Positions 1 to 64,000 of a stretch of 64,000 bases of DNA are shown one piece after another. The notes beneath the pieces are model-generated. The model saw only the letters and a list, made by a program, of their open reading frames with translations. It was not told the origin of the DNA and made no database searches. How positions within the stretch are numbered: position 1 is the first letter of the stretch; each line of letters begins with the position of its first letter. The stretch is from assembly GCA_016839515.1 (NCBI GenBank), contig JAEOUE010000127.1, positions 1 to 64,000 of the forward strand, read 5' to 3'. Made by a program: the position numbers and the translations under genes. The stretch comes from Candidatus Hodarchaeum mangrovi (GTDB lineage: Archaea > Asgardarchaeota > Heimdallarchaeia > Hodarchaeales > Hodarchaeaceae).

Positions 1-542
1 TCTAACCATTTTATTCCATCATGCATTTGCCCTACAATATAATTAATTCTACTTTCAGTCAATTTTTCATAAGGTCCTACTGAAACATCGATACTGAAGG
101 TTGGGATTCCTCCTTCAAGGTCACTTGCTACTTGATACCATTTTGCATGTGAACAACAGATATGATCTTGCCACATAAAATCAGGTTTTGGAAATTCTTT
201 GGAGAATTGCGGCCAAGCGTACTTATTAAGAATAACTGACCCCCAATAATTACGCATGTAAGAACAAAGATCTCTAGCAAAACCTTTTGTTTCAATAGCT
301 TCTTGACATTCCAACGCAAAATCTTTATTAAATGCTACAGTTGCTCCATAAGGTTCACCCGTTAAACACCATACGTCCTCACCTAAACCAGAAGGTATTG
401 CGTCGAAAGACCATGCACCGCCTGCCCAGCGAATTCCTCCTTTATCATGAGCTTCTGCGAAGTCTTTATAATAATTCTCACGAAGTGTTTTTGCTTTTCC
501 CCAACTTTTTAATTTTTCAGTAGGATATTTTGCTGTACTCAT
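1..542 (-). CDS. bzdO: Benzoyl-CoA reductase Bzd-type subunit O (2-hydroxyacyl-CoA dehydratase family); partial, runs off the window start
   Basis: Not in the ORF track. Manual translation from ATG at 542: [28 protein letters not shown]...[13 protein letters not shown]...GEPYGA...[12 protein letters not shown]...[16 protein letters not shown]-type RBS at ~549-553; directly downstream of bzdN. Confidence 0.85.
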
Positions 543-553
543 CTTATTTCCTC

Positions 554-1705
554 CTAAAACAAGTCTTCTTCCCTCATTATTTCAAGAAACGCCTCCACAC
601 GGGTTTTAAACTGGCCAATTGGAACAGTTACATCAAATTCTAGAAATAAGGTTGTAAGTCCATTTTTTTCTAATTCTTCCTTTATTTTAGGGGTATCTAG
701 TTCGTGTGGATCACAAAACTTCTGTTGAATCAGTATTGCTCCTTGTACATCATACTCTTTACTCATCCGTAGAATATGATCAAGTCTAGTACGCTTTGGC
801 CAATCCTTACTTGGACAGGGTACACGTTTTACATACCGTTCCGCTATTGCAGTCATCAAGTCTTTAGATGAATTTATTTCCTCGTAAAAGTAACGGGTGC
901 CAGTACAATGGTCGTCGGTCACAAATGTAGCTCCCAGGTTTTCAACCATAGCTAAGAATTCTGTATCATCATCTTCACTCCCAATAATCATTAATCTTTC
1001 CCCAGGATGACCAATATCACGTACAGAGAGTTTTTGAAGAAGCGACTTCAATTCTCGATTATGTTCATGTTTATCAGTCATTTGACTTGATACAACCATA
1101 TACATGGCTTCTAAACCTTTAAGAGGAGGTTTAGGGGTTTTTCTAAGTTCATAAACTTGTTTCATCAAACGGCGGTTTTCATTCATTAGTTCAATTCCAC
1201 GTTTTAAATCCTCATCAGTAATAGGCCTCCCTATCCATTCCTCAACGGATTTTTTAAATTGAATTAACTCCTCTCGGAGATAGGGAATAGCGTGAGGACT
1301 CTGAACATGCATTGGATGGGGTAAATAATAACTAAATTCCGTTGGAATATGAAGATCCCAGCTTGTGTAGGCTTGTCTAATATGAAGACAGCTTTGAGCG
1401 ATCATAATGCCATCTAGGTATTCAAAACGACCTTTTAATCCTTGAGCGAGGCAATCCCGACAAAATGGACAGAACATAGCGAAAATATGAGGTTCTGTTA
1501 CATCTTGAGGTTCATGACTACCTAAAATCCGAACTGGAAGTATATTTGCAGCATATAGTATTTCTTCTGGTACATATGTGCAGAAATACCCCATTACTTT
1601 ACCTCCAGTCTTTTCTTTCCATGCTTTTGCATATTCATGACGGTCTGTATACCACTTTTCAAATTGATCAAAAATTCCTTTTTCTTCCATCTGTACAGTT
1701 ACCAT
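554..1705 (-). CDS. bzdN: Benzoyl-CoA reductase Bzd-type subunit N
   Basis: Motifs [52 protein letters not shown]; context with bzdO and dch/had/oah. Confidence 0.88.
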
Positions 1706-1788
1706 AATCTACACACCTTTCATACAAATTGGTTCTTAACATAATTTTATTTTTCGCTTCTTTGAGAGTTTCACTTTGATATTAACTA

Positions 1789-2244
1789 TCAAAATTCTTT
1801 CATCAAGGTAATAAAGTTACTTTTAGTCATTTCTAATGTTCTAAAGAATTCTAATAAATCACTCGAAGTCCACTCGACACAGGTATAAACAATCTTGACA
1901 TTTTGGGACTTAAATTCCGTAAAAAGTTTATTTCCAAGTTGTTTTCCAATTCCTTTTGCAGTATGATCTGGATGCACTCCTAAAACTTCAATCCAACCTC
2001 CATTCTCAATACCAAAGAGCCAAGGGTGCACAGTCCCGATCATAAATCCTACTACTTGCCCTTGAATTTCAGCGACAAGGCTAATACTATTATTCTTCAA
2101 ATAATGCTTAATTTCAGACTTCCACATTGTTGGCCTAAAAACGCCTGTGATTCTTTTATCCATTTGAATAATTGGATCGATATCTGATTCCTTCATTTTT
2201 CTAATCTTAATAACATCATTCGTACCCATAATTAACCATCTCAA
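1789..2244 (-). CDS. GNAT-family acetyltransferase-fold protein
   Basis: Motif A LGVHPDHTAKGIGKQL, preceded by VAEIQGQVVGF. Confidence 0.85.
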   Translation of the reverse strand: MRWLIMGTNDVIKIRKMKESDIDPIIQMDKRITGVFRPTMWKSEIKHYLKNNSISLVAEIQGQVVGFMIGTVHPWLFGIENGGWIEVLGVHPDHTAKGIGKQLGNKLFTEFKSQNVKIVYTCVEWTSSDLLEFFRTLEMTKSNFITLMKEF

Positions 2245-2268
2245 GATGTCTTTCTTTGATTCATTGAT

Positions 2269-2472
2269 TCAATCAGAATTTTCTTTTAATTTTGATACGC
2301 GGATAATTTTAACCTTAGAATCAATCCAATTCTTCGGTAGATAAACACGACCAGTATTGCCACTCTGTTTCACTACTCTATCGATCATTTCAAACCCTTT
2401 AACGATAAACTCTGAATATAACTCTTCTACTGGTTCGCTCACGTTTTTCACCATATTTTTTATAGGTTTCAA
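2269..2472 (-). CDS. DUF2080-like small protein (AbrB-like hairpin)
   Basis: VKQSGNTGRVYLPKNWIDSKVKII signature. Confidence 0.7.
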   Translation of the reverse strand: MKPIKNMVKNVSEPVEELYSEFIVKGFEMIDRVVKQSGNTGRVYLPKNWIDSKVKIIRVSKLKENSD

Positions 2473-2674
2473 CTGTTTTTCAGGGATTTTAGTGATTATT
2501 TAGCCCTCCGAGATCTTATTGCTTTATAATTAGTATTACTATATATATAGATTGTGGCTGATGAGGATATACATTGTGATACCACTTATAAAGAAAATAT
2601 AATAATTCGCTCAGAAAGAGTTTCAAGCACAAAAAAACTGAAGAATAGGAATATTCATATTTAACATTTTAAGA

Positions 2675-2974
2675 ATGAGATTGAAAAACATGACCTCTGG
2701 AAAAATAGAAATAATTTTTCATGCAACCTTTAGTGAAATCACGAAAACCCGAAAAATCATGGAACCTATTAATGATGATTGTACCTTTGGAGAAATTTTA
2801 GAAATCTTAACAAGAAAATATGGGAATGACTTTAATAATGTGGTAAATCCACAAACAGGAAAAATTGCTAATGATATTTTAGTAATGATAAATGGAAAAG
2901 GTATCAGAGAAATTAATGAAAAAATTAGTCATGGAGATGTCTTGATCTTCACACTTCCTGTTGGTGGTGGTTAA
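2675..2974 (+). CDS. moaD: MoaD/ThiS/SAMP ubiquitin-like sulfur carrier
   Basis: Beta-grasp size, ILVMING, C-terminal LPVGGG; upstream of AOR. Confidence 0.85.
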   Translation: MRLKNMTSGKIEIIFHATFSEITKTRKIMEPINDDCTFGEILEILTRKYGNDFNNVVNPQTGKIANDILVMINGKGIREINEKISHGDVLIFTLPVGGG

Positions 2975-2989
2975 TTAGATGGTGTTGTT

Positions 2990-3136
2990 ATGAATGAAGT
3001 TAGATGCTTAAATTGTTTGAAAAGATTTCCAATTGAACAAAATACTGAACTGGCTAAATGTCCCCAGTGTAATACCCAGTACCGGATCTCTTGGCCAAAA
3101 CCAGACCAACCTAAGATTCGTGGGCTCGCAAAATAA
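2990..3136 (+). CDS. 48-aa zinc-ribbon microprotein
   Basis: Below the ORF-track cutoff. MNEVRCLNCLKRFPIEQNTELAKCPQCNTQYRISWPKPDQPKIRGLAK; two CxxC motifs; GGTG upstream; fills the moaD-aor gap. Confidence 0.8.
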   Translation: MNEVRCLNCLKRFPIEQNTELAKCPQCNTQYRISWPKPDQPKIRGLAK

Positions 3137-3154
3137 TCATTAGAGGCGTTTATA

Positions 3155-5047
3155 ATGGTTTGGAATAGAAAGATTGCTCATATTGATTTAACTTCAAAGT
3201 CAATTAATATCAAATCTGTCCCTAAATCGCTCCGAAAACAATTCCTTGGAGGAAGAGGCATCAATATGTATTATTTATATTCTCTCCTTCCTGCTGGAGT
3301 TAACGCATTAGGACCTGATAATGTTTTACTCATTGGTACTGGATTGTTAACTGGAATTCCTGCACTTGGTGCTGGAAGATGCGATATCGCAGCAAAATCT
3401 CCTCTAACTGGAGCTATAGGGGATTCAAACATAGGTGGATTCTTTGCTCCAGAATTAAGGTTTGCTGGATTTGACCATTTGATAATTACTGGAAAAGCAA
3501 CAAATCCTAGTTATATCTGGATAACTAATGGAGTAGTAGAAATCCGAGACGCTATTCACCTATGGGGAAAGGATACTTTTGAAACTCAAAACCTCATTCG
3601 ATCAGATCATAATGATGAACAAATTAAGAGTTTGGTTATTGGAGAAGCAGGAGAAAATCTTGTTCGTTATGCAAACGTAAGAACAGGAATGAAGAATGCT
3701 GCTGGTCGTACTGGAATGGGATGTATTATGGGTTCAAAAAACTTGAAGGCAATAGCGACTCGTGGAACATTGGACTTAGAATTTACTTTTCCTGATCAGC
3801 TACTCGATTATTGTTCAGATATGAACAATATGATCACAGGATCTCGCTGGGCTAGGGCACAATCAAAATGGGGGACACTCATCATCTATAGTAATACCAA
3901 CACCACTGGATTGATACGAACACGGAACTTTCAGCTTAATCGACTTGAAAACGGTGAAAATTTAGAACCTGAAGTGATGGATGAATATACAATTGGGATG
4001 TCAGGATGTTACGGATGTAGTGTTCATTGTCGTCATCGATATATATTAAAAGAAGGACCGTATGCTCCTATTTTTGGAGAAGGACCGGAATATACTTCAC
4101 TTGGCGCCTTTGGAACAATGGTTGACTGTAAAAAGATGGAAACTATTCTAATTGCTAATCATCTTGTGAACAAATATGGTATTGATACTTTGGAAATTGG
4201 GGGAATTATTGCCTGGATTATGGAACTCTATGAAAAAAATATTTTATCTGAAAAGATGATTGATGGATTGGATCTGTCCTGGGGAAACGAAGAAGTAATC
4301 TATGAACTTATTAAGAGAATTAGCAGAAGAGAAGGTTTTTTAGGAAATATGCTTGCTGATGGATTCTTACATTCCATTGAAAAAATTGGAAAGCAATCAG
4401 AATATTATGCCATGCAAATTAAAGGTATGAGTAATTTGCATTCTGATGAACGTCCTACACCGAGTTTAGCATTAGGAATAGCAACATCAACACGAGGTGC
4501 GGATCATTTAAGAAGTAGACCTGCAATTGATCTGTATGGACTCCCAGAGGAACTCTTAGAAGAGATATATGGAGCACCTATGTCTTCAGATTACACCTCA
4601 TATGAAGGAAAAAGTCATATGGTATGGTGGCAAGAATTATTATATGCAGTAACTGATTCAATTGGAACATGTAAGTTTCAAACAGTTTTTTGTGCAGTAC
4701 ATGCACCCAAATTCGAAGAATTTTCTAAGCTCATTGATCTAGCTACTGGTTTGAAGATTTCAAAACCCTCGCTTATGGAAATTGGCGAAAGGATAGTAAC
4801 AATTGAACGAATGTTTAATAATCGAGAAGGGTTTACTAGAAAAGATGATAAATTGCCAGAACGTTTCTTTAAAGAACCAACACCGTTAGGTTTTCCAATA
4901 GTTAAAGGGAAAAAGATCGAAAAAGAAAAATTTACTAAAATGCTTGATGAATATTATCACTTGCATGGATGGAATATCAATGGTATTCCTAGCAAGGAAA
5001 CTCTTAGGAAGCTTGGAATAGAAAATAATCAACAAATAAAGGTATAA
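3155..5047 (+). CDS. aor: Tungsten-dependent aldehyde:ferredoxin oxidoreductase, catalytic subunit
   Basis: LGGRG, AKSPLTG, AGRTGMG..MGSKNLKA, CYGCSVHC, GPEY, RGADH, DSIGTC, EYY..HGW. Confidence 0.92.
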   Translation: MVWNRKIAHIDLTSKSINIKSVPKSLRKQFLGGRGINMYYLYSLLPAGVNALGPDNVLLIGTGLLTGIPALGAGRCDIAAKSPLTGAIGDSNIGGFFAPELRFAGFDHLIITGKATNPSYIWITNGVVEIRDAIHLWGKDTFETQNLIRSDHNDEQIKSLVIGEAGENLVRYANVRTGMKNAAGRTGMGCIMGSKNLKAIATRGTLDLEFTFPDQLLDYCSDMNNMITGSRWARAQSKWGTLIIYSNTNTTGLIRTRNFQLNRLENGENLEPEVMDEYTIGMSGCYGCSVHCRHRYILKEGPYAPIFGEGPEYTSLGAFGTMVDCKKMETILIANHLVNKYGIDTLEIGGIIAWIMELYEKNILSEKMIDGLDLSWGNEEVIYELIKRISRREGFLGNMLADGFLHSIEKIGKQSEYYAMQIKGMSNLHSDERPTPSLALGIATSTRGADHLRSRPAIDLYGLPEELLEEIYGAPMSSDYTSYEGKSHMVWWQELLYAVTDSIGTCKFQTVFCAVHAPKFEEFSKLIDLATGLKISKPSLMEIGERIVTIERMFNNREGFTRKDDKLPERFFKEPTPLGFPIVKGKKIEKEKFTKMLDEYYHLHGWNINGIPSKETLRKLGIENNQQIKV

Positions 5048-5062
5048 ATTGGAGAAGTTAGT

Positions 5063-5548
5063 ATGAAGAAATTTCTATTTGTCAATCCTGAGAAGTGTTC
5101 TGGATGTCGTATATGTGAAATAGTTTGTTCACTTCATCATGAGAAAGTGTGTAATCCCGTACATGCAAGAATACAAGTGATCAAATGGGAAAGCTCTGGC
5201 TTATATATACCCATGGTATGTCAACAGTGCGAAGATCCAATTTGTGAAATAGTTTGTCCGATGAACGCGGTACATAGAGACGAAAAGACTGGAGCAATAC
5301 TTATTGATCATGAATTATGTGTTGGATGTAAGCTATGTGTAACCCATTGTCCTTTTGGTGGGGTAATATTAGGCATAGACGGACAAATTAAGAAATGTGA
5401 TCTTTGTGATGGAGATCCAATATGCGTAAAGAATTGCGAACCAAATGCACTCCAATTTATTGATGCAACAACAATTAACTTCTTAAAACGTAAAGCTGCT
5501 GCCCAAAAATTTTCAGATCTAATGCAGAAATTGTTATCAGCGACTTAG
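5063..5548 (+). CDS. 4x[4Fe-4S] electron-transfer subunit of the AOR (DmsB/AorA-like)
   Basis: CSGCRICEIVC, CQQCEDPICEIVCP, CVGCKLCVTHCP, CDLC...CVKNC. Confidence 0.9.
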   Translation: MKKFLFVNPEKCSGCRICEIVCSLHHEKVCNPVHARIQVIKWESSGLYIPMVCQQCEDPICEIVCPMNAVHRDEKTGAILIDHELCVGCKLCVTHCPFGGVILGIDGQIKKCDLCDGDPICVKNCEPNALQFIDATTINFLKRKAAAQKFSDLMQKLLSAT

Positions 5549-7092
5549 GATTTTTCAGGACTCATTATCAAAGCAGATTCAATTATTTCTGTAATATCAT
5601 TAACCTGAAGTGGAACAGCATTTCTTTTTGCAGTGATTCTAAAATTCATTTGACATAATGGACAGGCTGTTGTTAATATGTCGATGTTCAATGGTATAAA
5701 ATCTTCATTTAGTCTGGTTGAAGCAGAATCTAGACTGATATTATGATTATAATTCCATAATCCTCCTCCACCTCCACAACAACGTGCCTGGGATTTATTG
5801 AGACTCATTTCTATTATTTTGAGATTCGGGATCGATTTCAATATATTCCGGGGTGAATCATAAACACCACAGTGCCTACCAAGTGAACATGGATCGTGGT
5901 ATGTGATTTTATTGTTTATTGGATTAAAATCAAATTGTTTATGGTTTATTTTTTCTTCAATAAACTGGGATGAGTGAAGAATTTCACATGGAAGATGTAT
6001 GTTCGCTATCTCTGGGTAAAGTTTTGTGAATGTATAATAGCATCCTGAGCATGGAGTGATTAATGTTTTAATACCAATTTTTCTAATTATTTTGGCTACA
6101 TCTTGAGCCACTTTTTCTGCTTCTTTCCATAATCCTGAAGAAAATAATACATAACCACAACATCCTTCATTCCTTTCTAAATTTGTAAAATCAGCCTTCA
6201 ATTTTTTTAACAAATTATAAAAGGCTAGAGCTGTTTGAGGGGTACGATAAGATACCATACATCCCGTCCAATAGAGAATTTCAGGTTTATCAGGCAATTT
6301 TCGCTTAGGGACATTCTTCAACCAGGCAAAACGTTTTTCAAAGGATGTTCCTGCTGGATCTCCCGTAGCTTTGATATTTTCTGCAATGGTATGAAACACT
6401 TCTGGAGCTAATCGTTTTTCAGCAATAATTTGCCTCATACAAGTAATTGCCTTGTGAAGATCTACTTGTTCAAAACACTCGCTAAAACAGTTACCACACT
6501 TACTACAGGCATAAATTACGTCAATTATTTTTTGGGAAAGCTCTAGATCTCCTTTAATCAAGCCTCTAATTAAGAGGAACCTTCCTTTTGCAGACCATGT
6601 TTCAATTCCCTTGTAAAAAGGAGTAATAGTGCAATATCCTCCACAGATATCATTTTGCATACATTTGGTTAAATTTGATTCTGACAACATCAATTGTAAA
6701 GCCAAAGAAATGTTATTGTAGGTACTCTGTATATTCTTATTCATCTTATATATTAGAGAATCTCTAAGAATCCTTAGTTCCTCTGATCTCAGATTAATTT
6801 CAGGTTTAATGACATCATCTATGAGGATTTTTACTTTATTATTTTCACTACAAGTTTTAATATTACTTGCATTTCTACTTATCAAGGTAATATTTTGATT
6901 TTTGGCCCACTCAGAGAATTTAAGAGAATTTCCTACTTGATCAATCCTCACGACAATGTCAGGTAAAGAGATGGCCCCTCTAGAATATATTTTCTTGAAT
7001 GAATATACATATCTATCCTCGATATCAGTTAAAACTTGCCAATTTTCAAAAAATTCCCTTAGTTGTGCAGTAGTTTCATTCGTTGATTTCAT
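5545..7092 (-). CDS. Fe-S oxidoreductase with CCG domains (HdrD/GlpC-like)
   Basis: CSKCGNCFSEC, YWTGC, EGCCG, TPCSGC, YHDPCSLGRH, RCCGGGGG, TACPLC. Confidence 0.88.
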   Translation of the reverse strand: MKSTNETTAQLREFFENWQVLTDIEDRYVYSFKKIYSRGAISLPDIVVRIDQVGNSLKFSEWAKNQNITLISRNASNIKTCSENNKVKILIDDVIKPEINLRSEELRILRDSLIYKMNKNIQSTYNNISLALQLMLSESNLTKCMQNDICGGYCTITPFYKGIETWSAKGRFLLIRGLIKGDLELSQKIIDVIYACSKCGNCFSECFEQVDLHKAITCMRQIIAEKRLAPEVFHTIAENIKATGDPAGTSFEKRFAWLKNVPKRKLPDKPEILYWTGCMVSYRTPQTALAFYNLLKKLKADFTNLERNEGCCGYVLFSSGLWKEAEKVAQDVAKIIRKIGIKTLITPCSGCYYTFTKLYPEIANIHLPCEILHSSQFIEEKINHKQFDFNPINNKITYHDPCSLGRHCGVYDSPRNILKSIPNLKIIEMSLNKSQARCCGGGGGLWNYNHNISLDSASTRLNEDFIPLNIDILTTACPLCQMNFRITAKRNAVPLQVNDITEIIESALIMSPEKS

Positions 7093-7411
7093 TATAATTA
7101 CTCAACATTTATTTACTTTAGATACACATTTAACATGATTTTTTAATGTTAAGGATTAAAGGTTATTGATTTTCTACATTTCTAGCACGGTTATCGAAGC
7201 GAAATATTATTCCGTGTTATGCCCACTCAATATGGCTATTTATATGAAATTTTTAGTCGATAAATGTCGTTAACGAAGGATTTGAGGATAGAATTATATA
7301 TAAACTATACTCAAATTTTAATTGTAGTATTTCAATTAAACTTTTTCATGACACTAGCGTTCTATTTTCAAGTCCATTCAGAATTAAATGAGTCAGAACT
7401 AGAGTTTGGTG

Positions 7412-7428
7412 TCAATGTTAATCATTGA
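7412..7428. promoter_or_regulatory. Palindrome TCAATG-N5-CATTGA upstream of dch (candidate operator)
   Basis: Perfect 6-bp inverted repeat ~50 nt upstream of the dch start; function inferred. Confidence 0.3.
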
Positions 7429-7479
7429 TTATGCTAATTATTCAACAGTTAATTTAGCTAATGATATGGTGATGAAAAA

Positions 7480-8247
7480 TTGAGCAATGATTTAATTTTG
7501 GTTGAAAAAAAGGATTACATCGGGAAAATAATTTTTAACAACGGTTCGTTAAATATTTTAAATATTGCAATGATGGAAAAGATCAATAAGACCCTAGATG
7601 ATTTTTTAACAGATACTACTCTCAAAGTGATTGTAATTACTCACCAAGGAAAATCATTTTCAGCAGGAGTAGATGTAGGTGAACATATGGGAGATTTAGC
7701 TAATAAAATGCTAAATGTCTTTCATGGAATATTTAAAAGATTAAATCGAGTTAAAATTCCTACAGTTGCATGTGTTGGAGGAGCTGCTTTAGGTGGGGGT
7801 TGTGAAATAGCTGCGTTTTGCGACATTGTATTAGCTTCTGATAGAGCTAAGTTTGGAAATCCTGAAATAAAAGTAGGTGTGTTTCCACCAGTATCCGCAG
7901 TTATTTTTCCTATGATCCTTGGTGAAAAAAAGGCATATGAACTTATTTTACAAGGGGAAATTATAAATGCTGAAGAAGCACATAGAATAGGTCTTGTAAA
8001 TCATGTTTTCCCCTTAGAATCATTTGAAAAAGAAGTATCAGCATTCCTAGAAAGATTTAGTAAATTAAGTAGAGTTGTATTGCAATACACTAAAACAGCT
8101 ACCAAATTAAATATGGATTTTAATTTTGATGAGAAATTAGATAAAGTTGAAGATCTTTATCTTAATCAGCTAATGAAGACATTTGATGCAAATGAAGGAT
8201 TAAAAGCCTTTGTTGAAAAACGTCCTCCCAACTGGGAGAATCGATAA
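7480..8247 (+). CDS. dch: Cyclohexa-1,5-dienecarbonyl-CoA hydratase (crotonase family)
   Basis: FSAGVDVGEH, ALGGGCE, FGNPEIKVGVFPP, YLNQLM..DANEG; first gene of the dch-had-oah operon. Confidence 0.8.
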   Translation: MSNDLILVEKKDYIGKIIFNNGSLNILNIAMMEKINKTLDDFLTDTTLKVIVITHQGKSFSAGVDVGEHMGDLANKMLNVFHGIFKRLNRVKIPTVACVGGAALGGGCEIAAFCDIVLASDRAKFGNPEIKVGVFPPVSAVIFPMILGEKKAYELILQGEIINAEEAHRIGLVNHVFPLESFEKEVSAFLERFSKLSRVVLQYTKTATKLNMDFNFDEKLDKVEDLYLNQLMKTFDANEGLKAFVEKRPPNWENR

Positions 8248-8290
8248 CAATATTTATAGAAATAAATGTCACAGGAAGTTGTGAATAGAT

Positions 8291-9337
8291 ATGAAAGCTG
8301 CTGTTTTTGAAAAAATAAAAGAACCATTAAGAATTATAGAAGATTATAGTTCACCAAATATCAATGGGATACTAGGACATGTTATTGTTGACATCACAGC
8401 TTGTGGTGTCTGTCACACCGATTTAGGGTTTCTTGACCATGGAGTTCCAACAGGTAAATCTCCACCTTTAATTCTCGGACATGAAATGTCAGGAGTGGTT
8501 AAAGAAACAAGTGATGATGTTACATCATTTAAACAAGGAGATCATGTTTTAATTCCTGCCGTAATATCTTGTGGAACTTGCTTTTATTGTCGAACTGGGC
8601 GTGAGAATATTTGTTCAAATCAAATTTTCTTTGGAAGTAATGTTGATGGTGGTTTTGCAGAACAGATAATGGTTCCAGCAAAAGATATTTTTCATCTTCC
8701 GAAAGAAATCCCTTTAGAGGAAGGTTGTATTATCGCTGATGCTATTTCCACTCCATACCATGCAGTAAAAAATCGTGGACAGGTTAAAGCTGGAGATTGG
8801 GTTGTTGTGATTGGATGTGGTGGGATTGGATTGAATATTGTACAAAATATCCGTGTCGCAGGTGGTTTAGCAATAGCTGTAGATATTGTACCGGAAAAAC
8901 TTGAAATCGCAAAAAAATTAGGTGCGGTTGAAACAATATCTGCAAAAGACTTGGATGATCGTGCTGTAGTTGGAGCCATTAGAAAAATAACAGGTGGAGG
9001 AGCAGACATCGCATTTGAGGCAATTGGCAACCCAGCAACTTTTACACAAGCATTCAACAGCTTAAAGACAGGTGGTAGATTAGTTGCTGTTGGATATTCT
9101 CCGAAACGATGGGATGGATTTGATATCGGTCGTGTAATGTTTCGTGAAATGGAACTAGTAGGGAGTCTGGGATGTCGAACAGTAGATTACCCACGCATTA
9201 TTGAACTAGTTAGAAATAAGAACCTCGTGGTTGAACCGCTTGTAACAGCAAAATACCCACTAAAAGAAATAAACAAAGCATTTGATGTTATGCGTCGTGG
9301 TGAAGGTGTTCGTACAATAATTCTATGTAATTCTTGA
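8291..9337 (+). CDS. had: 6-hydroxycyclohex-1-ene-1-carbonyl-CoA dehydrogenase (Zn-ADH)
   Basis: CGVCHTDLGF..GV, GHE, PAVISCGTCFYC..GRENIC, ADAISTPYHA, GCGGIG, GSLGC. Confidence 0.82.
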   Translation: MKAAVFEKIKEPLRIIEDYSSPNINGILGHVIVDITACGVCHTDLGFLDHGVPTGKSPPLILGHEMSGVVKETSDDVTSFKQGDHVLIPAVISCGTCFYCRTGRENICSNQIFFGSNVDGGFAEQIMVPAKDIFHLPKEIPLEEGCIIADAISTPYHAVKNRGQVKAGDWVVVIGCGGIGLNIVQNIRVAGGLAIAVDIVPEKLEIAKKLGAVETISAKDLDDRAVVGAIRKITGGGADIAFEAIGNPATFTQAFNSLKTGGRLVAVGYSPKRWDGFDIGRVMFREMELVGSLGCRTVDYPRIIELVRNKNLVVEPLVTAKYPLKEINKAFDVMRRGEGVRTIILCNS

Positions 9338-9370
9338 AATTAATCATCAAGGAATTTGGAATGAACTATA

Positions 9371-10516
9371 ATGTCACAAGTTGGGATTATCGGTATTGGT
9401 CATAGTAAGTTTGGAAGACGCGATGACGTTACCGTTCAAGAATTAGCTTTTGAACCGTTTAAGGAAGCACTAACTGATGCAGGTATAAATCGCAAGGATA
9501 TAGAAGCTACAATTATTGGAGGAAGTCCTGTTTATATGACACAACGAAGTATTGCTGGACCTGTTACGGAATATTTGGGTTTAAATCCCCAACCAGTTTG
9601 GCTTACTGAAGCTGCATGTAGTAGTTCTGCTGTTGCCCTCCGTACAGCATATGCCTTGATAAAATCGAATATGCATGATATAATTTTAGTACTCGGGGTT
9701 CAAAAGATGTTAGAAAACCCAACATCTGAAATTCTTAAAATTATGGGACGTACAGGAGATGTGCAATGGGAAGCTCCTTATGGAACAACTTTTGCTAGCT
9801 ATTATGGGATGTATGCTCAAAGTCACATGGCTAAGTATGGAACAACTTCAGAGCAGCTTGCTGCTGTTGCTGTAAAAAATCATTATTATGGTTCGATGAA
9901 CCCGTTGGCAATGTTTCAAAAAGAAATTTCAATAAAACAAGTATTAGAGTCGAGAATTATTGCCTCACCTCTTCATATATTTGACTGTTGTGCCAATGCA
10001 GATGGTTCTGCAGCACTTATTATAGCAAATGAAGAAAAAGCTAAACAATTATCTGATACACCAATTTGGGTCACAGGTCTTGGTGCAGCTACTGCTCCCT
10101 TCTCATTATTGACACGACCAGAATTAGCTACTTTATCCAGTGCAGTAAACGCCTCTAAACAAGCATATGATCAAGCTAAGGTATCTGCGAAGAAAATAGA
10201 TGTTGCAGAGGTTCATGATTGCTTTACTATTGCTGAGATTATGGCATATGAGGATTTAGGGTTTACAGAGAGAGGTAAAGGGGGAGAATTCGTAGATGAA
10301 GCTTATATAGGTGGTCAAATTCCTGTAAATGTTGATGGAGGTTTGAAAGCTAAAGGCCATCCTGTAGGTGCCACTGGATGTTCACAAGTTGTTGGAATCG
10401 TTAAACAACTTCGTGGAGAAGCAGGAAAATGCCAAGTTGATAATGCAGAGATTGGTTTAACACATAATGTTGGTGGTCATGGCCAATATTGCGTTGTACA
10501 TATTTTTTCGAGGTGA
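9371..10516 (+). CDS. Archaeal/SCP2-type thiolase (DUF35-associated)
   Basis: EAACSS, EVHDCFT, GHPVGATG, HNVGG. Confidence 0.9.
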   Translation: MSQVGIIGIGHSKFGRRDDVTVQELAFEPFKEALTDAGINRKDIEATIIGGSPVYMTQRSIAGPVTEYLGLNPQPVWLTEAACSSSAVALRTAYALIKSNMHDIILVLGVQKMLENPTSEILKIMGRTGDVQWEAPYGTTFASYYGMYAQSHMAKYGTTSEQLAAVAVKNHYYGSMNPLAMFQKEISIKQVLESRIIASPLHIFDCCANADGSAALIIANEEKAKQLSDTPIWVTGLGAATAPFSLLTRPELATLSSAVNASKQAYDQAKVSAKKIDVAEVHDCFTIAEIMAYEDLGFTERGKGGEFVDEAYIGGQIPVNVDGGLKAKGHPVGATGCSQVVGIVKQLRGEAGKCQVDNAEIGLTHNVGGHGQYCVVHIFSR

Positions 10517-11736
10517 ATTCCAAGTTGAAGCAATTTGGTTACAGAGATTACATTTCTCAATCTAAAATGGGTTCCCGCTTTTTATCTGCATTAAGAGAAG
10601 GAAGACTTGAAGGGACTCATTGTTCTCAATGTGATATTCGTTATTATCCTCCTAGAGCTAATTGTAAAGAATGTCTATCCGATGAAAACATAAATTATAT
10701 AGATTATTCAGGTGAGGGAAAGATATTATCATTTTCAGAAGTTCATGTACCACCTGCAGGATTTGAACGATTCGCACCTTATACGGTATGTGTTATTGAT
10801 TTAAAAGAAGGAGGGCGATTAGTTGCATGGATTAACCAAGAGGGTGAACCTCTTAAAATCGGAGAAGATGTTAGAGTAAAACCAGAGGTTATTGAGGAAG
10901 ATCGTGTTACTTATCGAGTTATAAGGGCTACCCAATCTAAAGAGATAACTAAAATAACTACAACAGAAATAGAGCCTAAATTTAGATTTAAAAAACTTCA
11001 AGGAAAAGTAGCGATTATTACAGGAGGAGGAAAAGGGATTGGTCGGGAAATTGCACTGGAATATGCACGAGAGGGTGCTAAAACTATAGTAGCAGCAAGA
11101 ACACTCTCAGATATTGAAGCTGTTGTAGCAGAAATAAAAGAATTCGGAGGGGAAGCTTTTGCTGTAACATGTGATGTAGCTGATGCAGAAAATGTTCAAC
11201 AATTAATAAACATTACACTAGAAAAATTCCAACAGATAGATATCTTAGTTAATAACGCAGGAATTTCTAGAAGTGCTTTAATAAACAAAATGACAGATGA
11301 TATATGGAATTCGGTTATTAATATCAATTTGACTGGAACTTTTAATTGTATTCGAGCTATTGCTCCATATTTTATGAACAAAAGACCTTTTGGAGGCAAA
11401 ATTATCAATTTTACATCAACTGCTGCAAAATATGGAAATCTAGGGCAAGCAGCGTATGCAGCTTCGAAATGGGGAATTATTGCTTTATCAAAGACTGCAG
11501 CACGAGAACTAGCTCGCTATAAAGTGAATGTAAATTGTATTATGCCAGGATATATCGAAACTGCTATGACTGCAGATACTCCTTTAGTCTATAAGGAAGA
11601 AACAATAGCTCAAATCCCACAGATGAGAATTGGATTTCCGATAGACATTGCCAAAGTCGCTCTTTTTTTAGCGAGTTCTGATTCCGATTATATGACAGGA
11701 TCAGTGGTACAAGTTGATGGTGGCTTGAGGATGTAG
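10489..11736 (+). CDS. DUF35 (Zn-ribbon + OB fold) fused to a FabG/BzdZ-like SDR ketoacyl reductase
   Basis: N-terminal CSQC...YYPPRANCKEC and OB fold; C-terminal TGGGKGIG, NNAG, YAASK, VDGG. Real start probably GTG at 10513, overlapping the thiolase stop. Confidence 0.88.
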   Translation: MRCTYFFEVNSKLKQFGYRDYISQSKMGSRFLSALREGRLEGTHCSQCDIRYYPPRANCKECLSDENINYIDYSGEGKILSFSEVHVPPAGFERFAPYTVCVIDLKEGGRLVAWINQEGEPLKIGEDVRVKPEVIEEDRVTYRVIRATQSKEITKITTTEIEPKFRFKKLQGKVAIITGGGKGIGREIALEYAREGAKTIVAARTLSDIEAVVAEIKEFGGEAFAVTCDVADAENVQQLINITLEKFQQIDILVNNAGISRSALINKMTDDIWNSVININLTGTFNCIRAIAPYFMNKRPFGGKIINFTSTAAKYGNLGQAAYAASKWGIIALSKTAARELARYKVNVNCIMPGYIETAMTADTPLVYKEETIAQIPQMRIGFPIDIAKVALFLASSDSDYMTGSVVQVDGGLRM

Positions 11737-11815
11737 AATCAAAGTCATAGAATTTTTATGCATGAGTGATTTGTGTGGGATATATTGTGATTCAGCTTAA
11801 AGAAGGATAAAAATT

Positions 11816-12928
11816 ATGAAAAATCATGATCTTTGGAAAGATGAATTATTTGGAACTGAACCTCCTTGTACAACTTATGAACTTCGTCCATTAATTGACC
11901 CAACAACTGGGAAGGTGGTCGAGGGACTCTATTCTGCTTGGATAATACTTAACAATCCAGCTCAACTGAATTCATATACTACTCAAATGGTTAAAGGAGT
12001 AATTGCCGGTTTTTCGAGAGCTTCTATGGACCGAAGTGTTGTGAGTGTAGTATTCACAGGAGCAGGAGATAGAGCTTTCTGCACAGGTGGAAATACAAAG
12101 GAATATGCGGAATATTATGCTGGAAGGCCCAGTGAATACGGCTTTTATATGGATCTTTTTAATGGGATGGTTGATGCTATTTTAAACTGTAAAAAACCAG
12201 TAATTTGCCGTTCACAAGGTATAAGAGTAGCAGGAGGACAGGAAATCGGAATGGCTACCGATTTAACTATTTCTGCTGATACAGCTGTTTATGGACAGGC
12301 TGGACCTAGACATGGTTCTGCTCCAGATGGAGGGTCAACTGATTTTCTTCCATGGATGCTATCAATAGAAGATGCTATGTGGAATTGTATTTCCTGTGAA
12401 TTATGGAGTGCTTACAAAATGAAACGATTAGGGATGATATCAAAAGTTGTCCCAGTCCTAAAGAAAGGTGAAGAATTTATCAGAAATCCTACCGTTCACA
12501 CTGAAAAGTATGTTTTGGATGGAGAGATAATTTATGGGGAATTTCTTGTTGGTCAAGCTTTTAAAGAAGCTCGGGAACTCATGAAAAGTTGCACTACTGA
12601 TTTTTCACTATTAGATAAATCGATTGATGAAATTATATGGTCATTCACAAACCTTTTCCCAGGGTGTTTGATGAAATCTATTGATGGTATTCGAATGAAA
12701 AAGAAATTCTTCTGGGATCAAACAAAACTTGCTAATCGTCATTGGTTATCTGTAAATATGACCACAGAGGCATTACTTGGTTTTAGAGCGTTTAACGAAA
12801 GAAAAGAGACTGGAAAAGATGTCATTGATTTTATAAAGTATCGACAACTCTTAGCAGATGCTCATCAATTTGATCAAGATTTAATTGAAGCTGTCCTTCC
12901 CAAACCAAAAGAAAGGAGTAACGAATAA
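11816..12928 (+). CDS. oah: 6-oxocyclohex-1-ene-1-carbonyl-CoA hydrolase (ring cleavage)
   Basis: NNPAQLNSYTT, AFCTGGNTKEYAEYY, GGQEIGMA, QAGPRHGSAPDGGSTDFLP are characteristic of Oah/BamA/BzdY. Confidence 0.93.
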   Translation: MKNHDLWKDELFGTEPPCTTYELRPLIDPTTGKVVEGLYSAWIILNNPAQLNSYTTQMVKGVIAGFSRASMDRSVVSVVFTGAGDRAFCTGGNTKEYAEYYAGRPSEYGFYMDLFNGMVDAILNCKKPVICRSQGIRVAGGQEIGMATDLTISADTAVYGQAGPRHGSAPDGGSTDFLPWMLSIEDAMWNCISCELWSAYKMKRLGMISKVVPVLKKGEEFIRNPTVHTEKYVLDGEIIYGEFLVGQAFKEARELMKSCTTDFSLLDKSIDEIIWSFTNLFPGCLMKSIDGIRMKKKFFWDQTKLANRHWLSVNMTTEALLGFRAFNERKETGKDVIDFIKYRQLLADAHQFDQDLIEAVLPKPKERSNE

Positions 12929-12940
12929 TTAGAGGAGTTT

Positions 12941-14155
12941 GTGATTGTTTTGAGATTTAATAATGTTTATGTTCCTTCTGGATGTTACTGGAGTAGTCCT
13001 TTTGTACGATGGCAAGGTAGTATGGCACATTTAAACTCTATTCCTTTGGCTGCAGAAACAACTAAACGAGCTTTACAAAAATGTAACATCTTGCCCTCCA
13101 GTTTAGATGCAATTCATCTTGGGATAACAATACCACAAAAAAACGGTTTTTATGGCCAAACATGGCTTAGTGGATTAATAGGGGCTCCAAATATTTCTGG
13201 ACCTATGATTAGCCAAGCATGTGCAACCTCAGCTCGGGTAATGGCAACAGCTGCTTCTGAAATTGAATCAAACCAAGTAAAAAATCATACGATATTAGCT
13301 GTGACTTGTGATCGAACTAGTAACGGCCCTCATCTCTTATATCCTAATCCATATGCACCTGGTGGAAAAGCTGATTTTGAAAATTGGGTTTGGGATAATT
13401 TCAACTATGATCCTTATGCAAAAAATGCTATGATTCAAACTGCTGAAAATGTCGCTAAAGAAGAAGCTATCACTAGAGAAATGCAAGAAGAGGCTACATT
13501 ATTACGATATACTCAATATAATAAAGCTTTAGAGAATAATGCAGAATTTCTTCGAAGGTTCATGGATATACCAATGGAGATTAAAATTGGAAAGAAAACA
13601 GCAATTCTTGAGGGCGATGAAGGAGTTTATACAACTTCTGCAGAAGGTCTGGCAAATTTAAGCCCTGTGATTAAAGATGGTACAGTTACATTTGGTACTC
13701 AAACTCATCCCGCTGATGGAAACTGTGGTATGATATTAACTACACAGGAAAATGCTCAAACATTAAGTCTTGACAAAGATTTTGAAATTCAAGTTCTATC
13801 TTTTGGCCAAGCTCGTAGTGAGAAGGGATTCATGCCTACAGCACCTGTTCCAGCTGCGAATAGAGCATTGGAATCAGCTCACCTATCTATATCTGATATT
13901 ACCTCATTTAAGCTTCATAATCCATTTGCAGTGAACGACATTTATTTCAGTCAAAAAATGGATATTTCAATAGAATCTGTAAATAATTATGGTTCAAGTC
14001 TTGTCTGGGGCCATCCTCAAGCCCCTACAGGTATGCGCCTTTTAATTGAACTAATCGAAGAACTTAAATTGAAGAATGGAGGCAATGGCCTATTTGCAGG
14101 ATGTTCTGCAGGTGATTCTGCAGCTTCTATTGTGATCAAAGTCAGTAAGAATTAA
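12941..14155 (+). CDS. Thiolase (likely 3-oxopimeloyl-CoA thiolase)
   Basis: SQACATS, QTHPADG, HNPFAVND, GHPQAPTG, GCSAGD; follows oah. Confidence 0.85.
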   Translation: MIVLRFNNVYVPSGCYWSSPFVRWQGSMAHLNSIPLAAETTKRALQKCNILPSSLDAIHLGITIPQKNGFYGQTWLSGLIGAPNISGPMISQACATSARVMATAASEIESNQVKNHTILAVTCDRTSNGPHLLYPNPYAPGGKADFENWVWDNFNYDPYAKNAMIQTAENVAKEEAITREMQEEATLLRYTQYNKALENNAEFLRRFMDIPMEIKIGKKTAILEGDEGVYTTSAEGLANLSPVIKDGTVTFGTQTHPADGNCGMILTTQENAQTLSLDKDFEIQVLSFGQARSEKGFMPTAPVPAANRALESAHLSISDITSFKLHNPFAVNDIYFSQKMDISIESVNNYGSSLVWGHPQAPTGMRLLIELIEELKLKNGGNGLFAGCSAGDSAASIVIKVSKN

Positions 14156-14259
14156 AAAAATTACTAATCAGAACTCTAATTAGTTTTTTTCATTTGAAAT
14201 TTGTTAAAATCAACTATCATTTATTGATCTGTTGAATTTAAGAAGTAAGAATCGCTATT

Positions 14260-15153
14260 CTATCTAAACAATCGGGGCTCTGGAGGAGTTTTTGAATAAT
14301 CATAGAACCCAATACCCGATTTTCGTCCAAAATGCTTTGCTCGAACCATTTTTCTTAATAATGTAGGCGCCCGATATTTAGAATCCTGAAATTCGGAATG
14401 CATATAATCAGCAATGAACAGTGTTGTATCCAGCCCAACGAAATCCAAAAGGGTTAATGGACCCATTGGATGGTTAAGTCCTAAAGTAATAGCTTTGTCA
14501 AGGTCTTCCACAGAAGCTACACCTTCTTGTATAGTGAAAACTGCCTCTAAAAGGAAGGGTAATAATAGTCTATTGACTGCAAATCCGGGAGCTTCATTTA
14601 CTAAAACTGTTTCCTTTCCTAATTTTTTAGATAGCTGATCAATGAGCCGATAAGTTTCATCTGAAGTTTCATAACCCTTGATAATTTCTACAAGACGCAT
14701 TATTGGAACAGGATTAAAGAAGTGCATACCAATAAATTTATCTGGACGTTTTGTTGCAGAAGCCATGTCAGTAATGGAAATTGAAGAAGTATTTGAGGCA
14801 AAAATGACATTAGGATCACAAATCTGATCGATTTCGCTATAAACTTTGCATTTCAAATCCCGATTTTCTATGATCGCTTCGATAATGACATCAACACCGT
14901 TAAGTGCCTCCTTCATATCAGTAGTGCCGTGAATCCTCCCTAGAATTTCATTCATTTGGTCTTGAGTTATTTTCCCTTTTTTTACTTCACGTGATAGATT
15001 TTTATTAATCATAGCCATTCCGTTGTCTACAAAACGGTCTTCAATATCTCGCATGGAGACTTGAAATCCAGCTTGAGCACATACATGAGCAATTCCATTC
15101 CCCATAAGCCCAGCTCCGAGCACACATATTTTTTTTACATCTTCAATTTTCAT
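14260..15153 (-). CDS. hbd: 3-hydroxyacyl(butyryl)-CoA dehydrogenase
   Basis: GAGLMGNGIA, ASNTSS, GMHFFNP, HPMGPL, GRKSGIGFY. Confidence 0.92.
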   Translation of the reverse strand: MKIEDVKKICVLGAGLMGNGIAHVCAQAGFQVSMRDIEDRFVDNGMAMINKNLSREVKKGKITQDQMNEILGRIHGTTDMKEALNGVDVIIEAIIENRDLKCKVYSEIDQICDPNVIFASNTSSISITDMASATKRPDKFIGMHFFNPVPIMRLVEIIKGYETSDETYRLIDQLSKKLGKETVLVNEAPGFAVNRLLLPFLLEAVFTIQEGVASVEDLDKAITLGLNHPMGPLTLLDFVGLDTTLFIADYMHSEFQDSKYRAPTLLRKMVRAKHFGRKSGIGFYDYSKTPPEPRLFR

Positions 15154-15238
15154 TTTGTAACAACTTCCTCTTAATCTAAATACTTTGCTTGAAAACTCAA
15201 CGAAAAAAGATATTCTGTGTTTCAGTTATTAATTTTGA

Positions 15239-16810
15239 TTAAGTATTAAACCTTTCTCGCAATAGCCGATGTATTATTTTTCCTGAACCTGTTCGTGGCA
15301 TTTCGTCATATTTAATGAATAGTACCTTTTTAGGCACCTTGAAACCTGGCATATTATTTTTACAATAGCTTCGGATTTCTTCTGCCAAACCATCAGAAGG
15401 TGCCCTATCTGCAGTCAAAATACAGATTGCAGTTACCGCTTCACCCCATTTATAATCCTTAAGTCCGACAACAGCACTCTCAATCACAGCTGGATGAGTT
15501 GTAATAACCTTTTCGACTTCAGAGGGAAAAACATGTTCACCACCTGTTATAATCATATTTGCTTTACGATCAACTAAGTAGTAGAATCCATCTTTATCGA
15601 TTTTGGCCATATCTCCAGCACTAAAAAATCCATTATCCATACTTTCAACAGTTTTTTCTGGTAGTTGATGATAATCTGTAAATTGCATTGGACTACGAGA
15701 AAATAGTTCTCCAATTTCACCATTAGCTACAGGTTTACGTGTATTTGGATCTAATATTCTAATAATATCCGAACCAATACATTCTTTACCAATAGATCCA
15801 GCCTTGGTAAATTGATCCTCTGGCCGTAAAATTGTAACTAAACCGGCTTCAGTTGATCCATATGCCTCAAAGAGTCGGACACCCTTGAAAAGATTCATCA
15901 CACCTTTTTTCATTTCAATAGTGGCTGGAGCAGAAGAAGTTAATAATGTTTGAATAGAACTAAGGTCATATTTTGATTTAATTTCTTCAGAGAGTCCTAA
16001 AATTAGATTATAATGAGTTGGTATCATAGAGGTAAATGTGATTTTTTCACGATCAAATATTCCAAGAAGTTCTTCGGGATCAAACCTAATCTCAAGATGT
16101 ACATAAACACTAGCTCCAATGTAAGTAAAAACAAATGCATAGAAAGTTGAATTCACATGTGATAATGGCATAAGGACAAGACCATAGTCTAGAGGAGAAA
16201 AAGAAAACTCAGCAGCATTAATTAAAAAGAAAGAAATATAAGATTGGTGCGATCTTACAACTCCTTTAGGCTTACCAGTTGTTCCGCTTGTATAAAGCAA
16301 TATCCAAGTATCTTCAGGATCTACCTCAATTGAGGGATAATCGTTCTCTCCTTGGCTGATAATTTCTTCAAAATACCTCCAATTATCCTTAATACTAATA
16401 TCACCAATTAAAACATGATGTAGTTTATCAAGCCCATAATTAACAATAAGATCCCAACTTTCGATTGTAATGTCATAATAGGTCTGTTCAACCATTACCA
16501 TCTTTGCTTCGGCATTACGGACAATCCAGTAAAGATCTTCAGGGAGAAGTCGAAAATTCAAAGGTACTACTATAAATCCAGCTTTTGCTGCAGCTCCATA
16601 AATTTCCATGAATTCTATACAATTATTCAATAAAACAGCAATTTTATCTCCTTTTTTCAAACCCATTTTAAGTAGTCCGTTAGCAAGCTTGTTAGTTCTA
16701 ATATCATATTCGCTATTTGTTAAAGAGCGATTTCTATCCTTAATAGCTAGTTTGTCAGGATATTTAATTGCATTTGCCCGAATAATTTCTCCTAAATGTA
16801 ACCACGACAT
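15239..16810 (-). CDS. AMP-forming acyl/aryl-CoA ligase
   Basis: YTSGTTGKPKG, YGSTE, GD, DRK, RTGSGKI. Confidence 0.92.
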   Translation of the reverse strand: MSWLHLGEIIRANAIKYPDKLAIKDRNRSLTNSEYDIRTNKLANGLLKMGLKKGDKIAVLLNNCIEFMEIYGAAAKAGFIVVPLNFRLLPEDLYWIVRNAEAKMVMVEQTYYDITIESWDLIVNYGLDKLHHVLIGDISIKDNWRYFEEIISQGENDYPSIEVDPEDTWILLYTSGTTGKPKGVVRSHQSYISFFLINAAEFSFSPLDYGLVLMPLSHVNSTFYAFVFTYIGASVYVHLEIRFDPEELLGIFDREKITFTSMIPTHYNLILGLSEEIKSKYDLSSIQTLLTSSAPATIEMKKGVMNLFKGVRLFEAYGSTEAGLVTILRPEDQFTKAGSIGKECIGSDIIRILDPNTRKPVANGEIGELFSRSPMQFTDYHQLPEKTVESMDNGFFSAGDMAKIDKDGFYYLVDRKANMIITGGEHVFPSEVEKVITTHPAVIESAVVGLKDYKWGEAVTAICILTADRAPSDGLAEEIRSYCKNNMPGFKVPKKVLFIKYDEMPRTGSGKIIHRLLRERFNT

Positions 16811-17296
16811 TCAAATCAATCCTAATATCTATAATTTACCGTAAGAGCTAAAATAAGCATTTTAACTCTGATTGATATCAAATTTACATTCCATTCAGTG
16901 TCTAGCTTTCATAATGTAAATATCAGATGATGATAACAAGTCGATTTCATTTATAATGAAAACTGATATACTCCGATTTTTGTCCTGCAAAACCTTAAAA
17001 AATTAATGGTAAATACTCACTATCTTTTTATAGATAATAAAATTTATTTTTGTACCAAATTTTTAATGTTAACAATATAAGCTGGAGTTTATGACAATTT
17101 ACTTCCCATTCCTTTTTGTTTTAGAAAAGATGAATTTTTGAAATTCTCATAGGGTTCGAAAATAAATCCAAAATAAAATTTATCAGACAAATCAAGTCAT
17201 GGAATAGAAATGATTAATAATTTCAAATCTCATTGCTCAAAAATATATGGCAGTTTATATCCAAAGTTTTTAACTTAATATACAGGAGGATTTTGA

Positions 17297-18265
17297 TTGA
17301 AATATAGAAAGCTAGGAAAATCAGGGTTAAAAATCTCTGAGCTTAGTCTAGGTGCTTGGTTAACATATGGAGGTTCATTAGAACAAGACCAAAGTAAACC
17401 TTGTATCTCAAAAGCTATTGAATTAGGTGTAAACTTTATTGATATTGCAGATATTTATGCCAAAGGTAAAGCAGAAGAAGTTGTAGGAAATATATTGATT
17501 GATTATAATCGCAAAGATCTCGTTATCAGTAGCAAAGTCTTTTGGCCGATGAGTAATTCACCAAATGATCGTGGTCTTTCTCGGAAACATATTATGGAAT
17601 CAATTGAAGGAACATTGGATCGATTACAAACTGATTATATTGATATTTATTTTTGTCATCGGTTTGATCGGGAAACACCCCTTGAAGAGACTGTAAAGGC
17701 AATGTCAGATTTGGTGGATCAGGGTTTAGTGCACTATTGGGGTACCTCTGTTTGGACAGCAGCTCAACTAGAACGAGCTGTAGGAATCGCAAAGACCAAT
17801 GGTTACCATCCACCCTCTGTAGAACAACCACGCTATAATATGCTTGATCGATATATTGAATTAGAAGTCATGGAGACTACATCCCAACATGGTATGGGAA
17901 TTGTTGTTTGGTCACCTCTGGGTGGAGGATTATTAACAGGCAAATATAATAAAACTATTCCTGAAGATAGTCGGGCAGCTACCACCCAATTTGTTAAACG
18001 AGAAATAACTCCAGAAAATATTCAGAAAATAACCCAACTTCAATCTATAGCAAATGAACTTAATCTCACGATTGGACAACTAGCTCTTGCATGGATATTA
18101 AGACGACCTGAGATTAGCTCAGCAATAACTGGAGCAACTAAAGCTGAACATGTGGAAAGTAATATGCAGGCTTCTGGAATCGTTTTAGAGAATGATATAT
18201 TAAATAGAATTGAAGAAGTTCTAGGTAATAAACCAGAAATGCATCCTGTTTACCGTCCACCTTGA
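17297..18265 (+). CDS. Aldo/keto reductase (Kv-beta-like subfamily)
   Basis: LGKSGLKIS, DIADIY, GLSRKHI, HRFD, WSPL..GLLTGKY. Confidence 0.92.
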   Translation: MKYRKLGKSGLKISELSLGAWLTYGGSLEQDQSKPCISKAIELGVNFIDIADIYAKGKAEEVVGNILIDYNRKDLVISSKVFWPMSNSPNDRGLSRKHIMESIEGTLDRLQTDYIDIYFCHRFDRETPLEETVKAMSDLVDQGLVHYWGTSVWTAAQLERAVGIAKTNGYHPPSVEQPRYNMLDRYIELEVMETTSQHGMGIVVWSPLGGGLLTGKYNKTIPEDSRAATTQFVKREITPENIQKITQLQSIANELNLTIGQLALAWILRRPEISSAITGATKAEHVESNMQASGIVLENDILNRIEEVLGNKPEMHPVYRPP

Positions 18266-18362
18266 TAGACGTTTTTAAGTGATTTAGCTAAGATAAAAGG
18301 AAGAAAAGGAGTGAAAGAAAGAGGGTGAGGATTTCCTTTTTTTCGCAGATTAGTGTTGAAGA

Positions 18363-18545
18363 TTAAGAGGCTTTGTCCTTTGATTTTTCCTTTGGAGAGG
18401 TAAATATGGGACCATTATAGTTCAGTAGTTCAATTGCAATCATTAGTTGGACTTGTGGATTATTGTTCTGTAGTTGAGAGAAAGGTTGAATTGGTGGGTG
18501 TTGTTTCATAAGATCATCCTCACAATCAATAGTGGGTTCTTTCAT
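18363..18545 (-). CDS. 60-aa microprotein with QLxxxIxxLNYxGPxF motif
   Basis: Motif shared with the adjacent ORF 18669-18830; TATA-like element at ~18600-18610. Confidence 0.55.
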   Translation of the reverse strand: MKEPTIDCEDDLMKQHPPIQPFSQLQNNNPQVQLMIAIELLNYNGPIFTSPKEKSKDKAS

Positions 18546-18668
18546 TTCAAATACTATGATGTTACGCAGGTATTATCTTAAGTTCATTTTTTTTGTCGGT
18601 ATATATTAAGTTTTACTTGGATGAGGATCATTTTCGAGAACTTGTGAGATCTTCAATTAATTATCTTT

Positions 18669-18830
18669 CTAAATTATTGTCGTAACAACAATGGGAGCAG
18701 TGCTTTTATTAGATTTATTTTCCTCTACTGGAAGAGCTCGAATAAATAATGGGCCATGATAATTTAGAAATTGTATAACCTTTTGTAACTGTTCATAATT
18801 TTGAAATTCTTCTTTCATCATTCTCATCAT
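18669..18830 (-). CDS. 53-aa microprotein with QLxxxIxxLNYxGPxF motif
   Basis: Manual translation MMRMMKEEFQNYEQLQKVIQFLNYHGPLFIRALPVEENKSNKSTAPIVVTTII; TTTTTGATATATAAA ~20-35 nt upstream. Confidence 0.55.
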   Translation of the reverse strand: MMRMMKEEFQNYEQLQKVIQFLNYHGPLFIRALPVEENKSNKSTAPIVVTTII

Positions 18831-19048
18831 TTACAATTAATTTAGCTAATTTATATATCAAAAACAAAGTTGATCTTTATATCTTTAGGAAGATTTCATA
18901 GTTTTTGACTTAAAAACTCATAGGGAGAAAATAAAAACATAAATCCGTTCACACTCTATATATCTCTTGTTAAAATTTAATTATAGAGAATCAAGCCGAT
19001 ATTTTAAACGAGAATGATGAATACTAACAATTTTGTAAAGAAAATTAA

Positions 19049-20254
19049 TCAAGTAAATGTTTCATCAAAATGAGGATCATACTTAGATAGCATATACCGC
19101 CCTATTATCATTCGCTGAATTTGGGAGGTTCCCTCATAAATTTGATACAACTTAGCGTCTCTAAAGAGTTTTTCAATGAGATATGTCTTAATGTATCCAT
19201 AACCACCAAATATTTGTACCGCATCTGATGCAGTTTTCATTCCATAATCAGAGGCAAAAGCTTTCGCAATACTTGCACTAATAGTATTGTCTCGTCCTTG
19301 ATCGGCCTCCCAAGCAGAAAACCATGTTAACAATCTTGCAGCGTCATAGTGCATTTTCATTTCAGCGATCATAAATTGTATGGATTGAAAATCAGATAAT
19401 TTACTTTCAAAGGCTTCTCTACGTTTTGAATAAGCAATAGCATATTCCATAGCTGCCCTAGCCATTCCCGTTGCAAATGCTCCTATGGTGGGGCGAGTGT
19501 GTGCAAAAGTTTTCATTGCGATAGGAAAACCATTTCCTGGCTCTCCTAATATATGGTCCTTGGGAACTCTAACGTTGTCAAGGCTAATTCGCACTGTATT
19601 TGAGGCCTTATGTCCCATTTTCGGTATTGGTTTTCCAAGACGTATCCCTTCTAGATCCATGGGTATTACCACACCTGTTATCCCTTTATGTCGCTTTGTG
19701 CCCTCAAGTCGTACAAATGTACTCATAAATGAGGCTACACCACCATTAGTGATCCACATCTTCCTTCCATTCAGTATAATATCATTATTTTCCAACCGAG
19801 CGGTTGTTGCAATCCCTGCAACATCTGATCCCATACCAGGTTCAGAAGTAGCAAATGCAATAAACTTTAACTCTTCAGTTAGAGGTTTTAAAAATCTTTC
19901 TTTTTGTTCTGCTGTTCCTCCAATTATAATAGGTTCAGCTCCTAGACAGTTATCAAATAATGAAGTTGTTATACCTGGATCAGCTGCAGCTGTCTCTTCT
20001 ACTATTAAACAGTTTTCTAGGATTCCTAAACCAGGCCCTCCTACTTCTCGAGGAAAAATAGTATTCATTAATCCCTGTTCAAAAGCTTTTTGATAAATTT
20101 CGTATGGAAACTCCCCAGATTCATCATATTTACGTGAGACGGGAATGATCTCTTGAATAGCAAATTCCCTTGCTTTTTTCTGTAATGCTTTTTGTTCATC
20201 TGTTAGATTAAAGTCAACCATAGATCTTACTTCCTTAATAGTAATAGATATCAA
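19049..20254 (-). CDS. Acyl-CoA dehydrogenase
   Basis: SEPGMGSD, NGRKMWITNG, QIFGGYGY, YQIYEGTSQIQR. Likely start ATG at 20221 (MVDFNL). Confidence 0.93.
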   Translation of the reverse strand: MISITIKEVRSMVDFNLTDEQKALQKKAREFAIQEIIPVSRKYDESGEFPYEIYQKAFEQGLMNTIFPREVGGPGLGILENCLIVEETAAADPGITTSLFDNCLGAEPIIIGGTAEQKERFLKPLTEELKFIAFATSEPGMGSDVAGIATTARLENNDIILNGRKMWITNGGVASFMSTFVRLEGTKRHKGITGVVIPMDLEGIRLGKPIPKMGHKASNTVRISLDNVRVPKDHILGEPGNGFPIAMKTFAHTRPTIGAFATGMARAAMEYAIAYSKRREAFESKLSDFQSIQFMIAEMKMHYDAARLLTWFSAWEADQGRDNTISASIAKAFASDYGMKTASDAVQIFGGYGYIKTYLIEKLFRDAKLYQIYEGTSQIQRMIIGRYMLSKYDPHFDETFT

Positions 20255-20569
20255 ATTTCTTATATAAAAGATTATCAGAGCTCTTTTATCTATCTAAGAA
20301 TTCAAATAAAACTTTTTCCTGTTTTAGTCATTATACTCTTTTCATTAATTGCTTAAAATTTCTTCATTTCTCTTTTCGGAAGAATTGAGCTGTTTTTTTT
20401 TGATTAATCTCTATATTACTTAATTATGGCTAAATGTTTTTTCGACACTTATGATTTTTTGTAATTGAATCATGCCTCATACCGATATCTTGAAGAGAAA
20501 GGAAGCTATTTAATATATTAATAAATGAGAGCAAAATATCATTCTGTGTGAATATTAGGGCGAAATGAA

Positions 20570-21214
20570 TTGAAACGTCTTTTCCGTGGGGTTTTAATTG
20601 TCTTCGAAGGTATAGATGGATCTGGTAAGACCACTCAGATTCAAAAGCTTGTTAAATTTCTGGAGAAAAAGAATTACCCTGTAATAGTGACTCATGAACC
20701 AAACCATAACTCACCCTATTATCAATTAATTAAAGATAAAGTAAAGAAGCATCGTGAGGGAACTGCTCCCGAACAAGAGCTAGAATGGTATATATTAGAT
20801 CGTAAATGGGATTTGGAGAATATAATTCTTCCTGCATTAAAAAGAAAACAGATTGTTTTGGTTGATCGCTACTTTCTTAGTAATGTTGCTTATCAAGGAG
20901 CTCTTAAAACACTGAGCTTAGAATATGTGCTTAAACAAAATGATTTTGCCATAAAACCAGATTTATGGGTAATATTAGATGTTCCAGTCTCCTTAGGACA
21001 ACAAAGACTTCGTTTACGGGAGAAAAAGAAGAATAACGATCAGTTAGAACTTGCCGAATATCAAGAAAAAGTCCGTGAAAATTATAAAAAATTGATTACA
21101 ATGAACATTGGAGGAGAGGTTCTTTGGATTGATGCAAGTATTAACGAAGAAGAATTAACCAAAATATTAGGAGAAAAGTTGATAATTTTTATTGATAAGT
21201 TTATTCATAATTAA
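20570..21214 (+). CDS. tmk: Thymidylate kinase
   Basis: FEGIDGSGKTTQ, THEP, DRYFLSNVAYQG. Confidence 0.93.
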   Translation: MKRLFRGVLIVFEGIDGSGKTTQIQKLVKFLEKKNYPVIVTHEPNHNSPYYQLIKDKVKKHREGTAPEQELEWYILDRKWDLENIILPALKRKQIVLVDRYFLSNVAYQGALKTLSLEYVLKQNDFAIKPDLWVILDVPVSLGQQRLRLREKKKNNDQLELAEYQEKVRENYKKLITMNIGGEVLWIDASINEEELTKILGEKLIIFIDKFIHN

Positions 21215-21229
21215 TAACTTGAATAAAGC

Positions 21230-21697
21230 TTATTTTCTCACTAAATTACGTGCTGATAATAAATATTTTTGCAAGTGTTTAACTGTTTGCTCTTTAAACT
21301 CTTCAACTTTTTCCCTTCCTTCTGCGGCGTCGTAGATTAAACTAGCTTGTTGCTGAATTTTAATATCTTTGATGATATTTTCGATATCCTTTGCGACATC
21401 CTCGTCCATTTCAAATTCCATTTTTCTGATTCTGACTAGTAGAGCTAGCGCATCAGTGAAATTTAATTCGTAAATCATTATTAAAGCTCGAATTACTAAT
21501 GATTGGGTAATCACTAGGTTTGCATTGTGTGTAGCATTCTCAATTTTCTTCAAAAAGGCCAGAGCAGTATGTACTTGCCCTTCTTCGAGATAACTTTTCG
21601 CCAACATGAAATTCCTAAAGTCTCTTAACTCCATCACGTTTTGAAGCGCATTTTCAATTCTAGAAAGAGTTAATTTTATATCTGAATCTAGAACCAT
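21230..21697 (-). CDS. Hypothetical helical (TPR-like) protein
   Basis: LAKSYLEEGQVHTALAFL TPR-like helix pair. Confidence 0.6.
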   Translation of the reverse strand: MVLDSDIKLTLSRIENALQNVMELRDFRNFMLAKSYLEEGQVHTALAFLKKIENATHNANLVITQSLVIRALIMIYELNFTDALALLVRIRKMEFEMDEDVAKDIENIIKDIKIQQQASLIYDAAEGREKVEEFKEQTVKHLQKYLLSARNLVRK

Positions 21698-21824
21698 TAA
21701 TGATCAGATTCTTTCTTTTATTAATGAATAATAAGGTTTTGGATAAGAAAAAAAAATCATTTGAATTGATTAGAAAAGGGACTAAAAATCCATTGGATAT
21801 TCAATATTAATAAAAAGGGAAGAT

Positions 21825-22103
21825 TTACTTTACCCGTTTAATAATATGATACCCAAACTTAGTTTTAACTGGAACTTGAGTCATCTGTCCCTTCTGCAGC
21901 TTAAATGCTTCTATTTCGAATTCTTTTACCATTTGACCTCGACCGAATTCCCCCAGATTTCCCCCTTTTTTTTTTGAAGGACAAGTACTATATTCACGGG
22001 CCATTTCTTCAAATAAAGCTCCACCATTAATTTTTTCGATTATTTCTTCCGCTAGACTCTTTTTTTCTACTAGTATATGTTTGGCTGTTATTTTATTTGA
22101 CAT
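21825..22103 (-). CDS. ppiC: Parvulin peptidyl-prolyl isomerase
   Basis: AKHILV, FEEMAREYSTCPS..GGNLG, GQMVKEFE, TKFGYHII. Start refined to ATG 22103. Confidence 0.92.
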   Translation of the reverse strand: MSNKITAKHILVEKKSLAEEIIEKINGGALFEEMAREYSTCPSKKKGGNLGEFGRGQMVKEFEIEAFKLQKGQMTQVPVKTKFGYHIIKRVK

Positions 22104-22220
22104 TATTACACCACAACATCTGAATTTATTCACAACTTTATAATTTATTAAACTGTCATTCTGAATAAACAGGTAATAAGATTGCATAATTTTCAAAGTT
22201 CTTTGCCAGGATAGAAAATA

Positions 22221-25200
22221 TTACTTTATTTGTCCTGTTAGTGTTGACCAATCATAACCTTGTTCTGTGATCCATGTATGATTCACAAATAAATGTATCT
22301 TATACCAACTAGTGATACCAATAATATCGTCTACACATACGAAATGTGTATTATTTGTTAACCAACTGTAAGATAGGGGATAATCTAGTGCATAGGCAGG
22401 TACATCCCAATGAGTTGAATCATTAATAACTACCCAGAATTTTATTGAAGAATGGGTCTGATAATAACTCTGCATCATGCTAGAGGAATTGTAAGAAAAC
22501 GGTACATTCCCAGTAGTTACGATCTCCTTTCCCAGATAATATCGCATAGCAAAATTAGATCCTGCTTCTGGTATAACCCAAGTGGAGTGGTTATAGTCTC
22601 CTCCATGATTTTTAATGTAAATTGACATCTCTTGAAAATGAAGGTCAAAAATCTGATTGTAGTGAGCAAGAGTAGTGACATTTATAAGCATTGCAGAGAG
22701 CATTAGAGACAGAATTAGTAAAGCCTGAGGTTTTACATGAGGCTTCAACCAATAAAGTGCTATTAGAAGCAGTATGATTCCTATAAAAGTGATTAATGGA
22801 GCTCCTAGTTCAATTGTATCTGAAATCCAAGAGAAATCGAAGCTTAATATGCTATCAAAAAAATCATGAACAACAAAATTATACAAAGGTGTCAAACTTT
22901 TAACCCATGCATCAATAAAATATCTATAGGCAAGACCAAAAGTTACAATGCCTGGAAAAGTTTTCAACCAGTTATTATTCATTGAAACATAGATAAAAGG
23001 GCCCAGTAGAACAAAGGCATATAGTAAAAAGAAGAAAATAGTATCAACTTGAGTTAGATTGATCTCGAATATAGCCATAAGAAGTCCTGAATAACCAAAG
23101 GCAAGTGCAACGATTACAGCTAGAATCCTGTCTATTCGATCCTCAACTATAAATCGCCAACGATCACCGGAATATAAGTATTCAATCCCTTTGGCAGAAA
23201 TAGCAAGATATGGGATTGCTAATGGAATGTAGTAGTAATTTAACTGAAATTGAGCTGGAAAAAATACAAACGGAATGGTTATTAACCAAGCGATTAATGC
23301 TGAACCTAATGCTGGATTTCTTTTGTCAGAAAAAAAGAATGCGTAAATACCTATAACAAATAATCCTCCAAAAAGAAGGATAACAAGAAGATAATCATTA
23401 AGCGCACTCCCAATGCTTTCAGGGAGTTCATAACTTGTAGCATGAGTGTATCGCCAACCAATATAATATTCAAAAAATAAAAATGTATATGTGACTGGAT
23501 TAGGTTTTTCAGGATCCCCTGCAAGTTCTCCTGGCACGCGAATACTCCAAGGGTAAGTACCATCAGCAATTTTTGCGTCCAAAGTTTGTACCCAAGAAAC
23601 GAATGGAAAGAAGCTGATAATAATCAAAGTAATAGCTAAACCTAAAAACATTAAATCATGTTCAAAGCCCATAAGTTCAGTTTTTTCCCTAATACGGGTT
23701 TTCAGATGCAAATTTTTTGTAAGAGAATTTTTAACTTTAGGAAAATATGTTATTCCTACAGTAAGAAGTAATGTTACTCCAACGCCAAATACAGTAATTT
23801 GCATGGCATCTCTGCTGAAAAAAGCCCCAGATATCAAAATTATGGCAAACCAAAAAGCGAACCATAATCCATAAATTCCTAAAGGAATTAAATCTAAACA
23901 CTCAATTATGAATTTGAAAAATCTCCTTCTACCAATAGAAATTTCTAGTCCTAATCCCATTATGAAAAAAAATACTATAAATGCTCCAATTAGACCAAAC
24001 AATCCAGAGAGTAGATCAAGTAATAATAAAAATAATGAAGTATTTGAAAAAAAATCTTCTAAAAATGTTAATGAGCTTAATAATCCTCCTCCTTCTGGTA
24101 TATGTTCTTCAGTCAAAGCTAGAGCAATCGCTATAAAGGGTTCTTCTAATCGATCATAGAAAACCTTTGCGATCATTCCTCCTCCAAAACTAGCTAGCGT
24201 ACTAGCAATAACTACTGAAATTAACCCAAATTTTTTTAATTTGGTTTTTAGTTCTAAATTTAACCCGAGAGTAGAGTGATAAATACCAATTATAATTATG
24301 TAACATGTAATACCTACTATTAAACCTATGAGTAAGCTACTCAATGGTAAAAAAGTAATTAAATAAGTAACGATAGATGTTAAGCAAAATGCGCTTATAG
24401 AAAGAATATTTTGGACACGAAAACCTTTTCCAACGTTATACTTAAATTCTGAATCATCATGTTTATAAAAACTTTTAACGTGTGGTTTTATTTCTTGGAA
24501 GAGAGTACGAAGATCATATAAGTCTACATGTCTTTCAATATAACGTATAAGTAAATAGATAACAATAGCAGGTGCAATAAGAATCCCCTGCCATGCCTTA
24601 GTAAGTAAATTTAATATATTTACAGCTGCTGCAACTATAAGCAATATATAGCCTTTTTTAGAACGTCTTTCAATGAAAACTGCATCTACAGCTCTTATAC
24701 TAAGAAGCATGACTAAGGCACCCATAAAAATTACAAAAGGATCAATGTAAGCAGTTCTACTATAAAAAGTCAAAAAGTAAGCCAGAGCAACTAATAATCC
24801 TGCAATTATATGGGCAGAGCGATTTTTAGCTTGATGACTGAAGAGGAAATAGATTATGATCGCTAAACCAGCACCTCCAATAATCACAATGCCCTTAGCA
24901 GCGAATGTGGTTCGACCAAATAAAGACATAAGGAATGCTCCACACCAAAATGCAAATGGAGGTTTATCAAAAAATTTAATTACCCCGCCTTCTGCAGGAT
25001 AATAAAGGGGAAGAAATAGATCAGATGGAGAAGGACCAAATGCCAACCGACTTGCAATTGCACTAAACCAGCCTTCATCCCACATATCGATACTAGAGAT
25101 ATATCCGATCTTTACCCAAAACGCAAGGAAACCAATCAAAAGAATAAATTTAAAAGAAGTAATTATGTGCCATAATTGCGATAAATACTTGTTTGTATTA

Positions 25201-25232
25201 CCTGGTTCATCTTTCAGATCAGATTCTGACAT
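22221..25232 (-). CDS. GT-C fold glycosyltransferase (ArnT/PMT-like, GT39/83)
   Basis: DMWDEGWF and FFDKPP loop motifs, many TM segments, C-terminal extracellular domain. Confidence 0.8.
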   Translation of the reverse strand: MSESDLKDEPGNTNKYLSQLWHIITSFKFILLIGFLAFWVKIGYISSIDMWDEGWFSAIASRLAFGPSPSDLFLPLYYPAEGGVIKFFDKPPFAFWCGAFLMSLFGRTTFAAKGIVIIGGAGLAIIIYFLFSHQAKNRSAHIIAGLLVALAYFLTFYSRTAYIDPFVIFMGALVMLLSIRAVDAVFIERRSKKGYILLIVAAAVNILNLLTKAWQGILIAPAIVIYLLIRYIERHVDLYDLRTLFQEIKPHVKSFYKHDDSEFKYNVGKGFRVQNILSISAFCLTSIVTYLITFLPLSSLLIGLIVGITCYIIIIGIYHSTLGLNLELKTKLKKFGLISVVIASTLASFGGGMIAKVFYDRLEEPFIAIALALTEEHIPEGGGLLSSLTFLEDFFSNTSLFLLLLDLLSGLFGLIGAFIVFFFIMGLGLEISIGRRRFFKFIIECLDLIPLGIYGLWFAFWFAIILISGAFFSRDAMQITVFGVGVTLLLTVGITYFPKVKNSLTKNLHLKTRIREKTELMGFEHDLMFLGLAITLIIISFFPFVSWVQTLDAKIADGTYPWSIRVPGELAGDPEKPNPVTYTFLFFEYYIGWRYTHATSYELPESIGSALNDYLLVILLFGGLFVIGIYAFFFSDKRNPALGSALIAWLITIPFVFFPAQFQLNYYYIPLAIPYLAISAKGIEYLYSGDRWRFIVEDRIDRILAVIVALAFGYSGLLMAIFEINLTQVDTIFFFLLYAFVLLGPFIYVSMNNNWLKTFPGIVTFGLAYRYFIDAWVKSLTPLYNFVVHDFFDSILSFDFSWISDTIELGAPLITFIGIILLLIALYWLKPHVKPQALLILSLMLSAMLINVTTLAHYNQIFDLHFQEMSIYIKNHGGDYNHSTWVIPEAGSNFAMRYYLGKEIVTTGNVPFSYNSSSMMQSYYQTHSSIKFWVVINDSTHWDVPAYALDYPLSYSWLTNNTHFVCVDDIIGITSWYKIHLFVNHTWITEQGYDWSTLTGQIK

Positions 25233-25315
25233 AGTTGATCATTATTAATGTTCTATACTTAAGTTTAAGTCTGTTTAGTTAACTTCTATTATATCTACAA
25301 AAAATACATCTAATT

Positions 25316-25735
25316 GTGAAGACTATGTCATACTGGGTATATTTTCTTTTTGTCGGAGATTGGAAAAGTGGAAATAACCGAAAAATCTATATAGGTTATA
25401 CAAAGCATTTAATAGGTCGACTAAGCCAGCATATCGGACTGAGTTCCATCAAGGGAGCAAAATTCACAAGAAAACAACCAATTGAACTTGCTAGAGTCGA
25501 AATATATGATATACAGAAAGAAGCTTTACAAAGAGAATGGCAACTAAAGCATAAAAGTCCTATGAACCAAAAATTCAATAAATTAAGATTGATTAATAAA
25601 TTTAAAGAGAAGTACCCAAGTGAGCTGCTCAAAATTAACAATTATCTTAAAGATTATTATGAATACCTTAATCTGGTAAGCAGGAATTTGTTAAATGAAG
25701 AAGCAAACCTTTTAGCAACATTAAAAAGGAATTAA
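25316..25735 (+). CDS. GIY-YIG nuclease (YhbQ/Slx1-like)
   Basis: YWVY...IYIGYT..RLSQH...GAKFT...EALQREWQLK. Confidence 0.88.
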   Translation: MKTMSYWVYFLFVGDWKSGNNRKIYIGYTKHLIGRLSQHIGLSSIKGAKFTRKQPIELARVEIYDIQKEALQREWQLKHKSPMNQKFNKLRLINKFKEKYPSELLKINNYLKDYYEYLNLVSRNLLNEEANLLATLKRN

Positions 25736-25878
25736 CTTTGATTTTATCCTATCCCTATGATTATATTGCCTATTAAATCTAATCTCAAAGCTGATAAATA
25801 TTCAAATAAAATTGATCTATTATTTGCATATCAAATAATTAAATTAAAAGGGGTATAAATTGGATGTGAAACAATCTT

Positions 25879-27306
25879 TTGGTTAATATTAATATTATTC
25901 TTTTAATAATTACAATAATTTTTTTCCTTATCCTTATAACAAGATATTTTGAAATTATTCCTAGCCTTTTAACACAATTTATGATACGCAATCAAACTTT
26001 TGAAAATTTAACTCCCCAAGATCTAGGATTAAATGCAGTAAATGTTTCTATCCCATTATCAGAGGCAGAAACGCAAGGATGGTTTTTCCCAGGTCCTGAT
26101 GAACAGGATGCTGTTATTCTTATGGTTCCTAGCTGGATAGAGACAGATAACTTTTCCAAATATTTTAGAACTGCTAATTTACTCCAAAAAATCGGATTTA
26201 ATGTTCTTATACCTCTTTATTATAAAATGGATGCTAATAACACTCAATCTATCAAACTCAATACCTCCACCAAGTATTTAAATCATGTTATTGAAAAAAC
26301 ATATGAATTTCTTATAACTTATCCTGGAATTAATAGAAGAAAGATTGGAATATATACGAACTCGTTCGGAAGCACCTTTGCTTGTTCGCTTGTCTATGAT
26401 TATCCAATTAAATCCATAGTTATTGAAGATGGTCCTATATCCTTTAACGATATGTTTACGGTGAACGCTTTTGGAAAAAATAAGGCCTTATATTTTATAT
26501 TTCGTGTTTTTTTCGGATTTTTTACCTTTCCTTTCTTTTGGTTGACTAAATGGCAATCAAACCATTCTCTCCGAAAAATTCGAGCAACACCTTCATTCCT
26601 CATAGCAAGTCGAGAAAATCAATTACAACCCCATAAATCAGTTTGGAAGAGTTATCAACGTCTATATAAACCAAAACAATTTTGGTTTGAGCATAGTATC
26701 TTACCGAACACCATAAAAGATGTCTGGAAAGAAGAGTACCTCCAAAAAATCAAACATTTTTATGATCGAAATCTAGCTGGATTAATACAACCTGAATTTC
26801 ATTTTGATTTCGTTGGAGGAAGGAAAGATAAAGGAAAATATCCTAATGAGATCACAATCACAGTAATGCCACCTCAATTAGCTGAAATTCCGCTTCAAAT
26901 CTTACTAGCTGATAATTCCAATCTTGAAGAACTTCGTATATATTTTACAGGTGCATCGAAAACTATACCAATCTCTCTTGACTTTAAACCAAAATATATG
27001 ACATTACTCCCTTTTTATGCCGTGGATAAAACTGAGTTATCATCATTCAAACAGTGGAAAAAAAGAGGTTTAGAATTTGGCTTACTAGCAACAATTGATG
27101 AACTATTACGGCAGCCATTATCTCAATTAAATCCATTATTAAATCGTTATTACTATTTAAAGAGTATCTTATTATTTGAACAAGGAGAAAAGAATTTAGC
27201 TAAACAAATATTAATTACCAAGATAGATGATGATTACTGGAAACAAAAATGCTTGAACGATTCAGATAGTAGACAAATTCTTGACAAATCTAATACTCTT
27301 TTTTAA
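25879..27306 (+). CDS. Membrane-anchored alpha/beta hydrolase-fold protein with C-terminal extension
   Basis: N-terminal TM, QGWFFP, KIGFNVL, nucleophile elbow IGIYTNSFG. Confidence 0.6.
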   Translation: MVNINIILLIITIIFFLILITRYFEIIPSLLTQFMIRNQTFENLTPQDLGLNAVNVSIPLSEAETQGWFFPGPDEQDAVILMVPSWIETDNFSKYFRTANLLQKIGFNVLIPLYYKMDANNTQSIKLNTSTKYLNHVIEKTYEFLITYPGINRRKIGIYTNSFGSTFACSLVYDYPIKSIVIEDGPISFNDMFTVNAFGKNKALYFIFRVFFGFFTFPFFWLTKWQSNHSLRKIRATPSFLIASRENQLQPHKSVWKSYQRLYKPKQFWFEHSILPNTIKDVWKEEYLQKIKHFYDRNLAGLIQPEFHFDFVGGRKDKGKYPNEITITVMPPQLAEIPLQILLADNSNLEELRIYFTGASKTIPISLDFKPKYMTLLPFYAVDKTELSSFKQWKKRGLEFGLLATIDELLRQPLSQLNPLLNRYYYLKSILLFEQGEKNLAKQILITKIDDDYWKQKCLNDSDSRQILDKSNTLF

Positions 27307-27331
27307 TACCTATTTTTGTCATTTCATTCTC

Positions 27332-27643
27332 TTAAAGTTTAGGAAGACCAGAATAGCAGGAAAACTGACAAAAATCACAATAAGGGGACTCTAACATCAT
27401 TAATTTACAAAAATAAATAGGAAATTTAGAATTTTTTTGATTGTTGCGATAAAAATACAAGCACTCAATATTGAAATTTCTTGCTACAGCCTCCTCAATC
27501 ACTCCATCCCCAAAATATTGATAATAAGGACAAGTATCTGGGCAATGTTCTATCCATGAATGGTATTCGAGACATAAAATCAGATTTTTCCTTTTTGAAA
27601 TAAGTCGTTTAAGACAAGATTTATTCATGAATAAATTCCTCAA
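27332..27643 (-). CDS. Small Cys-rich protein (two apparent 4-Cys units)
   Basis: C..C..CPDTCPYY followed by C..C..CDFCQF. Confidence 0.6.
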   Translation of the reverse strand: MRNLFMNKSCLKRLISKRKNLILCLEYHSWIEHCPDTCPYYQYFGDGVIEEAVARNFNIECLYFYRNNQKNSKFPIYFCKLMMLESPYCDFCQFSCYSGLPKL

Positions 27644-27702
27644 TGGATTCTATAAAGATATACAGAAGATCCCTTTAATACTCACAAAATTGCTTACCTA
27701 AA

Positions 27703-27719
27703 TTTCGAATATATAAACT
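27703..27719 (+). promoter_or_regulatory. TATA-containing 17-mer TTTCGAATATATAAACT, identical copy at 50413-50429
   Basis: Both copies are intergenic and ~50 nt upstream of a + strand ATG. Confidence 0.55.
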
Positions 27720-27770
27720 TCTAACACTATGTTCATTAGACATAAAAGAGCGTAACAATAGGTTAAAAGA

Positions 27771-28214
27771 ATGCAGAATCTTATACAAAACCCACAGAAT
27801 CTTATCTTTGAAAATCTATTTTTTTTTCTATCTTTAGGTAAATTTGACACAATTCTTACAAAAGAATATCCAAACTATGTTTATGAAGAATTTTTAATTG
27901 TTTCAGAACCATGGAAAGATCATTTATCTTATTTTGAGGAAATTATCCCAATTTTATTGGATAAAGAGCAAGAAAAACCCTTGCAAAAAGTAGAACTCTT
28001 TACAGAAATCAATTTTGTTATATATACTTCCCCTATGACGGGTTATTTAATTGGTTTAGGAATTAGATTTTTTATGGTAATAAGTAATCCCTTCTCGCTT
28101 TTAAATTTGGACCAAGAGCACAGATTACAAAAAAAGATGTATCTTCTTTCCCGAGGTATATTGAATTCAAATTTTCATCAAATCTCACAACTTGAAATAC
28201 ATATTCCAGTGTGA
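27771..28214 (+). CDS. Hypothetical protein
   Basis: 147-aa ORF, first of a three-gene + strand operon. Confidence 0.6.
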   Translation: MQNLIQNPQNLIFENLFFFLSLGKFDTILTKEYPNYVYEEFLIVSEPWKDHLSYFEEIIPILLDKEQEKPLQKVELFTEINFVIYTSPMTGYLIGLGIRFFMVISNPFSLLNLDQEHRLQKKMYLLSRGILNSNFHQISQLEIHIPV

Positions 28215-28220
28215 TAACCT

Positions 28221-29024
28221 GTGTTTTTCGTCACTCCTTCTTTTTTAAAAGAATTTAATAGATGTCCTCATGCTTTTTATTTACGAAGAATACAACACTT
28301 TGAATTAGGCTTCTCAAAGGAAGTTGAAATGGAAATAATAGCATATCGAAAGATAGAAGAATATACGAAAGCATTTTTCACCATCTTATTTAATCCACCT
28401 TTAAGTTACTCAGTTATCACTCATAGAGAAGAGATATCATATCTCTTAAAGGCAAGATTAACTTACAATTACTCATTAGAATCTTTGAACGAATTACTTG
28501 TTAGAAAATGTTTTAGCTTTCTCGGATGGTTAATACAAGAACTTTGGGTTATGTTACCAAAAAATAAAAGACACCAAAAATATATTCATCCAAATAAAAT
28601 TTATGAACTAATATTATCAGATCGATTGAAATTAAAAGGATGCCCTTCTCTAGTATTTTTACATCCAAATAATACTTATTTGCTTGTAATTCAATCTTTT
28701 AACTCGAATCCAATCTCAAATCGTCTTATAATTTCACAAGCTGCCATCTATTCCCAAATCTTATGGCAAAATGACAAAATAAAATCGAATGATTTTCTAT
28801 ATATCGATTATCAGAGCAATCTAATCATTTATAGGAAATTTGTGCAAAAAGACTATCAAATTCTTTCAGATTTCCTTCAAGAATTTCATGATACCATTGA
28901 AGATGAATTATTTGATTCTCCAAACACTAATAATTGTAAAACATGTGAATTCAGGCTAATATGTGAATTAACTGGTGATAAAAATCTCAACAATAATAGA
29001 CTTAATTTTAGAAGGTTTTCTTGA
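28221..29024 (+). CDS. Cas4/AddB-like PD-(D/E)XK-fold protein with Fe-S staple, catalytic residues degenerate
   Basis: NRCPHAFY, QAAIY and NCKTCEFRLIC retained; KGCPSLV and LVIQSF at the expected D and ExK positions. Confidence 0.7.
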   Translation: MFFVTPSFLKEFNRCPHAFYLRRIQHFELGFSKEVEMEIIAYRKIEEYTKAFFTILFNPPLSYSVITHREEISYLLKARLTYNYSLESLNELLVRKCFSFLGWLIQELWVMLPKNKRHQKYIHPNKIYELILSDRLKLKGCPSLVFLHPNNTYLLVIQSFNSNPISNRLIISQAAIYSQILWQNDKIKSNDFLYIDYQSNLIIYRKFVQKDYQILSDFLQEFHDTIEDELFDSPNTNNCKTCEFRLICELTGDKNLNNNRLNFRRFS

Positions 29025-29847
29025 TTTTCTTGTCTGGTACGCAGGAGAATTAAGTGGACCAGATATTATACTTATAGTATCTCATCAAGTATCTTACTAT
29101 ATAATTCTACAAATAAAATTAATCCTATTCCCTTTCATAAAACGACTATTAAATTATTTATTTTTTCCATTTAGATGGATTCATGTCTATTTCCATATAA
29201 CTGCTGCTAAAGAAATTTTAAATGAATTAGAGAAGAAAATAGAACAAGAAGATTTGGACCCGCTTCTTGATTCAGCCAATCTACGAGCTAGCTTAATTTC
29301 GGGATTAGATATTCCTGATGAGAACCCTGGATTGCTATTATCATTAAATAGATTGGAGCATGCAAAACGTGTAGTTTTTGCTCCTAGTCGCTTTGCATTA
29401 ATAGCTTTTATCGCATATCTCTTAGTTTCACCTATTCTATTATCTAACAAAATTGTTTCTACCCAGCTTGGGGCACTAATTCATTTATATTTTTTCATTG
29501 GAATTTTTAGCGTTTTGATGCCTTCTATTAATGATTATTACTTTCTCTTCCATACTCTTCTTTTAGAGATGAATATTCCTTCAAAATATTTTTATATGTC
29601 AATTATTGTCTATATAATAGTCATTTTCGATACAGTTTGGCGAACTACTGACTTTTTTCTCTCTGTTTTAATAGGAACTATCTTTTTTATTGCCTATTTA
29701 ATAGGATTATTTATAATAGGGTATTTGGGTCAAATCAGGAAAGGAAAGAATTCAGCTATCTATTGGCTTCCTCTAAAAAGCTTACGAGAACTTATCTCGA
29801 AAGAATCAGAAATAGATTTCCTTTCAATCGAAGATTTGGATCTATAA
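28975..29847 (+). CDS. Polytopic membrane protein resembling an M50/DUF3267-like metalloprotease lacking the catalytic Glu
   Basis: PFRWIHVYFH (HxxxH), FAP and MPSINDY motifs; several TM helices. Confidence 0.55.
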   Translation: MIKISTIIDLILEGFLDFLVWYAGELSGPDIILIVSHQVSYYIILQIKLILFPFIKRLLNYLFFPFRWIHVYFHITAAKEILNELEKKIEQEDLDPLLDSANLRASLISGLDIPDENPGLLLSLNRLEHAKRVVFAPSRFALIAFIAYLLVSPILLSNKIVSTQLGALIHLYFFIGIFSVLMPSINDYYFLFHTLLLEMNIPSKYFYMSIIVYIIVIFDTVWRTTDFFLSVLIGTIFFIAYLIGLFIIGYLGQIRKGKNSAIYWLPLKSLRELISKESEIDFLSIEDLDL

Positions 29848-29855
29848 ATTTTCTT

Positions 29856-30560
29856 TTATGGAAGCAGAGAGCTTTGAGATGATCCTATCGATATGTTAAA
29901 CAATTTTAATGTAACTCTAAAGGTGGTATTTACTTTTTCAATAAAAAAATGAATAGGTGAGAAATCATGCAATAAGGTTCCATAAATATTCGAATTTTCG
30001 GATTTATTTTCAATATCTGTTTTGTAGACAGTTGTTAAGATTGGTACTTTAGAATTTTCAGCAAGATATTTGAGATCAAGAAGATGTTCGAATATTCTTC
30101 TACTCCAGAATATTTTTTCTTTGTGAAAATACTTTAGAAAATTAAGTGGAGATCCAAATAACGTATCAATAATGATCAAATTAAACAAACAATTTGATTC
30201 TGTGAGTTCACGAAAATAAATTAGCTGTTCTAAAAGTGTTTCAGGACTGATAAAGGTTATGCTTTCTAACTTATCAGATGATAAGAATCTGGAAAAAATA
30301 GAGTAGCGAAGATTCCCAGAATGATCACAATAAAGAATTTTGATTTTTCTATCTTTTTTAAATGCCTGTAAAATACCTTGAAGACAAAAGCGCGACTTTC
30401 CACCCCCTGTATCTCCCCAAATAGTATGAATAAATCCAGGAATTAAACCTCCAATCTTCATATCAATAATATCAATCTCGAGAGGTATCGCATTTGTAGG
30501 ATTCCAAAGTGATATTAGATTGTCAAATGACTGTAAATGTAAAGTGACCAGCTCATTCAC
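29856..30560 (-). CDS. RadB/Rad51-paralogue-like RecA-fold ATPase
   Basis: GGLIPGFIHTIWGDTGGGKS (Walker A), ILYCD, LIIIDT (Walker B), LAENSKVPILTT; no N-terminal HhH domain. Confidence 0.78.
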   Translation of the reverse strand: MNELVTLHLQSFDNLISLWNPTNAIPLEIDIIDMKIGGLIPGFIHTIWGDTGGGKSRFCLQGILQAFKKDRKIKILYCDHSGNLRYSIFSRFLSSDKLESITFISPETLLEQLIYFRELTESNCLFNLIIIDTLFGSPLNFLKYFHKEKIFWSRRIFEHLLDLKYLAENSKVPILTTVYKTDIENKSENSNIYGTLLHDFSPIHFFIEKVNTTFRVTLKLFNISIGSSQSSLLP

Positions 30561-30984
30561 CTATTAAATCAATAGTTGTTGAATTAAGAATTTGAATTGA
30601 CTTATTTCGGGTCAATAACAGAATATTAAAAGTTTCGGATAATTTTGAAAGATAAAATTCAATTTCAGGAAGAATATGATAGTAATGGAACATATTAATA
30701 CAAATCGTAAAAAAATTATACTTTTTAGAACTTTGTAAATTTCCAGATTTAATTATTTCATTCAATAATTCTTCTGAATGTACATTGAGAAAGAAAAAAT
30801 GAGAGGGACTAAAATCTTGCGTTTCAAAGAGTGTATAAAATTCAGGAAGTTGAATGATTTGATAATCTATCCACAAGATTTTAGGAATTAGTAAATTTGA
30901 CAGTTTAGTAAATAAATGTTTAAGAGAATCCTTATATTCTCCAATCAGTAAATAAATATGTTTTTGGGGTAATGCTTCATCCAT
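30553..30984 (-). CDS. Minimal degenerate RecA-fold-like protein
   Basis: IYLLIGEYKDSL / KILWID / TICIN / LSETFNILLLT follow the RadA core strand order; no Walker A Lys; overlaps the downstream paralogue by 8 nt. Confidence 0.55.
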   Translation of the reverse strand: MDEALPQKHIYLLIGEYKDSLKHLFTKLSNLLIPKILWIDYQIIQLPEFYTLFETQDFSPSHFFFLNVHSEELLNEIIKSGNLQSSKKYNFFTICINMFHYYHILPEIEFYLSKLSETFNILLLTRNKSIQILNSTTIDLIGE

Positions 30985-30994
30985 TCAAACTATC

Positions 30995-32035
30995 TCAATA
31001 ATTATTATCTTGATTTACTGGATTTAGAATTTCCTTTTCCTGTTGAACCACCATTTCTTGGTAAGCATAATAATAAGGAAATACAAACAAAATAAAAATT
31101 AAAACGGGCAACATGATCCATCCTGGGATTGGGTGGTTAATAGGAAGAAAATTAGAGTGAGAATCTTTCTGAAATACTCCAGATAGTTTTAATTCTATCC
31201 TAACTGCTTTGGCACTATCAAATCCATTATAATCTGGCTTAATTAAAATAAGAACTTCATTTATTGGATTAATTTCGGAACTAGATAAGGAATAATTGAT
31301 AATAAGGGTATGGTCACCGATTCCATAATACCTTTGCTGATTAACTGTCACTGAATCAATTTCCAATTGGGTAAGTGTGATACGTAATGTACATAGCAAT
31401 GAAAAATCAGTGGGAGGAGGTACTACAAATAAATATGAATGAATCGCTAGACTTTTCTCAAGAAATGTATATTTTTCTGGTTCAACAATAAAATATTGAC
31501 TTGCTGGAAATATATCCAGAGAACTTAATTCCAACGGATTATAATAATCCATAGTAATAAGCTCAGCATTTATAATTTGAAAATTAATATTGGAAGTTCT
31601 CCAATTTATAGTAGGGTCTAATATTAAAGTTATAGAAAGCTTTAAGGAGTTTTCTGTTACACTCCCGAGAGGAAGATACAGTTGTTGAGCTAAAGAAAAT
31701 TGATAGGATTCACTTTCAGATAGAGAGATTTTCTCCATCAAATAAAATGTTCTTGTTTTGAATTGACCATTAATCTTTGCTTGAAGGGTTACACTACTTA
31801 TAGGTTCACCATGGTTCTGAACAGTAAAATTTAATAAAACTATTTCTCTAGATCTAGTTAAAAGTACACTACGAATATATTCTTGATCCACTGTCGAAAT
31901 TTGTTCATTAATATAAAGATTATATCGATCTATTACATTCAGATTAGTTTGTTCATTCCCTAGAACAACTTGGATACCAGAACTTACTAAAAAACTAATA
32001 ACAAGAAAAAAAGTAAAAATTTCGATTCTTTTCAT
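30995..32035 (-). CDS. Secreted beta-rich protein with C-terminal membrane anchor
   Basis: Signal peptide, beta-strand-rich body, C-terminal TM IPGWIMLPVLIFILFVFPYYY. Confidence 0.75.
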   Translation of the reverse strand: MKRIEIFTFFLVISFLVSSGIQVVLGNEQTNLNVIDRYNLYINEQISTVDQEYIRSVLLTRSREIVLLNFTVQNHGEPISSVTLQAKINGQFKTRTFYLMEKISLSESESYQFSLAQQLYLPLGSVTENSLKLSITLILDPTINWRTSNINFQIINAELITMDYYNPLELSSLDIFPASQYFIVEPEKYTFLEKSLAIHSYLFVVPPPTDFSLLCTLRITLTQLEIDSVTVNQQRYYGIGDHTLIINYSLSSSEINPINEVLILIKPDYNGFDSAKAVRIELKLSGVFQKDSHSNFLPINHPIPGWIMLPVLIFILFVFPYYYAYQEMVVQQEKEILNPVNQDNNY

Positions 32036-32607
32036 TAAATAATTCCCTCTAAAGTTATTAATATTAAACTAGAAAGATTTAGTGCTATTAAGAATAATCC
32101 TCCCCTAAAGAAAAAGGAGTTTGTTCTTTTTTCATTCTTATTCCACTTTGATAATGAGAAATACCGCCCATTCGAGAATTCTTTCCATACATAGTGCTTG
32201 ACAGGATGGTTTGAAAATATCGATGTTTTTCCAAGAGGGATACCTGGAGCTGAAAAAGCGTCTAAAATCAAGTGGGAAATCCAGCTGATGAGAGCTAACC
32301 AAATTAGAACAGAAAAATCGGATCCCTCAGTTATATAGATTAATGGAAGAAAATATAGGACTGTTAGAGGTGAATGGGAGAGAGGATGACGATATTGAGT
32401 TAATGTAAATCGTTGGCTAAGATTAATTCTCTCAAATTTTGGACTAAAACCCAGATTCATATCAAGATAATTAGGAACGAGACTAAGAAAACCCAAAGGA
32501 TATGATAGTAGAAAATAGAACCATAATTCAATAGTATCATGAATAAACGTTGACAGAAAGATGTTCATTAGCGCAACAGCGAAGGTTAGATGAGTTTGAT
32601 TTTTCAT
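32035..32607 (-). CDS. YdjM/DUF457-like membrane metal-dependent hydrolase
   Basis: QTH, VPNYLD, RHPLSHS, SHLILDAFSAPGIP. Confidence 0.8.
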   Translation of the reverse strand: MKNQTHLTFAVALMNIFLSTFIHDTIELWFYFLLSYPLGFLSLVPNYLDMNLGFSPKFERINLSQRFTLTQYRHPLSHSPLTVLYFLPLIYITEGSDFSVLIWLALISWISHLILDAFSAPGIPLGKTSIFSNHPVKHYVWKEFSNGRYFSLSKWNKNEKRTNSFFFRGGLFLIALNLSSLILITLEGII

Positions 32608-32611
32608 AGGA

Positions 32612-35600
32612 TTAATCTCGCCTCCTTCGTTTAAATAATCTTCCCCCTATAACTGTAATTGCGAAAATAATACCTGAAAGACCTATTTCAAATAATGGAT
32701 TGTTTGTAAAATTATTAATGAAGGATTTAAGATTTGAGGAACTTTCCTTGATATAAGAAGAACTCATTGATTCAGTTGTAGATATAAAAATAGTTAAAGA
32801 GTCTAAAACCAACTCACACTCCTGATTTATATCATCAAATACTCTAATAATAACAGAATAATACCCCTGAGCTAAATATATACCAAAAAAGTAATGAGTT
32901 CCATTGTAGGATGGATTATTAAATCTTAATTCATTAATATCAATAGTAATAGACTTAACTGCATAATCATCAATAATTTCAAACGCAAAATACCAGTACT
33001 GCTCAAAATATCTATCATTTTCTGGAATATGATTGATGGAATATGATTTGATTTGAGGAGGATAATCAGAGTTATTGAACAATCCGTGATATGCATTAAC
33101 ACATCCAGTTATGTCCTCAATGAAAATAGAATAGTTCCAAACTCCTGGATAAAGATCAGGGGTTTCAATTTCCCAATCAAAGTATAATCCAGAAAGCGAT
33201 GAATACGTTAAAACTCCTCTGCCCTGTATTTCTGAAGTTGAATTAGATAATATTATCTTAACAGATTCAGTATTAATAGATGAATTTTGTTTAAAACCCC
33301 TTAGTTCTAATATAAATGAATTTCTACTAACAATAAAACTATCAATTTCAATGTTGGGAGCATACCAAGTTGATTTGTAAAAGAATTTTCCAGATGGTTG
33401 AGAATTATCCCATGGATACCAAACTAGAATTTCAAAGGTATAATTATTTGGAGATAAAGGCAAGTTTGATACCCAACGATTCCAAAAAGGTTCAAAAGTT
33501 AATGGATAGATTGAATCATCAATAATTAGCTTAACCTGATCCACAGGAAGTGAATAAGAGTTGATTCTTAAAAAAAATTCATAAAACGATCCTTGGTAAT
33601 TTATACTAATAGTATCTAGGATAGGATCAAGTGGATTCCATTCAAGATTGAATAACCGAAGGTCATATTTGTTATTCACTGTACAGGCAAAAATGGTAAT
33701 TTCCCAAATTCCTGGAGTGGGTAAGACAATTGAAGCACGATAATTTTGGTAAAAAGAACTCCAGTGAAGAATCGATATCATGCTTCCATTGATAAGAACA
33801 CCAGCTTGAGCAAAGTCAGGATTAGCAACAACCTCTGCTTGGATTAAATAACCCCCAGTTTCATTTATTTTTGTTAGTGTGGGATTAAGTAGTAATTCAA
33901 TTGCTTCAACAATGGAAAAAATAATTTTTTTTGTTTTGAAGTTTCTTGCTTCATCAAATGCCCAAACTTGTAATTCATAGGAACCAAAACTGAGAACTAG
34001 CGAAATTGGCTGATTATAGGTCTGATTATAGGTATGAACTCCTATAATATTCCATAGAATTGTTGTACCATTCGTAGAAAATGAAATCAAGATTTCCCCT
34101 GTATAGGATTGATTATGGGGGGAATAGACTTTAAGACTTGGAGGGATAGTATCAATACTGAAATATGCACGCTTTATCACATAATTCCCAGCAGGGTCAG
34201 ATACTTTCACTGTGAGATTGTATGAGCCATCATCCAAGGTGAGTTCCATTTCGTTATAACCAATAATTTCTCCATCTAGGAACAATTCTACTATATTTTC
34301 GTCTGTTAGATATTTAATATGTACATTTTTCTCTCCATAGGTACAGTTTGTTGGAGAAAGAAGAGCTAATGAAGGAGAAGTTGTATCCACTGAAAAAGAA
34401 ACAAACTCGTAAGTGATCATACCATCTTGATTAAAACCAAACACATGTAGGGTATAATCACCTTGACCTAATGATCGATAAGTCGTTTTCATCCAAGTAG
34501 AATTCAAACTATCAATAGGTTCAATAAAATAAGAATAATTATTCGCATTTCCCGAGAGAGCGATCTCAATTATTGAACCATAAATTTGGTTTAGAGGGGA
34601 TAAAATTATCACATTTGATGGGACTGAATGGATTATAATAATAAAAACACTACTAGTTGATTGTGAATAATAATTGGTAGAACTTAAGTTAGTTTTAACC
34701 CTAATATAATAAATTCCTGGAGTAGAAAATAGTACGGAAAAATAAAAAGCTCCACTGCCTGAAGAAGAATCAACTTGGGTATTTGTTCCATTAATTTCAA
34801 GAATAATATCCTGATTTGGAATAGGACCCGATACTTCACCAATTACTATCCCATCTATATTAGTGGATAAGTTAACATAAGTTTCACTTGGAACAGAAAG
34901 AGAAAGAAAGAGTTCTTCAAAAACTGTTATAGAAAGAGTCTTTTCATGATCATAAACGAAAGGGGCGGTAGAAATTACTTTAAGAGTCTTAATTCCGCGA
35001 GAAAAAAAGGTATAAGAATAATTATACACACCTGCAGGTTGCCAGTCTTTCCATAACTGATTTGTAATCCAAATCTGAAATTGTTCATTACAGGTTACTT
35101 TAAAATAAAAAGGGTTGTTGACATTTCCATTAGTACTTGCTTGAATTGTAATCTGAGGGATCATCCATATCTCTGAATAGTCATATTTTGTATTAAATGG
35201 ACCAACAGCTCGTATGGTAATAGGTCCTTTATATAAAGTAGGTACAGACCAATTATAAGATCCAAATCCAGTTGCATTAAGTTTGATGGAACTGATTGGA
35301 GTCCATACAGATTCTCCACTTATTTGCCAAGAAAGATTCACAAGATCACTCAATCCACCAGCTAGTAAAATCACCGTCCATTTTCCTCCTACAATCTCTG
35401 AATCTATAAAGATCGATAATGGAGGTCTTACGGTGAAGCTAAGAATAGGTTTATTTATAGATGAATAGAATAATTTGACTGGATTACCATTGTACTTGAA
35501 CTCAATTAAATGTAACCCAATTTGAGCAGAACCTGTTATCACATAATCAAATAAAAAAATTCCTTCTTCATTGGTAATATTTGATCCTAAGGTACTTCCT

Positions 35601-37405
35601 GAAGTAGTATCAGTTATGGTTATTATCTCATTGATTAGTTTTGTACCCAATTCATCAACTAATTGTCCCCATAATCGGATTGTCTGTCCCTTGACGACTT
35701 CAGATGTATTACATCCGATATTTTCAAAGTGAGGATTAGAAAAAATAGTTAGATAAAAATATTCGATATGAGAGTCATATCGTTGTGAACCTGAATATAA
35801 AACAACATAAGGAGAGATACCAAGGGGATGAGACAAGGGAATTTGATATTCGATTTCAACTCCGGGTGTACAGTTTTTCGTTTGAATAATTGATCCGTTT
35901 AAGAAAGTAAGAGAAATTTGTCCTTCACTAAGAGCCATAGCCCCAGAAAGAACAGTAACTTGAATAATAGTTAATGAATTTCTTGCTATACTAGTTTCAT
36001 ACGTTAAATCAAAAATTGTATTTCCTTTTACGATAAGAATGAAACTCTTTGTTGTATTCATCAAATAAGGAATTAACGAATGTGTGTGAAAAGCAAAGTG
36101 ATGACTCCCAACTGTTGCATTTTGAGGAATTACGTATTCAATAGTTACAAAACCATCCTGATTGGTAGATTTATTAACAATTGAATAATCATCAGTAATA
36201 TCAAATAATTCAATTCTACATTCGACAGGATGTGTGTGTATATCATCTTCAGTTGCATATATAGAAAAACGTACAGTCTCTCCTTGTCGAAATTCAGAGC
36301 TATTAGTTACATATTCAATTCGAATTTGATCCACAATATCGATATATGAAGAGACATTGGCATAAACATGATTATTACTTGGATCCAACAGCTCTGTCAT
36401 AATTTGAAGATTCCCAATGGGAACAGAGCTATTTGGGTTGAAGAGATTCGTTATTGTACGTGAAGACACTAGATTCCGAGCAAATTCAAAAACTTGTGAA
36501 GTTTGATAGAAAGACCGTAATACTAACCCAAAAGGATGATCACCAAGAATAATCGTGGTAAGCTCAAGCTGATCAATATTTCGTTGAAGCATCGAGGAGT
36601 TTAACGTTTGACTCAATGTAAATCCATTACTCATTACTGTAACAGGAATTAATGGAGAAGTGGAGGGTTGTGTCATACTTTGATCGCTTCCTGTATATTC
36701 AGCTAGGATGAAATTAATCCCCAGTGGAGTAAATATAGGAAATATATAATCAAAAGAAAAATTATAAGTTGTTGGATCAGAACCCGCTATATAAGGGAGT
36801 GGTCCATAGGTATGAATGACAGGATTGCCAGAGAGGTTCAAATTTCGAACAAACACATAACCATCTTTAAAGAACCAACTATAAGGAATAATAACTTCAA
36901 TGGTTATAGTAAGTGATGCATTTTTATAAACAACAGAGGAATTAAGAGAAAGAGAAGTGGAAGTGGAACGATAATCACCTGGTAGATATTCCTCAAAAAT
37001 AACTTCACAGTAATTCACAGAAGATAAATAATCCCCTGAACTAAAAAATTCCCCTTGAAAAAAATGAGTACCTAAAGGATTGGTAGAGTTAACCAACCAT
37101 GTCAATTGCAACTCACCATCCAGTAAAATCCCCGATATGTATTCAGAAGTATTCAAATCAGTTACTCTAACTATTCCCGTTGAGACAGGATCATATTCAT
37201 GATAAACCCAAATAAAAAAGATTATGACATCATTTTCTTTCACTATCCCTTGAGAAGCACTAATTGTTAATTCAGTACTAATTGATAATCCAAAAACCGA
37301 AGTAAGAGAAAAATTGGGAGTGAAGAGTGATAAGAGAAAACATCCCAATATTAAAACTCGAGATAAAATTCTCTGATTCAATCCATGCATAATATTTTTC
37401 CTCAT
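32612..37405 (-). CDS. 1597-aa cell-surface protein with tandem Ig-like/beta-sandwich domains
   Basis: Signal peptide; repeated TNxxGxxxxxYxIP...GxHxxxxxYxG and VDTTSP/IDTIPP..SPxN units; Ser/Thr linker, C-terminal TM and basic tail KRRRRD. Confidence 0.85.
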   Translation of the reverse strand: MRKNIMHGLNQRILSRVLILGCFLLSLFTPNFSLTSVFGLSISTELTISASQGIVKENDVIIFFIWVYHEYDPVSTGIVRVTDLNTSEYISGILLDGELQLTWLVNSTNPLGTHFFQGEFFSSGDYLSSVNYCEVIFEEYLPGDYRSTSTSLSLNSSVVYKNASLTITIEVIIPYSWFFKDGYVFVRNLNLSGNPVIHTYGPLPYIAGSDPTTYNFSFDYIFPIFTPLGINFILAEYTGSDQSMTQPSTSPLIPVTVMSNGFTLSQTLNSSMLQRNIDQLELTTIILGDHPFGLVLRSFYQTSQVFEFARNLVSSRTITNLFNPNSSVPIGNLQIMTELLDPSNNHVYANVSSYIDIVDQIRIEYVTNSSEFRQGETVRFSIYATEDDIHTHPVECRIELFDITDDYSIVNKSTNQDGFVTIEYVIPQNATVGSHHFAFHTHSLIPYLMNTTKSFILIVKGNTIFDLTYETSIARNSLTIIQVTVLSGAMALSEGQISLTFLNGSIIQTKNCTPGVEIEYQIPLSHPLGISPYVVLYSGSQRYDSHIEYFYLTIFSNPHFENIGCNTSEVVKGQTIRLWGQLVDELGTKLINEIITITDTTSGSTLGSNITNEEGIFLFDYVITGSAQIGLHLIEFKYNGNPVKLFYSSINKPILSFTVRPPLSIFIDSEIVGGKWTVILLAGGLSDLVNLSWQISGESVWTPISSIKLNATGFGSYNWSVPTLYKGPITIRAVGPFNTKYDYSEIWMIPQITIQASTNGNVNNPFYFKVTCNEQFQIWITNQLWKDWQPAGVYNYSYTFFSRGIKTLKVISTAPFVYDHEKTLSITVFEELFLSLSVPSETYVNLSTNIDGIVIGEVSGPIPNQDIILEINGTNTQVDSSSGSGAFYFSVLFSTPGIYYIRVKTNLSSTNYYSQSTSSVFIIIIHSVPSNVIILSPLNQIYGSIIEIALSGNANNYSYFIEPIDSLNSTWMKTTYRSLGQGDYTLHVFGFNQDGMITYEFVSFSVDTTSPSLALLSPTNCTYGEKNVHIKYLTDENIVELFLDGEIIGYNEMELTLDDGSYNLTVKVSDPAGNYVIKRAYFSIDTIPPSLKVYSPHNQSYTGEILISFSTNGTTILWNIIGVHTYNQTYNQPISLVLSFGSYELQVWAFDEARNFKTKKIIFSIVEAIELLLNPTLTKINETGGYLIQAEVVANPDFAQAGVLINGSMISILHWSSFYQNYRASIVLPTPGIWEITIFACTVNNKYDLRLFNLEWNPLDPILDTISINYQGSFYEFFLRINSYSLPVDQVKLIIDDSIYPLTFEPFWNRWVSNLPLSPNNYTFEILVWYPWDNSQPSGKFFYKSTWYAPNIEIDSFIVSRNSFILELRGFKQNSSINTESVKIILSNSTSEIQGRGVLTYSSLSGLYFDWEIETPDLYPGVWNYSIFIEDITGCVNAYHGLFNNSDYPPQIKSYSINHIPENDRYFEQYWYFAFEIIDDYAVKSITIDINELRFNNPSYNGTHYFFGIYLAQGYYSVIIRVFDDINQECELVLDSLTIFISTTESMSSSYIKESSSNLKSFINNFTNNPLFEIGLSGIIFAITVIGGRLFKRRRRD

Positions 37406-37640
37406 TAGTAATCTGGATTTTAATTTAAATATTAATAATCTAAAAATTATATTAATATATAAATACTATAAATATAAATCAATAATCAAGTAAAATATCC
37501 AATTGTCAACTAGTTTGAATATTTAAAACCCCCCACTATCCTAAATCTTAAATTGAGAATAAAAAATATCAATCTTTCACAGAGATTAGTAATTATAGAT
37601 TTAATAGGACATAGGAATTGAATTAATCCTTTTTACAATT

Positions 37641-37656
37641 TTTTTGATATATAAAG
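37641..37656 (+). promoter_or_regulatory. Putative radA promoter TTTTTGATATATAAAG
   Basis: TATA-like element ~40 nt upstream of radA; the same 15-mer occurs at 18850-18864 on the - strand. Confidence 0.55.
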
Positions 37657-37695
37657 CAAGTGCTTAATCTAGTATGAATTATAATTTTAATTCAG

Positions 37696-38727
37696 ATGTG
37701 GAAAAAAATGGCAAAAGCACAGACAATAATAGATGAAGAAGTCTTAGATGAAATTGAAGAACCAAAGAAAAGGAAAAAGACTAAAGAAGTAACGAATGAG
37801 ACATTAACTTTCTTAGAATCTCTAAATGGAATTGGGCCAACAACTCGAAAGCGTCTTGAAGATGCAGGTTTTGGATCCAAAGAATCGATCGCACTAGCTA
37901 CTAGAGCGCAATTGACTGAGATTTCGGGGATTGCAGAGAAAACTGCAACTTTACTAATTCGAGAAGCTCGTGCTCAATTTGATCTTGGTCTAAAGAAAGG
38001 AATTAGTTATCAAGAAGCAGCAAAAAAACGAATCAAATTACAATCGGGTTCATCTGTGTTTGATGAATTATTAGGCGGAGGATTTGAGTCTGGATCTATA
38101 ACAGAATTAGCAGGGGAAAATGGTTGTGGAAAGACTCAAATTGTTCATCAGTTAGCAGTCAATTGCATTAATCAACTCAAAAAAGATGTAGTATGGATAG
38201 ATACAGAAGGAACATTCCGTTTTAATCGTATTAAAGAGATGGCAGAGGATTTGGGACTAGATCATGAACATGTTTTAGAACGAATAACGATTGGACGAGC
38301 ATATAATTCTGAACATCAAATGGCGCTTACTGAAGAAGCCATTACTATGACCCCGAATATTGGTTTGGTAATTGTAGACAGTTTAATGTCAAACTTCAGG
38401 AATGAATTCGCTGGAAGAGGAACATTAGCAGAACGTCAACAATTAATTGGGAAACACCTCGCATTTATCACAAAACAAGCTGAAATAATGAACTTTGTAG
38501 CTGTTGTTACTAATCAAGTTGCAGCTAAACCGGATGCTATGTTCTTTGGTGACCCCAATAGACCTGTCGGAGGCAATGTTGTTGGTCATACAGTTACAAC
38601 AAGGATAATGATCCGTAAAGGGAAGGGGGAAAAGCGAACAGCAACTTTAACTAAAAATCCTGAATTACCAGATGGGAAAATTGAATTCGCAGTCATTGCT
38701 GAAGGCATCAGAGATTATAAAGGATAA
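37696..38727 (+). CDS. radA: RadA/Rad51 recombinase (possibly a second paralogue)
   Basis: HhH N-domain (GIGPTT, GIAEKTA), LLGGGFE, GENGCGKTQ, IDTEGTF, VDSL, GRGTLAERQQ, TNQV, GGNVVGH. Confidence 0.92.
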   Translation: MWKKMAKAQTIIDEEVLDEIEEPKKRKKTKEVTNETLTFLESLNGIGPTTRKRLEDAGFGSKESIALATRAQLTEISGIAEKTATLLIREARAQFDLGLKKGISYQEAAKKRIKLQSGSSVFDELLGGGFESGSITELAGENGCGKTQIVHQLAVNCINQLKKDVVWIDTEGTFRFNRIKEMAEDLGLDHEHVLERITIGRAYNSEHQMALTEEAITMTPNIGLVIVDSLMSNFRNEFAGRGTLAERQQLIGKHLAFITKQAEIMNFVAVVTNQVAAKPDAMFFGDPNRPVGGNVVGHTVTTRIMIRKGKGEKRTATLTKNPELPDGKIEFAVIAEGIRDYKG

Positions 38728-41317
38728 TTTGGAATGTGGAATGCGATCTATACAACTAGTAACAAAGATTTTAGAGGATAACTCTACCCTTTTACAAGTT
38801 GAAGTTCCTGATTCAATTGAGAAGTCTTTTATAGCTCCACAAGCTAATTTAATTTCTATTATTGCCATCCAACCCTCTGTTGACTTTAATGACGCATCAA
38901 ATCATCTACTCTATATATCGAGTCTTTCAGGGGTAGAAGTAATTCGACAAGTCTTTCCTATCTTAACAAAAAAACAGAAAGAAAATGGATTGAATGGATT
39001 AATGTTACTAGTAAAGATAAAAAAACCATTTACCATTCATTCAGATAAAGCACTTCATTATTTTATAAAAAAAGCCCGCAAAGACTTCCTACGCAATAGA
39101 TCTACCACATTTTCACTCTTAGAAGCATCAGGTTACAAAGCTACTCTCATAACAGGAAAAAATTTGATAGAGGTTCACTATCATGGGAAAAGAATAGCTA
39201 AAGGGGTAACAGTATTTCAAGGACATAAAGGATTTCATTCGAAATTGATTGAACCCTTTCTAAAATTGGATCGTGTGCCCTCACGGTTTATTCAAGATTA
39301 TCCAGTTCAGGATCTTCCAGTTCATCATGCCATTGGAACAAGAATCGATAATGATACTATCCCCGTGGGCTTTCCAAGATTATCAAGAGGTTCAATTTTG
39401 ATAAATGGTTCTTCAAATACCGAGTTAATCCTTGTTCTTCAACAATTAATCTTTTCATTATCTCAGGATCGTTTATTAGGTCAAATTTTTGTCATTGACA
39501 CTAAGAATGAACTTAATGGATTGATTAACCATATTCAAGGTACACCAAACAAACCAAAACGATTACAGATTTTTAGTTTAGGTACAAATTTTTATTTAAA
39601 TTTATGTGACGTAATTATTCCTATAGGACCCCATGAAAAGATTTCACAAGATAAAGCTGTTGGAAAAGCATGGAAAGCTCACTTGATATCGCAATTTATT
39701 CTCTCTTCATTAGATACATCCGAGTACTTAATTTCTCGATACTCTGTACCGCTTGAATCTCAAATCCGTAAATCAGCAAACCAAACAACTTTTACACTCA
39801 ATGAAGTAAAACTTTCATTTACCAATGATAGTAATAATGAAGCAACAGAAACCATTTATACTGATATGATGTCAATTGAGGCTTTAGAGGGGATATTAGA
39901 ACAATTTAGATCCTTTAAAGAGATTAATTATAGTTTTTTTAAAGATCACTACCAAAAAAAATTAACTACCTCAAAAACAATCTCGTTTTTCCAATTTGGT
40001 AGTCAACCTCAGTTAATAAAAAGAGCTACTATTTTTTTCTTACTAGATTTCCTATCAAAGACATTAGAAAACTCATGTATTGTATTAACTCACGCAGATG
40101 AATTTCTGAGTCGTCGAACATCCTATCAGCGATCACGTGAGATAGTAACATCTAACTTAATGAGAGCATGTGAAGAGATTATTTCAAAAAATATTTTGTT
40201 AATCTCGAGTTCAAGTCTCCAATCAATTAGCAGTTCCTTGGACTCATTTGAGGAGATAAATAATTTAGTCTACTTACGAATGATAAATTCACAAGATCGA
40301 GAAATGCTTATGAAAAATCATCAGTTTCTCTTCAGGACATCAACATCCATAAACACTCAACAACAATGGCTAGGGGTTATGGAAGGGGAAGGATTATTAT
40401 TTCGGTTCGATGCTCCTCAAAATAACGCGTATCATTTTAAGTTACAAAGTGATATTCCTATTAACACATCACCATTTAAAATTAATCCAATTAAGCCCTG
40501 GGGATCATCAACGCTTGGTCTGCCTTCAACAAAATTCGAAAGTCTAATGAATTTATTAAATGCATTAATTCAAAGTCCGATGCCTCAAAGCCAAGTATTG
40601 AACTATCTAGGAAATTTAGGGGATCCCGAAGATGTATTAAAAACCTTTCAGGATAATGGTCTCTTTTCACGTAATTATCAAACTGGAAATCAGTTCCTTG
40701 CTATCTCAAATTATGGTCATGATTATTACAATGAACAATTAACTAAAATTGCAGAACTTCCTCCTCCTTTATCACAGAATGACATCCTTTCAGTTTCGCA
40801 AATGTTTAAACAGTTAGAAAATGAATATAATTTTCTGGAATCAGCTGCTAAAACAGAGAAGACATTGTTTAAACTTAAAGAACTAAATATAAAGGTAAAA
40901 AACCTTATTGGGAGTACCCTAAACTACTTAAGATGCCTTAAACAGCAAGCAATTCCATGGAGAAGCTTTGCAGATTACACTGACTTATGTACAATTACTG
41001 GGATTGAATATATGGACTTTCAGAGTCTTTTTGAGTTAGCAAACACCATTCTCAATAATCTGATGGTACAAATTGACAGAGAAAGGAAAAAGCTCACGGA
41101 AATAGAAATTAAAGAATCTCTAAGAACCTCTTCTCTTCAATTTCCAATGAGAAGCTTGGCAGATCATCTACCTTCAAATGAATTTATACATCTAAAAAAT
41201 ATCTCTAAAGAATTGAATTTGCCTGAGTACCCTACAACCGGTATTCTAGATATTTTCTATGAATTACATTTACAAAATCGATCATTATTTGATGAAGTAG
41301 AGAAGAAGGGATATTAA
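38672..41317 (+). CDS. HerA/VirB4/FtsK-fold protein with degenerate Walker motifs and a C-terminal wHTH-like/helical region
   Basis: ILINGSSNTE (Walker A position), IFVIDTKNE, IVLTHADEF (Walker B position), NNLVYLRM..D. Likely start ATG 38741. Confidence 0.65.
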   Translation: MGKLNSQSLLKASEIIKDNLECGMRSIQLVTKILEDNSTLLQVEVPDSIEKSFIAPQANLISIIAIQPSVDFNDASNHLLYISSLSGVEVIRQVFPILTKKQKENGLNGLMLLVKIKKPFTIHSDKALHYFIKKARKDFLRNRSTTFSLLEASGYKATLITGKNLIEVHYHGKRIAKGVTVFQGHKGFHSKLIEPFLKLDRVPSRFIQDYPVQDLPVHHAIGTRIDNDTIPVGFPRLSRGSILINGSSNTELILVLQQLIFSLSQDRLLGQIFVIDTKNELNGLINHIQGTPNKPKRLQIFSLGTNFYLNLCDVIIPIGPHEKISQDKAVGKAWKAHLISQFILSSLDTSEYLISRYSVPLESQIRKSANQTTFTLNEVKLSFTNDSNNEATETIYTDMMSIEALEGILEQFRSFKEINYSFFKDHYQKKLTTSKTISFFQFGSQPQLIKRATIFFLLDFLSKTLENSCIVLTHADEFLSRRTSYQRSREIVTSNLMRACEEIISKNILLISSSSLQSISSSLDSFEEINNLVYLRMINSQDREMLMKNHQFLFRTSTSINTQQQWLGVMEGEGLLFRFDAPQNNAYHFKLQSDIPINTSPFKINPIKPWGSSTLGLPSTKFESLMNLLNALIQSPMPQSQVLNYLGNLGDPEDVLKTFQDNGLFSRNYQTGNQFLAISNYGHDYYNEQLTKIAELPPPLSQNDILSVSQMFKQLENEYNFLESAAKTEKTLFKLKELNIKVKNLIGSTLNYLRCLKQQAIPWRSFADYTDLCTITGIEYMDFQSLFELANTILNNLMVQIDRERKKLTEIEIKESLRTSSLQFPMRSLADHLPSNEFIHLKNISKELNLPEYPTTGILDIFYELHLQNRSLFDEVEKKGY

Positions 41318-43071
41318 TGGTATTAAAAGAGAGTATTTTACCCCCTTCTCTGCAATTGTTTCCTTATCAATCATTAAGAAATTACCAATCACAATTCCTT
41401 CGATTTGTAGAAAACAATCAAAAAGTAATAATTCATGCACCAGTGGGATTTGGAAAGACTATTATGGCTTTAATTTCAAGTCTTCCCCTAGTGAAGCAAG
41501 AAAATTATCAATTAATCATATTTGTCAGAACAAAAGCCCAGGTCTTTCGTGTTTTCTTAAATGAGATTTATAAAATTGCCAATTCACGGAAATATGGTTA
41601 TTTAACTGCAGTTCCTCTAATCTTAAAATCGGATCTATGCCTAAAAATTGAAGAAATTCCTCAATTCCATAAAGGGATCTGTTCATCCATTCGTTGTCCA
41701 CATCTTGAGCAAGCACGTTCAATTCCTGAAGAAGATTTACCAACAATAGTTGAACAAGTGACTATAACATCCCATGAAAATGATAAAATTTCTATTGAAA
41801 CTTTTCAAAATGCTTTTCGTGAATTTGGTTGTCCTTATTATGTGATTAAAAGATGTATTCCTTATGCAAATATTATTGTAACTACTCAGACTTATATCCG
41901 ATCTAAAAACCTTCAACCAATGTTTTCTGAGTTGTTAAATAAAAGTACATTCTCTGCTAAAATAGCAATTATAGATGAGGGTCATAATTTTTCTGCTGAT
42001 ATTGAAGCTGAAATTTCACTAAGTGATCTTCAACGAGCTTCTTCAATTATACCACTGAAGATTTTCGATACTCTTCAAGATCTAATATATTTTCATAAAG
42101 GAATGGTTGAAAGACCATTCGGATTGTCTGTTGCAGCAATCGATGCTTTTCTTGAACATGAAAAAAAAATAACTCTAATAGAAAAGACCCAACTATTAAA
42201 AATAAAAGAATTTATCCAATCTCGAGGAGATATATGGATTTCTGAAGAATCCAAGATAATACAATTAAACCCTTTTCCCCAATCAGTATTTGAGTTTATT
42301 AACCCTTTTTTCCAACGAATAATCCTTATGTCAGGGACCTTCCAACCAATCAAATCCTATAAACTATTATATGGAATCAATCATTATGCAAATTTATCTA
42401 TTCCCTCTGATTTTCAATTTAGTTTTAATAGCATAATGTACAACAGACGATTCACCTCAAGATTTACTCAACGTTCCGCTAAAACATACGAAAATATGGT
42501 AAATGTTATTCAAAGGCTACATGAATCAAATCCATTTCATACAATAGTGTTTACAACCTCACATGAATTCAAACATAAATTAATTACTCATCTTCAACTC
42601 CCTAATTATTATGTAGAAAAGATTGATTCACCACCCCATTTCTTAGATGAACTATCAGATAAAAAACACGAATTAATACTTGGAGTGCTTGGCGGACGCT
42701 TATCTGAAGGAGTAGAAATTCTGAATCACGACAATCGAAGTCTATTAACTTTAATTATCATAGCAGGGATGCCCTATCCACGTCCTGATGCTACAAATAA
42801 ATTACTACGTAACCTTTATACAAGAAAATGGGGAATTAAAATGGCGCAACACATTACTACACTACCATTGACACGGACTATATCACAAGCAATTGGTCGA
42901 GGGATCCGTTCTGAATCAGATTTTGCTGCTAGTTTAATTCTTGATTATAGAGCAATTCGTCTCCGTCCTATGCTCCCACCAACTAAGATTTTCAAGGATC
43001 TTTCTTCCTTGTACAATGCCTATGATCTTTTTTATGCTAAAATGCGCAAAATTTTCTCACTAAAGGATTAA
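41317..43071 (+). CDS. xpd: XPD/Rad3/DinG family Fe-S helicase
   Basis: FPY..LR.YQ, APVGFGKT, DLC...C...C...CPYY, DEGHN, MSGT, SEGV, QAIGRGIR, LDYR. Confidence 0.9.
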   Translation: MVLKESILPPSLQLFPYQSLRNYQSQFLRFVENNQKVIIHAPVGFGKTIMALISSLPLVKQENYQLIIFVRTKAQVFRVFLNEIYKIANSRKYGYLTAVPLILKSDLCLKIEEIPQFHKGICSSIRCPHLEQARSIPEEDLPTIVEQVTITSHENDKISIETFQNAFREFGCPYYVIKRCIPYANIIVTTQTYIRSKNLQPMFSELLNKSTFSAKIAIIDEGHNFSADIEAEISLSDLQRASSIIPLKIFDTLQDLIYFHKGMVERPFGLSVAAIDAFLEHEKKITLIEKTQLLKIKEFIQSRGDIWISEESKIIQLNPFPQSVFEFINPFFQRIILMSGTFQPIKSYKLLYGINHYANLSIPSDFQFSFNSIMYNRRFTSRFTQRSAKTYENMVNVIQRLHESNPFHTIVFTTSHEFKHKLITHLQLPNYYVEKIDSPPHFLDELSDKKHELILGVLGGRLSEGVEILNHDNRSLLTLIIIAGMPYPRPDATNKLLRNLYTRKWGIKMAQHITTLPLTRTISQAIGRGIRSESDFAASLILDYRAIRLRPMLPPTKIFKDLSSLYNAYDLFYAKMRKIFSLKD

Positions 43072-43077
43072 TATTAA

Positions 43078-44922
43078 TTAATGTTTTAATAATATCTTAA
43101 GAACTGGAAGAATTTCATCTATTGTCATGATAGGAATACTGCAAAGATTGAATTTCCCAATAAGATTAAATAGAGTATATCGGACATCTAAACTATAATC
43201 TTTTAATACGCTTGGAATATATAAGACCTTAATCTCTTTATATTTTTCTTTTAAATCATTAAGAATATTAGAGGCTTCAGGTAATATTGAACTGATTGTT
43301 TCGGAGGTCAGAATAAGAATAAAATCTTTTTTTTTGGTAATCAATCCTGGATACTTAGTCTTGTCTGATTTTACAATATTATAATTTTCTGAAAGGATAT
43401 AGGGAATTTTTGATTCATATAAAATTGGTGATAATCTTAATTCTATTTGATCGGATTTTTGTTCTTTTCCCATGATTTGAGACTTTAGTCTTTTATTCAA
43501 GATTTCAGGGTCAAAATTAGATTTATTCTTATTTTGAATAGAAAAAAACCGCTTTTGTTCATTTGTTCCTTTTCCAATTAAGAAAAATCGTGGAATCTCA
43601 ACATTTAATGTATTTAATGTTTCTATTGTGTTAGTTGCGACATCAAAGGCAATAATAATAAGGGAATGTGATGCTAAATAGTTATTAGCAGTATTTGCTA
43701 TACATATAGTTACTTTTCTTTCTGTAAAGGGTAATAAGTACCGTTTCAAATCTATTTCATTAAACGAGCTTATTGGATGTTCAACATATAGAACTCGTAA
43801 TCCGATTTCTTGAAAAGTCTTCTGAAGAAATCTTGCATTGTAATAATTATGTGTTAAAACTAAAATACCCTCAGAATATTGGGAAATTAGTTTAAATAAC
43901 ACTTGGATCTTAGGATGGGGAATCTCCCTGTTTAAATGGATATATTCTCTCAATTTTTGAATTTTTAGATCATTTAAAAACACTGAAATCGCTTTTTGAC
44001 CTAATTGATCATCTATTTGCTTTGACTTCAAACGAGATTCTAAATTATCAAAATAGTCTATAACACCTTTAAAACCCTGAGAGATTACCAAGTGTAGTAA
44101 TGAATAGATTCGATAGAGATTTCCTGTTTGAATCATTATTTTTGTATTTCCTTCCCTCTTTAAACTTTCATGAATAGCTTTAACTTGTCTAATAGGGGCT
44201 TTTAAAGTAAGATTAATCCCACTATACTTAAGATGGTCTATCTCGAATTCCCTGAGCTGATTAAGCAGATCTAATATGAAAAAATACTCTTTCGGATAAG
44301 GAATGTAATAGGGGTGAATATTTACCTTTGATTCTCCAGTTTCATTCTGAAGTCTTTTTACTTCTTGTAACCCCAAAGCATTACACACTTGGAAAAGTCG
44401 CTCATAATTGTTAATTCGGGTACACCCAATAAGTCGAGATTTTGATAATTTTTTAGTTATATAACGTATAGAACTTGAACCAACACATCTTTCTGCAGAC
44501 AAAATAAAGATAAGGGTAAATTTATCACAATTTTCTAGATTTTTTTCTTTTAAATCATTTTTCAATGTTTTAGGAGTTGTTAATATTATCGAATAATTTT
44601 GATAATCTTTTTTACGAGCATTTGGTAAAATTGATCCGTTCACTGCTGTAATACGATGGTCAATTAAGCCAGAAGTTTTCAATCCATTTAGGATATAATT
44701 CTGAAAATTAGGTTTTAGGATAACTAATATCTTTTGATTTTGCTTGTTTTTCTGTTTTAACATAAAAAGAGATACTAAGCTCATCATTCGTAACAAATTA
44801 GAATTTTCGCGATAAATAACTAATATATTATGGTCAAGAAGACTTGGTAAGAGTAATTGCTCTTCAAGTGAAGGAATAAATCCTAGATTATTTATCAAAT
44901 TCACGCTTTCATCCATACTCAT
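43078..44922 (-). CDS. Hef/FANCM/XPF-like protein with inactivated helicase motifs and eroded C-terminal nuclease-like domain
   Basis: NILVI, NGSILPNARK, TTPKTLKNDL, SQG and HPKI match Hef landmarks; GKT and DEAH are absent (YRENSNL, ILSAERC). Confidence 0.68.
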   Translation of the reverse strand: MSMDESVNLINNLGFIPSLEEQLLLPSLLDHNILVIYRENSNLLRMMSLVSLFMLKQKNKQNQKILVILKPNFQNYILNGLKTSGLIDHRITAVNGSILPNARKKDYQNYSIILTTPKTLKNDLKEKNLENCDKFTLIFILSAERCVGSSSIRYITKKLSKSRLIGCTRINNYERLFQVCNALGLQEVKRLQNETGESKVNIHPYYIPYPKEYFFILDLLNQLREFEIDHLKYSGINLTLKAPIRQVKAIHESLKREGNTKIMIQTGNLYRIYSLLHLVISQGFKGVIDYFDNLESRLKSKQIDDQLGQKAISVFLNDLKIQKLREYIHLNREIPHPKIQVLFKLISQYSEGILVLTHNYYNARFLQKTFQEIGLRVLYVEHPISSFNEIDLKRYLLPFTERKVTICIANTANNYLASHSLIIIAFDVATNTIETLNTLNVEIPRFFLIGKGTNEQKRFFSIQNKNKSNFDPEILNKRLKSQIMGKEQKSDQIELRLSPILYESKIPYILSENYNIVKSDKTKYPGLITKKKDFILILTSETISSILPEASNILNDLKEKYKEIKVLYIPSVLKDYSLDVRYTLFNLIGKFNLCSIPIMTIDEILPVLKILLKH

Positions 44923-45205
44923 GCTTTGACTCTTCCCTGGTTTTTAACCTGTTATCAATTGGTCTATTAAGAAACTGGTGAAAGTCTTCTATTTCAGATG
45001 ACTGGTCTAGATTTTTAATACAGCTTTTATGTGCACTACAGGTGATTACTTTAGCATTTCTGATGACTAAATCGGGAACCCGACGATTTAACAGAAAATA
45101 ACATACGCCCCCTACTCCATAATTACCAAACTCACAAATTAAACACAATGGTGAATTAAGAAAGATTTCATCAATATATGGTTGAAGATGTAATTGATAG
45201 GTCAT
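44909..45205 (-). CDS. Small Cys-rich metal-binding protein
   Basis: CLICEF...CYF...CSAH; GGTGA RBS; overlaps the Hef-like start. Confidence 0.65.
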   Translation of the reverse strand: MTYQLHLQPYIDEIFLNSPLCLICEFGNYGVGGVCYFLLNRRVPDLVIRNAKVITCSAHKSCIKNLDQSSEIEDFHQFLNRPIDNRLKTREESKHEYG

Positions 45206-45213
45206 GAACTCTC

Positions 45214-45235
45214 ACCTAGATTTTTTCATCTAGGT
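45214..45235. promoter_or_regulatory. Inverted repeat ACCTAGAT-N6-ATCTAGGT overlapping the RBS of the 45205 gene
   Basis: Perfect 8-bp arms in a divergent intergenic region. Confidence 0.4.
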
Positions 45236-45316
45236 ATAGAACTTCTAGTTAATATATCAAAAATCAAAATTATTATTATTTAAGCTAATTTTCCAATACT
45301 AACTTGGAGAACTTAA

Positions 45317-45838
45317 ATGTTAACTGAAACTTATCTGATAAAAGTTCTTGACACAATTCTAAAGGAACAGGTGGAATTTCTTTCTTTTCCAGAGCTGCAG
45401 ATTACCTCAAAGAACCTTGATTTAAAGAAAATTGTTGAAAAAGATCAAATCCGAATTGATCTAGCAGCATTAAATAATTTTGATGGATCTATCTATTTCT
45501 TTGAAGCAGAGACTACACTTTATAGTTTTCATCCAATATCCTATCGACATTTTTGTGACTTTTGTTATCTAGTTTGTCCAGCAGAAAGCTTTGACCTCCT
45601 TGATTCTGAATCAAAACAGCAGCAAATTAACTGGGCAGATGAAATGGGTGTAGGAATCATCACAATAACCTCAGATCGGAATGTTAACATCCGATTACGA
45701 GCGAAACGTCAAGAATTAACACCAGTGATTCGAAAAGAAGTTATAAGAATGATGGATCAACGCACTCGTATTAATTTTTCAACAATTCCTCTGTGGGAGA
45801 GAACTTTTGCCAAAAATTCTGAAGGAATGGGAGAGTAG
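45317..45838 (+). CDS. MmcB-like PD-(D/E)XK nuclease-fold protein
   Basis: RIDLAAL...YFFEAE...YRHFCDFCYLVCP...GVGII. Confidence 0.62.
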   Translation: MLTETYLIKVLDTILKEQVEFLSFPELQITSKNLDLKKIVEKDQIRIDLAALNNFDGSIYFFEAETTLYSFHPISYRHFCDFCYLVCPAESFDLLDSESKQQQINWADEMGVGIITITSDRNVNIRLRAKRQELTPVIRKEVIRMMDQRTRINFSTIPLWERTFAKNSEGMGE

Positions 45839-45861
45839 AAAGTACGCCACGAAAAGCCAAG

Positions 45862-46332
45862 ATGTCGGTTGGAAACACAACTGATAGAAAAAAAGCAGAT
45901 TTATTCAATTCTATTGAAGATTTAATTAAAAAAGGGTATATCCAAGATGCTATCGACCATCTCGAATATCTTTATCGAACAACACCATCTATCAAACAAA
46001 CTATCCTTCTGAAATTCGCAAAGCTTTATACTCAAATCGCACAACCTGAAAAAGCACTTCTATATCTTCAGAAAATAATTCCCACTTCTGATTTACAGAC
46101 AAATGAATTAATATTTGAAAATTTAATCAAACTCGACAAGGAACGTCAAGCAATAATGTTTATCGCACGATCAGACCTTTCTATAAACCAAAAAACCATT
46201 CTCCTTAAAAATAATGGTCTTTTAAAAGAGCCTTCAGTCTTAATACAACCCGTAATCCTTCAATGTTTGAAATGTAATTCCTTCCTGTTCTTCTTGAACA
46301 ATAAATTAACCTGTCTAACCTGTAGATGCTAG
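45862..46332 (+). CDS. TPR-like protein with C-terminal Zn ribbon
   Basis: FAKLYTQIAQPEKALLYL; CLKC...CLTC. Confidence 0.7.
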   Translation: MSVGNTTDRKKADLFNSIEDLIKKGYIQDAIDHLEYLYRTTPSIKQTILLKFAKLYTQIAQPEKALLYLQKIIPTSDLQTNELIFENLIKLDKERQAIMFIARSDLSINQKTILLKNNGLLKEPSVLIQPVILQCLKCNSFLFFLNNKLTCLTCRC

Positions 46333-46350
46333 CTTCCCTCAAATACTCCA

Positions 46351-47526
46351 TTAATAGTTCTCATTAATTATTGATTTTTCTTTTTGGATCATTTCACAGA
46401 GGTTTTCATCTTTTTTTTTGCTAATCTCTTCTATTAACCTATTAATAAAACTTTCATCAAATTTCTCATCTTTTTCATCCGATGATTTTAAATACTGAAC
46501 TTTAGAAAAATCAATTACAACATTCGGTTCAGACGCAGTAGATGATTCACCTGATAGGTTAGAGGGAGCCTGTTTGGCAATAAGATCTTCAGAAAGAATT
46601 GAGGTTGTTAGAGGCAGGGGTAGGTTCCCCTCTTTCTCTAAATAAGTATTAAAATATGTATTATTATGATTTTTAATATTTTGTACTTCTTCAATTGGGA
46701 TGTTTACCTCTGGATCAATCAATCCAGAATTAGCTTTCTCATTAGATTGATTTAGATCTTCTAATATGAATTCTTCCTCTGAATCAGGAAAAAGGTCAAA
46801 ATTTTTTTCAATTTCAGATTTATTATCTTTAGTGTTAAAATTATCAGTTTCAGAGTCTAAAATTTTATTATTTGTGATATTGGGCTCATTTGGAATTATA
46901 ATTTCATGAGGGGATTTTGGGGGAGAAGGTGGATCCTGATTATCAATTGCTAAAATACGTGAATTAAATTTGAATTCTGATAATCCTGATTTAGATACGG
47001 CTGAAATCACTAATCCAGGGATAACTTTTAGTAGAGTTGTCTTAAAATCTTCAAGACGTTCTTTTAGGGATAGATGAAATTCACCTAATTGTCTAGGATT
47101 TTTTATTAATTGCAGATAATTCAGATTAGGAAAATCAAGTGTCAGGTTAAAAATTGTTTTAAACGCGTCCTCTGAAACTCGGAATTCAAAGTTCGTAAGA
47201 TTTTTTACTACAGATAGTCGAAAATTCTGCGGTTTTGCATCTACTTGAAAATCTATTATTACTGTTGTTCGGTTCTCTTTAAAAGAATAGATTATCATAG
47301 CTCCTGGAATTTCTTCAGGATAGAAAATTTTTTCACTCATTTCAAGATTAGAAAAAGAAAAAAACTGATGTTGCTGTTTTAACTCAATTTCCTCTAATAT
47401 AAGCCCTATAAAGTACGCTACACCTCCTGTTAAAAAGACAATTATAATTCCAGTTTCACTAGATAAATAAATGACTACTCCGAAGAGAAATCCAATTATT
47501 GTAGTTAATGTACTTCGACAGATCAT
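46351..47526 (-). CDS. Membrane protein: two N-terminal TMs, globular domain, acidic disordered tail
   Basis: Hydrophobic residues 7-44; Pro/Asp/Glu-rich C-terminal half. Confidence 0.7.
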   Translation of the reverse strand: MICRSTLTTIIGFLFGVVIYLSSETGIIIVFLTGGVAYFIGLILEEIELKQQHQFFSFSNLEMSEKIFYPEEIPGAMIIYSFKENRTTVIIDFQVDAKPQNFRLSVVKNLTNFEFRVSEDAFKTIFNLTLDFPNLNYLQLIKNPRQLGEFHLSLKERLEDFKTTLLKVIPGLVISAVSKSGLSEFKFNSRILAIDNQDPPSPPKSPHEIIIPNEPNITNNKILDSETDNFNTKDNKSEIEKNFDLFPDSEEEFILEDLNQSNEKANSGLIDPEVNIPIEEVQNIKNHNNTYFNTYLEKEGNLPLPLTTSILSEDLIAKQAPSNLSGESSTASEPNVVIDFSKVQYLKSSDEKDEKFDESFINRLIEEISKKKDENLCEMIQKEKSIINENY

Positions 47527-47567
47527 CTCAAATAATATTGATCTTTTTCCTTATATATTCAGAAAAA

Positions 47568-50315
47568 TCAATGTAAAGCCTGTAAAATATCATTATAATC
47601 ATCCCCAATACTTGAAACACCACCTGAAACGATCTCATCTGCCAAGAGTTTTGCGCTCTGTTTATCTAATTGTGAATTATTATTACTACACCGTGGTAAG
47701 AAAACACATCGGGGACAACCTTCTTTACAAGAACAATCAAGGATAGAAATAATTCGATTAAACAATTCTTCTAAGTGTTGAAGTAGCATTGCACACACCC
47801 CTGATCCAGATCCTTGATCAAAAAGTAAAATATAACCAGAAGGTAACAATGTTAAACCTCCAATCTCTGTTAATTGTCCCCCAATAAAAGGAAGACTAGC
47901 ATGAAGAAGAACATGAACCAATGTGTGCAAACCGGAAGCTAAACTGGATTGATCTTGGATATGGAGCTGTGGTACTTTAAATAATATTCCTTTAGATCGT
48001 GATGAATAAAAAAGGGGATCCTGTAGCTTTTGGACACTGGTACCAGAGGGAATTTCCAAGGTATAACCATAAACAGTCCATAATATTTTGACTTCAACAT
48101 AACCAGCTTCGATTCCTAAAACGACCTGTTTCTTCAAAATAGAGAGGATCTCTGGTTTCATAGAAGAGAGGGGAAAAGTGGATCCCCAAACATTTTTTGG
48201 TTTAATTAATTCAGCACTTCCTCTTAAACCACTAAAATAAAAACTAGAAACTTTATAGCGGATTCCTCCTGCGTAATAGAATGCTCCAGGGTGTAGTTCA
48301 AACATCGCAAGTGGCATGGCTCTTCGACCAATAGTTTTTCCTCCCTTCAATCGGATAAAAACTTCATGATTTTTTCCACGAATTGAATATCTCTGAGCTT
48401 TTTCTCTACCAGCTTCTGTTGGAGTGAGCCATATCTCATCTTTCACCATTAAGTAGTTCTCTTTGACCAATCTATTCAATACAGTATAAAAAGGAGGAAA
48501 TTCTAAGGGACTAATTGATATATCGCGATCTAACGCCGTACAAAGGAGCTGATGTTCTGCAACAAATGGATTTGAAGGATCGAAGTACACATCCTCAACA
48601 TCAGTATAATATGTTGCTGGGTTTTCCAGATAAAATTGACTTATTGGATCATCAGCATTCAGGAGAATAATAGCAATAGCTTCTTGACCTGATCGTCCAG
48701 CACGACCAATTCGCTGCATAGCACGATTAACAGCAATTGGAGGAGTTATTACAACATTGATATCTCCAATATCTATCCCTAATTCAAGGGTTGGTGTTGC
48801 TAAAAGTACATTCAATAACCCTTCACGAAAATTATGTTCGACCTCCTCTCTCATGCTTTTTGATAATCCTGCACGGTGTATAGCAACCTTTCGATCTTTT
48901 CCTCCAAGTTTTTGATAAAGGAATTCAACCTTACGATGGCTATCTTGAAAGATTAACATCTTACCATAAGATTTGATACTATTAACTAAAGACACTAAGC
49001 TATCGGTTGTAGATATAGATGGGTAAGGAGAAAGTATCAAAAAATGCAATTTACCTCTTTTTCCATTTTCGCATTCTATTACCTTAATTGGTCTCTCAAG
49101 CAACATTGATACGAAGTTTGATGCATTTGCTACAGTAGCTGAGGAACCAATGAATTGAATTTTGGTTTGAATGACTCTTTCTAACCTTTTCAAGATAAAA
49201 TACATATTGCTTCCTAAAGTTCCCGAGTAAGAATGTATTTCGTCTAGTATGACTAGTTTCACTGATGCTAATAGTTCTTGAAATCTTAAAGCGTTTTTTC
49301 CTATTCCTAAATGATAATTTAATATATCTGGGTTCGTGATCAGAATTTCAGGAGGATTAACATAAATTTTTTTTCTTTGATAATGACTAGTATCACCATC
49401 AAATACACTAACTGTTAATCCAACCTTTTCTGCGAGATCCACAATCTTTCGATGTTGATCCTTTGCAAGTGCTTTCATTGGATAGATAAGTAGCAACTGA
49501 ACTCCATAACCTTTGAATCTTTTCACTTTCTCTAAAGCTGGAAGGAGAAATGCTTCTGTTTTTCCATTTCCTGTTGGTGCTACAATACAAACATCTTCAC
49601 CTCGAATAATAATTTCAAATGCTTCTTTTTGAAACTTAAATAAGTGAGATATACCTTTTTCAATAAAAAATCGTTTTATCTCTGGATCTAGATCTGCCTT
49701 ATCAATTGAAATCCCATTTTCTCCTGACTGTTCTGGGAAAAGACGGTAATCGACAATTTGATGTTGATTATGATTTATAATTTTTCTAATTGGGAATGGA
49801 ATCTGTTCCATAGGAATATTATAGATAACAGCAAATGAATTTAAATTTAAAACTGTGGAAGGTGCAGTCTTTTTCAGTTGTAATCCATCTTGAAGTCCCA
49901 ATTCTTGAACTTGTGGAATAGGCTTCAATTTTCCTGAACTTTTCAAACGTAGTTTTGTTGCTTTTTGTAATTGTGGACTTCCTCCTCCGAAAGAATAGTA
50001 TTTTCTAAGACAAATTTCACCTTTCTGTATATCTTTTAACTTGAAATACAATTTACTTAATTCTTTCCAAGTTTGGCTATGAGTTCTATCAATTTCTAGA
50101 ATGCGTGCATAAAATTTCTTAGCTAATCCAACCTGTTTTAATTTAATTAATAATTGAGCGCATTCACTTAGAAGATCAAGAGGTATGCTATCTACTTTGA
50201 GAAATCGTTGAACTCGTTCTAAAAAATCTCTAACATTCTTTGTTTCTTGATATTCGGTATACCATTCGTAATATTGGGTCCAATAAGGGTGCTCCTTTAC
50301 TTTTAGTGTTGACAT
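47568..50315 (-). CDS. DUF1998 DEAH helicase (Hrq1/SftH/MrfA family) with N-terminal TPR
   Basis: APTGNGKT, YPMKALAKDQ, DGDT, DEIH, SSAT, TLELGIDIG, QRIGRAGR, ELHPGA, CSCKEGCPRC; TPR AKKFYARILEID...WKELSKLY. Confidence 0.92.
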   Translation of the reverse strand: MSTLKVKEHPYWTQYYEWYTEYQETKNVRDFLERVQRFLKVDSIPLDLLSECAQLLIKLKQVGLAKKFYARILEIDRTHSQTWKELSKLYFKLKDIQKGEICLRKYYSFGGGSPQLQKATKLRLKSSGKLKPIPQVQELGLQDGLQLKKTAPSTVLNLNSFAVIYNIPMEQIPFPIRKIINHNQHQIVDYRLFPEQSGENGISIDKADLDPEIKRFFIEKGISHLFKFQKEAFEIIIRGEDVCIVAPTGNGKTEAFLLPALEKVKRFKGYGVQLLLIYPMKALAKDQHRKIVDLAEKVGLTVSVFDGDTSHYQRKKIYVNPPEILITNPDILNYHLGIGKNALRFQELLASVKLVILDEIHSYSGTLGSNMYFILKRLERVIQTKIQFIGSSATVANASNFVSMLLERPIKVIECENGKRGKLHFLILSPYPSISTTDSLVSLVNSIKSYGKMLIFQDSHRKVEFLYQKLGGKDRKVAIHRAGLSKSMREEVEHNFREGLLNVLLATPTLELGIDIGDINVVITPPIAVNRAMQRIGRAGRSGQEAIAIILLNADDPISQFYLENPATYYTDVEDVYFDPSNPFVAEHQLLCTALDRDISISPLEFPPFYTVLNRLVKENYLMVKDEIWLTPTEAGREKAQRYSIRGKNHEVFIRLKGGKTIGRRAMPLAMFELHPGAFYYAGGIRYKVSSFYFSGLRGSAELIKPKNVWGSTFPLSSMKPEILSILKKQVVLGIEAGYVEVKILWTVYGYTLEIPSGTSVQKLQDPLFYSSRSKGILFKVPQLHIQDQSSLASGLHTLVHVLLHASLPFIGGQLTEIGGLTLLPSGYILLFDQGSGSGVCAMLLQHLEELFNRIISILDCSCKEGCPRCVFLPRCSNNNSQLDKQSAKLLADEIVSGGVSSIGDDYNDILQALH

Positions 50316-50412
50316 AACTACTTCAGTAGCTATTGACCTTTTAGCTTAAGTATTCAAAACCAATGTTGCTACTTTTCCAAGGGATTTTGTCTTCCCATTC
50401 TAAAAATCATTT

Positions 50413-50429
50413 TTTCGAATATATAAACT
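50413..50429 (+). promoter_or_regulatory. TATA-containing 17-mer identical to 27703-27719
   Basis: TTTCGAATATATAAACT ~50 nt upstream of the luxE-like ATG. Confidence 0.55.
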
Positions 50430-50477
50430 AAATGAGTATTATTGTCTACTGAATAGAAATATTCAAGATATAGGAGT

Positions 50478-51914
50478 ATGAAGATTGTGATAATAAGCCA
50501 AAAAATCCTCAGAGATGAGACTTATTCTCATTTTTTGAATGATCCATCCAATTTTGTAAAGGCATCTAATGAGGACCTGTGGTCTCTCGACCCAACTATT
50601 ATTATTCAAATCCAACTTGAACATCTTAAAAAACGCTTTAATTATTTTTTCTCCCGAATTCAGGCTTTAAAGATATTAGCTTCAGAACAGGGAATTTCAA
50701 AAATTGAAACATTGGAAGATATAATACCTATACTCTTTAGTCATACGGTTTATAAGTCTTATCCACTCTCTTTAATTGAAAAAAAACGATTTCATTCCCT
50801 TACTCAGTGGTTAGATAAATTGACTATCCACAACCTGTCCATAATAGATACATCAAACTGTAATACTATTGATGAATGGCTAGAACGTTTAGAACAGCAA
50901 TCAGATCTACAAGTAGTTCATTCCTCCGGTACATCTGGGAAATTATCTTTTCTTCCCCGAAGTGAATCAGAAATGGAGAATTTTAAAAATGCATTTTACT
51001 TATTTGTTGAAGTTTTAACAGGGGTAGATGCTCATGTCACGAATCTTCCAGTTTTCTTTCCAAGTTATCAGAATGGTCGTCAATTAGCTCAACGTGTTCT
51101 AGGAAGATATGGCCCTTTACTTGCTGGATCTCTAGATGAATATCATACTGCATTTCCAGGTTTTATGTCTGCAGACTTCATGTCATTAGCAGGAAGGGTG
51201 CAAGCAGCTAAATCAAAAGGAGAACTTGGGAAGCTTCAAATGATTAAGGCTGTAACCTATAATAAAGGAGAATTACTGAAATTGAAAAGAAATAGATCTA
51301 AATTTCTAGATGAGTTTTTTCAAAATATGATAGAAAATTATCATGGAAAACAGGTATTTTTGATGGGTACGTTCCCTACTCTTATTGAAGCAGCATTTGA
51401 AGGTGAGAAACGAGGATTACGATCTATCTTTGCCCCCAATAGTGCTATTGTAACTGGAGGAGGCATGAAAGGAAAAAAATATCCTGAAGATTGGTACAAA
51501 AGGACATGTGCTTTTTATGGCGTAAAAGCTATTAGAGATGGATATGGGATGACTGAAACAACTGGATATATGCCAAGTTGTGAGCTTAACCATTATCATA
51601 TTTATCCCTTCTTAATCCCCTTTGTATTAGATCCACAAACAGGTACATCTCTCCCTCGAATTGGTAGTCAAACTGGTCGTTTTGCCTTCTATGATCTGCT
51701 CACCGAGAGCTATTGGGGTGGTTTTATTACTGGTGATGAAGTTACCCTTAATTTCACGGATCAATGTAATTGTGGACGAAAAGGTCCTTGGCTTGAAAAA
51801 AAAATCCAACGTTATAGTGAAAAACAAAATGGCGATGATAAGATAAGTTGTGCTGGTGTCCAAGACGCTTATGATAATTTCATTGATTATCTTTTAGAAT
51901 CCTTAGAGGAATAA
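50478..51914 (+). CDS. luxE: LuxE-like acyl-protein synthetase
   Basis: HTVYKSY, SSGTSGK, GGGMKG, YGMTE, FITGD, CNCGR, DKISCAG; paired with luxC. Confidence 0.75.
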   Translation: MKIVIISQKILRDETYSHFLNDPSNFVKASNEDLWSLDPTIIIQIQLEHLKKRFNYFFSRIQALKILASEQGISKIETLEDIIPILFSHTVYKSYPLSLIEKKRFHSLTQWLDKLTIHNLSIIDTSNCNTIDEWLERLEQQSDLQVVHSSGTSGKLSFLPRSESEMENFKNAFYLFVEVLTGVDAHVTNLPVFFPSYQNGRQLAQRVLGRYGPLLAGSLDEYHTAFPGFMSADFMSLAGRVQAAKSKGELGKLQMIKAVTYNKGELLKLKRNRSKFLDEFFQNMIENYHGKQVFLMGTFPTLIEAAFEGEKRGLRSIFAPNSAIVTGGGMKGKKYPEDWYKRTCAFYGVKAIRDGYGMTETTGYMPSCELNHYHIYPFLIPFVLDPQTGTSLPRIGSQTGRFAFYDLLTESYWGGFITGDEVTLNFTDQCNCGRKGPWLEKKIQRYSEKQNGDDKISCAGVQDAYDNFIDYLLESLEE

Positions 51915-51943
51915 TCCACCCTATTCATCTTCTTGGTGAGTAT

Positions 51944-53416
51944 ATGCAGTTAATCTATCCCTTTAAATCTTCTGTTGAAACAATAAAATTAGATGAATCA
52001 TATCAGATTCCTATTATTGCTAGAGGACGTGTAATTACAGAATATTCGCAATCTTTTGGGGGAAGATATGGAGCTACGACTTTTATCACCCCAGATTGTA
52101 AAAAATATTTACAATCAATTGTTCAATCTAATCCTTCTGCTTTAAAAGGACTTTACAATCTGTCAATTGATGAAATTCTTGATTTTTTACATGATTTTGG
52201 CCAACATTTGACTTTAGGAGAGAATGAATATTTGAATCAAGCATTTGAGCATAGTTGTGAAGCATCAGGTCTCACAGCTCCAGTTTTAAGAAATATATAT
52301 GATTCTCTTTCTCTTTTCCTTAATAAAAATGTTCTTCGTGAGATGCTTGAAAAAAGAATTGGTATTCGTTATCTTGAAGAATGGGTTCCAACTGAGTTAA
52401 TTGACGGACGCACTGTTTATATCAGAGCTTTTGGATCAAGGACAGTTCATATTATCGCAGGCAATGTTCCTCTTGTTGCAGTAGGAACTATTGCACGTAG
52501 CTGTGCTACTCGATGTGATACTATCATTAAACTTCCGTCTAATGACCCTTTTACAGCAATTGCACTGGTTCGTACAATGATTGACATGGAACCAAATCAC
52601 CCTATCACTAAATCCATTTCAGTAGCTTATTGGAAAGGTGGAGATGTTAATTTTGAGCAGAAATTATATAGACCTGAAAATATTGAGAAAATTATTGCAT
52701 GGGGGGGATTTGCTTCCATAAAGCATATTACGCGCTATTTACAGCCAGGAATTGATCTTATTACATTAGATCCAAAATTAAGTACCTCAATTATAGGTAT
52801 GGAAGCTTTTTCTGATGAAAATACTCTCCGTACTGTAGCCCAGCGTGCTGCAATTGATGTTGGAGCTTTTAATCAGGAAGCTTGTGTGAATAGTAGAATA
52901 ATTTACGTCCAATCAGGTACCGATCCTGAAGGTATCAAAAAATTGAATATATTGGCCGCTTACCTTTACTATTCTCTACTAAAACTTCCTAGCAATGTTT
53001 CTACCCCCAGTAAGGCGATAAATCCTGAAGTGAATGCATTAATTGATGGATTACGTCTTAATAACGATTTTTACAGAATTTTCGGTGGCGAAAATAATGA
53101 AGGATGTGTCATTGTCTCTCAGTTTGATGAACCAGTTGATTTTTCAACCAAGCTTTGTGGTCGTATTGTAAATTTAGTACCCATCGATGATTTACAAACT
53201 GCGATTAAATCAGTAAATAGTTATACACAAACTGTTGGAGTTTATCCTGAACAGCTGAAAAAGGAAATTCGTGACGATTTAATATTACACGGTGTCCAAC
53301 GAATTGTTAGTTTAGGTTTTGCTACCATGGGTTCATTTGGTACTCCTCAAGATGGTATTGAACCTCTACGTCGTATATGCAAATGGATTATGGATGAATC
53401 AAGTATACCTTCTTAA
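51944..53416 (+). CDS. luxC: LuxC-like acyl-CoA reductase
   Basis: HIIAGNVP, KLPSND, YWKGG, AWGG, DPKLS, NQEACVNSR, QTVG, GVQRI, QDG. Confidence 0.88.
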   Translation: MQLIYPFKSSVETIKLDESYQIPIIARGRVITEYSQSFGGRYGATTFITPDCKKYLQSIVQSNPSALKGLYNLSIDEILDFLHDFGQHLTLGENEYLNQAFEHSCEASGLTAPVLRNIYDSLSLFLNKNVLREMLEKRIGIRYLEEWVPTELIDGRTVYIRAFGSRTVHIIAGNVPLVAVGTIARSCATRCDTIIKLPSNDPFTAIALVRTMIDMEPNHPITKSISVAYWKGGDVNFEQKLYRPENIEKIIAWGGFASIKHITRYLQPGIDLITLDPKLSTSIIGMEAFSDENTLRTVAQRAAIDVGAFNQEACVNSRIIYVQSGTDPEGIKKLNILAAYLYYSLLKLPSNVSTPSKAINPEVNALIDGLRLNNDFYRIFGGENNEGCVIVSQFDEPVDFSTKLCGRIVNLVPIDDLQTAIKSVNSYTQTVGVYPEQLKKEIRDDLILHGVQRIVSLGFATMGSFGTPQDGIEPLRRICKWIMDESSIPS

Positions 53417-53503
53417 ATGATTTCCAGTTTTTTTCTCTGTTTGCAGTAAACAAATCCTTTTTTATATGATAATATTTTTGTATTTTAAAAGAGGTTTTAT
53501 TAT

Positions 53504-54154
53504 ATGAATCAGGAGTCTCCTTCTCCTCCTTCTCTTCGCAATATCTTGAATGAAATAAACTCTTTATCAGGATATCGTCGTGCAGAAATAATAAAACAAT
53601 TAGGTCAAATGGATCTTCAAATTCAAGATATACCACTAGAAATCCATACAGCTTTAGAAAAAGCGCTTTTAGATCCAATGCCCGAGGTCCGAAAGGAAAC
53701 AATTATGGCTTTAACTTTTTTAGAGGGAAATATTGCCTTTCCTTTAATAGAACCGCTTTTAGAAGATCCAGAAATTTCAGTTGTAGGTACAGTGATAGCT
53801 GCTATTGGTTTTCTGAAATTTAATCCTTCTCCTGAACTTATTAATAAATTAATTGCATTCATGAGCTCACCTAATCCAGAGATCCGAGATAGAACAGCAA
53901 GAGCCATTGGACGATTAAAGATCCAAAGCGCATCAGAGTCACTTATTAACTTAGCTAGTAATGATCCTTCTCCTGTAGTCCGTGCAGGAGCATTAGTTGG
54001 TCTTGGAATGCTTGGGAAGAATAGTGATCCAAGCGATCAAACACTATACTATAAACTTCTTCAATTGTTAGAATCTGAGACTTCACATCTAGTTATATCA
54101 GCAATTAAAGAGACTTTGACCATTATTAAGAATCCATTGGACACTGATCGCTAA
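53504..54154 (+). CDS. HEAT/PBS-lyase-like repeat protein
   Basis: LLDPMPEVR, SPNPEIRDRTARAIG, NDPSPVVRAGAL repeats. Confidence 0.88.
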   Translation: MNQESPSPPSLRNILNEINSLSGYRRAEIIKQLGQMDLQIQDIPLEIHTALEKALLDPMPEVRKETIMALTFLEGNIAFPLIEPLLEDPEISVVGTVIAAIGFLKFNPSPELINKLIAFMSSPNPEIRDRTARAIGRLKIQSASESLINLASNDPSPVVRAGALVGLGMLGKNSDPSDQTLYYKLLQLLESETSHLVISAIKETLTIIKNPLDTDR

Positions 54155-54167
54155 TAGAACGTCTAAA

Positions 54168-55133
54168 TTAGCTAAGTTCAACCCATTGCTCTGGGGAAAA
54201 CCATCCATGGGTTCTCTTTTCTTCAAGTATTTCATCACGAAAATCAGGGAAAAAATAGGTTACACCTCCCATTATACTCTCAATACTTTTTAACCCTGCT
54301 AGATCAGACAGGAAATTATGGACTTTGTCAATTTCTGAATAAGAGGAACACAAGAAGCCAATAATTAACACCTGATAATCTATTACTCTCCATGATTTCC
54401 AAAAGCTTCCTTTAAACTTTTCTCTAAGTTCCCATTCAAGCTCTTCTTGTAAAAGCTGAGTTAATAGGTCTAAAGTCAAACAAAAAACTGTAAATGATTC
54501 TTTTTTGGATTGTGCAGGATTGATGTAAATAGTTTCGTCGATTAATCCAGCCTGTCGAAGGAAATATAATCTATCAGCGATGACTTCAACATCAATTTTA
54601 GTTCTAATTGAAAGTTCTTGAATGGAAAGACGCCCTTGTTCTCTGAGATGTGATAAAATAAGCCAATCCACCTTCTCAAAGACATGTGTACCACGCATTT
54701 CAGGATAAGGATGAATAGCTGAGGGGGATCGTTGCAACCGAAAGATCCGTAGATCAATGAAATTTTTGTGAAATTGGCCAAAATGGTTCAGTAGGTCAGA
54801 AAGATCATCTTCATTGCGGTAATGGATCATAGCAAAACCTTCAGTATGATCTTTTGACATTGAAATATATTCTACACACGATTGAACTCCGAGAAGGGTC
54901 ACTCTTTCAGTCACAAGAGGGATATTTGACCTGAAAAATAGGAAAGCATCATTTCCGAATATTAAAGGAGAAGGGACAACAGTAAACTTCAAAATTAATC
55001 GATCATTAACCATCTGTCTGATACGAGATCCCACTTCATTAGTTGATATTTTAAGTTTCGTTGCTAAATCAGTAAAAGAAATTCTACAGTTCTTTGACAG
55101 CTCGAATATCAAAGTTCGGTCAATTATGTCCAT
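54168..55133 (-). CDS. Tandem Lrp/AsnC-type wHTH regulator
   Basis: MDIIDRTLIFELSKNCRISFTDLA and VDWLILSHLREQGRLSIQELS. Confidence 0.85.
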   Translation of the reverse strand: MDIIDRTLIFELSKNCRISFTDLATKLKISTNEVGSRIRQMVNDRLILKFTVVPSPLIFGNDAFLFFRSNIPLVTERVTLLGVQSCVEYISMSKDHTEGFAMIHYRNEDDLSDLLNHFGQFHKNFIDLRIFRLQRSPSAIHPYPEMRGTHVFEKVDWLILSHLREQGRLSIQELSIRTKIDVEVIADRLYFLRQAGLIDETIYINPAQSKKESFTVFCLTLDLLTQLLQEELEWELREKFKGSFWKSWRVIDYQVLIIGFLCSSYSEIDKVHNFLSDLAGLKSIESIMGGVTYFFPDFRDEILEEKRTHGWFSPEQWVELS

Positions 55134-55144
55134 GATTTCACCTA

Positions 55145-55164
55145 TCTGTTAAAATCTGTTAAAA
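55145..55164. repeat. Tandem 10-bp repeat TCTGTTAAAA x2 just upstream of the Lrp-like gene
   Basis: Directly visible in the sequence. Confidence 0.5.
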
Positions 55165-55580
55165 TTCTTCAATTATTATTATTCCTTCCATTCCTTCATA
55201 AATAAAACATTTGAATAATTGTATTATATTATTTAAATTCTATCGAATTTGTATTACTTATCAGACTTCAAAAGGTTTTTCTGATTAGTAACAAAACAAC
55301 TAATTTTATTGTAATTAAATCTTTTTTAATATAAGTTCAGACTTTAATATGAATATTTATTTGTTGACGATCATATTGATATGTTTGTAGTTAATCATCT
55401 AGGATATTTTTTCTAGGTACTCTTATTTAATAATTGCAGTAGGGATAACATTTTTATACTTGTTGATTGTTGATTGTTGATGATCATCAACAAATATTTT
55501 ATCTCAACTAGATGGCTAATATGCCTCAATGAGAATAGATGAGTATTATCTACCTTAAAAGAGAGAAAAATAACCCTTAA

Positions 55581-55847
55581 GTGATTAAAATGGCAATTAC
55601 TGAACAAAGTAATCAAATCGGAACTGAAGAATTCGAGCATGTAGTAAATCATCTTCCTAAATCAGCCCGTGAGATCTTTCGCGTTTTGAAACAAAATGGT
55701 GCCCTGAAACCGCAAGAAATCGGGTCATATACCACACTTTCACATCGGACGATCCGATATGCTTTAAAAATTTTGGTAGATCATGAATATATCCAAAGAG
55801 TTCCTGATCTACACGATTTACGCTCTCACTTCTACACTATAAACTAG
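55581..55847 (+). CDS. Small winged-helix DNA-binding protein
   Basis: LPKSAREIFRVL...TLSHRTIRYALKIL...DLRSHFY. Confidence 0.85.
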   Translation: MIKMAITEQSNQIGTEEFEHVVNHLPKSAREIFRVLKQNGALKPQEIGSYTTLSHRTIRYALKILVDHEYIQRVPDLHDLRSHFYTIN

Positions 55848-56049
55848 GAAAATTGAAATTATTCCTCCTTTAAGATATATTTTCAAAACAAGGCTATCAG
55901 ATACTTCATGGGATTTGATTGATCTCTGGTTTATATGAAACTATTGATCAATAAGAACAGAGAATTCACCTTTAATCTAATATAATATCAATTTACTATT
56001 CAAAAAAGTAATAAGTCAGTGTCTCTATCAGATTATGTAGGGTTTATGC

Positions 56050-56655
56050 ATGAATACTTCAGGAGATCCTCGCTCTAGTAACAAAAAACCAAATAAAAAT
56101 TCTCCTGAAATTGATTCTGGAACAACAAACAAAGATAATATTGATCAAATTTTTACTGATGTTGTTACAGAAATTCAAAAAACGAATGAGAACCTTCAAC
56201 TCATGATAAGGGGTCTTCACTCTGAGATTAAAGAACTAAAAGATGAAATTGAGTCAATTAGTAAGACAGTAGATGATTATATCCAGAAAGATATTAAAAG
56301 AAGTATAGATTCTCGCATTAAAGATATTTCTACCGGCCTAGATCTTCTTACAAACATTCCTACACATCTTCGAAGAACATTTGAAATGATATATACACAA
56401 GGAGGAAAGAAAGGATTATCTGCCAAGGAAGTTGCTGATAGGACCCAAAAAAGCCGTTCTCTTGAGAGTGATTATTTAAACCAATTAGTTGATCTTGGTT
56501 ATATATTAAAAGAAAAGGATGGAAAAAGTGTATTTTTCTTTTACGATTTTTCTGATCAAGAAGAAGATGAAAATGGAGTATCTCAATCAAATATTTTATC
56601 TGATGTCAACGGAGCAAAGACAACAGTTTCATCAGTAAAAAAAAATAATAATTAA
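56050..56655 (+). CDS. Coiled-coil + winged-helix protein
   Basis: Heptad region followed by SAKEVADRTQKSRSLESDYLNQLVDLGYI. Confidence 0.8.
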   Translation: MNTSGDPRSSNKKPNKNSPEIDSGTTNKDNIDQIFTDVVTEIQKTNENLQLMIRGLHSEIKELKDEIESISKTVDDYIQKDIKRSIDSRIKDISTGLDLLTNIPTHLRRTFEMIYTQGGKKGLSAKEVADRTQKSRSLESDYLNQLVDLGYILKEKDGKSVFFFYDFSDQEEDENGVSQSNILSDVNGAKTTVSSVKKNNN

Positions 56656-56705
56656 GGTAAAATAATAAATTAAAGAAGAATAAAAATTATATAGTTGGGA
56701 TTTCA

Positions 56706-57503
56706 ATGAAGATAATAGCATTTCATTCTTATAAGGGAGGAACTGGAAAAACGCACTTAAGCGCTAATCTAGCAACTATACTAGCTCGAAAGGGTTATAA
56801 AACTGTGATATTAGATCTAGACTTTCGTGGACCAAATCTTCAGACACTATGTGCCATTGATGGTAATATAACAACAATAAATGATTTGTTATTTGATCCT
56901 GACTTAACAGGACAAGATATTCTTGTTTCTTTTGAAGATAAGTTTAAGATTCCTCTTTATGCTGCTTTTGCTTCAACAGATTTTCGAAAAATGGGCGATA
57001 TCGTTAGAGCAGATAAAAAACAACGTCAACGTTCTTTAAAAAGAATTTTACGTCTTCGTGATGAGCTATCAGAAGCTGGTTTTGATTTTGCAATAATTGA
57101 TACCTCTCCTGGTGTTCAAATGGAATCTATTGATGGATTAGTTATATCCGATGTTACTTGCTTAGTCCTTAAAGCTGATGATTTTGATATTACAGGAACC
57201 AAAAGCATGGTGACACAACTATATTCCTTATTGGATAGTAAAAATTACGTTGTTTTAAATAGAGTTGTAGCAGAAACCTGCCCACCTGAACATGGAGAAT
57301 GGAGCCCTTCAGACCTCAAATTAGTTGAATCTTTTGAAAATAAGATCAATGAAGAAATGAGAATGAAGGTTATCACTTCAATCCCTTGTTTCTGTGAAGT
57401 GGCTCGTGAGGGGTCACGAAATATATTTAGTCAAATACATCCAGATCATCCATTCTCTGCACACATTGAAAAATTAGCTGATAGAATCCTAGAAGGACTT
57501 TGA
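56706..57503 (+). CDS. MinD/ParA family ATPase
   Basis: Deviant Walker A HSYKGGTGKT, LDLDFRGP, IIDTSPG, VLNRV. Confidence 0.9.
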   Translation: MKIIAFHSYKGGTGKTHLSANLATILARKGYKTVILDLDFRGPNLQTLCAIDGNITTINDLLFDPDLTGQDILVSFEDKFKIPLYAAFASTDFRKMGDIVRADKKQRQRSLKRILRLRDELSEAGFDFAIIDTSPGVQMESIDGLVISDVTCLVLKADDFDITGTKSMVTQLYSLLDSKNYVVLNRVVAETCPPEHGEWSPSDLKLVESFENKINEEMRMKVITSIPCFCEVAREGSRNIFSQIHPDHPFSAHIEKLADRILEGL

Positions 57504-57530
57504 TTGGGAAGATAAAAAAGGGGAAAAGAG

Positions 57531-58205
57531 TTAAACAAACCTCCCATTGGAAAGACGATACGTTTGATCAGCATATTTATTTAATTCTTCATTGTGGGTG
57601 ACAACAAGAATCGATGTATCTCTTTTTGTAAAACTCTTGAGTAGACGCAATATGGAAGCAGCATTATCAACATCAAGATTCCCAGTGGGTTCATCGGCAA
57701 ATATAATTCGAGGTTTTCCTACTAAAGCTCTTGCAATCCCAATTCGCTGTTGTTCTCCACCACTTAACTCATCTGGATAGTTATCAGCTTTATCCCATAA
57801 TCCTACCTGTTTGAGAAGAGAAATTGCTCGTGTTCGGATTTCTTTTCCTTTTAGTTTCAAGGGGTACAAAGGTGATTCAATGTTTTCTAATGCAGTCAGA
57901 ATACGAACTAATTCCCAATTCTGGAAGATAAACCCAACGTTTCCCTGTCTAAACCTCGAAAGTTTTTCCTCATCCCATTCTGCAATGTTTTCGTCCTCGT
58001 ATAATATTTTTCCAGCTGAAGGTTTATCTAATCCTGATAGAACGTTTAAAAGTGTAGATTTGCCTGAACCAGAGGGTCCCGTAACCATAATTAATTTTCC
58101 TTTAGGAATTTTTAGATCCACATCATTTAGTGCCATAACTACTTCTCTTTTACCTCTAATATACTCTTTTGTTATTTCTTTTGCTTCAATTAACGTCTCA
58201 CTCAT
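57531..58205 (-). CDS. ABC transporter ATP-binding protein (LolD/MacB-like)
   Basis: GPSGSGKST, LSGGEQQR, ADEPTGNLD, VTH. Confidence 0.93.
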   Translation of the reverse strand: MSETLIEAKEITKEYIRGKREVVMALNDVDLKIPKGKLIMVTGPSGSGKSTLLNVLSGLDKPSAGKILYEDENIAEWDEEKLSRFRQGNVGFIFQNWELVRILTALENIESPLYPLKLKGKEIRTRAISLLKQVGLWDKADNYPDELSGGEQQRIGIARALVGKPRIIFADEPTGNLDVDNAASILRLLKSFTKRDTSILVVTHNEELNKYADQTYRLSNGRFV

Positions 58206-58217
58206 TTTTTTCTCACC

Positions 58218-59411
58218 TTATTTCTGACGGAAAAGTTCAATAGGACGTACTGCAAGTGTACGGGTTGTTATTATTACGAATCCAGGAACACACGAAATTA
58301 CTACGGCTAAAAAGGAAAAAAATGCTGTTGGTGACAATATTATCCAGTAGAACCATGATCCAACTCGTCCTAAATAGATAGAGAGCTGAATGGCAAGTAA
58401 TCCAATGATAAATCCAGTTACAGCAACAACTAATATTTCTGTTAAAACGACAGTCCTTACATTCCATTTAGAATAGCCCATTGCTTTAAGCACAGCTACT
58501 TCTCTTCTTCTGAATCGAGTTATTAAATAAGAATAAAGGGTGCTTACCATAAACGTTCCAAACAATCCAAAAATCAAAGATAAAATAGTAAAATTCCTTT
58601 CTCCATCCTTATCAGTTTTCTCTTTAAATATTGGAAAACCGTAAGGACTACCTAGACTATCATAATTATCCGCTAATTGGTCTACGAAATTATAAGTTTG
58701 TCCAGAAAATGCAGATAAGATGTCCCCTTGTGCTACAAATGTAATTGAATGAACATAAATTTCATTATCTGAAAGTGCTAAATTTTGAGGCCCTCTCAAG
58801 CGCTCAAAAGCTTCCTCTGGCATTATTATCCAATGTCTTCCTCCAGTAACCTCGGTATTAGGTATTTTTACAACACCAGATACCTTAATATCAAATTCTG
58901 ACGCATTGGAAATACCGAGCTTAAAGGTCATACCGACAACGGGTTTTATAAAAGCAAAAACTCCTCCTTCAGAATCTCCCATTGGTAGAATTGAATCACT
59001 TGACACTAAAATCTCTGTGGGACTATTAGGAAATCGCCCACTGACTAAATTTGTTGGATTTATAGCCACAAATGCCCATGGATAGTTTTTATTAATACTA
59101 AATATTCTAATATTGGTTCCAAAGTCCACAAATTTGTAATATATTACAGCAGAGGCTCCAGACGTAGTCCTTCCATCCTCTATAGCGAGAGTAGACTCTG
59201 CAGATGCTAAATCTAAATATGAACCCGAGTTAATACGAATTACAACTCCACGATGATCAAGCATTCCTTCACGAGAAAAATTATCAAATGTACCAAGTAA
59301 AAGAACTGTTGCTCCACTCAAAATGCTGAAAACAATGACAAATGTAAAAAAACGCCTTCGAGAACGGGTACTGAATACAATTGATTTCGTGAGTAAGCGA
59401 TATAATCCCAT
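58218..59411 (-). CDS. FtsX/MacB-like ABC permease
   Basis: N-terminal TM, extracellular domain, RRREVAVLKAMG, C-terminal TMs. Confidence 0.9.
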   Translation of the reverse strand: MGLYRLLTKSIVFSTRSRRRFFTFVIVFSILSGATVLLLGTFDNFSREGMLDHRGVVIRINSGSYLDLASAESTLAIEDGRTTSGASAVIYYKFVDFGTNIRIFSINKNYPWAFVAINPTNLVSGRFPNSPTEILVSSDSILPMGDSEGGVFAFIKPVVGMTFKLGISNASEFDIKVSGVVKIPNTEVTGGRHWIIMPEEAFERLRGPQNLALSDNEIYVHSITFVAQGDILSAFSGQTYNFVDQLADNYDSLGSPYGFPIFKEKTDKDGERNFTILSLIFGLFGTFMVSTLYSYLITRFRRREVAVLKAMGYSKWNVRTVVLTEILVVAVTGFIIGLLAIQLSIYLGRVGSWFYWIILSPTAFFSFLAVVISCVPGFVIITTRTLAVRPIELFRQK

Positions 59412-59614
59412 AGTAAATTACTCCATATGTTTAAATTTAATCGTTGAAATTATATTCTAATAGATGAATTTAATTGTAGATTTTAACTTAATTTGTAGTT
59501 TTATAGTCTAATAAGTAAAGGTAATAGAAACTACTTAAAAGGTTGCATATTCATAATTCTACCAATAGTCGTCAAATATATTTTGACTTTATCTTTAAAC
59601 CATGATTCACTTAA

Positions 59615-62488
59615 TTAATTTTGCACAAAATCGACATCTTTGATTTCTTTCTTAGTTTTGAGAATTTCAAAAATAATACCTAGAAGAAACATCCAGAAAA
59701 TGAAGAACCAAATGATCCATTCTTCCAAATGTAAAATTAGGACAGTTTTATCAGGAACAGTAGATAAAGCTGAATAAAGGACTGTAATGAGAATAAAAAT
59801 ATAAGATAGAAGACCCACACCATAGGAAACTATAGAAAATATTCTATTTTTTTTATTTGCATCGTTTTTCATTAATTCAGACATTTTAATTACAAGCAAC
59901 TCATTGAAAACTTCCCGTTCTTTTAAAATAATAGGGAATACAATTGCTAGATAAACAATAGTTCCTAGAATAAGTGTCATGATTAAAATAATTATAACAG
60001 GGTGCTCAACCTGTAGAAACCAGTCCTTTATATCAGTTAGGTTTTCAGGAAGGGTAATAAAAATGATTTCAGTCAAAGAAACACCTCTGATTAAAAAATC
60101 GGAAACAATCTTGATCCATAATCCCGTCAGAATAAAACTAGATACAATAAAACCAATTTTATTAAACAAATTATCGTCAGATTGATCAAACGATGATTTT
60201 AGTTTATAATAATTCTTTGATTCATTTTCTTTGACAACTGTTGCAGAGGAAGCTGAAAAAGGGAGCAATAGGTGGTTCAAAACCAAGAAATAAATTGAAA
60301 AATAAATAATAAATCCCAGATCAGAATAGATTGAAAATGATGGATAGGTGAAAATTAATGAATATAGACTCGTCACCATATAAATTATTGTAATTATCTC
60401 AGCAAAGGTTCTATACCTTTTAAATAAATGGGAATCTCTTATTTCTAAAGTTAAAAGTGTTTTTTCTGAAATCTTTTTTGAATCTAGTGGTTGATCATTG
60501 ATTTCAAACAAAATCCATATGATTGAAGTCACCATAAGGCATAAAAGGGTATTTAAAAACCAATTATTAATGGATAGGGGATTATAGCGAAAAGGAATTA
60601 AGAATAATAAAATATAAAGTAATGAACCGACAACAATTGTTAAAACATTTAGTCCAGGAATAGATGAAACCTCTCTATAGAAAGAAAAAAAAGTATCCCA
60701 GAAATTAAGCAGTGTATTGCGTATTGGATCTGCAATAAATGGGAAAAGCTGAAATCCAGTCCAAAAAACGAATAGAGAAATTAAACATATCTCTAAACAA
60801 ATAAATATCTTTAAAATTATATTGAGATTGATTTCTTTTTGATAATTTTGGAATTTTATTGATAATTTTTGTCGAATTTCGAATAGAGAGAAATAAGGAT
60901 TGAATAATAGTATTAGGAATAAACTAGCAAGAAAAACAATTGGTTCTACTCTTACCAAACTAGAAGCAAAGGTATCTTTCAATCCTAATCCTACAGAAAG
61001 AAAAATTAAATTGAATTGAAAACCCAAAATTTCTCCTCCGTTAAAAATATTTACTGAAAATTCTCCTATTTTGTCAAAACTAATAATTAGCCAACTAAAT
61101 AAGATTTCAAGATGTCCGTTAGCGTCGATAGTACCCCATATAGGATCTAGCATTCCTTCATACGGAGGATAAACTCCAACCCATCCACCAGCAAAATTAA
61201 TAATAAAAGTCAAAGCGCCCAAACAAATTGCGGTTATTTTAATAACTTTTGAATAAATCGGTCGATCCTTTTTTATAAAATCTTTATATTCAAGTAAAAA
61301 GGCTAAGGGAATAATTAATAATGGGATAATTGTAACTAAATGTCGTGGACCATATGCAAGGCCTCCTGTTGGTAAAAAATACTTACTATAAAGTAAAATC
61401 TGAAAGATAGATAATGAAATACATAACAACGCAAGTTCATTCTTTTTATGATAAAATGGAATAAAACCTAAAACCCCAAGCAGTATAATCGGCATGAATG
61501 TAAAAAGTCCATGGTGGGTTGAAAAAAGGAGTATCTGTAATCCTTCAAACATCGAGTTTGCGAAATGTTGATTATTTTTAAAAAATACTGCATAAGAGTA
61601 TGGTGTCGATAAAGGATCCCCAAAACAAATGAAATTGTAAAACAGAATAATTAAACCACAGAGAACGACTGGAATCGTAAAAATTAATATTGGGATTAAA
61701 TAATTACTAATAATTCTCTTCCATTCTTTAATTATTTCATTAATTTTCCATGGAAAAGGTAAAAAAATGTAAATAAAATGAAAGGGAAGAAAAAAAAGAT
61801 AGATATAGTCACAAACAACTATATAACCAGCAAAAAAAGAAGAAAAAATTAATGAAGAACATTTTCCTGTTTGTTTATATTTTGTAGCATAATATAATGT
61901 AAGAACGAGAAACCCAGCTGTTATACCATGAGAAAAGAAGGTTCCAATATATGTATAAAATAAACTGCCTAATGAAAAGAGTAATACCGTATAATTTGCA
62001 TTTTGATGTGAGATCCCTAGCATTTTTAGAAAATCATAGAATTTTATTGCCACAAATGCACCAAATATCAATACACAAAGAATAATGAGAAATTTAACAA
62101 AATCATCTATAATCCAAGGATCCTCACCTGTATTCAATCCAATAATTGTACCAATAAAATCTCCAATCCAATATATAGGAACAGCTAGTAAAGATAGTCC
62201 AGGAGGTTTATCAGAATATATGGTTCCATTAAAAATGGAATAATCTAAGTAACTATATTTATCACGATCTTCAGGTTTAATTGAAAATTCTCCATATTTT
62301 GCTATAGATTTAGTTAGCATAAATCGTGATCCAGGATTAGTATTGGTTACGTCTAAGGTGGCACCAGTAATATATATCAATAGAATGAAAATAAACAACT
62401 TAAAACGAAAGGATCTTCCTAAATGACTAAGTATATCACCTAAACTAGCTGATTTCTTATCTATACCCTTTGAACTACTTGATAACAT
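59615..62488 (-). CDS. Large polytopic GT-C-like glycosyltransferase with extended C-terminal TM region
   Basis: SRF, YSDKPPGLS, YNFICFGDP, GLFTFMP, YGPRHL. Confidence 0.7.
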   Translation of the reverse strand: MLSSSSKGIDKKSASLGDILSHLGRSFRFKLFIFILLIYITGATLDVTNTNPGSRFMLTKSIAKYGEFSIKPEDRDKYSYLDYSIFNGTIYSDKPPGLSLLAVPIYWIGDFIGTIIGLNTGEDPWIIDDFVKFLIILCVLIFGAFVAIKFYDFLKMLGISHQNANYTVLLFSLGSLFYTYIGTFFSHGITAGFLVLTLYYATKYKQTGKCSSLIFSSFFAGYIVVCDYIYLFFLPFHFIYIFLPFPWKINEIIKEWKRIISNYLIPILIFTIPVVLCGLIILFYNFICFGDPLSTPYSYAVFFKNNQHFANSMFEGLQILLFSTHHGLFTFMPIILLGVLGFIPFYHKKNELALLCISLSIFQILLYSKYFLPTGGLAYGPRHLVTIIPLLIIPLAFLLEYKDFIKKDRPIYSKVIKITAICLGALTFIINFAGGWVGVYPPYEGMLDPIWGTIDANGHLEILFSWLIISFDKIGEFSVNIFNGGEILGFQFNLIFLSVGLGLKDTFASSLVRVEPIVFLASLFLILLFNPYFSLFEIRQKLSIKFQNYQKEINLNIILKIFICLEICLISLFVFWTGFQLFPFIADPIRNTLLNFWDTFFSFYREVSSIPGLNVLTIVVGSLLYILLFLIPFRYNPLSINNWFLNTLLCLMVTSIIWILFEINDQPLDSKKISEKTLLTLEIRDSHLFKRYRTFAEIITIIYMVTSLYSLIFTYPSFSIYSDLGFIIYFSIYFLVLNHLLLPFSASSATVVKENESKNYYKLKSSFDQSDDNLFNKIGFIVSSFILTGLWIKIVSDFLIRGVSLTEIIFITLPENLTDIKDWFLQVEHPVIIILIMTLILGTIVYLAIVFPIILKEREVFNELLVIKMSELMKNDANKKNRIFSIVSYGVGLLSYIFILITVLYSALSTVPDKTVLILHLEEWIIWFFIFWMFLLGIIFEILKTKKEIKDVDFVQN

Positions 62489-62584
62489 TTAATGGGCATC
62501 CTATTTATAAGAAAAACAATGAAAACAAAAATATTACAAGCTTTATAAAAATAAATAAGTTGAAATAAAATCTTCATGTCAAAC

Positions 62585-63832
62585 TTAGATTTTTAATGCA
62601 ACAAGAGGTTGCATTCGAGCAACTATTTCTCCTAATCCTAAATCAACAGTTTGAATTACAACAGTTCGACCACGATATGCAAACTGTAACTCTCTAGGTG
62701 TTTCAAACATCAGACTCCCAATACCAGTTCCTAGATCCACTGAAAAATATCGACGCTTATCGACTGTTTCGAAGATTTCAGGAACTGCAATAATATGAGG
62801 GAAAGAATATCCACCTCCATGAGGTAAAATGTTAGCATTTTCTATTCTTTCTTCAATCCCATATTTTCTTGCTCTTTCAGAAAAATTTAAACTTTCCATG
62901 GCTTCCTCAGTAAAATTTGGGATTCCTTTCATCAAATAACAGGGTAAATCGGCTCTCAAGGTTAATGGAAAAAGTTTATTCTCATGAGGATCAAAAACAT
63001 GAGATCCAAGCGCTGTTTCATTTTTATGAACCATTCCTTGATGAGACGAATGTGCAATAACTTGAAAATCGTCTCCAAAGAGAAGTCTCCCAGCTAAATG
63101 TCTTCTTTTTTTCCCAAAATCATCGGCCCATTTATAGAATTGAAAATAATCTTCAGCATCTTGATCAGTTAAATAATTAATTATCCCAAAAGGTGTGTCT
63201 AAAACCTTACACATCTCTTGCAAGATTTTACTTTCAGAAGGATACAAGCCTATAATTTGATTATTATTATCAGACTTTAATTCTGAAGGTGAGGAGTGCA
63301 TCACGAAGGAATATTGGGGAAGATCCATTGATGAACTAACAGCAGGATTAGGTATAATCTCAAAAACATTTATGAAATGATTACCACTTCCAAAATTCCA
63401 ATGGATTGGAATTCCTTCAATTTCTACTTGATTATCTTCCTCGTTCATGTCATGAACAGATTGAATTAGTTCTATCGGATTGGGAACTTCTTCTAAGGAT
63501 CCTAACAACATTCCACAGGCATTTGGCATTGTATCAACAAAAACGATAGGTTCATCTCCTTCTCCCCAAGTTATTTTACCACCATAACCGATTCCATTTC
63601 TCCATCTATTAAGGTTTCTGGTTATAGTGCAATCAGGTGCAGCTATGAAGGTAGTATTAGGATTAAAACCCTCAAATTCCTGTACCAAATGCATCTTTGC
63701 TAGACCATATTGAAAATTTAACTGACAGAGTTTTGAAGCAGAATCATCTAAAGCTGTAGAAAATATAAATTTCTTTGCTCTCGATAATATATCAACTCGA
63801 CTCATTTTGTGAACAGTTTCCATTAAATTCAC
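62585..63832 (-). CDS. Divergent RtcB-like (RNA ligase fold) protein
   Basis: APD, NACG, GSGNHFI, HSS, HQG, PHGGG and terminal PLVALK occur in RtcB order. Confidence 0.7.
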   Translation of the reverse strand: MNLMETVHKMSRVDILSRAKKFIFSTALDDSASKLCQLNFQYGLAKMHLVQEFEGFNPNTTFIAAPDCTITRNLNRWRNGIGYGGKITWGEGDEPIVFVDTMPNACGMLLGSLEEVPNPIELIQSVHDMNEEDNQVEIEGIPIHWNFGSGNHFINVFEIIPNPAVSSSMDLPQYSFVMHSSPSELKSDNNNQIIGLYPSESKILQEMCKVLDTPFGIINYLTDQDAEDYFQFYKWADDFGKKRRHLAGRLLFGDDFQVIAHSSHQGMVHKNETALGSHVFDPHENKLFPLTLRADLPCYLMKGIPNFTEEAMESLNFSERARKYGIEERIENANILPHGGGYSFPHIIAVPEIFETVDKRRYFSVDLGTGIGSLMFETPRELQFAYRGRTVVIQTVDLGLGEIVARMQPLVALKI

Positions 63833-64000
63833 CAGTAATAAAGAGATATAAAGCTATAAATTAAATCCATATATAACTATAATAAAGATAACAACCTAAA
63901 TAACAATCCTGCAAAATACTTCTACAAATTAATATAAAAATTCAATGATTCGTCAGAAGCTATCTAAAAAAATCTAAAGGGAAAATATATGTATATATTG

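What the first reader, a model, noticed from the sequence alone, without database searches (positions are those of the whole stretch)
25316..50315. Candidate undescribed system: ~25-kb recombination/repair locus physically coupled to cell-surface and membrane genes
Seen: RadA, two further RecA-fold genes, a HerA/VirB4-fold gene, XPD, Hef-like and DUF1998 helicases, and GIY-YIG, Cas4-like and MmcB-like nuclease folds. These are interleaved with a giant surface protein, several membrane proteins and small Cys-rich proteins, with no integrase or ordinary metabolic genes in between. Known: archaeal repair genes are usually scattered, and the crenarchaeal Ups/Ced systems couple cell contact and a HerA/VirB4 ATPase (CedB) to recombinational repair. 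Inference: a lineage-specific DNA uptake/exchange-and-recombination module. Its parts list also parallels eukaryotic HR and crosslink repair (Rad51 and paralogues, FANCM/XPF, FANCJ/RTEL, Hrq1, Slx1), which would matter if the host is Asgard.
Basis: partly seen in the sequence, partly recalled or inferred. Interest (0 to 1): 0.88.

Follow-up and report, generated by a model that had tools for sequence, protein, structure and literature searches.

The report
Asgard repair-gene cluster with dead enzymes
One group of Asgard archaea (Hodarchaeales) keeps an extra RadA recombinase, an XPD helicase, two catalytically dead ATPase/helicase look-alikes, nuclease-like genes and a MrfA-type helicase in one chromosomal block beside a giant surface-protein operon; it reads as a lineage-specific DNA-repair cluster, not as a shown DNA-uptake machine.

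Summary
Confirmed: RadA, XPD, a DUF1998/MZB helicase and GIY-YIG (Pfam). Also confirmed: a Hef-like gene, a HerA/VirB4 fold, an MmcB-like PD-(D/E)XK fold, a Cas4-like gene and one RadB-like gene. A RecA fold for the 143-aa gene is not supported.

The host is a Hodarchaeales (Asgard) MAG. Independent metagenome contigs cover the stretch.

New points:
- The HerA-like protein lacks Walker A and B residues in all 11 orthologues.
- The Hef-like protein lacks helicase motifs I and II in all 10 orthologues.
- Standard RadA copies, Hef and HerA-family genes lie elsewhere in the genome, so these are extra paralogues. The XPD is the only compact XPD-type gene.

The ~22.7-kb block (27.7-50.3 kb) is collinear across the genus, but so are its housekeeping flanks. 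It stays together in two genomes where it has moved, and is dispersed in one.

Beyond the genus, only XPD with the HerA-like gene (order) and XPD with the MmcB-like gene (class) stay linked. Surface genes do not.

Verdict: a lineage-specific repair and recombination gene cluster with pseudo-enzyme partners. A Ced-like DNA-uptake role is unsupported. Co-expression could not be tested.

The parts
25316..25735 (+). GIY-YIG nuclease-domain protein (139 aa). It belongs to the left flank rather than to the cohesive block.
   Evidence: Pfam GIY-YIG E 6e-12. It stays with the glycosyltransferase flank in G007:C28 and G001:C29 while the block lies on another contig.
25879..27306 (+). 475-aa protein with an N-terminal hydrophobic segment. 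There is an alpha/beta-hydrolase lead only. Flank-associated.
   Evidence: No Pfam or NCBIfam hit. Atlas feature hits at 0.83 to alpha/beta hydrolase clusters, which is a lead only. Hydrophobic segment at residues 2-20. Travels with the flank.
27332..27643 (-). 103-aa protein with 9 Cys, function unknown.
   Evidence: Orthologues are present in the genus.
27771..28214 (+). 147-aa protein of unknown function, first gene of a + strand unit with the Cas4-like and 290-aa genes.
   Evidence: No family hit. Seven orthologue references. Lies 6 nt before the next gene.
28221..29024 (+). Cas4-like PD-(D/E)XK protein with four conserved Cys. No D/ExK catalytic motif is evident (my reading).
   Evidence: PDDEXK_1 E 1.6e-4. 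TIGR00372 cas4 E 1.4e-8, 34.7 bits against a cut-off of 65. PADLOC Cas4 E 4e-9. C15, C239, C242 and C248 invariant in 5 sequences. Only the N- and C-terminal Cys motifs align to Cas4 4r5q.
28975..29847 (+). 290-aa polytopic membrane protein. It sits just upstream of the HerA-like gene in 3 genomes.
   Evidence: 4-5 hydrophobic segments. Lies 0.1-1.3 kb from the HerA-like gene, on the same strand, in G006, G007 and G009.
29856..30560 (-). RadB/RecA-like P-loop ATPase (234 aa), last gene of the surface-protein operon.
   Evidence: TIGR02237 RadB E 5.6e-8, far below its cut-off. RecA chains match in PDB. Walker A G49/G52/G54/K55 and D132 invariant in 7 sequences. Overlaps the 143-aa gene by 8 nt.
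30553..30984 (-). 143-aa protein, unknown.
   Evidence: hhalign against the 234-aa family gives probability 1.6%. No Walker A in 6 sequences.
30995..32035 (-). 346-aa protein with N- and C-terminal hydrophobic segments (probably extracellular and membrane-anchored).
   Evidence: No Pfam hit. Follows the YdjM-like gene in every genus locus that has the giant gene.
32035..32607 (-). YdjM-like membrane protein (190 aa).
   Evidence: Pfam YdjM E 1.1e-6, 28.7 bits against a cut-off of 29.
32612..37405 (-). Giant 1597-aa surface-type protein, first gene of the - strand operon. It is divergent from RadA across 290 bp.
   Evidence: Big_13 E 5e-7 and DUF4625. Hydrophobic segments at 13-31 and 1570-1588. 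Adjacent to the RadA paralogue in 11 of 12 genus loci examined.
37696..38727 (+). RadA paralogue (343 aa) with intact Walker A/B and an HhH N-terminal domain. Its clade is confined to the order.
   Evidence: Pfam Rad51 245 bits. Only 42-45% identical to the three canonical-like copies of the same genome. Forms a clade of genus plus order-level sequences, support 97/99. 69-75% identity within the genus and 54-55% within the order.
38672..41317 (+). HerA/VirB4-fold protein (881 aa; the likely start is Met24 at 38741) without ATPase motifs. It has a C-terminal helical/winged-helix-like extension.
   Evidence: Foldseek HerA E 8e-11, plus VirB4/TrwK and DndH-C. No Pfam hit. The Walker A position reads G-S-x-N-x-E and the Walker B position reads THAxE in 11 of 11 orthologues. 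All 55 database relatives are unnamed and carry no Pfam domain, and every organism name a source gives is Hodarchaeales, Heimdallarchaeota or Promethearchaeota.
41317..43071 (+). XPD-type Fe-S 5'-3' helicase (584 aa), predicted active.
   Evidence: The only other DEAD_2 protein in the genome is a DinG-like 803-aa protein on C234.
43078..44922 (-). Hef paralogue (614 aa) lacking helicase motifs I, II and VI and lacking a recognisable ERCC4 domain.
   Evidence: The canonical Hef of the same genome reads PTGLGKT and DEAH where this protein reads YRENSNL and LSAER. The motifs are absent in 10 of 10 orthologues, and the C-terminal ~130 aa are missing in 3 of them. ERCC4 hits occur only on C209 and C179.
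44909..45205 (-). 98-aa Cys-containing protein, upstream of and overlapping the Hef paralogue.
   Evidence: 14-nt overlap. Lies next to the Hef paralogue in every genus locus examined where the contig allows.
45317..45838 (+). MmcB-like PD-(D/E)XK-fold protein (173 aa).
   Evidence: AF2 pLDDT 87.2. Foldseek top hit 3dnx E 5.4e-6. E26, D48, E63 and E65 invariant in 12 sequences. Found in 21 of 121 Asgard genomes. Lies 35 nt from XPD in G122.
45862..46332 (+). 156-aa protein with weak TPR-like hits and a C-terminal CxxC...CxxCxC motif.
   Evidence: TPR hits at E 0.01-0.1 only. Follows the MmcB-like gene in 6 genus loci.
46351..47526 (-). 391-aa protein with an N-terminal hydrophobic anchor and a long acidic, low-complexity tail. 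It lies downstream of the DUF1998 helicase.
   Evidence: No family hit. Adjacent to the helicase in G001, G002, G004, G006, G007, G009, G010, G011, G013 and G015.
47568..50315 (-). MrfA/YprA-family helicase (915 aa: DEAD + Helicase_C + MZB/DUF1998) with a ~200-aa N-terminal extension that has a weak TPR hit.
   Evidence: Pfam. TIGR03817 E 8e-83, below its cut-off. Present in 15 of 15 genus genomes; 35-40% identical in families f3 and f5.

Best explanation
The block at about 27.7-50.3 kb is a chromosomal cluster of DNA-repair and recombination genes specific to Hodarchaeales. It is built from several small operons.

Shown:
- RadA paralogue -> HerA-like protein -> XPD is one co-directional, near-contiguous unit.
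- It converges on a second unit, 98-aa protein -> Hef paralogue.
- A divergent unit encodes an MmcB-like PD-(D/E)XK protein and a Zn-ribbon protein.
- A further unit encodes a MrfA/YprA-type helicase and a membrane-anchored acidic protein.
- XPD, the RadA paralogue, the MrfA-like helicase and the RadB-like ATPase keep their catalytic motifs.
- The HerA-like and Hef-like proteins have lost theirs in every orthologue.

Inferred:
- The set deals with replication-blocking lesions (bulky adducts or crosslinks).
- XPD and the MrfA-like helicase open DNA. The MmcB-like protein, if active, cuts it. The dedicated RadA paralogue handles the single-stranded DNA.
- The dead HerA-like and Hef-like proteins act as DNA-binding or scaffold partners, much as the dead helicase domain does in eukaryotic XPF.
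- The giant-protein operon is a long-standing neighbour that shares a divergent promoter region with RadA. Nothing shows that it takes part.
For: Family and fold assignments.

Motif states.

Operon-like spacing (overlaps or gaps of 14 nt or less inside units).

Linkage within the genus:
- RadA paralogue next to XPD, with or without the HerA-like gene between them, in 12 of 12 genomes where both were found.
- XPD within 7 kb of the Hef paralogue in 12 of 14 genomes.
- MrfA-like helicase within 10 kb of the Hef paralogue in 10 of 15 genomes; 4 of the other 5 have them on different contigs.
- The block stays together when relocated in G007 and G001.

Linkage beyond the genus:
- HerA-like gene next to XPD in 2 of 2 order-level genomes.
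- MmcB-like gene 35 nt from XPD in G122, 1.5 kb in G023, and 11-19 kb in G024, G025, G028 and G038.

Core-genome behaviour in the genus: HerA-like 20 of 21 genomes, Hef paralogue 14 of 15, helicase 15 of 15.

Literature:
- MrfA is a mitomycin-C repair helicase. MmcB is a nuclease-like protein that protects Caulobacter from mitomycin C (passages of PMC13705206; abstract of PMC7797055).
- The YprA family has a repair branch and a defence branch (passages of 10.1101/2025.09.15.676423).

Independent metagenome contigs bridge giant-RadA, RadA-HerA-like, XPD-Hef-like and the helicase end.
Against: - No experiment and no expression data. Function rests on homology and neighbourhood only.
- The housekeeping flanks (tmk, PPIase, glycosyltransferase, LuxE/LuxC-like, HEAT, AsnC) are equally collinear in G003, G004, G009, G010, G011 and G013. 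Genus-level synteny alone therefore does not prove a functional unit.
- G015 has the set in four separate places.
- The HerA-like gene sits away from RadA-XPD in at least 7 genus genomes.
- The MmcB-like assignment is by fold only. No Pfam family was hit by any of 12 members at E <= 1, and there was no sequence hit to solved structures. The conserved motif is E-x-E, not E-x-K, so nuclease activity is uncertain.
- The MrfA-like helicase has no MrfB-type exonuclease partner next to it.
- The tight operon joining the RadB-like ATPase to the surface genes (7 of 10 loci) is not explained by a pure repair reading.
Confidence: 0.5

Rival explanations
1. Inherited neighbourhood without joint function. 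The units are independent genes (an XPD operon, a Hef paralogue, a helicase, a surface operon) that lie together only because this part of the chromosome has been little rearranged in one genus.
For: - The flanking housekeeping genes are collinear over the same span in 6 genus genomes.
- The set is dispersed in G015.
- The HerA-like gene moves freely.
- The 143/234-aa pair was not found in 3 of 10 loci.
- All wider linkage is pairwise (XPD with HerA-like; XPD with MmcB-like).
Against: - The block stays intact in G007 and G001 although it is separated from both flanks there.
- One copy each of three rare families (6, 2 and 2 loci in 4.0 Mb) lie within 8 kb.
- Amino-acid identity of 40-70% shows a deep genus in which order could have decayed.
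- The XPD-MmcB-like and XPD-HerA-like links recur in other families.
Confidence: 0.25
2. One reading: a cell-contact-coupled DNA uptake/exchange and recombination module. The giant adhesin-like protein and the membrane proteins bring in DNA, a HerA/VirB4-like protein handles it, and the RadA paralogue recombines it.
For: - HerA/VirB4 fold.
- The HerA-like gene lies just downstream of the 290-aa polytopic membrane gene in G006, G007 and G009.
- The giant gene and RadA are divergent neighbours in 11 of 12 loci, including both relocated blocks.
- A RecA-like ATPase is the last gene of the surface operon in 7 of 10 loci.
Against: - The HerA-like protein has no Walker A lysine and no Walker B acidic pair in 11 of 11 orthologues, and no membrane segment. 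It cannot be the motor.
- No pilin, PilB/T2SSE or other secretion ATPase family was hit in the 20 ORFs.
- No surface or membrane gene lies near XPD, RadA-like or MmcB-like genes in 6 class-level loci.
- G015 lacks the giant gene beside RadA.
- The linkage is confined to one genus-level clade.
Confidence: 0.1
3. An anti-virus or anti-plasmid defence island. Relatives of HerA-like, DinG/XPD-like, YprA-like, Cas4-like and GIY-YIG proteins all occur in defence systems.
For: - PADLOC hits to type IV DinG (E 7.5e-53), to BrxH, DrmA and Dpd helicases, and to Cas4.
- Many of the HerA Foldseek hits are from Sir2-HerA and DUF4297-HerA defence complexes.
- The YprA family has a large defence branch.
- An AAA_15/AAA_21 ATPase lies next to the relocated block in G007.
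Against: - The PADLOC hits are generic helicase or nuclease homology. No partner genes of any named system were found.
- The genes are near-universal in the genus, not patchy.
- No integrase or transposase among the 20 ORFs, nor among the 10 of 15 flanking ORFs scanned in G007.
- No relative of the HerA-like protein in viral contigs.
- No sharp GC break.
Confidence: 0.1

Closest known systems
Ced DNA-import system with Ups pili of Sulfolobales
   Same: A HerA/VirB4-fold protein encoded near membrane proteins and recombination genes. The idea is that cell contact is coupled to recombinational repair.
   Different: Here the HerA-like protein lacks the ATPase motifs and any membrane segment. No pilus genes were found in the region. 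No homology to CedA or CedB was tested, because no model of them is in the libraries used.
Archaeal herA-mre11-rad50-nurA end-resection operon
   Same: An operon-level grouping of a HerA-fold protein with other repair enzymes. The HerA fold was matched directly to HerA and HerA-NurA structures. The conserved four-gene cluster is described in PMC13748450 (passages).
   Different: No NurA, Mre11 or Rad50 in the block. The HerA-like protein is not detected by Pfam DUF87, which finds 5 other loci in this genome. It is predicted inactive, and its partners are a RadA paralogue and XPD.
Hef, and its eukaryotic relatives XPF and FANCM
   Same: The helicase-domain homology is to Pyrococcus Hef. Loss of helicase motifs parallels the dead helicase-like domain of XPF (recalled). 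There is a weak XPF match at E 0.12.
   Different: The profile hits only archaeal Hef. There is no ERCC4 domain, and the C-terminal domain is absent in 3 of 10 orthologues. It is a genus-level paralogue: orthologue-level hits occur in the genus only. It is not an orthologue of XPF or FANCM.
MrfAB mitomycin-C repair pair of Bacillus subtilis (YprA family)
   Same: The domain set is DEAD + Helicase_C + MZB/DUF1998. The family is implicated in adduct repair.
   Different: There is no MrfB-type DEDDh exonuclease next to it. The neighbour is a 391-aa membrane-anchored acidic protein with no family hit. The helicase also has an extra ~200-aa N-terminal extension.
MmcB of Caulobacter crescentus (InterPro IPR009394, named in PMC13705206)
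   Same: The best structural match is 3dnx, an alphaproteobacterial protein that I recall as the structure of this family. It has a PD-(D/E)XK-type core with conserved acidic residues.
   Different: There is no sequence-level hit to any Pfam family or solved structure. The review says the family is almost confined to Alphaproteobacteria, whereas this family is found in 21 of 121 Asgard genomes. The motif is E-x-E.
Second RadA clade of some Asgard archaea (Matsuo et al. 2025, PMC12722695, passages read)
   Same: There are several RadA paralogues per genome in Heimdallarchaeia, and none groups with Rad51 or DMC1 specifically.
   Different: This genus has five RadA-type groups plus a RadB-like gene. 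The window copy forms a clade seen only in the genus and order, and it is encoded in an operon with XPD. The passages I saw do not mention that linkage. I could not map this clade onto the paper's clades.

Membership tests
Ced-type DNA import system | An active VirB4/HerA-type ATPase (Walker A GK[ST], Walker B acidic residues) | tested here: not met
   In 11 of 11 orthologues the Walker A position reads G-S-x-N-x-E and the Walker B position reads THAxE.
Ced-type DNA import system | A CedA-type polytopic membrane partner and type IV (Ups) pili | tested here: inconclusive
   A 290-aa protein with 4-5 hydrophobic segments neighbours the HerA-like gene in 3 genomes, but homology to CedA could not be tested. 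No T2SSE or pilin family was hit in the 20 ORFs.
Ced-type DNA import system | Induction by UV or DNA damage | not testable with these tools
   No RNA run holding this DNA was listed.
HerA/FtsK-type ATPases | HerA fold (barrel plus RecA-like core) | tested here: met
   Foldseek HerA 8yhx E 8e-11, 4d2i E 1.8e-9, probability 1.00; TM to target 0.35-0.44. The model is of moderate quality, pLDDT 70.7.
HerA/FtsK-type ATPases | Sequence membership (Pfam DUF87) | tested here: not met
   No Pfam hit at E <= 0.01. The genome-wide DUF87 search finds 5 other loci but not this gene.
Hef (helicase-nuclease) | SF2 helicase domains homologous to Hef | tested here: met
   1wp9 at E 1.5e-15 with the family profile. 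NCBIfam PRK13766 at E 1.9e-20, 72.6 bits against a cut-off of 610.
Hef (helicase-nuclease) | Motifs I (GxGKT) and II (DExH) | tested here: not met
   Absent in 10 of 10 orthologues. A direct alignment to the genome's own Hef shows the replacements.
Hef (helicase-nuclease) | C-terminal ERCC4 nuclease domain | tested here: not met
   No ERCC4 hit in the protein. The genome search finds ERCC4 only on C209 and C179.
XPD/Rad3 helicases | DEAD_2 + Helicase_C_2, four-Cys Fe-S domain, Walker A, DExH, motif VI | tested here: met
   Pfam. Best solved matches are archaeal XPD. G44/G46/K47/T48, C108/C122/C127/C172, D220/E221/H223 and Q524/G527/R528/R531 are invariant in 15 sequences.
RadA/Rad51 recombinases | Rad51 core with Walker A/B plus an N-terminal HhH domain | tested here: met
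   Rad51 245 bits and HHH_5 E 1.4e-12. Archaeal RadA 267-271 bits against RAD51 214 and DMC1 205. The sequence shows GENGCGKT and LVIVDS. It lacks the QLP...GG segment present in the three canonical-like copies (my reading).
MrfA/YprA helicases | DEAD + Helicase_C + MZB (DUF1998) Zn-binding domain | tested here: met
   Pfam E 1.2e-35, 1.2e-17 and 5.5e-8.
MrfAB pair | An adjacent MrfB-type DEDDh exonuclease | tested here: not met
   The neighbouring 391-aa and 156-aa ORFs have no exonuclease or other family hit.
MmcB-like (PD-(D/E)XK) | Fold match to the family's structure | tested here: met
   3dnx at E 5.4e-6, probability 1.00, TM 0.51/0.59. That 3dnx represents the MmcB family is recalled, not tested.
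MmcB-like (PD-(D/E)XK) | Sequence membership in the Pfam/InterPro family | tested here: not met
   0 of 12 family members hit an MmcB model at E <= 1.
Cas4 | One N-terminal Cys plus a C-terminal CxxC..C cluster | tested here: met
   C15, C239, C242 and C248 invariant in 5 sequences. Both motifs align to Cas4 4r5q.
Cas4 | Family score and catalytic D...ExK core | tested here: inconclusive
   TIGR00372 scores 34.7 bits against a cut-off of 65. The core does not align to solved Cas4. I see GxPS and IQT/IHT where D and ExK are expected (my reading). There is no CRISPR array or other cas gene in the region.
Known anti-phage defence systems (PADLOC) | A full set of a system's signature genes and a patchy distribution | tested here: not met
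   Only generic helicase or nuclease hits. The genes are present in 14-20 of 15-21 genus genomes.

The most novel reading that the evidence does not exclude
The 22.7-kb block is one functional apparatus of the archaea closest to eukaryotes. It would comprise three parts:
- A surface and membrane assembly: giant adhesin-like protein, YdjM-like protein, 346-aa protein, 143-aa protein and RecA-like ATPase, plus the 290-aa membrane protein with the HerA-like scaffold.
- A dedicated recombinase, helicase and nuclease set: RadA paralogue, XPD, dead Hef paralogue, MmcB-like protein and MrfA-like helicase.
- A physical or regulatory tie between the two.

It would thus be a cell-contact-linked DNA exchange and repair machine, rich in pseudo-enzymes in the way eukaryotic recombination and crosslink-repair complexes are.
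Probability: 0.08. Interest if true: 0.9.

Novelty: new variant of a known kind. Interest (0 to 1): 0.5.

Why it matters
Hodarchaeales are the archaea placed nearest to eukaryotes (abstract of PMC10307638 and its correction, seen in the listing).

This work shows three things about them:
- They have multiplied RadA to five groups.
- They keep one dedicated copy in an operon with XPD.
- They surround that operon with catalytically dead HerA-like and Hef-like paralogues, which are unnamed protein families with no Pfam model.

This gives concrete candidates for how repair machines acquire non-catalytic partner subunits, a hallmark of eukaryotic recombination and crosslink repair. It also gives a testable XPD-nuclease-like pairing across Heimdallarchaeia.

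It does not support a new DNA-uptake system. The eukaryote parallel is analogy, not orthology.

Tried and rejected
- Complex prediction of XPD with the MmcB-like protein: no verdict, score 0.00. This is not evidence either way.
- Expression: no RNA holder was listed for window 37401-47400 (one search failed on length).
- Shared regulatory motif across the units: only generic BRE/TATA-like promoters were found. One exact 17-nt repeat is listed under things noticed.
- Sequence search of the HerA-like protein against solved structures: nothing. NCBIfam and PADLOC: nothing meaningful.
- Viral contigs with the HerA-like profile: 0 relatives.
- Earlier findings of this scan, by sequence: none.
- MmcB-like family against Pfam (0 of 12 members hit a relevant family), against solved-structure sequences and against the Atlas (unnamed clusters only).
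- Cas4-like profile against solved structures: only the terminal Cys motifs align.
- 143-aa family against the RecA-like 234-aa family: probability 1.6%.
- 475-aa protein against solved structures: nothing.
- tRNA scan and Rfam scan of the window: none.
- Integrase or transposase next to the relocated block in G007: none in 10 of 15 flanking ORFs scanned.
- Considered and rejected: assembly chimera. Contigs of runs from two other studies cover 30 of 30 bins and bridge the unit borders.
- Considered and rejected: contamination as the source of the extra RadA copies. The single-contig genome G009 has orthologues of all five.
- Supplementary files of the papers cited could not be seen. Table S1 of the YprA preprint may classify this helicase clade.

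Full report
**What is encoded.** Window 25.3-50.3 kb holds 20 ORFs of 98-1597 aa.

Pfam names six of them:
- GIY-YIG (25316-25735)
- a weak PD-(D/E)XK hit (28221-29024)
- a YdjM-like membrane protein (32035-32607)
- a 1597-aa protein with Ig-like Big_13 hits (32612-37405)
- RadA (37696-38727; Rad51 245 bits plus HhH) and XPD (41317-43071; DEAD_2 plus Helicase_C_2)
- a DEAD/Helicase_C/MZB (DUF1998) helicase (47568-50315)

The rest needed other tools:
- The 614-aa ORF (43078-44922) matches the Hef helicase domain. PDB 1wp9 scores E 2.3e-7 with the single sequence and 1.5e-15 with the family profile. NCBIfam Hef scores E 1.9e-20.
- The 881-aa ORF (38672-41317) has no sequence match. Its AlphaFold model (pLDDT 70.7) matches HerA at E 8e-11, VirB4/TrwK and DndH-C.
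- The 173-aa ORF (45317-45838; model pLDDT 87) matches 3dnx at E 5.4e-6, followed by NucS, Cas4, SfsA and Card1. This is a PD-(D/E)XK fold. I recall 3dnx as the MmcB-family structure.
- The 267-aa ORF is Cas4-like below cut-off, with four invariant Cys.
- The 234-aa ORF is RadB/RecA-like with an invariant Walker A and B.
- The 143-aa ORF shows no relation to it (hhalign probability 1.6%). Only one of the 'two further RecA-fold genes' is therefore supported.

Hydrophobic-segment counts fit a surface-anchored giant protein and four membrane proteins. No tRNA or Rfam family lies in the window.

**Organism and assembly.** The window is contig C41 of a 4.0-Mb MAG (348 contigs, 91% complete, 6% contaminated). 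Relatives carrying the 881-aa gene are titled Candidatus Hodarchaeota, Heimdallarchaeota or Promethearchaeota MAGs. Contigs of runs from two other studies cover 30 of 30 bins of window 30401-50400 at 95% or higher likeness. They bridge giant-RadA, RadA-HerA-like, XPD-Hef-like and the helicase end. The arrangement is therefore not an assembly artefact.

**Active and dead enzymes.**
- XPD keeps Walker A, DExH, motif VI and the four Fe-S cysteines in 15 of 15 sequences.
- The RadA paralogue reads GENGCGKT and LVIVDS.
- The HerA-like protein has G-S-x-N-x-E at the P-loop position and THAxE at the Walker B position in 11 of 11 orthologues.
- The Hef-like protein has YRENSNL and LSAER where the genome's own Hef has PTGLGKT and DEAH. 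The motifs are missing in 10 of 10 orthologues, and 3 of those also lack the C-terminal ~130 aa. No ERCC4 domain is detected.

Both dead proteins are kept as long open frames at 36-49% identity across the genus. They are maintained genes, not decaying ones.

**Standard copies elsewhere.**
- RadA: the genome has six Rad51-family loci. Three canonical-like copies are 60-66% identical to each other. The window copy is 42-45% identical to those. There is also a fifth type on C153 and a RadB-like gene on C47.
- A 28-row tree puts the window copy in a clade of genus plus order-level sequences only (support 97/99). The three canonical-like copies form a genus-level triplication (97/95). The C153 type is shared with another family (100/100). 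Relations among these clades are unresolved.
- The single-contig relative G009 has all five types, so contamination does not explain the extra copies.
- Hef: a canonical 761-aa Hef with ERCC4 lies on C209, and a short ERCC4 protein on C179.
- HerA: five DUF87 loci lie elsewhere.
- XPD: the only other DEAD_2 protein is an 803-aa DinG-like helicase (9kqh, 306 bits). The window XPD is thus the only compact XPD-type gene.

**Gene order in the genus.** I mapped all window ORFs by tblastn onto fetched stretches of 13 genus genomes and checked positions genome-wide.
- RadA paralogue next to XPD: 12 of 12 genomes with both genes.
- XPD within 7 kb of the Hef paralogue: 12 of 14.
- DUF1998 helicase within 10 kb of the Hef paralogue: 10 of 15. 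Four of the other five have them on different contigs.
- Giant gene divergent from RadA: 11 of 12.
- RecA-like 234-aa gene at the end of the surface operon: 7 of 10.
- The HerA-like gene lies between RadA and XPD only in G000, G001, G004 and G013, and before XPD at a contig start in G005. It lies beside the helicase in G006 and G007, and elsewhere in G003, G009, G010, G011, G014 and G015.
- In G006, G007 and G009 the HerA-like gene lies just downstream of the 290-aa membrane gene.

Against a special status for the locus:
- In G003, G004, G009, G010, G011 and G013 the housekeeping flanks are collinear too. These are tmk, a 155-aa gene, PPIase, a PMT_2 glycosyltransferase, a LuxE/LuxC-like pair, a HEAT protein and AsnC.
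- G015 has RadA-XPD, the 156/173/98/Hef-like group, helicase-391 and the HerA-like gene in four separate places, with no giant gene within 18 kb upstream of RadA.

For cohesion:
- In G007 the block lies on contig C27 in a different context. The gene order is helicase-391, HerA-like, 290, 173, 98-Hef-like, XPD, RadA, giant-YdjM-346. The two flanks lie together on C28 with GIY-YIG, the 475-aa gene and the 103-aa gene.
- In G001 the block is on C7, internally rearranged, and the glycosyltransferase-GIY-475 flank is joined to AsnC on C29.
- No integrase or transposase was found among 10 of 15 ORFs flanking the G007 block.

**Beyond the genus.**
- The HerA-like family was found in 20 of 21 genus genomes and 2 of 2 order-level genomes. 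It was not found in 17 class-level genomes.
- All 55 database relatives are unnamed, and every organism name a source gives is Hodarchaeales, Heimdallarchaeota or Promethearchaeota.
- In both order-level genomes the HerA-like gene is next to XPD. G022 also has a DUF1998 helicase on the same 12.8-kb contig.
- Orthologue-level hits of the Hef paralogue are confined to the genus.
- The MmcB-like family occurs in 21 of 121 Asgard genomes, mostly Heimdallarchaeia.
- Its distance from XPD is 35 nt in G122, 1.5 kb in G023, and 11-19 kb in G024, G025, G028 and G038. It is on other contigs in G116 and G127.
- Caution: some of these loci were chosen because RadA and XPD shared a contig.
- In the six class-level loci (15-55 kb each), none of the giant, YdjM-like, 346-, 290- or 391-aa genes was found at E <= 1e-3.

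**Reading.** The DNA-side genes form a lineage-specific repair and recombination cluster of small operons.
- The family names point to lesions that block replication. MrfA is a mitomycin-C repair helicase. MmcB protects Caulobacter from mitomycin C. Hef and XPD act on forks and bulky lesions (established knowledge).
- I infer that the dead HerA-like and Hef-like proteins are non-catalytic partners. This is inference only.
- The one complex prediction I could run, XPD with the MmcB-like protein, gave no verdict.
- The surface operon is a stable neighbour in this genus, and the RecA-like ATPase inside it is unexplained.
- The DNA-uptake idea lacks a motor and a pilus, and finds no support outside the genus. 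I put it at about 0.1.
- A defence-island reading is also about 0.1. The PADLOC hits are generic, and the genes are near-universal in the genus.
- The reading that the units are only inherited neighbours remains at about 0.25.

**Literature.**
- Several RadA paralogues in Heimdallarchaeia, none grouping with Rad51 or DMC1, are in print (PMC12722695, passages).
- Searches for Asgard with RadA/Rad51/paralog and for Asgard with XPD/Hef/HerA/Heimdallarchae found no paper describing this cluster. Neither did passages of the NurA review.
- That is two full-text searches of an open-access library, not proof of absence.
- Supplementary tables could not be read.

Noticed in passing
window 27702-27718 and 50412-50428: An exact 17-nt direct repeat, TTTCGAATATATAAACT. 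Its 15-nt core occurs only at these two places (allowing up to 1 mismatch) in the whole 4.0-Mb genome. Both copies lie 50-65 nt upstream of a + strand start codon (the 147-aa gene and the LuxE-like gene) and look like BRE/TATA promoters. Together they bracket the 22.7-kb block that is relocated as a unit in G007 and G001. Looser versions lie upstream of LuxE, RadA or the giant gene in relatives. Whether this is a promoter consensus or a relic of rearrangement is not resolved.
   Followed up: partly
G000 contigs C125:3274-4221, C138:65446-66456, C289:14594-15538: There are three canonical-like RadA genes, 60-66% identical to each other, each with its own orthologue in the single-contig relative G009. 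This is a genus-level triplication of the main recombinase, on top of two more divergent RadA types and a RadB-like gene.
   Followed up: partly
G000:C234 (locus L085:1957-4368): A second XPD-family helicase of 803 aa. Its best solved match is the bacterial Finegoldia DinG with an N-terminal extra domain (9kqh, 306 bits over the full length). It lies next to a ThiF-family gene.
   Followed up: partly
window 50478-53416: A LuxE-like acyl-protein synthetase (weak hit, E 1e-4) and a LuxC-type acyl-CoA reductase (E 3e-52) form a pair that borders the block in most genus genomes. G007 carries two copies of the LuxC-like gene.
   Followed up: no
window 8291-20254: A beta-oxidation-type set: enoyl-CoA hydratase, thiolase, 3-hydroxyacyl-CoA dehydrogenase, an AMP-binding ligase and acyl-CoA dehydrogenase. 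It lies upstream of the region.
   Followed up: no
window 59615-62488 and 62585-63832: A 957-aa ORF with no Pfam hit lies beside an FtsX/ABC pair. Next to it is a 415-aa ORF with only a weak RtcB hit, E 4.5e-4.
   Followed up: no
L007:15775-17484 (G007:C27): An AAA_15/AAA_21 (OLD/AbiEii-like) ATPase with a DUF3696 tail lies a few kb from the relocated block in G007.
   Followed up: no
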